Positions 1-29,579 of a stretch of 29,579 nt of DNA are shown piece after piece (the stretch's first letter is position 1; each line of letters opens with the position of its first letter). Position numbers and translations under genes: made by a program. The notes below the pieces were generated by a model. The model made no database searches. It worked only from the letters and a program-made list of their open reading frames with translations, and was not told the DNA's origin. The stretch comes from Planctomycetota bacterium (lineage in GTDB: Bacteria; Planctomycetota; SZUA-567; H5-PLA8). The stretch spans positions 1 to 29,579 of the forward strand of contig BTVV01000076.1 in the NCBI GenBank assembly GCA_045863855.1, written 5' to 3'.

Positions 1-1
1 C

Positions 2-1171
2 GAGGCGCAGCAACTCGCCACGTATATCGGCTGGCTGATGCACCGCACCAAAGGCGGCTTGGTGGCCGGAACGCTCTTCATCCTGCCTGGGTTCCTGTCC
101 ATCCTTGCTTTGAGCTACCTGTACGCGGGCTATCAGGACGTGACCTTCGTGCAGGCGCTTTTTTACGGCCTCAAACCCGCCGTGCTGGCGGTGGTGGTGG
201 AGGCCGTGCTTCGGATCGGAAAGCGCGCGCTCAAGAATGGCGTGATGTACGGACTGGCCGGCAGCGCCTTCGTCGCCATCTTCTTTTTCGGCATTCCGTT
301 TCCGGTGATCATACTTTCGGCATTCTTGATCGGGATCGTCGGAGGCCGAATCTGGCCGGATACCTTCGCGGTGATCAAGGGCCACGCGGCCAAGAACGAA
401 GGCAAGGCGGCCTTGGATGCCATCCTGGACGAGAACACGCTGACTCATACCCAGCCAAGCTGGAAGAGGTTCCTCACCGTATCGTTCATCTGCCTGACGC
501 TCTGGTTCGGACCGCTGGCCGCGATCTGGGGTTTTTGCGGTCCGCAGAGCGTGTACATGCAGCAGGGGCTCTACTTCAGCAAAGCCGCAGTGGTCACGTT
601 TGGCGGCGCTTACGCGGTCCTGGCCTACATGGCTCAGGAGGCGGTTCATACCTACCACTGGCTGCTTCCCGGCGAGATGCTCGACGGGCTGGGCATGGCC
701 GAAACCACGCCAGGCCCTTTGATCCAGGTCGTGCAATTCGTCGGATTCATGGGCGCCTATCGGGATGCCGGCACGCTGCATCCCATGCTGGCCGGAACGC
801 TGGCGGCGATCCTGACGACGTGGGTCACCTTCGTGCCCTGCTTCTTCTGGATCTTCCTGGGAGCCCCTTACGTGGAGGCCCTTCGCGGAAACCGCCACCT
901 GACGTCGGCGCTCTCGGCGATCACGGCCGCCGTCGTCGGCGTCATTCTGAACTTGGCGGTCTGGTTCGCGATCCACACCGTATTCGGGACCGTGAACGAA
1001 GAGACCTACGGCCCCGTTCGCTTACAAATCCCCGAATGGTCTACTTGGAAACCCGTACCTTCCGTCCTTGCCGTGGCGGCCATGCTGGCGATGCTGCGAT
1101 TTCATCTGGGGATGATCAAGACGCTCGTGGCCTGCGGCGTATTGGGCATGCTCGCTTATTTCCTTCAGTAG
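2..1171 (+). CDS. chrA: Chromate ion transporter (CHR family, long-chain ChrA), 5'-truncated at the window edge
   Basis: The frame is open from base 2 (EAQQLATYIGWLMH...), which is the end of the first CHR repeat's PGP-EAQQ motif. The second repeat has TFGGAYAVL and GMAETTPGP. The protein has many hydrophobic TM segments. Confidence 0.93.
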   Translation, partial: EAQQLATYIGWLMHRTKGGLVAGTLFILPGFLSILALSYLYAGYQDVTFVQALFYGLKPAVLAVVVEAVLRIGKRALKNGVMYGLAGSAFVAIFFFGIPFPVIILSAFLIGIVGGRIWPDTFAVIKGHAAKNEGKAALDAILDENTLTHTQPSWKRFLTVSFICLTLWFGPLAAIWGFCGPQSVYMQQGLYFSKAAVVTFGGAYAVLAYMAQEAVHTYHWLLPGEMLDGLGMAETTPGPLIQVVQFVGFMGAYRDAGTLHPMLAGTLAAILTTWVTFVPCFFWIFLGAPYVEALRGNRHLTSALSAITAAVVGVILNLAVWFAIHTVFGTVNEETYGPVRLQIPEWSTWKPVPSVLAVAAMLAMLRFHLGMIKTLVACGVLGMLAYFLQ

Positions 1172-1203
1172 AGAAAGCGGGTGGCCCTGAGCGGGTGCCG
1201 CAG

Positions 1204-1412
1204 GTGGCCCGCACGAAGCCCCGATGGGTGTGGGTGAGGTTGCGAACAAGCGGCGCTGGTGGCCGTGCCCTATTCACGGGCGCGTACCGCCTCCGCAGCC
1301 CGCGACTCGCCGGCCGCTTCCCTTCATCGCGGTGGCCCTCATCGAGTTCGGCTCGCCCGCACGCCGCTTGTGCCTTCGGCACCCACGCCAACGTGCGGTT
1401 TGTGTGGGCTAC
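1204..1412. repeat. REP-doublet (REPIN)-like long imperfect palindrome
   Basis: GTGGCCCGCACGAA (1204-1217) pairs with TTTGTGTGGGCTAC (1399-1412), allowing G-T pairs. GGTGTGGGTG pairs with CACCCACGCC. ACAAGCGGCG (1246-1255) is the exact reverse complement of CGCCGCTTGT (1362-1371). Each arm starts GT(A/G)G followed by its own small palindrome. Confidence 0.6.
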
Positions 1413-1491
1413 GCGCGGGGGCCGCTTCATTCATGGCGGGGATTGTAGTGGGGATGGCGCGGGCGTCACGCGGGAAGTTGGGCAGGCGTTT

Positions 1492-1659
1492 TAGGCACTG
1501 CCCCGAAACCCTTCTTCGGCGTCTGCTTGCGGGGACCTGCGCAGCGCTTCGTCAGCCTCGCTTGCTGTATCTACTGTAGAGATACGGCGCGTTCGGCTTC
1601 CTCGCTCTGCTTGGTCCGCGCGGCGCATTCGCCTTCGAAGCGTTTCGGGACAGAGCCTA
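1492..1659. mobile_element. MITE-like non-autonomous element, 168 bp, with 23-bp terminal inverted repeats
   Basis: Left TAGGCACTGCCCCGAAACCCTTC (1492-1514) matches the reverse complement of the right end 1637-1659 (TAGGCTCTGTCCCGAAACGCTTC) at 20/23. TA/YTAG lies at both ends. There is an internal hairpin GCTGTATCT/AGATACGGC (1564-1588) and no transposase. Confidence 0.7.
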
Positions 1660-1673
1660 GTTGGGCGTGGGCC

Positions 1674-2234
1674 TTAGGGCTTGGGCAAGCCCTTGCGCGG
1701 CTGGAATCCGAGCTTGCCCTTGGCCGGTGCTTCGGGAGTCTCCATCAGCTCGCGGATGGCCTGAAAGACGACGGCGAACTGCTTATCGTACTTCTGTTCC
1801 ATGTCAGCGAGTTTGCGAGCCAAATCCTTATGGGTGGCCAGGAGTTCGCGCAGACGGACAAATGCGCGTACGACAAAGACGCTGACGTCGATGGCGCGCT
1901 GGGAGTTCAGGACGCTGGCGGCCATGATGGCCCCGTGCTCGGTGAAGACCTGGGGTATTTTCCTGCGCCCGCCCCAGGAACTTGATGTGCCAAATTGGCA
2001 CTTCAAGTTATCGAACTCTTCCTGGGTCAGGACGAACATGAAGTCGGCTGGGAAGCGCTTGATATTTCGCTTCACCGCCCGGTTGAACGCGCCCGTACTG
2101 ACCCCGTAGAGCTCGGCGAGGTCGCTGTCGAGCATGACCTTATGGCCACGTATCAGCAGGATGGCCCGCTCGATCCGTTCGGCGGGCACGAGGGCCACGG
2201 TTTCGGCTTTGGGGTCGGCCTTCTTCTTGGACAC
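1674..2234 (-). CDS. ORF6N-domain (phage antirepressor-like) DNA-binding protein
   Basis: Family motifs IRGHKVMLDSDLAELYGV, NRAVKRNIKRFPADFMF, FTEHGAIMAASVLNS, a C-terminal coiled coil and a KLGF tail. GTG start at 2234 chosen; the ORF track starts at 2264. Confidence 0.9.
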   Translation of the reverse strand: MSKKKADPKAETVALVPAERIERAILLIRGHKVMLDSDLAELYGVSTGAFNRAVKRNIKRFPADFMFVLTQEEFDNLKCQFGTSSSWGGRRKIPQVFTEHGAIMAASVLNSQRAIDVSVFVVRAFVRLRELLATHKDLARKLADMEQKYDKQFAVVFQAIRELMETPEAPAKGKLGFQPRKGLPKP

Positions 2235-2361
2235 GGCGGAAAGGTAGCGCGTTGCTCCCCACACGGCAACGCCAGACGATGTTTGAAATGGCGGCTGGCG
2301 GGCGGCGGAGCCGCGAGGAAGCCGGCGGAAAGTTGCGCCGAGGAAGAGGCGGCGGAAGGCT

Positions 2362-4350
2362 TCAGGTCGCCGCGTCGAGGCACTCGCGGACTTTGAGGGC
2401 GATTTCTCCGGCGATGAAGGGCTTCTCGATGAAGTAGCCGCCTTGGTCGAGCGCGCCGTGGAGCTTGATGGTGTCGTTGGTGTACCCGGACATGTACAGG
2501 CAGCGGATGCCGGGGCGGCGGGTCTGGAGCACTTGGGCCAGTTCGCCGCCGCTCATCTTCGGCATGACGATGTCGGTGAGCAGCAGGTGGATGGTTCCGG
2601 AGAACTCCTCGCTGAGACGCAAGGCGGCTTCGCCGTCGCCGGCGGTGAGGACGTTGTAGCCCAACCCGGAGAGGATCGCCTGGAGCAGCTTGACGATCTC
2701 CTGTTCGTCTTCCACGACCAGGATGGTTTCGCTGCAGGGCTTTCTCTGCGCGGTCGAGAGGCGGGGCGCTTCGGACGCTCCGGCCTCATCGGTGCGGGGA
2801 ATGTAGATCTTGAAGGTCGTTCCGCGTCCGGGTTCGCTGTAGACCCAGATATGCCCGCCGCTTTGATGGACGATACCGTGTACGGTGGCGAGTCCCAGCC
2901 CGGTGCCGGCGCCCACGCCTTTGGTGGTGTAGAAGGGTTCGAAGATGCGCGTGCGCGTGTGTTCGTCCATGCCGACGCCGGTGTCGCTGATGGCGAGCAT
3001 GAGGTACGCGCCGGGTTTGACGCCGGGATGGAGGTTGGTGTATTCCTCGCCCAGATCGACCTTGCTGATTTCGAGGGTGACGATGCCGCCGCGCGGCATG
3101 GCATCTTTCGCGTTGATGACCAGATTCAGCACCACTTGCTGAAACTGTCCGGGATCGAGGCGGGCGAAGGCGGGTTCGGCGCCGAGCTTCAGGCGCAATT
3201 CGACGGATTCGCCCAGCAATCGCCGCAGCATGGCGGCCATGTCCTGCACGTACTCGCCGATATTGAGGATCTTGGGCTGCAGGACCTGCTGGCGGCTGAA
3301 CTGGAGAAGCTGCCGCGTCAAGGTGGCCGCGCGTTCGGCGGTTTTGTGCATGACTTGCAGTTCGTTTCGCGCGGCGGCGGGCAGGTCCTGGCGATTGAGG
3401 AGGAGGCTGCCGTAGCCGAGGATGATGGTCAGGAGGTTGTTGAAGTCGTGCGCAACGCCTCCGGTCAGGCGGCCCACGGCTTCCATCTTCTGCACCTGGC
3501 GGACCTGCTCGGCCTGGCGCAAGCGTTCGGTGATGTCGCGGAGGTTGGTGGCGATGAGCAGGCCGTCTTCGGTCTCGATGGGACTGACGCTGGTTTCGAC
3601 CGGAATCAGGCTGCCGTCCTTGCGCCTTCCTTTGATGGCGCCGTCGCCGCCCATGGTGCGGGAGACGGGGTTTTGGATGTAGCGTTCGCGATGGGCCATG
3701 TGCACCTCGCGGAGCGGTTCCGGAATGAGCATCTCGACTTCGCGCCCGATCAGTTCTTCCTTGGAGTAGCCGAAGAGTTCGAGCGTGCGCGAGTTGACGA
3801 GTTCGATGCGCCCGTCGCGGTTGGAGATCACGATGGCGTCGGGGGCCGATTCCAGGAGGGCGCGGAACTTGCGTTCGCTGGCTTCGAGCACTTTCACGAC
3901 TTTGTCCTGGCGGGCGGCCTCTTGTTCCATGCGCACCCGTTCGGTGACGTCTTTGACATCGTGGGTGATGTAAACGAGCTGGCCGCGATCCCCCAGGACG
4001 GGCGAGTTGAGGGGACTCCAGTAGCGTTCCTCGAACTGTCCGCCTTCCTCGGCGGGTCGGCGGATGTCGTAGCGCTGGACGGCCATGCGATGGGCCGTGC
4101 CGGTTGCGCGGACGCGTTCGAGGCTGGCGCGGAGGTTGCGGACGCCGTCGGCGGCCGCGTCGTCGGGGTTATCGGGAAACGCTTCGAAGATGTTCTTGCC
4201 GATGAGGTCCTCGCGCCGGGTCATGGTGGCCTGGAGGTAGGCGTCGCTGACGGCGGCGATCGAGAAGTCCGGATTCAGGATCAGGTACAAACCGGGCGAG
4301 GTTTCGAAGAGCTGCCGGAAATCGGGCGGGGGGTTGGGTTCGGCGTTCAC
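2362..4350 (-). CDS. Cytoplasmic hybrid sensor histidine kinase (PAS-PAS-HisKA-HATPase-REC)
   Basis: Two PAS domains, H-box GVAHDFNNLL, N-box NLVINAKDA, DTGVGM, FEPFYTTK, GTGLGL, and a receiver domain (VVEDE...LLLTDIVMP...KPF). No TM segment. Confidence 0.93.
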   Translation of the reverse strand: MNAEPNPPPDFRQLFETSPGLYLILNPDFSIAAVSDAYLQATMTRREDLIGKNIFEAFPDNPDDAAADGVRNLRASLERVRATGTAHRMAVQRYDIRRPAEEGGQFEERYWSPLNSPVLGDRGQLVYITHDVKDVTERVRMEQEAARQDKVVKVLEASERKFRALLESAPDAIVISNRDGRIELVNSRTLELFGYSKEELIGREVEMLIPEPLREVHMAHRERYIQNPVSRTMGGDGAIKGRRKDGSLIPVETSVSPIETEDGLLIATNLRDITERLRQAEQVRQVQKMEAVGRLTGGVAHDFNNLLTIILGYGSLLLNRQDLPAAARNELQVMHKTAERAATLTRQLLQFSRQQVLQPKILNIGEYVQDMAAMLRRLLGESVELRLKLGAEPAFARLDPGQFQQVVLNLVINAKDAMPRGGIVTLEISKVDLGEEYTNLHPGVKPGAYLMLAISDTGVGMDEHTRTRIFEPFYTTKGVGAGTGLGLATVHGIVHQSGGHIWVYSEPGRGTTFKIYIPRTDEAGASEAPRLSTAQRKPCSETILVVEDEQEIVKLLQAILSGLGYNVLTAGDGEAALRLSEEFSGTIHLLLTDIVMPKMSGGELAQVLQTRRPGIRCLYMSGYTNDTIKLHGALDQGGYFIEKPFIAGEIALKVRECLDAAT

Positions 4351-4555
4351 GGAGAACCCTTATCGGAGCTACTGCGCTCGGAGCCATCCCAGAAGAATCG
4401 CAGCGGAGCCTTGGCCGAGATGCAAAGCGCGCCATACGAGGCGCAACGCTGAGAGGAATATATACCACTTCCGTCGCCGGTGATTGTAGATCAACTTGGA
4501 GTCACCCGGAAGAACGTTTCATTTATTTCAAGGCGGCGAAGCGGTGTGCGCACTT

Positions 4556-4587
4556 GTGAAATCGGGGAACCCGAAAGTTCCCCGATT
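4556..4587 (-). terminator. Probable intrinsic terminator downstream of the dksA-like gene
   Basis: Perfect 11-bp inverted repeat AATCGGGGAAC (4560-4570) / GTTCCCCGATT (4577-4587). On the minus strand the loop contains UUCG. It lies 27 bp after the stop codon; the U-tail is short. Confidence 0.6.
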
Positions 4588-4614
4588 GGAAGGCCAGGCG
4601 GAAGGTAGGCGCGA

Positions 4615-5274
4615 TCAGCGGCTGTCGTCGTCGCCGCCGCCGGAGTCGTCGGCGTCTTCGAGGTCGTCGAGGTCGCCGTTCTTGATGCGGCGGCGGCGGA
4701 GTTCGTAGCGGCCTTGGGCTTCGACGGAGCGGGTGGCCCAGGGCAGGAACTTGAGGCGCTCGATGTTGATGGGCTTACCGGTGATGTCGCAGACGCCGTA
4801 GGTGCCTTCGTCGATCTTCTCGATGGCGCGTTCGATCTCGGCGACTTCGGCGCCCTGGCTTTCGGCAAGGGAAAGGGCCAGGTCGCTTTCGGCGGAGTCG
4901 CTGGCGATATCCGATTCGTCCTGGATGTGGGCCAGGTCGCGGGTGTGCGCGACGCTGAGTTCGGTCTCCACGTCGTTCTTCATATCCTGGAGCATGGCGA
5001 CGAGCTTGGCGCGGATATCCGCGAGTTCGGCTTTGGTCCAGCGCGGCTTCTCTTCGGGTTGAATCACGACTCTCTTTTCTTCGCGGTGCGGCGCGGGCTT
5101 GGCCGGTTTGACGGGCTTCGGCGCGACGGCGGCCTTGGCCGACGATTTGGCGATCGGCTTGGCCACGGGTTTCTTGGGTGCGGGAGCGGATTTGGGCTTC
5201 TTGGCGCCGGTCTTTGCGGGCTTGGCGGTTCGCGCGGCGGTCACAGCTTTCTTCTTCTTGGCGGTCTTGGCCAT
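4615..5274 (-). CDS. DksA/TraR-family RNA polymerase-binding regulator with a Lys/Ala/Pro-rich N-terminal tail
   Basis: ATG at 5274 with a GGAGG SD. The coiled-coil tip DESDIA matches DxxDxA. The C-terminal globular motif is AIEKIDEGTYGVCDITGKPINIERLKFLPWA. Confidence 0.9.
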   Translation of the reverse strand: MAKTAKKKKAVTAARTAKPAKTGAKKPKSAPAPKKPVAKPIAKSSAKAAVAPKPVKPAKPAPHREEKRVVIQPEEKPRWTKAELADIRAKLVAMLQDMKNDVETELSVAHTRDLAHIQDESDIASDSAESDLALSLAESQGAEVAEIERAIEKIDEGTYGVCDITGKPINIERLKFLPWATRSVEAQGRYELRRRRIKNGDLDDLEDADDSGGGDDDSR

Positions 5275-5326
5275 GCTGCCTCCGATAACGCGGCGCCCGT
5301 ATGCCGCAGGCGTTAAGAGGTGCGGA

Positions 5327-5355
5327 GGTGTACCGGAACGCTCCGGCCTTGTCAA
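5327..5355 (-). promoter_or_regulatory. Candidate sigma70 promoter for the dksA-like gene
   Basis: On the minus strand, a perfect TTGACA (5355-5350), a 17-nt spacer, then a weak -10 TACACC (5332-5327). The spacer contains the inverted repeat CCGGA-ACGC-TCCGG. Confidence 0.45.
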
Positions 5356-5563
5356 GTCGTGTGGACGGTCCGAGACGATTCCCGAGCGTACCGGCAACTT
5401 CAGGCCTGCCCGCCGCTTGCGGGAACGGCAGGGGAGCACCTGCACGTGGCGCAAGGGCGGTTGCAGCAGGGTTATTCTGCGCTTGGTCAGGCGGCACACC
5501 GGTTCAGGTGAGGTTGGCCAAGCCTTGCAATATCCTGCGGACGAGACGCCCGCGATACCTGGG

Positions 5564-6097
5564 CTAGGGCGCGGCGGTGAAGGCTTGCGCGGGGAGGCGG
5601 TAGGGCTGGTCGAAATCGGGGTCCACCAGCGTGACGGTGCGGGCGCCTTCGACGTGAGCGTAAAGTCCGTGCTGGAAGCTCGTGCGCGCGCCGATGCGGA
5701 TCGCGGTGACGCCATCGGGCGCCGTGAAGACGACGCGCAGGGCGTCCGGGCCGAGGCCGTAGGTCTCGAGGCCGTCCGTGCCGGCCTCGAATTCGGAGCT
5801 GGAGATGCGCAGCACCGGCCGTTCCAGCAGTTCGGCGATGCGTTCGGCGGGGACGTCGCCGGCGACGGGTTCGAAGATGCGCCAAGCTCCGGCGGAGCCG
5901 CGTTCGAAGACGAGGCGTTCGCGCGCGCCGTCGCGGCCGGCGCGTTCGACTTCGAGGCGCGTGACGCGATCGACGTCGAACTCGCGCAGGAGCGGTCCGG
6001 CGCCCGCGGTCGGCAGAGGCTTGCGCAGATCGTAGACGAGCCACGCGGCGAGGGCGGCGGCGAGGACCAGCAGCGCGTAGGTGGTTCGTGCGTTCAT
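5564..6097 (-). CDS. DUF4340-like membrane-anchored accessory protein of a Gld-like ABC system
   Basis: N-terminal TM (MNARTTYALLVLAAALAAWLVYD) followed by WRIFEPV, LETYGLGP, IRIG and GLYAHV motifs typical of DUF4340. It lies 4 bp after the GldG-like gene, its usual position. Confidence 0.7.
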   Translation of the reverse strand: MNARTTYALLVLAAALAAWLVYDLRKPLPTAGAGPLLREFDVDRVTRLEVERAGRDGARERLVFERGSAGAWRIFEPVAGDVPAERIAELLERPVLRISSSEFEAGTDGLETYGLGPDALRVVFTAPDGVTAIRIGARTSFQHGLYAHVEGARTVTLVDPDFDQPYRLPAQAFTAAP

Positions 6098-6101
6098 GGC
6101 C

Positions 6102-7862
6102 TCACGTTCGCCGCGCGGCCCAGACGGCCATGCCGAGGAAGACGAGGCCGGCGGGAAGTCCGGCGAGGAAGAGGGCTTTGAAGATCTGGAGGCGGTCGTC
6201 GGAGACTTCGGCGAGGCGGACGTCGGGCGAACGCGGCGGGATAGCGACGCCGGCGTCTTCGGTTCCGGCAAGCCACGCGACGGCGGCGAGCGCGAAGAGC
6301 TGGTTGCCGGTGTGGCGTTCGAGGACCGGGTTGAGGAAGGCGTCTGAGCCGGCGAGGACCAGGATGCGTGCGCCGGGCGCGTCGCGTCCTCCGGCGACGC
6401 CCCTGGGCGCGGAAGCGGCGGCGAGGGGCACGGGGCCTTTGAGGCTCTGCGGTCCGGCTTCGAATCGCACGCCGCTTTGCGCGGCGGGGTCGGCCCAGTG
6501 GCGCGCTTCGCGGGTTTCGTAGGGCGGGGTGGCCAGCAGGGGCAGCGCCTCGAAGGTGCTCAGCGCGGGCTTGGGCAGCGCTTCGACGGCGCAGGGATGG
6601 GCGAGGAAGACGGGCATGCGCGCTTCGATCAGGGGTCGGACGGGGAGCGTCTGCGAGGCGGGGAGCGCGGGGAGGCGTTCGAGCGGGAGCGGCTCGCCGA
6701 CGAGGGCGGGGCGTACGCCGCGGGCGAGCAGATCCTGTCGCACGCGCAGGCCGTGGGGTTCGAGGAGTTCGGCCAGACCGGAAGGTTCGCGCGGGAATCC
6801 GGCGAGGTTGGGTACGACGGGATCGAGGAGCGCCAGGAGCCGCCCGCCGGCGTCGAGGTAAGTTTTAAGGGCGGCGAGGGCATCGGGGCGGAGTCGTTCG
6901 CGCGGGCCTGCGACGACTACGGCCGCGGCATCGGCGGGTACGGCCGATCCGGAAGCGAGGTCGAGTTCGCGGACTTCGAAATTCTGGAGACGCAGATTTT
7001 CGGTCCAGAGCGAGAGGTCGCCGCCGACGCGTTCGCCGTGGCCTTGGGTGAAGTAGACGGCGCGGGCCTGGGGGGCCTGGATCAGGCGCAGGGCGGCGGT
7101 GAGCGCGGCTTCTCCGTGGAAGCCGCCGCCGACGGGGACGCCTTCGGGCGTGTAGGCGCGGACGAAGAGTTCGTTGCGCGAGACGAGCCGGACGCGTTCG
7201 CCGCGCAAGATGGCGAGGCTTTCGGAGAGATCGGGGGTGAAGACCTTGATGCCCATGCGCTTGCCGAGTTCGTTGAGGCGCGCGGGTTCCTGGAGCATGC
7301 GCAGGGTCGAGACGGCGAGCCGTCCGGGCGCTCGTGCTTCCGCTTCGCGTTCGTAGCGTTCGAGGAGCGCCTGGAGCTGCGCGCGGAGTCGTTCGGCCTG
7401 CGCGCGGGTTTCGGGATCGGCGGGAAGTTCGCCGTGCAGGACGACGACTTCGACGGGCGGCCCTTCGGCGGCGAGCGCGCCGAGGACGCGGAGGGATTCT
7501 TCGTGCAGCGCGTAGCCGCCGTTGGAGGCCAGATCGAAGCGCGCATGAAAGCGGTAGCCGCAGGCGTACCAGAAGGCGGCGAGGACGATCATGCCCAGCG
7601 CGGCCTGGACGAAGACGTGGAGCGCGACTTTCATGCGCGCGGAGCGGAAGGATTCGACGAATTCGGCGCGGCAGATCCAGAGCGAGACGGCCAGGAGCGG
7701 CCCGAAGACGGCGAAGGGGCCCCAGGCGAGGGGATCGGCGAAGCGTTCGCGCATGACGCAGAGGAAGACGTTCAAGGAGAGGCCCAAGCACGCGCAAGCG
7801 CCGACGACGCGCGCGATGCGCACGGCGGCGGAAGGCGCGGGGGGCGGAGCGTTCAGCGCCAC
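6102..7862 (-). CDS. GldG-family ABC transporter auxiliary component
   Basis: N-terminal TMs, RFDLASNGGYAL, VYFTQGHGE, VVVAGP, YLDAGGRLLALLDP, NQLFALAAVAWL and a C-terminal TM ending WAARRT. The inferred GTG start at 7862 overlaps the permease stop. Confidence 0.82.
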   Translation of the reverse strand: MALNAPPPAPSAAVRIARVVGACACLGLSLNVFLCVMRERFADPLAWGPFAVFGPLLAVSLWICRAEFVESFRSARMKVALHVFVQAALGMIVLAAFWYACGYRFHARFDLASNGGYALHEESLRVLGALAAEGPPVEVVVLHGELPADPETRAQAERLRAQLQALLERYEREAEARAPGRLAVSTLRMLQEPARLNELGKRMGIKVFTPDLSESLAILRGERVRLVSRNELFVRAYTPEGVPVGGGFHGEAALTAALRLIQAPQARAVYFTQGHGERVGGDLSLWTENLRLQNFEVRELDLASGSAVPADAAAVVVAGPRERLRPDALAALKTYLDAGGRLLALLDPVVPNLAGFPREPSGLAELLEPHGLRVRQDLLARGVRPALVGEPLPLERLPALPASQTLPVRPLIEARMPVFLAHPCAVEALPKPALSTFEALPLLATPPYETREARHWADPAAQSGVRFEAGPQSLKGPVPLAAASAPRGVAGGRDAPGARILVLAGSDAFLNPVLERHTGNQLFALAAVAWLAGTEDAGVAIPPRSPDVRLAEVSDDRLQIFKALFLAGLPAGLVFLGMAVWAARRT

Positions 7863-8584
7863 TTGCGGGACTCCAGGGACTTCGTCGCCAGGAAGAGGGC
7901 GTAGGCGATGGCGCCGCCGAAGTAGGCGAGATCGCGGGTGTCGAGGACGCCGCGCATCAGGTTCGAGTAATGCGCGTAGGGGAGCATGAACTTGAGAATG
8001 TCCTGCTGCACGCCGGGGTTGGTGAAGACCGGGCGCGAGAGGATCATGCCGGCCAGGAGGATGAAGAGTCCGACGACGAAGGCGGTGAGCGCGGCGAGGA
8101 TGGGGCTCTCGAAGAACGAAGAGCAAAGCAGCCCGAAGGCGAGGAAGTATCCGGCGATGAGCAGGAGTCCGGCGTAGCCGAGTGCGAAGCCGGTCCAGTC
8201 GACGGGTCCGTCGTAGCACCACAGCATCGCGGCGACGTGGAGGAAGGTAAGGGCCAGGACCGAGGCGTAAAAGAGCCAGACGCCGCAGAACTTGGCGAGG
8301 ACGACCTCGAAGTCGGTAACGGGCGCGGTCATGAGCATCTCGAGAGTGCCGAGGCGGCGTTCTTCGGCGAGGAGGCGCATGGTGAGGACCGGTGCGGCGA
8401 GGGCGGGGAGGATGTGTCCGAGGGGTTCGGCGACGGTCTGGAGCTGTACGAGTTTGAATTGCGCGAACTGGCCGATGAAGAAGAGGCCGAAGAGGAACAT
8501 GAAGAGCGCGGCGGTGCCGTAGGCGAGCGGCGAGACGAAGACGCTGAGTAGTTCGCGGCGCGTCAGCGCCCAGAAGTTACGCAT
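7853..8584 (-). CDS. ABC-2 type permease (GldF-like)
   Basis: MRNFWALTRRELLSVFVSPLAY, TMRLLAEERRLGTLEMLMTAP, VVLAKF, RGVLDTRDLAYF, ESRKWR; about 6 TMs. Confidence 0.9.
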   Translation of the reverse strand: MRNFWALTRRELLSVFVSPLAYGTAALFMFLFGLFFIGQFAQFKLVQLQTVAEPLGHILPALAAPVLTMRLLAEERRLGTLEMLMTAPVTDFEVVLAKFCGVWLFYASVLALTFLHVAAMLWCYDGPVDWTGFALGYAGLLLIAGYFLAFGLLCSSFFESPILAALTAFVVGLFILLAGMILSRPVFTNPGVQQDILKFMLPYAHYSNLMRGVLDTRDLAYFGGAIAYALFLATKSLESRKWR

Positions 8585-8589
8585 GAGCT

Positions 8590-9549
8590 TCAGCGCTCCG
8601 CCAGATCGGCATCGCCGGTGGCTCGGGCGAAGATTTCTTCGAGCGAGAGGGCGCGGCGGCGCAGTTCGAGGAGCTTCCAGCCGGCGGCGGCGCGGGCGGC
8701 GAAGAGCGCGACGACGGCGTCGCGGGGATCGCGGCCTTCCTGCGGATCGAGTTCGCAGCACGCAGGCGGGAGATCTTCGCTGCGGTCTTCGGGGCGCGGG
8801 GGAACTTCGAGGACGGCGCGGACGCCGTCGAGCTGGGCGAGGGCGGCGCGGATCTCTTGCGCGGGCCAGGCGAGTTCGAAGCGCCGCCAGCGGCGCAGGC
8901 GCGCGACGTCTTCGTCGGGGACGCGCCGCCCGCGGTGCAGGATCACGATGCGCCCGCAGACGGCTTCGACTTCGGGCAGGATGTGGGTCGAGAGCAGGAC
9001 GGTGTGCTCGCGCTTGAGTTCGTCGAGGAGCGCGCGGACTTCGAGGCGCTGGAGCGGATCGAGGCCGCTGGTCGGTTCGTCGAGGAGCAGGATTTCGGGC
9101 GGTCCCAGGAGCGCGTCGGCGAGTCCCACGCGCTGGCGGAATCCGCGCGAGAGGGTGCCGACGGTCTGGCGGCGGCGGTCGCCGAGCTTGCAGGCGGCGG
9201 TGACGCGGTCGATCTCGCTGGAGCGGCGCGCGCGGGGGACGCCTTTGATGCGCGCGCGAAAGAGGAGGTATTCGTTGATACGCAGTTCGGGATAGAGCGG
9301 GACGGTTTCGGGGAGGTAGCCGATCTTGCGGCGGACTTCGAGGGATTCGCGGAAGACGTCGCGCCCGGCGAGGCGCGCGGCGCCGGCCGTGGCGGGGATG
9401 TAGCCCGAGAGGATGCGCAGGGTGGTGGACTTGCCGGCGCCGTTGACGCCCAGGAAGCCGACGACTTCGCCGGCTTCGACGCGGAAGCTGACGTCGTCGA
9501 GGGCGGTGAGGTCGCCGTAGCGTTTGGTGAGGTGTTCGACTTCGATCAT
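8590..9549 (-). CDS. ABC transporter ATP-binding protein (GldA-like)
   Basis: MIEVEHLTKRYG start, Walker A GVNGAGKST, signature LSRGFRQRV, Walker B LLLDEPTSGLDP, H-loop LSTH. Confidence 0.93.
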   Translation of the reverse strand: MIEVEHLTKRYGDLTALDDVSFRVEAGEVVGFLGVNGAGKSTTLRILSGYIPATAGAARLAGRDVFRESLEVRRKIGYLPETVPLYPELRINEYLLFRARIKGVPRARRSSEIDRVTAACKLGDRRRQTVGTLSRGFRQRVGLADALLGPPEILLLDEPTSGLDPLQRLEVRALLDELKREHTVLLSTHILPEVEAVCGRIVILHRGRRVPDEDVARLRRWRRFELAWPAQEIRAALAQLDGVRAVLEVPPRPEDRSEDLPPACCELDPQEGRDPRDAVVALFAARAAAGWKLLELRRRALSLEEIFARATGDADLAER

Positions 9550-9980
9550 GTGGGGCCGTTGTAATCGATTTCCCGTTGGAGCGGTATGCGCGGCGTGCGT
9601 TCCGCCGTGCGGCGGCTTGGCAGGTGGTGGACGGAGCGGGTCGGCTTCGGACCGTGAGCAATCGAGAAACGCGTGACTGCCAACGCTCCTATACATATAG
9701 AAGGTAGCACGTTCTTTCGATCCGGAGCCAGAGGCGTTAATTAGGTTGTATTTAGGGCGGCCTACATCCTCTGTTGTCTTATGGAATCTCGGCGGCTACA
9801 GGCTATGCTCTTGAGCCGAACATCGAAGCCGGAGATGCTGACCGCAGCGCAGGACCTGCGGTAGGGGAGTTCGTGTCGTCGCAGTGAGGCGCAGGGGTGG
9901 GCGCTTGGGCGGCGGCAGGGGAGACGCAGGGCGCGTCTTTCTTCTATAACCGCAACGGTTTAGAGACCTCAGGGGTGGGC

Positions 9981-11585
9981 ATGCGGCAGGCCGAAGCGAT
10001 CGCGATTCCGTCCGGGGAATGCGTGGCGCTCCACGAAGCGTTGGGCGCGGTGGGCGTACCGTTCCAGGTGCGCTTACAGGCCGGGCGCGAGCTATCGGCA
10101 GAGCGGATGCTTCCGGAAGGCGAATTGGGCGGCGAACGGATCGCTTCGTTGCCGGCGTGCCTGCCCGAACATCTGGGCGACCGCGGCTTCTGCGCGGATC
10201 ACGGCATACGCTATCCGTACCTGACCGGCGCAATGGCCAACGGAATCGCCTCGGTGGAGATCGTCGAGGCGATGGGCCGCGCGGGGATGCTGGGCTTCTT
10301 CGGCGCGGCGGGGCTGTCGCTGGAGCGGATTGAGGCGGCGATCGACCGGCTGGCGGGCGGGCTGTTTCCGTACGGCTTCAACCTGATACACACACCCAAC
10401 GAGCCGCGGATGGAAGCGGCGGTGGTGGACCTGTATCTGCGCCGCGGCGTGCGGCTGGTGGAAGCTTCGGCGTACCTGGACCTGACGCTCCCGCTGGTGC
10501 GCTACCGCGTGAAGGGGATCCGGCGCGGAGCGGACGGTCGGCCCGAAGCGCCGAACCGGATCGTGGCGAAAGTTTCGCGCGTGGAAGTGGCGGCGAAGTT
10601 CTTCGCGCCGCCGCCGGAGCGCTTCCTGAAAGAACTGGTCGCGTCGGGCGAGATTCGCCCCGAACAGGCGGAGCTGGCCGCGCGGATTCCGATGGCTCAG
10701 GATCTGACGGCGGAAGCCGACAGCGGCGGGCATACGGACAACCGCCCGGCGATCGCGATGCTGCCGACGATGCTGGCGCTGCGCGACCGGATGCAGGCTC
10801 AGTACGGCTACGCGGAGCCCTTGCGCGTGGGCGCGGCGGGCGGGATTTCCACGCCGGCGGCCGCGGCGGCGATGTTCTCGATGGGCGTGGCGTACGTGCT
10901 GACGGGTTCGATCAATCAGGCGTGCGTGGAGTCGGGATCGAGCGACCGGGTGCGGGCGATGCTGGCCGAGGCGCAGCAGGCGGACGTGGCGATGGCGCCG
11001 GCGGCGGACATGTTCGAGATGGGCGTGAAGCTGCAGGTCCTGAAGCGCGGGACGATGTTCCCGATGCGCGCGGCGAAGCTGTACCAGCTTTACCGTTCGC
11101 ACGAGAGCCTGGAGAGCCTGCCGCCGGCCGAGCGCGAGGCGCTGGAGAAGAGTTTTTTCCGCGCGACGTGCGAGGATATCTGGGCGCAGACGAAGAGCTT
11201 TTTCGAGAAGCGCGATCCGAGCCAGGTGGAACGCGCGGCGCGCGATCCGAAGCATAAGATGGCGCTGGTTTTCCGCTGGTATCTGGGGATGTCGTCGCGC
11301 TGGGCCAACGCGGGCGAAGCGTCGCGGGCGGTCGATTACCAAGTCTGGTGCGGCCCGGCGATGGGCGCGTTCAACGAATGGACGAAGGGCTCGTTTCTGG
11401 AACGTCCCGAGCAGCGCAAAGTGGTGACGGTGGCGCTGAACATCCTGTACGGCGCGGCGGTGCTGACGCGCGCGCACGGGCTGCGCTGCCAGGGCGTGCC
11501 GATTCCGCCGGGCGCGGCGGAGTTCCAGCCGCTGCCGCTGGAAGAACTGTCCGCGCGCTTGAATCCGAAGAGGAGTGCGCCTTGA
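9981..11585 (+). CDS. pfaD: PUFA synthase FMN-dependent enoyl-ACP reductase (PfaD/Pfa1)
   Basis: GAMANGIAS, VEASAY, AEADSGGHTDNRP, GAAGGI, TGSINQ, MAPAADMFEMGVKLQVLKRGT, KHKMALVFRWY, DYQVWCGPAMGAFN. ATG at 9981 preferred; GTG at 9897 is the alternative start. Confidence 0.95.
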   Translation: MRQAEAIAIPSGECVALHEALGAVGVPFQVRLQAGRELSAERMLPEGELGGERIASLPACLPEHLGDRGFCADHGIRYPYLTGAMANGIASVEIVEAMGRAGMLGFFGAAGLSLERIEAAIDRLAGGLFPYGFNLIHTPNEPRMEAAVVDLYLRRGVRLVEASAYLDLTLPLVRYRVKGIRRGADGRPEAPNRIVAKVSRVEVAAKFFAPPPERFLKELVASGEIRPEQAELAARIPMAQDLTAEADSGGHTDNRPAIAMLPTMLALRDRMQAQYGYAEPLRVGAAGGISTPAAAAAMFSMGVAYVLTGSINQACVESGSSDRVRAMLAEAQQADVAMAPAADMFEMGVKLQVLKRGTMFPMRAAKLYQLYRSHESLESLPPAEREALEKSFFRATCEDIWAQTKSFFEKRDPSQVERAARDPKHKMALVFRWYLGMSSRWANAGEASRAVDYQVWCGPAMGAFNEWTKGSFLERPEQRKVVTVALNILYGAAVLTRAHGLRCQGVPIPPGAAEFQPLPLEELSARLNPKRSAP

Positions 11586-14500
11586 GCCGCGAAGTTCGAC
11601 CCGCCTCGGACGCGCCGCAGCACGAACCCCTGGCCATCGTGGGGATCGGGTGCCTGTTCCCCAAGGCCGAATCGAGCGGCGCGTATTGGGCCAATATCCG
11701 TGACGGCGTGGACGCGATCGTCGAGATTCCCGAGACGCACTGGAAGCCGGACGACTATTTCGATGCGGACCCGGACGCGCCCGACCGGACCTACGGGCGG
11801 CGCGGCGGCTTCGTGCCTCCGGTGGCTTTCGATCCGCTTTTTTACGGCATCTCGCCGAACAACCTCGAAGCGACGGACACCTCGCAGCTTTTGGGCCTGT
11901 GGGCGGCCGATCAGGCGCTGCGCGACGCGGGTTACGGTCCGGACGCGGCGTTCGACCGCGAGCGGGTGAGCGTGATTCTGGGCGTGACGGGGACGCTGGA
12001 GCTGGTGGTGCCGCTGGGCGCGCGGCTGGGGCATCCGCTGTGGCGCAAGGCGCTGCGGGATGCGGGCGTCGACGAAGCGACGACGCAGGACGTCGTCGAG
12101 CGGATCTCCGAGCAGTACGTGCCGTGGCAGGAAAATTCGTTCCCCGGCTTGCTGGGCAACGTGGTCGCCGGGCGGATCGCGAACCGGTTGAACCTGGGCG
12201 GAACGAACTGCGTGGTGGACGCGGCGTGCGCGAGTTCGCTGGGCGCGGTGCATCTGGCGGGGCTGGAACTGGCCTCGGGGCGGTCGGACGTCGTCGTGAC
12301 CGGCGGCGTGGATACGTTCAACGACATTTTCATGTTCATGTGCTTCAGCAAAACCCCGGCGCTTTCGCTGACGGGCGACGCGCGCCCGTTCGACAAGGCC
12401 GCGGACGGTACGATCCTGGGCGAAGGGATCGGCGTGGTGGTGCTGAAGCGGCTGTCCGATGCGCGCCGCGACGGCGACCGCGTGTACGCGGTAATCAAGA
12501 GCGTGGGTTCGTCGAGCGACGGCAAGGGCAGCGCGATTTACGCGCCGAAGGCCGCGGGCCAGCAGCGCGCGCTGCGCGAAGCGTACAAGCTGGCGGGTGT
12601 GACGCCGGACACGGTCGAGCTGATCGAGGCGCACGGGACGGGCACGCGCGTGGGCGACGCGACGGAAGTCTCGGCGCTGGCCGAAGTTTTCGGCGCGGCG
12701 AAGAGCGGCGCTCCGTGGTGCGCGCTGGGTTCGGTGAAGTCGCAGATCGGGCATACCAAGGCGGCGGCGGGGATCGCCGGCTTGATCAAGGCGGCTTTGG
12801 CGCTGCACCACAAGGTTCTGCCGCCGACGATCAAGATCGACGATCCGACGGAGAAGCTGGCTTCGGGCGAGACGCCTTTCTACGTGAACACGCAGGCGCG
12901 GCCGTGGCTGCCGAAGGCGGAGCATCCGCGGCGGGCCGGGGTGAGCGCGTTCGGGTTCGGCGGGAGCAATTTCCACTGCGTGCTGGAAGAAGCCGGCGAG
13001 ACGAAGCCGGAGATCGACTGGGACGGGAAGGACCAGGTGCTGGCGTTCTCGGCGGCGGATCCGGCGGCACTGGCCGCGAAGCTGGACGCATTTGCCGTTG
13101 CGCTGGACGCGCCGGCGCTGCGCGCGCGGGCGGCGCGATCGCGCGAGGCGTTCGATCCCAAGCAGCCTTGCCGTCTGGTGCTGCCGCTGGAGTCGGACAA
13201 GCCGGACCTGCCGCAGCGGATCGCGGCGTTGAAGAGCCTGCTGGCGCAGCGCGGCGGGGAAGCGTTCTGGTCGTTGCCGGACGGGACGGCGTACGGGAGC
13301 GGGGAGCTTGCGGGCAAGCTGGCGCTCTTGTTCCCCGGCCAAGGTGCGCAGTACGTGGGCATGTTCCGCGAGTGGGCGTGCCGTTTCCCGGCGTTCCAGC
13401 AGGTGCTGATCGAAGCGGACGGGGCGTTCGCGCCGGACGGTCAGGGCACGCCGTTGAGCGCGATGATCTATCCGCCGGCGGCCTTCACGGAAGCGGCGCG
13501 CGAGGCGCAGGCGGCGCGCTTGCAGGCGACGCAGCACGCGCAGCCGGCGCTGGGCGCGGTGAGTTTGGGCGCGTGGCGGGTGCTGGAACCGTTCGGTCTG
13601 AAGCCGGATTTCCTGGCGGGGCACAGCTACGGCGAACTGGCGGCACTGTGCGCGGCGGGGCGCTTCGACGACGCGGCGTTCCACGCGCTTTCGCAGGCGC
13701 GCGGGGATCTGATGGCGCGCGCGGGGCGCAACGGGTCGGACGGCGAGTCCGATCCGGGGACGATGCTGGCGGTGCAGGCTCCGCTGGTGCGCGTGCAGGA
13801 AGCGCTGCGCGAGGCGGCGGCGCCGGGCGTGGTGATCGCCAACCGCAACGCGCCGGCGCAGTGCGTGCTCTCGGGCCCGACGGGCGAGATCGAGCGCGCG
13901 GCGAAGGTGCTGGAGCGGCATGGGCTGAAGCATAAGCGGCTGGCGGTGGCGGCGGCGTTTCACAGTCCGCTGGTGGCCGCGGCGCGCGAACCGTTCGCGG
14001 CGGCGCTGGAGCGGCATGCGTTTCACGCGCCTTCGGAGCGGACGGTCTTCGCGAATACGACGGCGCAGCCGTATCCGGGCGAGCCGGCGGCGGCGCGCGC
14101 GCTGCTGGCGCGGCAGCTGGCCGAGCCCGTCGAGTTCGAGCAGTGCGTCGAGAACCTGTACGCGGCGGGCGCGCGGATCTTCCTGGAAGTCGGCCCCGGA
14201 GCGCGGCTGACGGGGCTGGTCCAGGCGATCCTGGGTTCGCGCCCGCATGCTTCGTGCGCGGTGGACGCGAGCAGCGGGCGGCGCGGCGGGTTGTCGGATC
14301 TGGCGCGCGCGCTGGCGCAGTTGGCGGCGCTGGGCCTGAGTCTCGATCTGACGCGGTGGGATACGCCGGGGGCGGCGCTGCAGGAGCCCGATGCGGCCGC
14401 GCGCGCCCGGTTGACGGTACCGATTTGCGGAGCGAATTACGTGAAGCCCAGGACGCACCAGCCTCCCAAACCTCAGCCCGCCGCGGCGCGCCCCGCCGCA

Positions 14501-17500
14501 CCGGCCGCGTTGACGCTGCCGCAGGCGGCGCCGGTTCAAACGCCGCCGCGCGCGCCGCACACGCCGGCGCCGGCCGCGCCGCTGCCGGCGAACGGTACGC
14601 TGGCGTCCGAAGCGCTGCGCGCGATTCAGGCGAACATGCTGACGCTGCAAAGCCTGCAGGAACAGACGGCGAACCTGCACCGGCAGTTCCTCGAAGGACA
14701 ACAGCAGGCGGTGCGCAGCTTCCAGATGCTGTTGGAGCAGCAGGTGCTCTTCGGGACGTCCGGCACGCCTGCCGCGCCAAGTCCGGTGGCGGCGGTACCT
14801 GTACCGGTCCTGCCGATTCCGGCGCCGGCTCCGACGGTTGCGATGCCCGCACCGGCGGCGATTCCGGCCGCGCCGGCCGTTGCGGCTCCGGCGGCCGCGC
14901 AGGCTTCCGCGCAGTTGGAGACGACGCTGCTGGAGACGGTGGCCGCGGCGACGGGGTATCCGCGCGAGATGCTGGCGCTGGAGATGGATCTCGAAGCCGA
15001 CTTGGGCATCGATTCGATCAAGCGCGTAGAGATTCTCTCGCAGTTGCAGGAGAAGCTGCCGGGTTTGCCGGCGCTGGGTTCGGACCGGCTGGGCGCGATC
15101 CGGACGCTGAAAGAGATCGTGGCGCTGCTGGGTTCGGGTAGCGCGGCAGCCGCGCCCGTGGCGGCGGCGGCACCGGCGACGGCTCCGGTCGCGCGCGCGG
15201 CGGGGAGCGGACCGAAGACCGGGAAGCTGGCGCAGATCCTGCTCGAAACGGTGGCCGAGAAGACGGGCTATCCACTGGAGATGCTGAACCTGGCGATGGA
15301 TCTGGAAGCCGATCTGGGGATCGATTCGATCAAGCGCGTCGAGATTCTCTCGGTGCTTCAAGAGCGCTTCCCGGAAGCTCCGGCGGTGGCTTCCGACCGG
15401 CTGGGCGCGCTGCGTACGCTGGAACAGATCGTCGCGTATCTGTCGGAAGGCCCCGCGGCGCCGGCGGCCGTGCCGCAGGACGCGCCGCGCAAGGTTGCGG
15501 CTCCGCCCGAACCGAAGCACCACGCCGCGGAAGGCGCGCCGCACCCGGGTCTGGAGCGGCTGGTGCTGCGCGTGAAGGGCTTGGAAGATCGCGGCGGCGA
15601 GGCGGCGCTGAACCTGGCCGCCGACGCGCCGATCTGGATTACCGACGACGGTTCGGCCTTCGCGGCGTGCCTGGAGCAGCGGCTGAAGGCGCTGGGGCGT
15701 TCGACGCGGCTGATCCGGGTGGGCGAGCGATTGGCGGAACGCCCGGAACGGCTGGCGGGGCTGGTGATCATCGCGCCTGAGGCCGGCGCGCACGACCGCT
15801 TCCTTAAGGATGCGTTCCTGCTGCTGCAAGGTTCGGCGGCGGGCTTGCGCAAGGCGGGAGCGGCGGGCGGCGCGGTGCTGGCGACGGTCTCGCGGCTGGA
15901 CGGGTGCTTCGGGCTGAACGGCGACGACGACATCCGGCAGCCGGAGTCGGGCGGGCTGGCGGGGTTGACCAAGACGGCGCTGCACGAATGGCCGGAAGTG
16001 CAGGTGCGGGCACTGGATCTGGCGGGGGATTTCGAGTCGCCGGAAGCGGCGGCGGCGCGGATCGCCGAGGAACTGCTGCGGGCCGGGCCGGTGGAAGTGG
16101 GTCTGAGCCGCAAGGGACGCTGGCATCTGGAGCTGGCGCCGATTCCGTTGAACGGGCGCGCGCCGCAGCCTCCGGTCGCGGCGGGTGAACTGATCGTGGT
16201 CAGCGGCGGGGCGCACGGGATCACCGCGGAAGTATCGGTGGCGCTGGCGCGCGCGTTCAAGCCGACGCTGCTGCTCTTGGGCCGCAGCCCCGGGCCGGAA
16301 GCCGAGCCGGACTGGCTGGCCACGCTGAGCGGCGAGGCGCAGATCAAACAGGCGCTGCTGACGCGGAAGAACGGGCACCCGGCGACGCCGAAGGCGATCG
16401 AGGCCGAACTGCGGCGGATCGTGACCAACCGCCGGCTGTTGAAGAATCTCGACCGGATGCGCGAGTCCGGCGCGCGGGTGATCTACCGCCCTGCCGACGT
16501 GCGCGATGCGGCGGCGGTGCGCGCGGCGATTCGCGCGGCGTGCGCGGAAGCCGGTCCGGTGCGGGGACTGATCCACGGCGCGGGGGTGCTGGCCGACCGG
16601 CTGATCGAAGAGAAGACGGCGGAGCAGTTCGATTCGGTCTACGACACGAAGGTGGTGGGCCTGCGCGGTCTGCTGGACGCGATCGACGCGGAATGCCCCG
16701 AGGCGCTGCGGCTGCTGGTGCTCTTTTCGTCTTCGACGGGGCGCTTCGGGCGGCGCGGGCAGGTGGCGTACGCGGTGAGCAACGAAGTGCTGAACAAAGT
16801 TGCGCAGCAGCAGGCGCGGCGGCGTCCGAAGGCGCGGGTGGTCTCGATCAACTGGGGCCCGTGGAACGGCGGGATGGTCAACGCGAGCCTGCAGAAGATT
16901 TTCGCGCAGGAAGGCGTGGGCCTGATCGATCTTCAGGCAGGCGCGGAGTTCCTGATTCACGAGATTTGTTCGAGCGGCGAGTGCCCGGTGGAGGTGACGG
17001 TGCTGGGCGCGCACGGCGCGGCGCCGGCATCGAGCGGCGCGCTGCAGCCGTCGCATCCGCTGGCCTACGAGCAGCAGGTGAGCCTGGCGGAATGGCCGGT
17101 GTTGCGCGATCACGCGATGGACGGGCACGCGGTGCTGCCGCTGGCGCTGATCGCGGAGGGTTTCGCGCACGCGGCGGTGCACGGGCATCCGGGCATGGCC
17201 TTCGCCGGGCTGGACGGCTTGCATGTGCTGAAGGGCGTGGTTTTGAAATCCGACGCGCCGCTGGCGCTGCGCTTCCACGCGGGCAAGGCCGCGCCGGCCG
17301 CGGACGGTTTGCAGGCGGTCGAGGTGGAGTTGTGGAGCAGCGAGCCGGGCGCGCACGCGCGGGCGCGGCTGCATGCCAGCGGAAAGGTGCTGCTCGCACC
17401 GATCGGTGCTGCGCCGGCTGCTCCGGAGGCGAAGCTTGGCGCGCTGGCGCTGCCGGCGTATGCGCACGCCGCCGAGAAAGCGTACGCCGATCTGCTCTTT

Positions 17501-17923
17501 CACGGCCCGGCGCTGCAGGGCTTGAAGCGCATCGAAGGCTGCGGCGCCGACGGGATCGTGGCGCTCGCCTCGGGCGCACCGGCGCCGTCGCAATGGCTGC
17601 TCAAGCCGCTGCGCCGCCAGTGGCTCACCGATCCGCTCGCGGTGGACTGCGCGTTCCAGATGATGATCCTGTGGAGCCTGGAGCAACTGGGCGCGGGCTC
17701 GCTGCCGTGCCGGATGGGGCGCTTCCGGCAATACGCGGCGCCCGTGGCGGGCCGGGAGATCCGCATCGCGATCCGGATCACGAAGCGCAAGGCGCAGATG
17801 GCCGCGGCCGAGATGGAGTTCAGCGACGCGAGCGGGAAGCTGCTGGCGCGGCTGGACGATTTCGAATGCGTGATCGACGCGGCCCTGGAACAGGCCTTCC
17901 GGCGCAACAGCGCCGCGGGCTGA
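11582..17923 (+). CDS. pfaA: PUFA synthase PfaA/Pfa2: KS-MAT-ACPx2-KR-DH(PKS type)
   Basis: TTG start overlapping the pfaD stop, with a GAGGAG SD. KS DAACASS/HGTGT/GHTK; AT GHSYG/AFHS; two ACPs with LGIDSIKRVEIL; KR GGAHGIT/HGAGVLAD/YAVSN; DH HAMDGHAVLP...FHGP...DCAFQ. Confidence 0.95.
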   Translation: MSREVRPASDAPQHEPLAIVGIGCLFPKAESSGAYWANIRDGVDAIVEIPETHWKPDDYFDADPDAPDRTYGRRGGFVPPVAFDPLFYGISPNNLEATDTSQLLGLWAADQALRDAGYGPDAAFDRERVSVILGVTGTLELVVPLGARLGHPLWRKALRDAGVDEATTQDVVERISEQYVPWQENSFPGLLGNVVAGRIANRLNLGGTNCVVDAACASSLGAVHLAGLELASGRSDVVVTGGVDTFNDIFMFMCFSKTPALSLTGDARPFDKAADGTILGEGIGVVVLKRLSDARRDGDRVYAVIKSVGSSSDGKGSAIYAPKAAGQQRALREAYKLAGVTPDTVELIEAHGTGTRVGDATEVSALAEVFGAAKSGAPWCALGSVKSQIGHTKAAAGIAGLIKAALALHHKVLPPTIKIDDPTEKLASGETPFYVNTQARPWLPKAEHPRRAGVSAFGFGGSNFHCVLEEAGETKPEIDWDGKDQVLAFSAADPAALAAKLDAFAVALDAPALRARAARSREAFDPKQPCRLVLPLESDKPDLPQRIAALKSLLAQRGGEAFWSLPDGTAYGSGELAGKLALLFPGQGAQYVGMFREWACRFPAFQQVLIEADGAFAPDGQGTPLSAMIYPPAAFTEAAREAQAARLQATQHAQPALGAVSLGAWRVLEPFGLKPDFLAGHSYGELAALCAAGRFDDAAFHALSQARGDLMARAGRNGSDGESDPGTMLAVQAPLVRVQEALREAAAPGVVIANRNAPAQCVLSGPTGEIERAAKVLERHGLKHKRLAVAAAFHSPLVAAAREPFAAALERHAFHAPSERTVFANTTAQPYPGEPAAARALLARQLAEPVEFEQCVENLYAAGARIFLEVGPGARLTGLVQAILGSRPHASCAVDASSGRRGGLSDLARALAQLAALGLSLDLTRWDTPGAALQEPDAAARARLTVPICGANYVKPRTHQPPKPQPAAARPAAPAALTLPQAAPVQTPPRAPHTPAPAAPLPANGTLASEALRAIQANMLTLQSLQEQTANLHRQFLEGQQQAVRSFQMLLEQQVLFGTSGTPAAPSPVAAVPVPVLPIPAPAPTVAMPAPAAIPAAPAVAAPAAAQASAQLETTLLETVAAATGYPREMLALEMDLEADLGIDSIKRVEILSQLQEKLPGLPALGSDRLGAIRTLKEIVALLGSGSAAAAPVAAAAPATAPVARAAGSGPKTGKLAQILLETVAEKTGYPLEMLNLAMDLEADLGIDSIKRVEILSVLQERFPEAPAVASDRLGALRTLEQIVAYLSEGPAAPAAVPQDAPRKVAAPPEPKHHAAEGAPHPGLERLVLRVKGLEDRGGEAALNLAADAPIWITDDGSAFAACLEQRLKALGRSTRLIRVGERLAERPERLAGLVIIAPEAGAHDRFLKDAFLLLQGSAAGLRKAGAAGGAVLATVSRLDGCFGLNGDDDIRQPESGGLAGLTKTALHEWPEVQVRALDLAGDFESPEAAAARIAEELLRAGPVEVGLSRKGRWHLELAPIPLNGRAPQPPVAAGELIVVSGGAHGITAEVSVALARAFKPTLLLLGRSPGPEAEPDWLATLSGEAQIKQALLTRKNGHPATPKAIEAELRRIVTNRRLLKNLDRMRESGARVIYRPADVRDAAAVRAAIRAACAEAGPVRGLIHGAGVLADRLIEEKTAEQFDSVYDTKVVGLRGLLDAIDAECPEALRLLVLFSSSTGRFGRRGQVAYAVSNEVLNKVAQQQARRRPKARVVSINWGPWNGGMVNASLQKIFAQEGVGLIDLQAGAEFLIHEICSSGECPVEVTVLGAHGAAPASSGALQPSHPLAYEQQVSLAEWPVLRDHAMDGHAVLPLALIAEGFAHAAVHGHPGMAFAGLDGLHVLKGVVLKSDAPLALRFHAGKAAPAADGLQAVEVELWSSEPGAHARARLHASGKVLLAPIGAAPAAPEAKLGALALPAYAHAAEKAYADLLFHGPALQGLKRIEGCGADGIVALASGAPAPSQWLLKPLRRQWLTDPLAVDCAFQMMILWSLEQLGAGSLPCRMGRFRQYAAPVAGREIRIAIRITKRKAQMAAAEMEFSDASGKLLARLDDFECVIDAALEQAFRRNSAAG
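14915..15443 (+). repeat. Two tandem ACP-coding repeats inside pfaA, separated by a Pro/Ala linker
   Basis: About 14915-15130 and 15227-15443 both encode TGYP..MDLEADLGIDSIKRVEILS..SDRLGA.RTL..IVA, with several synonymous and non-synonymous differences. Confidence 0.9.
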
Positions 17924-17997
17924 CGCGCGGGAAAACCCACAGCCAGGCGGATCGATGAGCGGCGCGCACTCAGCGGCGCGCGCGACGGGGGAGCGAC

Positions 17998-20900
17998 GTG
18001 GAGGGGGCTTCGGCGCAGCAGTTCGACCGCCGCATCGCCGTGGTGGGCCTGGGCGCGGTCTTCCCCGGCGCGGCGGACCTCGCGGGCTTCTGGCGCAACG
18101 TCCGCGACGGGATCTCCGCGGCGCGCGACGTGCCCGACGGGCGCTGGCCGCAGCCGAAAGAAGCTTATTACGATCCGCAGCCCGGGCGCGCCGACCGCGT
18201 GTACTCGGTGCGCGGCTGTTTCCTCGACGAGATCCGCTTCGAACCCACCCCCGACCTGCACGTCGACGCGGCGTGGCTGGCGCGGATGGATCCGCTTTTC
18301 TCGCTCGTGCTGCGCGCGGGCGTGGACGCGTTTCGTTCCGGCGTGACGGCGGGGCTGGACCGGCGGCGCACCGGCGTGATCCTGGGCAACATCGCGCTGC
18401 CGACCGAGCACGCTTCGGCGCTGGCGCGGGAAGTCTTGGGCCGGACGTTCGAGGAGCAGGCGGCCGGCGCGGCGCGCGCCGGGGAAGCGCCGGTGGCGGC
18501 GCAGAACCGGCTGGTCGCGGGCCTGCCGGCGGGGGTTCTGGCCCACGCATTGCGGCTGGGCGGCGGCGCGTTCACGCTCGACGCCGCGTGCGCATCGGCG
18601 TTGTACGCGCTGAAGCTGGCGGCGGACGAACTGCTTTCCGGCCGCGCGGACGCGATGCTCGCGGGCGGGCTCTCGCGCCCCGACGGGCTCTACACGCAGA
18701 TGGGTTTTGCGCAGTTGCGCGCACTATCGCCGAGCGGGCGGTGCGCGCCGTTCGACGCGAAGGCCGACGGGCTGGTGGTGGGCGAAGGCGCGGGGATTTT
18801 CCTGCTTAAGCGACTGGCCGATGCCTTGCGCGACGGCGACCGCATTCACGCGACGATCCACGGGATCGGGTTATCCAACGACATTCACGGGAGCTTGCTC
18901 GCGCCGCATTCGGAAGGGCAGTTGCGCGCGATGCGCGCCGCGTACGCGCAAGCGGGTTGGACGCCGCAGGACGTCGATCACATCGAGTGCCACGCGACGG
19001 GCACGCCGCTGGGCGATGCGGTCGAGTTCAACAGCTTGAAGGAACTGTGGGGTTCGAGCGAACGGCGCTGCGCGATCGGCGGCGTGAAGTCGAACGTGGG
19101 CCATCTGCTCACCGGAGCGGGCGCGGCTGGGCTGGCCAAGACGCTGCTGGCGCTGCGCGAAGAGACGCTGCCTCCGACGGCGCATTTCGAGCGCGCGGCG
19201 CCGAACGTGTCGCTGCACGATTCGCCGTTCGATGTCTTGAGCGCCGCGCGGGCGTGGCCGCGCCGAAGTTCCGGACAGGCGCGCCGCGCCGCGGTCAGCG
19301 CGTTCGGCTTCGGCGGGATCAACGCGCACCTGCTGGTCGAAGAGTGGCTGGGCGCGCCGGAAGCGGCGGCGCCCGCGCCGCTGGAGGTCCGTTCGGCCGC
19401 CGCTCGCGAACCCGCCGAGGCGCTGGCCGTCGTCGGGATGGAGGCGCATTTCGGGCCGTGGGAGACGCTGCAAGCGTTTCAGGAACGCGCGCTGGGCGGC
19501 CGGTCCGACGCGCCGCGGCCGCCGGCCGGCTGGTGGGGCGTCGAGCAGAGCGCGTGGTTCCGCGCGCGCGGAGCGCGCGCGCCGCGCGGGTACTTCATCG
19601 ACGAACTGCGCGTGCCGGCGGGACGTTTCCGGATCCCGCCGCACGAATTGGCGGAGATGCTGCCGCAGCAGGTGTTGATGCTGCAAGTCGCAGCCGGCGC
19701 CCTTCAGGATGCGGGGCTGACCGGCGAACTGGGCGTGCGCACGGGAATTTACATCGGCCTCGAACTGGACCTGAACACGACGAACTTTCAGTTGCGCTGG
19801 ACGCTGCCGAAAGACCGCGCGATCGAAGGCGCGGCCGGGGCGGCGTGGCAGGAGGCGCTGCGCGATGCGTACGGTCCGGCGCTGAACGCGAACCGGACGA
19901 TGGGCGCGCTGGGCGGAATCGTGGCGAGCCGGATCGCGCGGGAGTTTCGCTGCGGCGGACCCAGCCACACGCTTTCGTGCGAAGAAGCGAGCGGCTTGAG
20001 CGCGCTGCACGTGGCCGCGCAGGCGCTGCGCGCGGGCGAAATCGACCGGGCGCTGGTGGGCGCGGTGGATCTGGCCGGCGATCCGCGCGCGCTGCATGAG
20101 GCCGGGCGCGAATTGCCGGGCGAAGGCGCGGCGGCGCTGGTGCTGAAGCGGCTTTCGGACGCACGGCGCGACGGCGACCGCGTGTATGCGGTGCTGCGTG
20201 GCGTGGGGCTGAGCGGGGCGGGGCACGCGCGGGGGTTGGAGGCCGCGGAAGAACGCGCGTGCGCGCAAGCCGGAATCGATGGGCAACGCGCGGGCTATGC
20301 GGAGTTGGCTGCGCCGCCGGGCGAAGAGCCACAGGAAGGTGCGTGGGGGCACGCAGCATCGACTTTTGGGCATGCGGGAGCGGCCACGGGCTTGGCGGCG
20401 CTGGTGCGCGCGTGCGTGTGCCTGCATCAAGAGATGCTGCCGGCGTCTGAGTCGGCCGCGCCGCGTTACTGGCTGCGCAATCGCGCCGACGGCCCGCGCC
20501 GCGCGTCCGTCAGCGTCCGCGCGGAAGGCGGCACGTGCGCGCACGCGGTGCTGGAAGAGTACGCCGCGCGCACAGCGGAGTCTCCGCCGCCGCGCCGCAC
20601 GGGAATGGGTCCTCCGCGCGAGGTACTCTTCGCGCTGGAGGCCGATACGCCGGCGGAACTGGCGGCGCTGCTGGACCGATTGGCGGCCTTCGAAGCGGGC
20701 GGCGACCCGGAAGCTCGAGCGGCGGCGTGGCTGCGGGCGCATCCGTCGAGTCCCGCGCGCAAGCTGGGGCTGGCGCTGATCGCTTCGGATTTCGAAGACC
20801 TGAAGCGCCAGATCGCGGCGGCTCGGCAAGCGCTTGAAGGTTCGACGCCGCGGCGCGGCGGGGCGCTGGAGCAGGTGTATTTCGCGGCGGAACCGCTGGG

Positions 20901-23900
20901 CGCGGCGGGGAAGCTCGCGTTCGTCTACCCCGGCTCGGGCAACGCGTTCGCGGGGATGGGCCGCGGGCTTTGCGCGCGCTGGCCGGAGATTCCGCGGCGG
21001 CAAGACGCGGAAAACGAGCGGCTCTTCGATCAACTGCGGCCGGACTTGTTCTGGCCGGGCGAGCCCGGCGCGCGAACGGAAGCGCCGCCGCTTGAGCAGT
21101 TGATGGGACAGGTGGCGTTCGGGACGCTGATGACGGATCTGCTGCGCGGATTCGGACTCGAACCGGCGCTGGCGCTGGGCTACAGCTTGGGCGAATCGGC
21201 GAGCCTCTTCGGGCTGCGCGTCTGGCGCGCGCGCGACGAGATGCTGGAGCGGCTGCACGCTTCGACGCTCTTTACCGCCGACCTGGCCGGCGCGTGCCGT
21301 TCGGTGCGGCGTGCGTGGAAGCTGGCCGACGACGATCCGCTGGAGTGGACGGTGGGGATGGTGGACCGCCCGGCGCGCGAGGTCGAGGCGGCGCTGCGCG
21401 GGAAGCCGCGCGCGGCGCTTTTGATTGTCAATTCGCCGACGGCGTGCGTGGTCGGCGGCGACCGGCCGGCGGTCGAGGAACTGGTCCACGCGCTGCGTTG
21501 CGCGTTCCTGAAGATTCACGGGGTGACGGTCGCGCACCACCGCGTGGTGGAACCGGTGGCCGAGCCGTACCGGAAGCTGCATCTGTTCGAGACGCACGAT
21601 CCGGGCGCGGTGCGCTTTTACAGCGGCGCGCGGGGGACGGCGTACGAGATCGGCCCCGAACGCTGCGCCGAAGCGATCCAGGCGCAGGCGCTGAACACGA
21701 TCGATTTTCCGCGGCTGGTGTCGAATGCGTACGCCGACGGCGCTCGGATCTTCGTCGAGATCGGGCCGGGTTCTTCGTGCACGCAGATGATCCGCAAGAT
21801 TCTCGCCGAGCGCCCGCACCGCGCGTGTTCGGCTTCGCTGATGGGGCAGGACGAAGCGGCGACGGTGCTGCGCGTGCTGGCGCAGTGCGTGGCCGAACGC
21901 GTGCCCGTGCGGCTGGACGGTTTGTATCCGTCCGCGGAGGCGGACAAGAAGATCGAGGCGCGAGCGCACGAGAAGCTCCTGGCGCTGCCCGTGCGACCGG
22001 GCGCGTTTCGCGTGCCGCCGCCGCCCGCCGAGCAGCCGGAACGCGCGCCGGCCTTCGCGGTTTCGGCCGCGCCGCGCGCCGAGGCGCCGGAAACGGCGCT
22101 GGCCGAAAGCTTCCGCAACGCCGAGCACGCGCGGATGCGCGCGCATGCGCAGTATTTGAGCTTCGCCGAAGACCTCAACCGCGCGATGGCTTCGACGGTG
22201 AGCGCGCAGTTGGCGCTGCTGGAACGCTTGCAGTCCAATCCGGCGGCGCAGGCGGAGAGCGTGAGCGGGCCGCCGGCCGCGGCGCCCGCGCGCGTCTTCA
22301 TGGATCGCGCGCAGTGCATGGAGTTCGCGATCGGTTCCATCGGCAAGGTTTTGGGATCCGCGTTCGCGGCGGTGGACGCGCATCCGACGCGCGTGCGGCT
22401 GCCCGACGAACCGCTGATGCTCGTCGACCGCATCCTGGAGGTGGAAGGCGAGCCGCTGAGCCTGAGTTCGGGGCGAGTCGTGACCGAGCATGACGTGCGG
22501 CCGGGCGCGTGGTACCTCGACGGCGGGCGCATCCCCACCTGCATCGCGGTGGAAGCCGGGCAGGCCGACCTGTTTCTCTCCGGATACCTCGGCATCGACT
22601 TCAAGACCGCGGGCCTGGCGATGTACCGGCTGCTCGACGCGGTGGTGACGTTCCACCAAAGCCTGCCCGAGCCCGGCCAGACGATCCGCTACGACATCCG
22701 CATCGAACGCTTCTTCCGGCAGGGGCAGACGTATCTGTTCCGGTTCAGCTTCGAATCGACGGTGAACGGGCGTCCGTTGCTGACGATGCAGAACGGATGC
22801 GCGGGCTTCTTCACGCCGGAGGAACTCGCGGCGGGGCAGGGGATCGTGCACACCGAACTGGATAAGCGTGCAATTCCGGGGAAGCGTCCGGCCGACTGGC
22901 AGCCGCCGGTGGCGCTGGGGGCGATCGAATGCTATTCGGATGCGCAGGTCGCGGCGCTGAGGCGCGGCGACTTGGCGGCGTGCTTCGGGCCGGCCTTCGC
23001 GAATTTGGCGCTGAACGAACCGCCGCGCCTGCCGGGCGGGCGGATGGAACTGGTCGACCGCGTGATCCGGCTCGATCCGAAGGGCGGGCGTTACGGGCTG
23101 GGGCAGATCGACGCGGAGATGGATATCCGCCCCGACGACTGGTTTCTGACCTGCCATTTCAGCGACGACCGCGTGATGCCGGGCACGCTGATGTACGAAT
23201 GCTGCATGCATACGCTGCGCATTCTGCTGCTGCGCATGGGCTGGGTGGCCGAGCATGCGCGAACGATCTGCGAACCGGTGCCCGGGGTGGCCAGCCAGCT
23301 CAAGTGCCGCGGACAGGTGATCGAGAGCACGCGGAAAGTGATGTACCGCATTTCGCTGAAGGAATTCGGCTTCGGCCCCGAGCCGTACGCGATCGCCGAC
23401 GCGCTGATGTTCGCCGACGGCAAGCCGATCGTCGAGATTACCGATATGTCGGTGCGGCTGGCTGGGCTTTCGCGCGCGGAACTCGACCGGGTCTGGAGCG
23501 GCGCGCGGCCCGCGCGTGCGTCGGGCGAGCGCAAGCCGGCGGTGTACGACTTCGACCGGATTCACGCGTTCGCGGTGGGCAAGCCTTCGGTGGCGTTCGG
23601 GAAGCCGTACGAAATTTTCGATGCGTCCGGGGAGACGGGCTTGGGGCGGGTGATCGCGCGGCTGCCCGGGCCGCCGTACCAGTTCCTGGACCGCATCACC
23701 GCGGTGGATTCGGCGCCGTGGGAGATGAAGGCGGGCATCACGGTCGAAGCGCAGTACGACGTGCCGCCGGATGCGTGGTACTTCGCGGCGCATCGCGGGC
23801 AGGGGATGCCGTTCGCGGTGCTGCTCGAGATTGCGCTTCAGCCGTGCGGGTGGCTCGCGGCGTACATGGGCAGCGCGCTGACGAGCGCGACGGATCTGTC

Positions 23901-24612
23901 CTTCCGGAATCTAGGCGGCGCGGGGCGGCAGTTGCGCGCCGTCGGCCCGGACGCCGGCACGCTGACGATCACGGTCAAGAGCACCAAGATTTCGGCCAGC
24001 GGCGGGATGATCATCCAGCACTACGATCTCGACGTGCGCGACGCGGCGGGGCCGGTGTACAGCGGGAACACGTACTTCGGATTCTTCGGCAAGGAGGCGC
24101 TGGCGCAGCAGGTGGGCATCCGCGATGCCAAGCCGTACCGCGAAGCGCAAACGGGCGAAGCCTTCGCGTTTCCGGAGCAGGCGCCTTATCCGGACGCCCA
24201 GTTGCGCATGCTGGACCGCGTCGATGCGTTCGTGCAGGCCGGCGGCCCGGCGGGGCTGGGCTTTCTGCGCGGCAGCCTGGAGGTCGATCCGCGGACGTGG
24301 TTCTTCAAGGCGCACTTTTTCCAGGATCCGGTCTGCCCGGGGTCGCTGGGTCTGGAGTCGTTCCTGCAATTGGCGGGGATTGCCGCGCGGGCGCGTTGGG
24401 GCGAACGGACGTTGCTGCACGCGATGACCCTGGGGCAGGATCACCAGTGGATCTACCGCGGGCAGATTGTGCCCAAGGATCGGCGCGTGACCGTGGAGGC
24501 TTGCATCACCCGTGTGGACGATGCGGCGCGGAAGATATGGGCCGAAGGCTTCCTTTCGGTGGACGGCCGGCTGATCTACCAGATGAAGGATTTCGGCCTC
24601 CAGGCGCTTTAG
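17998..24612 (+). CDS. pfaBC: PUFA synthase PfaBC/Pfa3-type fusion: KS-CLF-AT-FabA-like DH (four hot-dog units, two with catalytic His)
   Basis: GTG start with a GGGGAG SD. KS DAACASA/HATGT/GHLL; CLF with SCEEASG (Glu at the Cys position); AT YPGSG/GYSLG/VAHH; DH WFLTCHFSDDRVMPGTLMYE and WFFKAHFFQDPVCPGSLGLE. Confidence 0.93.
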   Translation: MEGASAQQFDRRIAVVGLGAVFPGAADLAGFWRNVRDGISAARDVPDGRWPQPKEAYYDPQPGRADRVYSVRGCFLDEIRFEPTPDLHVDAAWLARMDPLFSLVLRAGVDAFRSGVTAGLDRRRTGVILGNIALPTEHASALAREVLGRTFEEQAAGAARAGEAPVAAQNRLVAGLPAGVLAHALRLGGGAFTLDAACASALYALKLAADELLSGRADAMLAGGLSRPDGLYTQMGFAQLRALSPSGRCAPFDAKADGLVVGEGAGIFLLKRLADALRDGDRIHATIHGIGLSNDIHGSLLAPHSEGQLRAMRAAYAQAGWTPQDVDHIECHATGTPLGDAVEFNSLKELWGSSERRCAIGGVKSNVGHLLTGAGAAGLAKTLLALREETLPPTAHFERAAPNVSLHDSPFDVLSAARAWPRRSSGQARRAAVSAFGFGGINAHLLVEEWLGAPEAAAPAPLEVRSAAAREPAEALAVVGMEAHFGPWETLQAFQERALGGRSDAPRPPAGWWGVEQSAWFRARGARAPRGYFIDELRVPAGRFRIPPHELAEMLPQQVLMLQVAAGALQDAGLTGELGVRTGIYIGLELDLNTTNFQLRWTLPKDRAIEGAAGAAWQEALRDAYGPALNANRTMGALGGIVASRIAREFRCGGPSHTLSCEEASGLSALHVAAQALRAGEIDRALVGAVDLAGDPRALHEAGRELPGEGAAALVLKRLSDARRDGDRVYAVLRGVGLSGAGHARGLEAAEERACAQAGIDGQRAGYAELAAPPGEEPQEGAWGHAASTFGHAGAATGLAALVRACVCLHQEMLPASESAAPRYWLRNRADGPRRASVSVRAEGGTCAHAVLEEYAARTAESPPPRRTGMGPPREVLFALEADTPAELAALLDRLAAFEAGGDPEARAAAWLRAHPSSPARKLGLALIASDFEDLKRQIAAARQALEGSTPRRGGALEQVYFAAEPLGAAGKLAFVYPGSGNAFAGMGRGLCARWPEIPRRQDAENERLFDQLRPDLFWPGEPGARTEAPPLEQLMGQVAFGTLMTDLLRGFGLEPALALGYSLGESASLFGLRVWRARDEMLERLHASTLFTADLAGACRSVRRAWKLADDDPLEWTVGMVDRPAREVEAALRGKPRAALLIVNSPTACVVGGDRPAVEELVHALRCAFLKIHGVTVAHHRVVEPVAEPYRKLHLFETHDPGAVRFYSGARGTAYEIGPERCAEAIQAQALNTIDFPRLVSNAYADGARIFVEIGPGSSCTQMIRKILAERPHRACSASLMGQDEAATVLRVLAQCVAERVPVRLDGLYPSAEADKKIEARAHEKLLALPVRPGAFRVPPPPAEQPERAPAFAVSAAPRAEAPETALAESFRNAEHARMRAHAQYLSFAEDLNRAMASTVSAQLALLERLQSNPAAQAESVSGPPAAAPARVFMDRAQCMEFAIGSIGKVLGSAFAAVDAHPTRVRLPDEPLMLVDRILEVEGEPLSLSSGRVVTEHDVRPGAWYLDGGRIPTCIAVEAGQADLFLSGYLGIDFKTAGLAMYRLLDAVVTFHQSLPEPGQTIRYDIRIERFFRQGQTYLFRFSFESTVNGRPLLTMQNGCAGFFTPEELAAGQGIVHTELDKRAIPGKRPADWQPPVALGAIECYSDAQVAALRRGDLAACFGPAFANLALNEPPRLPGGRMELVDRVIRLDPKGGRYGLGQIDAEMDIRPDDWFLTCHFSDDRVMPGTLMYECCMHTLRILLLRMGWVAEHARTICEPVPGVASQLKCRGQVIESTRKVMYRISLKEFGFGPEPYAIADALMFADGKPIVEITDMSVRLAGLSRAELDRVWSGARPARASGERKPAVYDFDRIHAFAVGKPSVAFGKPYEIFDASGETGLGRVIARLPGPPYQFLDRITAVDSAPWEMKAGITVEAQYDVPPDAWYFAAHRGQGMPFAVLLEIALQPCGWLAAYMGSALTSATDLSFRNLGGAGRQLRAVGPDAGTLTITVKSTKISASGGMIIQHYDLDVRDAAGPVYSGNTYFGFFGKEALAQQVGIRDAKPYREAQTGEAFAFPEQAPYPDAQLRMLDRVDAFVQAGGPAGLGFLRGSLEVDPRTWFFKAHFFQDPVCPGSLGLESFLQLAGIAARARWGERTLLHAMTLGQDHQWIYRGQIVPKDRRVTVEACITRVDDAARKIWAEGFLSVDGRLIYQMKDFGLQAL

Positions 24613-24651
24613 CAGGCTATTTCGTCAGGCGGCCAAGACCCCAAAATCACA

Positions 24652-24680
24652 TTAGCTCCCAGCGGGTTCGACCGTATAAT
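24652..24680 (+). promoter_or_regulatory. Candidate internal sigma70 promoter upstream of oleA
   Basis: Perfect TATAAT at 24675-24680 in very GC-rich DNA. TTAGCT (24652-24657) sits at 17-nt spacing. The -10 ends 31 nt before the oleA ATG. Confidence 0.55.
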
Positions 24681-24711
24681 CCCCTTCTTCACCCGCGAGC
24701 GTCCGGCAAGC

Positions 24712-25764
24712 ATGAAGTACACCAAGGTCCATATCGAAGCCCTCGCCTACGAGTTGCCGCCGGTGGTGGTGACGAGCGAGGAACTGGAAGAACGGCTCGC
24801 GCCGCTTTTCAAGAAGCTGCACATCCCTTCGGGCCAGTTGCTCCAATGGACGGGCATCACGGAGCGGCGCTGGTGGGACGCGGGTCACGAGCTGTCGCAA
24901 GGCGCGATCGCGGCGGCGCGCAAGGCGCTGAGCGGTTCGGGCGTTCCGGCGCGCGACCTGGAGGCGCTGATTTACGCCGGGGTCTGCCGCGAGAATTTCG
25001 AGCCGGCGACGGCCTGCCGGGTGGCCGCGTCGCTGGGGGTCAATCCGCGCGCTTCGGTTTACGACGTGAGCAACGCGTGCCTGGGCGTGCTGAACGGCAT
25101 CGTCGACATCGCCAACCGCATCGAGCTGGGCCAGCTTCGCGCCGGCATGGTCGTCTCGTGCGAGAGCGCGCGGGAGATCGTCGAGCGGACCATCGACCGG
25201 ATGCTCGAACGCCCCGAGATGGATCTGTTCAAGTCGTCGGTCGCGACGCTGACCGGCGGTTCGGGCGCGGTGGCGGTGCTCCTGACGGACGGATCGTATT
25301 CGACCTCCAAGCGGCGCCGGCTGTTGGGCGGCGAGAACATGGCCGCGCCGGAACATTACGGGTTGTGCCGCTGGGGTCTGCAGAAGATGACCTCGCTGGG
25401 GACGCACGTCGCCACACAGGTGATGACCACCGACTCGCCGCTGGTGCTGAAGTACGGCGTGGACCTTGGACTGCGCACGTGGCTGAGCTTTCTGGGGCAT
25501 GTGGGCTGGGCGACGGAGCACGTAGATAAGGTGATCTGCCACCAGGTCGGCTCGGGACACCAGAACTCGATCCTCAAGACGCTGGGCATTGCCCCGGAGA
25601 AGGATTTCGTTACGTATCCGTACCTCGGCAATATCGGCACCGTATCGCTGCCGCTTACCGCGGCGCTGGCCGAAGAGCGCGCGTTCCTGAAGGCCGGCGA
25701 CCGCGTGGGCTTCCTGGGCATCGGCAGCGGCTTGAATTGCATGATGCTGGGCATCGAGTGGTGA
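24712..25764 (+). CDS. oleA: OleA, acyl-CoA:acyl-CoA non-decarboxylative Claisen condensing thiolase-fold enzyme
   Basis: ENFEPATA (catalytic Glu), DVSNACLG (Cys), TLTGGSGA, CHQVG (His), GNIG (Asn) and the C-terminal GIGSGLNC..LGIEW; first gene of oleABCD. Confidence 0.93.
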   Translation: MKYTKVHIEALAYELPPVVVTSEELEERLAPLFKKLHIPSGQLLQWTGITERRWWDAGHELSQGAIAAARKALSGSGVPARDLEALIYAGVCRENFEPATACRVAASLGVNPRASVYDVSNACLGVLNGIVDIANRIELGQLRAGMVVSCESAREIVERTIDRMLERPEMDLFKSSVATLTGGSGAVAVLLTDGSYSTSKRRRLLGGENMAAPEHYGLCRWGLQKMTSLGTHVATQVMTTDSPLVLKYGVDLGLRTWLSFLGHVGWATEHVDKVICHQVGSGHQNSILKTLGIAPEKDFVTYPYLGNIGTVSLPLTAALAEERAFLKAGDRVGFLGIGSGLNCMMLGIEW

Positions 25765-25777
25765 CTTTCCTTCGCCC

Positions 25778-26710
25778 ATGAACGAGACGGCGATGCAAAC
25801 GGCCCTGCGCTCCAAACTCCAAGCGCTCGATCCGGAACTCTACCCGTTCGAGAGCCGCTACCTCGACCGCGGCGGCTTGCGTTACCACTACGTGGACGAA
25901 GGCCAAGGCGAGCCGCTCGTGATGGTGCACGGCAATCCCACGTGGTCGCTGTACTTCCGCGAGCTGGTGAAGACGTTCCGGACGCGCTATCGCTGCGTGG
26001 TTCCCGACCATATCGGCTGCGGGTTTTCGGATAAGCCCGGTGACGAACGCTATGCGTACACGCTGGAACGGCGGGTGGACGACCTGGAGGCTCTGCTGGA
26101 GCACCTGGGACTGCGCGAGAACCTGACGCTGGTCCTGCACGACTGGGGCGGCATGATCGGCTGGGCGTATGCGGCGCGGCATCCCGAACGCGTGAAGCGG
26201 TTCGTGATCCTGAATACGTCGGCCTTTCATCTTCCCGCGTCCAAACCATTCCCGTGGCAGCTTTGGCTGACACGCACGCCGCTGGGCGCGCTGCTGGTAC
26301 GCGGCTTGAATGCGTTCGCCGGATCGGCCGCGCGCGTCTGCGCGAAGCGCCGGCCGCTCTCGCCGGCGTTGCGCGCGGCGTACAAAGCGCCGTACGATTC
26401 GTGGGCGCACCGCATCGCGGTGCTTCGGTTCGTGCAGGATATCCCGCTGCGCCCCGCCGATCCTGGCTACGCGATCGTCAGCGGCGTGGAAGAGAAGCTG
26501 CCCGATTTCCGCCGGCACCCGATGCTGATTTGCTGGGGCGAGCGCGACTTCGTATTCGACAAGCATTTCCTGGCCTGCTGGGAGCGGGCGTTTCCGGAGG
26601 CCGAACTGCATCGCTTCCCCGACTGCGGGCATTACATCCTCGAAGACGCGGGGCCGGAGGTCGCGAAGCTGATGCAGGCGTTCCTCGACGCGCATCCGCT
26701 TGGGGCCTGA
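25778..26710 (+). CDS. oleB: OleB, beta-lactone decarboxylase (haloalkane dehalogenase-like alpha/beta hydrolase)
   Basis: HGNPTW, PDHIGCGFSDKP, HDWGG (nucleophile Asp), RFVQDIP, WGERDFVF, CGHY; position between oleA and oleC. Confidence 0.92.
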   Translation: MNETAMQTALRSKLQALDPELYPFESRYLDRGGLRYHYVDEGQGEPLVMVHGNPTWSLYFRELVKTFRTRYRCVVPDHIGCGFSDKPGDERYAYTLERRVDDLEALLEHLGLRENLTLVLHDWGGMIGWAYAARHPERVKRFVILNTSAFHLPASKPFPWQLWLTRTPLGALLVRGLNAFAGSAARVCAKRRPLSPALRAAYKAPYDSWAHRIAVLRFVQDIPLRPADPGYAIVSGVEEKLPDFRRHPMLICWGERDFVFDKHFLACWERAFPEAELHRFPDCGHYILEDAGPEVAKLMQAFLDAHPLGA

Positions 26711-26720
26711 CGGACCGCGC

Positions 26721-28379
26721 ATGAACCCGGTGAACGTCGCCGCGCACCTGCCGCTGCTGGCGCAAGGCCGGCCCCATGCGCCGGCGGTAATCTTGCAGCA
26801 GGGCATGCAGCGTTACCGTACACATTCGTTCGAAGAACTGAATCGATTGAGCGACGCGTACGCGGCGGGGCTGGAAGCCTACGGCGTCCGGCGCGGCATG
26901 CGCGCGGCGCTGATGGTCAAGCCCAGCCTCGAATTCTTCGGCCTGGTCTTCGCGCTTTTCAAAAGCGGCACCGTTCCGGTCCTGATCGATCCGGCCATCG
27001 GCGCGCGCAGCCTGAAGCACTGCCTCGAAGTGTCCGCGCCCGAAGCGTTCATCGGCATCTCCAAGGCGCATGCGGCGCGCGTGCTTTTCGGCTGGGGCAA
27101 GCGCTCGATCAAAAAGCTCGTCACCGCCGGCCCGCGGCTTTTTTGGGGCGGTCGCAGCCTGGCCGGCATACGCCGGGAAGGCGAGAGACGCCGCGCGTTC
27201 GCGATGCCCGCCGTCGATCCGGACGAGACGGCGGCGATTCTGTTCACCAGCGGGAGCACCGGAAGTCCCAAGGGCGCGGTCTATTCGCACGCGAATTTTT
27301 CCGCCCAAGTGGAAGCGCTGCGCGAGACGTATGCGATCGAGCCCGGCGAAGTGGACTTGGCGACGTTTCCGCTCTTTGCGCTCTTCGGCCCGGCGCTGGG
27401 CATGACGGCGCTGGTGCCCGACATGGACCCCACGCGCCCGGCGCGGGCCGATCCGGCGCGGCTCGTCGCGGCGATCCAGAAGTGGAACGCCACGAATTTG
27501 TTCGGTTCGCCCGCGCTGATCGACCGGCTGGCGCGGTACGGCGAAGCGCATGGCGTCAAGCTGCCGTCGCTCAAGCGCGCGCTCTCGGCCGGCGCACCGG
27601 TCCCGCCGGCCACCGTGCGGCGCTTTCAGAGCATGCTCGCGGAAGGCGTGCAGCTTTTCACGCCCTACGGCGCGACCGAGGCGCTGCCCGTCTGCAGCAT
27701 CGGCAGCGCCGAGATCCTCGGCGAGACCGCCGAGGCGACGCGGCAGGGGCACGGCATCTGCGTCGGACGGCCGGTGCGCGGGATGCAGGTGCGGATCGTG
27801 AAGATCAGCGACGAACCGATTGCCGCGTGGTCGGACGAGCTGCTTGCGCCGCCCGGCGCCGTCGGCGAGATCGCGGTCCAAGGCGCGGCGGTGACGCACG
27901 CCTACTTCAACCGCGCTGACGCGACGGCCTTGGCGAAGATTCCCGACCCGTACGGCGGCAGCTTCTGGCATCGCATGGGCGACCTGGGCCGCCTCGACGC
28001 TCAAGGCCGCGTGTGGATGTGCGGGCGCAAATCGCATCGCGTGGCGACGCCGGAGGGCGAACGGTACTCGGTGCCGTGCGAAGGGATCTTCAACGCGCAT
28101 CCGAGCGTCTTCCGCACGGCGCTGGTGGGTGTCGGCCCGCGTGGCGCGCAGCGCCCGGTGCTGTGCGTAGAACTCGAGCGCGAAGTTCCGGCGGATGCGG
28201 AGCGGATTCGCCGCGAACTGCTGGACCTGGGCGCGCAACACGAGCAGACGCGCGCGATTCGCGAGATCCTTTTTCATCCGGCGTTCCCCGTGGATATCCG
28301 GCATAACGCGAAGATCTTCCGCGAAAAGTTGGCCGAGTGGGCCGCCGAACGGCTGGGCGCCGGGAGCGCGCGAAGATGA
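26721..28379 (+). CDS. oleC: OleC, beta-lactone synthetase (AMP-forming ligase)
   Basis: FTSGSTGSPKG, TFPLFALF, TPYGATEALP, WHRMGDLG, CGRKSHRV, FPVDIRHNAKIFRE. Confidence 0.93.
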   Translation: MNPVNVAAHLPLLAQGRPHAPAVILQQGMQRYRTHSFEELNRLSDAYAAGLEAYGVRRGMRAALMVKPSLEFFGLVFALFKSGTVPVLIDPAIGARSLKHCLEVSAPEAFIGISKAHAARVLFGWGKRSIKKLVTAGPRLFWGGRSLAGIRREGERRRAFAMPAVDPDETAAILFTSGSTGSPKGAVYSHANFSAQVEALRETYAIEPGEVDLATFPLFALFGPALGMTALVPDMDPTRPARADPARLVAAIQKWNATNLFGSPALIDRLARYGEAHGVKLPSLKRALSAGAPVPPATVRRFQSMLAEGVQLFTPYGATEALPVCSIGSAEILGETAEATRQGHGICVGRPVRGMQVRIVKISDEPIAAWSDELLAPPGAVGEIAVQGAAVTHAYFNRADATALAKIPDPYGGSFWHRMGDLGRLDAQGRVWMCGRKSHRVATPEGERYSVPCEGIFNAHPSVFRTALVGVGPRGAQRPVLCVELEREVPADAERIRRELLDLGAQHEQTRAIREILFHPAFPVDIRHNAKIFREKLAEWAAERLGAGSARR

Positions 28380-29377
28380 AGGCGCTCGTCACCGGAGGCG
28401 GCGGATTTCTGGGCGGCGCGATCGTGCGCATGCTTGTATCGCGCGGGGACACGGTGCGAACCTTCTCGCGCGGCGCGTATCCGTGGCTGGCGGAGTTGGG
28501 CGTCGAGCAAGTGCGCGGCGAACTGGACGACGCCGCGGCGCTTCAACGCGCGGTGCACGGCTGCGAGATCGTCTTTCACGCCGCGGCCAAGCCCGGCATC
28601 TGGGGACCGTACGCCGAATACCACCGCGTGAACGTGACCGGCACCGAGCGCGTACTGGAGGTGTGCCGCTCCGAAGGCGTGCGCAAGCTGATCTTTACCG
28701 GCAGCCCCAGCGTCACCTTCGACGGCCGCGACCAGTGCGGTGTGGACGAGTCGGCGCCTTATCCGTGCCGCTGGCTGGCGCATTATCCGCACACCAAAGC
28801 GCTGGCCGAACAACGCGTGCTTGCGGCCAACGACCCGGACCTGGCCACGGTGAGCCTGCGGCCGCACCTGATTTGGGGGCCGCGCGACAACCATCTCGTC
28901 CCGCGCATCGTCGCGCGCGCGAAAGCCGGCAGCCTGCGCATCGTCGAGACGCCCGGCACGAAGGTCGATTCGGTCTACATCGACAACGCCGCCGAAGCGC
29001 ATCTGCTGGCCGCCGAGCGGTTGGAACCCGGCGCGGCGTGCGCGGGCCAGGCCTACTTCATCAGCAACGGCGAAGCGCTGCCGATGAGCGAACTGATCAA
29101 CGCGATCCTGGCCGCCGCGGGCCTGCCGCCCGTGACGCGGCGCGTCTCACCCGGAATGGCCTACGCCGCCGGCGCGATCTGCGAAGCGTGGTACGGCTTG
29201 TGGGGCAAAAAAGATGAGCCGCCGATGACGCGCTTCCTTGCCCGGCAGCTTTCGACCTCGCACTGGTTCCGTATCGAGCGGGCCCAACGCGATCTGGGCT
29301 ACGCACCGAAAGTAAGCATTGCGGAAGGCTTACAGCGCCTGAGCGCTTGGCTGGCCGAAGCCGGCGGCGATCAATAG
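28376..29377 (+). CDS. oleD: OleD, 2-alkyl-3-oxoalkanoate reductase (extended SDR, 3-beta-HSD-like)
   Basis: ATGA overlap with the oleC stop; VTGGGGFLG, FHAAAK, SPSV, YPHTK (YxxxK), LRPHLIWGP. Confidence 0.92.
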   Translation: MKALVTGGGGFLGGAIVRMLVSRGDTVRTFSRGAYPWLAELGVEQVRGELDDAAALQRAVHGCEIVFHAAAKPGIWGPYAEYHRVNVTGTERVLEVCRSEGVRKLIFTGSPSVTFDGRDQCGVDESAPYPCRWLAHYPHTKALAEQRVLAANDPDLATVSLRPHLIWGPRDNHLVPRIVARAKAGSLRIVETPGTKVDSVYIDNAAEAHLLAAERLEPGAACAGQAYFISNGEALPMSELINAILAAAGLPPVTRRVSPGMAYAAGAICEAWYGLWGKKDEPPMTRFLARQLSTSHWFRIERAQRDLGYAPKVSIAEGLQRLSAWLAEAGGDQ

Positions 29378-29436
29378 CAGCCCCGTTAAGCGGCATGCCG
29401 GCGTATTCGGCGGTCGAGAAGGAAATTAAAGTAAGG

Positions 29437-29513
29437 TGGTAGCGGGGGAGGGATTTGAACCCCCGACCCCAGGATTATGATTCCCGTGCTCTAACCAACT
29501 GAGCTACCCCGCC
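29437..29513 (-). tRNA. tRNA-Met(CAT), elongator type, with encoded CCA
   Basis: The reverse complement GGCGGGGTAGCTCAGTTGGTTAGAGCACGGGAATCATAATCCTGGGGTCGGGGGTTCAAATCCCTCCCCCGCTACCA folds into a 77-nt cloverleaf. It has G1:U72 and A73, and lacks the initiator's C1:A72 mismatch and three consecutive G-C anticodon-stem pairs. Confidence 0.95.
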
Positions 29514-29579
29514 ACGGCGCGCTTCTGAAGAATCCCGAGGCCAGATTTCCAAGGCCGAACTCCCCAAGCGAGCGCGGCG

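Follow-up and report, generated by a model that had tools for sequence, protein, structure and literature searches.

A pfa–ole cluster of the Geobacter/Gemmata layout in a Planctomycetota assembly in which no PfaE was found

Type I pfa clusters, as described in the available text of Shulse and Allen (2011; PMC3098273), are defined by a pfaBC fusion and were recorded in Geobacter, Desulfuromonas, Pelobacter and Gemmata obscuriglobus. The same text proposed them as suppliers of olefin precursors, with ole genes often linked and a PPTase bearing the P0 motif "most often" close by. In Geobacter bemidjiensis Bem, a producer of C31:9, the genes pfaD, pfaA, pfaB, pfaC, oleA, oleB, oleC, oleD and pfaE stand in tandem, according to a 2016 review (PMC4882568). 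For G. obscuriglobus, Table 1 of PMC7534041 gives 6.0% n-C31:9 and no PUFA among the fatty acids of at least 0.5%, and C31:9 is called characteristic of Gemmataceae in the portions available of PMC7534041 and PMC7397252.

Much of the enzymology comes from Shewanella. In the available text of PMC6463001, Shewanella pfaA–E together with oleA in Escherichia coli lacking fadD led to a 31:8 ketone, OleA was argued to act directly on ACPs, and Shewanella OleA was reported to use Pfa-derived chains only, despite FAS II. Which PUFA is finally made in Shewanella and Moritella is determined by the AT domain of PfaB (PMC12895367).

The window analysed here, a stretch of 29,579 nucleotides, is the whole of contig C76 of a Planctomycetota assembly (G000; 6.93 Mb in 287 contigs, 93.86% complete, 1.5% contamination). 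Seven plus-strand ORFs at 9981–29377, namely pfaD, pfaA, pfaBC, oleA, oleB, oleC and oleD, make up a pfa–ole cluster that is single-copy in this assembly. Intergenic distances are −4, 74, 99, 13, 10 and −4 bp in gene order, all seven frames are intact and catalytic motifs were found in each of the seven genes. The description given in the sequence-only reading, of seven co-oriented genes with overlaps or gaps below 100 bp and intact motifs, is thus borne out by the ORFs, the distances and the residues.

The enoyl reductase PfaD (534 aa; 9981–11585) was retrieved with TIGR02814 (651.5 bits, cut-off 449), and in the alignment its ATG at 9981 is in register with the ATG of G001 and G002. The pfaA gene (11582–17923), which begins with TTG and overlaps the pfaD stop codon, encodes a protein of 2113 aa (TIGR02813, 1508 bits, cut-off 1010), to which the Pfam and NCBIfam models assign the order KS-MAT-ACP-ACP-KR-PS-DH. 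Its residues are C216/H351/H391 in the KS, S682/H794 in the MAT, S1145 and S1249 in the two ACPs, Y1730/N1734 in the KR and H1844/D2022 in the PS-DH. Domain searches resolved the pfaBC product (2204 aa; 17998–24612) into KS, CLF, AT and a FabA-like DH region, with C198/H332/H369 in the KS, E663 replacing Cys in the chain-length factor, and Y1062-S1063/H1180 in a PfaB-type AT. Apart from those of OleA and the AT, the catalytic roles of the cluster residues are presumed from motifs. Four FabA-like repeats occupy the C-terminal region of PfaBC, two with His/Glu (H1720/E1734 and H2106/E2120) and two weaker. The AT (GYSLG, H1180) aligns to the Shewanella PfaB structure 9ry8 (E 1e-35) with GYS and the catalytic His conserved. 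No AGPAT domain (PF01553) was found in PfaBC, and three PF01553 matches sit on other contigs of the assembly.

The oleA gene (24712–25764) encodes the head-to-head Claisen thiolase (PRK09258, 485 bits, cut-off 285). OleA matches structure 3row and related entries over its full length (E 2e-56); the listing labels these 3-oxoacyl-ACP synthase III, and we take them to be OleA of X. campestris. Its active-site residues E97, C123, H277 and N307 are the aligned counterparts of E117/C143/H285/N315, named as OleA residues in the available text of PMC8180931. The beta-lactone synthetase gene oleC (AMP-binding; 26721–28379; PRK09274, 754 bits, cut-off 478) and the 2-alkyl-3-oxoalkanoate reductase gene oleD (28376–29377) overlap at ATGA. 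OleC scored 679 and 669 bits with NF045786 and NF045785, under the cut-offs of 900 and 850, and the best matches of OleD by far, NF042422 and NF042423, gave 445 and 422 bits, under the cut-off of 580; these models are Xanthomonas- and Shewanella-specific. Between oleA and oleC lies oleB (25778–26710), assigned as the beta-lactone decarboxylase of haloalkane-dehalogenase fold from this position and from matches to PF00561 and haloalkane dehalogenase models. Its predicted triad is D122, D257 and H285, which we take to be catalytic.

The presence of oleB parts olefin clusters from beta-lactone clusters, as OleACD clusters without OleB yield beta-lactones (PMC7064751). That precedent, and the fact that the sequence here does not reveal chain length, are what would speak for an end product other than a plain C31 olefin, be it a polyunsaturated beta-lactone, a polyunsaturated ketone or an olefin of very different length. 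We consider such an outcome very unlikely, as the cluster has an oleB that carries the predicted triad and contains no tailoring genes, and C31:9 is the hydrocarbon reported as characteristic of Gemmataceae in the sources cited above.

A tRNA-Met gene on the minus strand (29437–29513; the only Rfam match) closes the cluster, its 3′ end towards oleD. No pfaE was found between oleD and this tRNA gene, and no PPTase gene anywhere in the window. An integrative island at tRNA-Met gained no support, since the window holds no duplicated tRNA 3′ end and the GC and GC3 of the cluster are like those of neighbouring genes. A chimeric assembly with a break between pfaBC and oleA, a possibility raised in the sequence-only reading, was rejected: single contigs from two studies span the junction (X3, 22514–25567; X4, 23256–25520), and the complete seven-gene order was also found in G001 and G002, which belong to the same genus. 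The other five gene junctions are each spanned by at least one contig from the runs examined. This check covered 4 of the 24 listed runs, none flagged as a possible source of the window DNA. The RNA runs share just 7–12% of the words. In a further genome, G012, pfaA to oleD lie on one contig and pfaD on a second.

The genome collection yielded 284 OleA relatives, and linkage of the two gene blocks was surveyed in the best 80. Some portion of pfa was present in the stored DNA at 68 of these 80 loci; at 62 a PfaC DH region ends no more than 400 bp upstream of oleA and on its strand, and at 57 this DH end is accompanied by all four ole genes. Of the 12 loci without pfa, 4 have less than 5 kb of upstream DNA. 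Record titles of the related loci cover about nine phyla, including Verrucomicrobiota, Thermodesulfobacteriota, Elusimicrobiota and Gemmatimonadota, with some seemingly mislabelled, and the nearest named OleA records are Planctomycetota MAGs (L013, 100% identity; L023, 89%), which makes an uncultured planctomycete the likely host. No conserved thioesterase family (pfaT) was detected among the neighbours of the 80 loci.

Within the phylum, an even draw of 201 Planctomycetota genomes, each at least 92% complete, contained 29 with pfaD above the cut-off. Outside the family of the window, OleA was present in all 26 pfaD-bearing genomes, and in 21 of them the DH region lies at most 170 bp before oleA (coordinates read by hand); these counts are not independent of those from the 80 loci, because 11 of the 26 come from a single family and some genomes may be in both sets. 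The remaining five comprise one convergent arrangement 4 kb away, two 20–24 kb apart and two on separate contigs. Inside the family, pfaD was detected in 4 of the 16 other genomes, the same four with OleA 67–100% identical, and in eight of the others OleA is 44–46% identical and pfaD was not found. The OleA tree splits these two groups (quick method, midpoint-rooted, no clade tests; L023 and L043 excluded as frameshifted).

In a further alternative, the two blocks would be linked only incidentally, with OleA supplied with acyl chains by FAS II and an unrelated product made by the Pfa-type synthase. Such a situation would suit the genomes and loci in which pfa and ole genes lie apart or in another arrangement (G063, G080, G095, G108 and G133; L024, L026 and L029), as well as the candidate internal promoter described below. 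However, the occurrence of OleA in every pfaD-bearing phylum genome tested, the way in which the OleA type of the window tracks pfaD inside the family, and the reported restriction of Shewanella OleA to Pfa-derived chains despite FAS II (PMC6463001, available text) make this the least probable of the alternatives weighed here.

FAS II genes were found elsewhere in the assembly, with fabH-fabD-fabG-acpP-fabF on contig C36 and fabZ on contig C39; the FAS II enoyl reductase was not picked out, the assembly holding 23 unsorted SDRs. The idea that the Pfa synthase stands in as core FAS for a missing FAS II was rejected, since fabH, fabD, fabG, acpP, fabF and fabZ are present. In the route that we propose, PfaA would load malonyl onto its two ACPs, elongation would be carried out by the KS of PfaA and the KS/CLF of PfaBC, and the placing of cis double bonds in a medium chain, predicted in the literature as 16:4n-3, would fall to the KR, the DH domains and PfaD. 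OleA likely draws two polyene chains straight from the ACPs and condenses them, after which OleD would reduce the keto acid, OleC would close the beta-lactone and OleB would decarboxylate it to the olefin, with the separate FAS II supplying membrane fatty acids. Genes, domains, catalytic residues and linkage were observed here, and for the route and the product we infer from studied relatives.

A dual output as in Shewanella, with membrane PUFA made alongside the olefin or in its place, is unlikely. The intact PfaB-type AT (GYSLG with H1180) and a possible separate ole promoter would be compatible with it, as would Photobacterium profundum SS9, which is described in the available text of PMC6463001 as having adjacent pfa and ole operons and making EPA with no detectable hydrocarbon. 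By contrast, PfaA has only two ACPs, no AGPAT domain was found, a separate FAS II is present, and the Type I carrier G. obscuriglobus contains C31:9 with no PUFA at the level tabulated above. The best reading is a Pfa-type synthase feeding OleA for a polyunsaturated hydrocarbon rather than membrane PUFA, as the sequence-only reading had supposed, and the fatty acid and hydrocarbon data of G. obscuriglobus agree with it. The further description of the synthase as apparently "dedicated" to hydrocarbon is not established by linkage, because PfaBC retains an intact PfaB-type acyltransferase. By analogy with the studied systems, the probable product of this cluster of Geobacter/Gemmata (Type I) layout is a long, polyunsaturated olefin of the head-to-head kind, and hentriacontanonaene (C31:9) is the most likely candidate.

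Besides the published precedents in G. bemidjiensis, G. obscuriglobus and Shewanella, the points counted for synthesis of the hydrocarbon were the linkage in 62/80 loci and 21/26 genomes, pfaD tracking the OleA type, FAS II elsewhere and no AGPAT; those counted against it were the intact PfaB-type AT, the P. profundum SS9 case, no Sfp-type PPTase, and OleC and OleD under the specific cut-offs.

The 99-bp spacer between pfaBC and oleA contains a TATAAT hexamer on the plus strand (24675–24680), 31 nt before the oleA ATG, which is a candidate −10 element. It is the only TATAAT in the window on either strand; the genome has 255, and at that rate the chance of finding one in such a stretch is about 0.002, for a hexamer that was picked out by eye and has a weak −35 match. 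TATAAT or TAGAAT stands at the aligned place in five of five spacers (the window, L013, L023, L097 and L016; OleA 67–100% identical). In the promoter scan nothing rose above shuffle level, and the site ahead of oleA was not among its calls. Nor is a −10-like hexamer general: among loci where the spacer is long or pfa is missing upstream, 5 of 31 have one, versus 11 of 312 coding windows. The conserved hexamer hints that the ole genes may be transcribed from a promoter of their own, so the seven genes need not form one transcript. The earlier view that the whole route to the hydrocarbon is one unit has to be qualified on two counts, the PPTase that the route requires, which the cluster lacks, and the TATAAT/TAGAAT before oleA.

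No PPTase of the PfaE/Sfp/EntD type was found in the source assembly with PF01648, PF22624, PF17837, two home-made profiles, alignment, a PptT-like query or a motif scan. In G001 and G073, identical searches did recover an Sfp and a PptT-like enzyme, respectively. The sole PPTase detected was a 135-aa AcpS-type protein encoded at about 37038–37442 on contig C37. As all genomes are drafts, this result reads "not found" and not "absent". Three of the four pfa-bearing relatives (G002, G004 and G012; 91–94% complete) likewise had an AcpS-type PPTase only, and the fourth, G001 (88% complete), has an Sfp-type enzyme distant from the cluster and no AcpS match. Of the other 26 pfaD-bearing genomes, 23 carry an Sfp-type enzyme; the remaining three are G073, with a PptT/EntD-like one, and G113 and G133, in which only the AcpS type was found. 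At the related loci, a PPTase follows oleD in 29 of the 59 that could be scored and is absent there in 30, with families confirmed on seven.

According to the available text of PMC2901515, PfaE is of the Sfp type and pfaE-deficient pfa clones in E. coli made no PUFA (EPA or DHA), though E. coli possesses AcpS (PMC6042109, available text). Together with the AcpS-type enzyme as the only PPTase found here, this would suit an intact yet silent cluster, left without a PPTase able to activate the PfaA ACPs. Against such silence stand the seven intact frames with their catalytic residues, and the AcpS-only state shared by G002, G004, G012, G113 and G133, which spans three families with OleA 65–100% identical and so argues for kept function. 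In addition, type I carriers are substrates in vitro for some AcpS-type enzymes (PMC6042109, available text), and an Sfp gene could be in unassembled DNA. The chance that the cluster is silent is, in our judgement, very slight indeed. Since no PfaE/Sfp enzyme was found, the AcpS-type protein is the likely activator of both FAS II and the tandem ACPs of PfaA. A narrow check of titles and abstract openings found no literature report of AcpS activating a PUFA synthase. The joint proposal, that a lone housekeeping AcpS-type PPTase activates the PfaA tandem ACPs without any PfaE/Sfp enzyme and that the ole block is under its own conserved promoter, is one that we hold in even balance.

The sequence-only reading overstated the novelty of the cluster, as its order (plus pfaE) is in print for G. 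bemidjiensis with C31:9 and the idea that Type I synthases feed olefin synthesis dates from 2011. The gene layout is already published and widespread, and the window adds another host; its one oddity relative to the published layout is that searches of the assembly turned up no dedicated activating enzyme (PfaE). Over more genomes, the data support the view that, outside marine Gammaproteobacteria, such synthases mainly serve hydrocarbon synthesis. PUFA synthases are described as dependent on a PfaE of the Sfp type. If an AcpS-type enzyme activates a PUFA-type synthase, the in vivo scope of AcpS would be wider, and, if it suffices, heterologous expression could be simpler.

Compared with Shewanella PfaA–E and OleABCD, the window has the same enzyme set and chemistry and a conserved PfaB-type AT motif. 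It differs in the pfaBC fusion and two ACPs, whereas the sources available describe separate PfaB and PfaC in Shewanella, four ACPs in S. oneidensis MR-1, and strains that additionally place EPA into phospholipids. With Aetherobacter pfa1–3 (Type L), as far as the available description goes, it shares a synthase of three genes that opens with the enoyl reductase and has its AT within the third gene; Pfa3 has a C-terminal AGPAT, unlike PfaBC of the window. Judged on the described gene and domain features, the cluster fits Type I, sharing the one-ORF pfaBC (KS-CLF-AT-DH), pfaD ahead of pfaA, PfaA of KS-MAT-tandem ACP-KR composition with a stand-alone PfaD, and ole genes alongside; the nearby P0-motif PPTase typical of Type I was not found in the window. 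An uncultured Desulfuromonadales locus (L034) matches the gene order of the cluster, continues past oleD with a PPTase, and is 43–66% identical to the domains of the window. By published gene order, the arrangement from pfaD to oleD on one strand is that of G. bemidjiensis, in which pfaE is the eighth gene, whereas in the window, from an assembly in which no Sfp-type PPTase was found, tRNA-Met follows oleD. The cluster thus represents the seven-gene form of the G. bemidjiensis layout.

The genes upstream of pfaD in the window (positions 1–9700) are unrelated to the pfa-ole cluster. Domain and profile matches identified a chromate transporter on the forward strand (38–1171) and, on the reverse strand, an ORF6N protein (1674–2264), a PAS hybrid histidine kinase (2362–4350) and a DksA/TraR protein (frame 4615–5715). 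Next come genes for a DUF4340 protein and for an ABC set resembling GldG/GldF/GldA (5564–9696, reverse strand), which are divergent from pfaD. In the same-genus genome G002, compared with the window, approximately 9.8 kb of extra DNA separates the ABC genes from the upstream region of pfaD (window 9600–9770 vs G002:C1:1096570–1106393), and its flanks are collinear with the window on either side, at 92–94% identity. At the other end, in each of the two species compared within the genus, oleD is faced by the 3' end of a tRNA gene, which is tRNA-Met in the window (29437–29513) and G002, and tRNA-Pro in G001 (L095:5619–5692). No duplicated tRNA end was found within the window.

Within the cluster, the PfaA linker ahead of the ACPs carries a 6-base in-frame insertion at window position 14735 in three of the four sequencing runs of other samples whose contigs were aligned to the window. 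The oleA gene of G001 (G001:C3:1378375–1379425, locus L095) is split in this assembly by a frameshift near residue 207, which may be a sequencing error.

Among the 26 pfaD-bearing genomes of the phylum outside the window's family, 21 contained a single PF01648 match, often an Sfp-type gene directly after the ole block. With only this PPTase match per genome, the same enzyme would have to serve FAS II too.

Family members without pfaD encode an OleA of a separate clade, 44–46% identical (loci L099, L104, L105, L128, L129 and L130, of genomes G005, G003, G010, G006, G011 and G015, respectively). This oleA is adjoined by oleB in four of the six loci, and no match to oleC or oleD was detected in the DNA fetched for them, some stretches of which stop near a contig edge. 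Another locus, L051, has the OleA type of the window, with no match to oleB, oleC, oleD or pfa genes within 10 kb. Three Desulfuromonadales loci (L024, L026 and L029) carry oleABCD together with a PPTase, and no pfa gene was found in the 8.7–10 kb upstream. Rearranged versions of the whole cluster were also detected. At L019 and L138 (genome G133), the pfa and ole blocks lie tail to tail, facing each other. Candidatus Uabimicrobium (L031 and L049) has the same cluster as the window, but with pfaD relocated behind oleD; L049 belongs to the complete genome of a named strain, which we take to be in culture.
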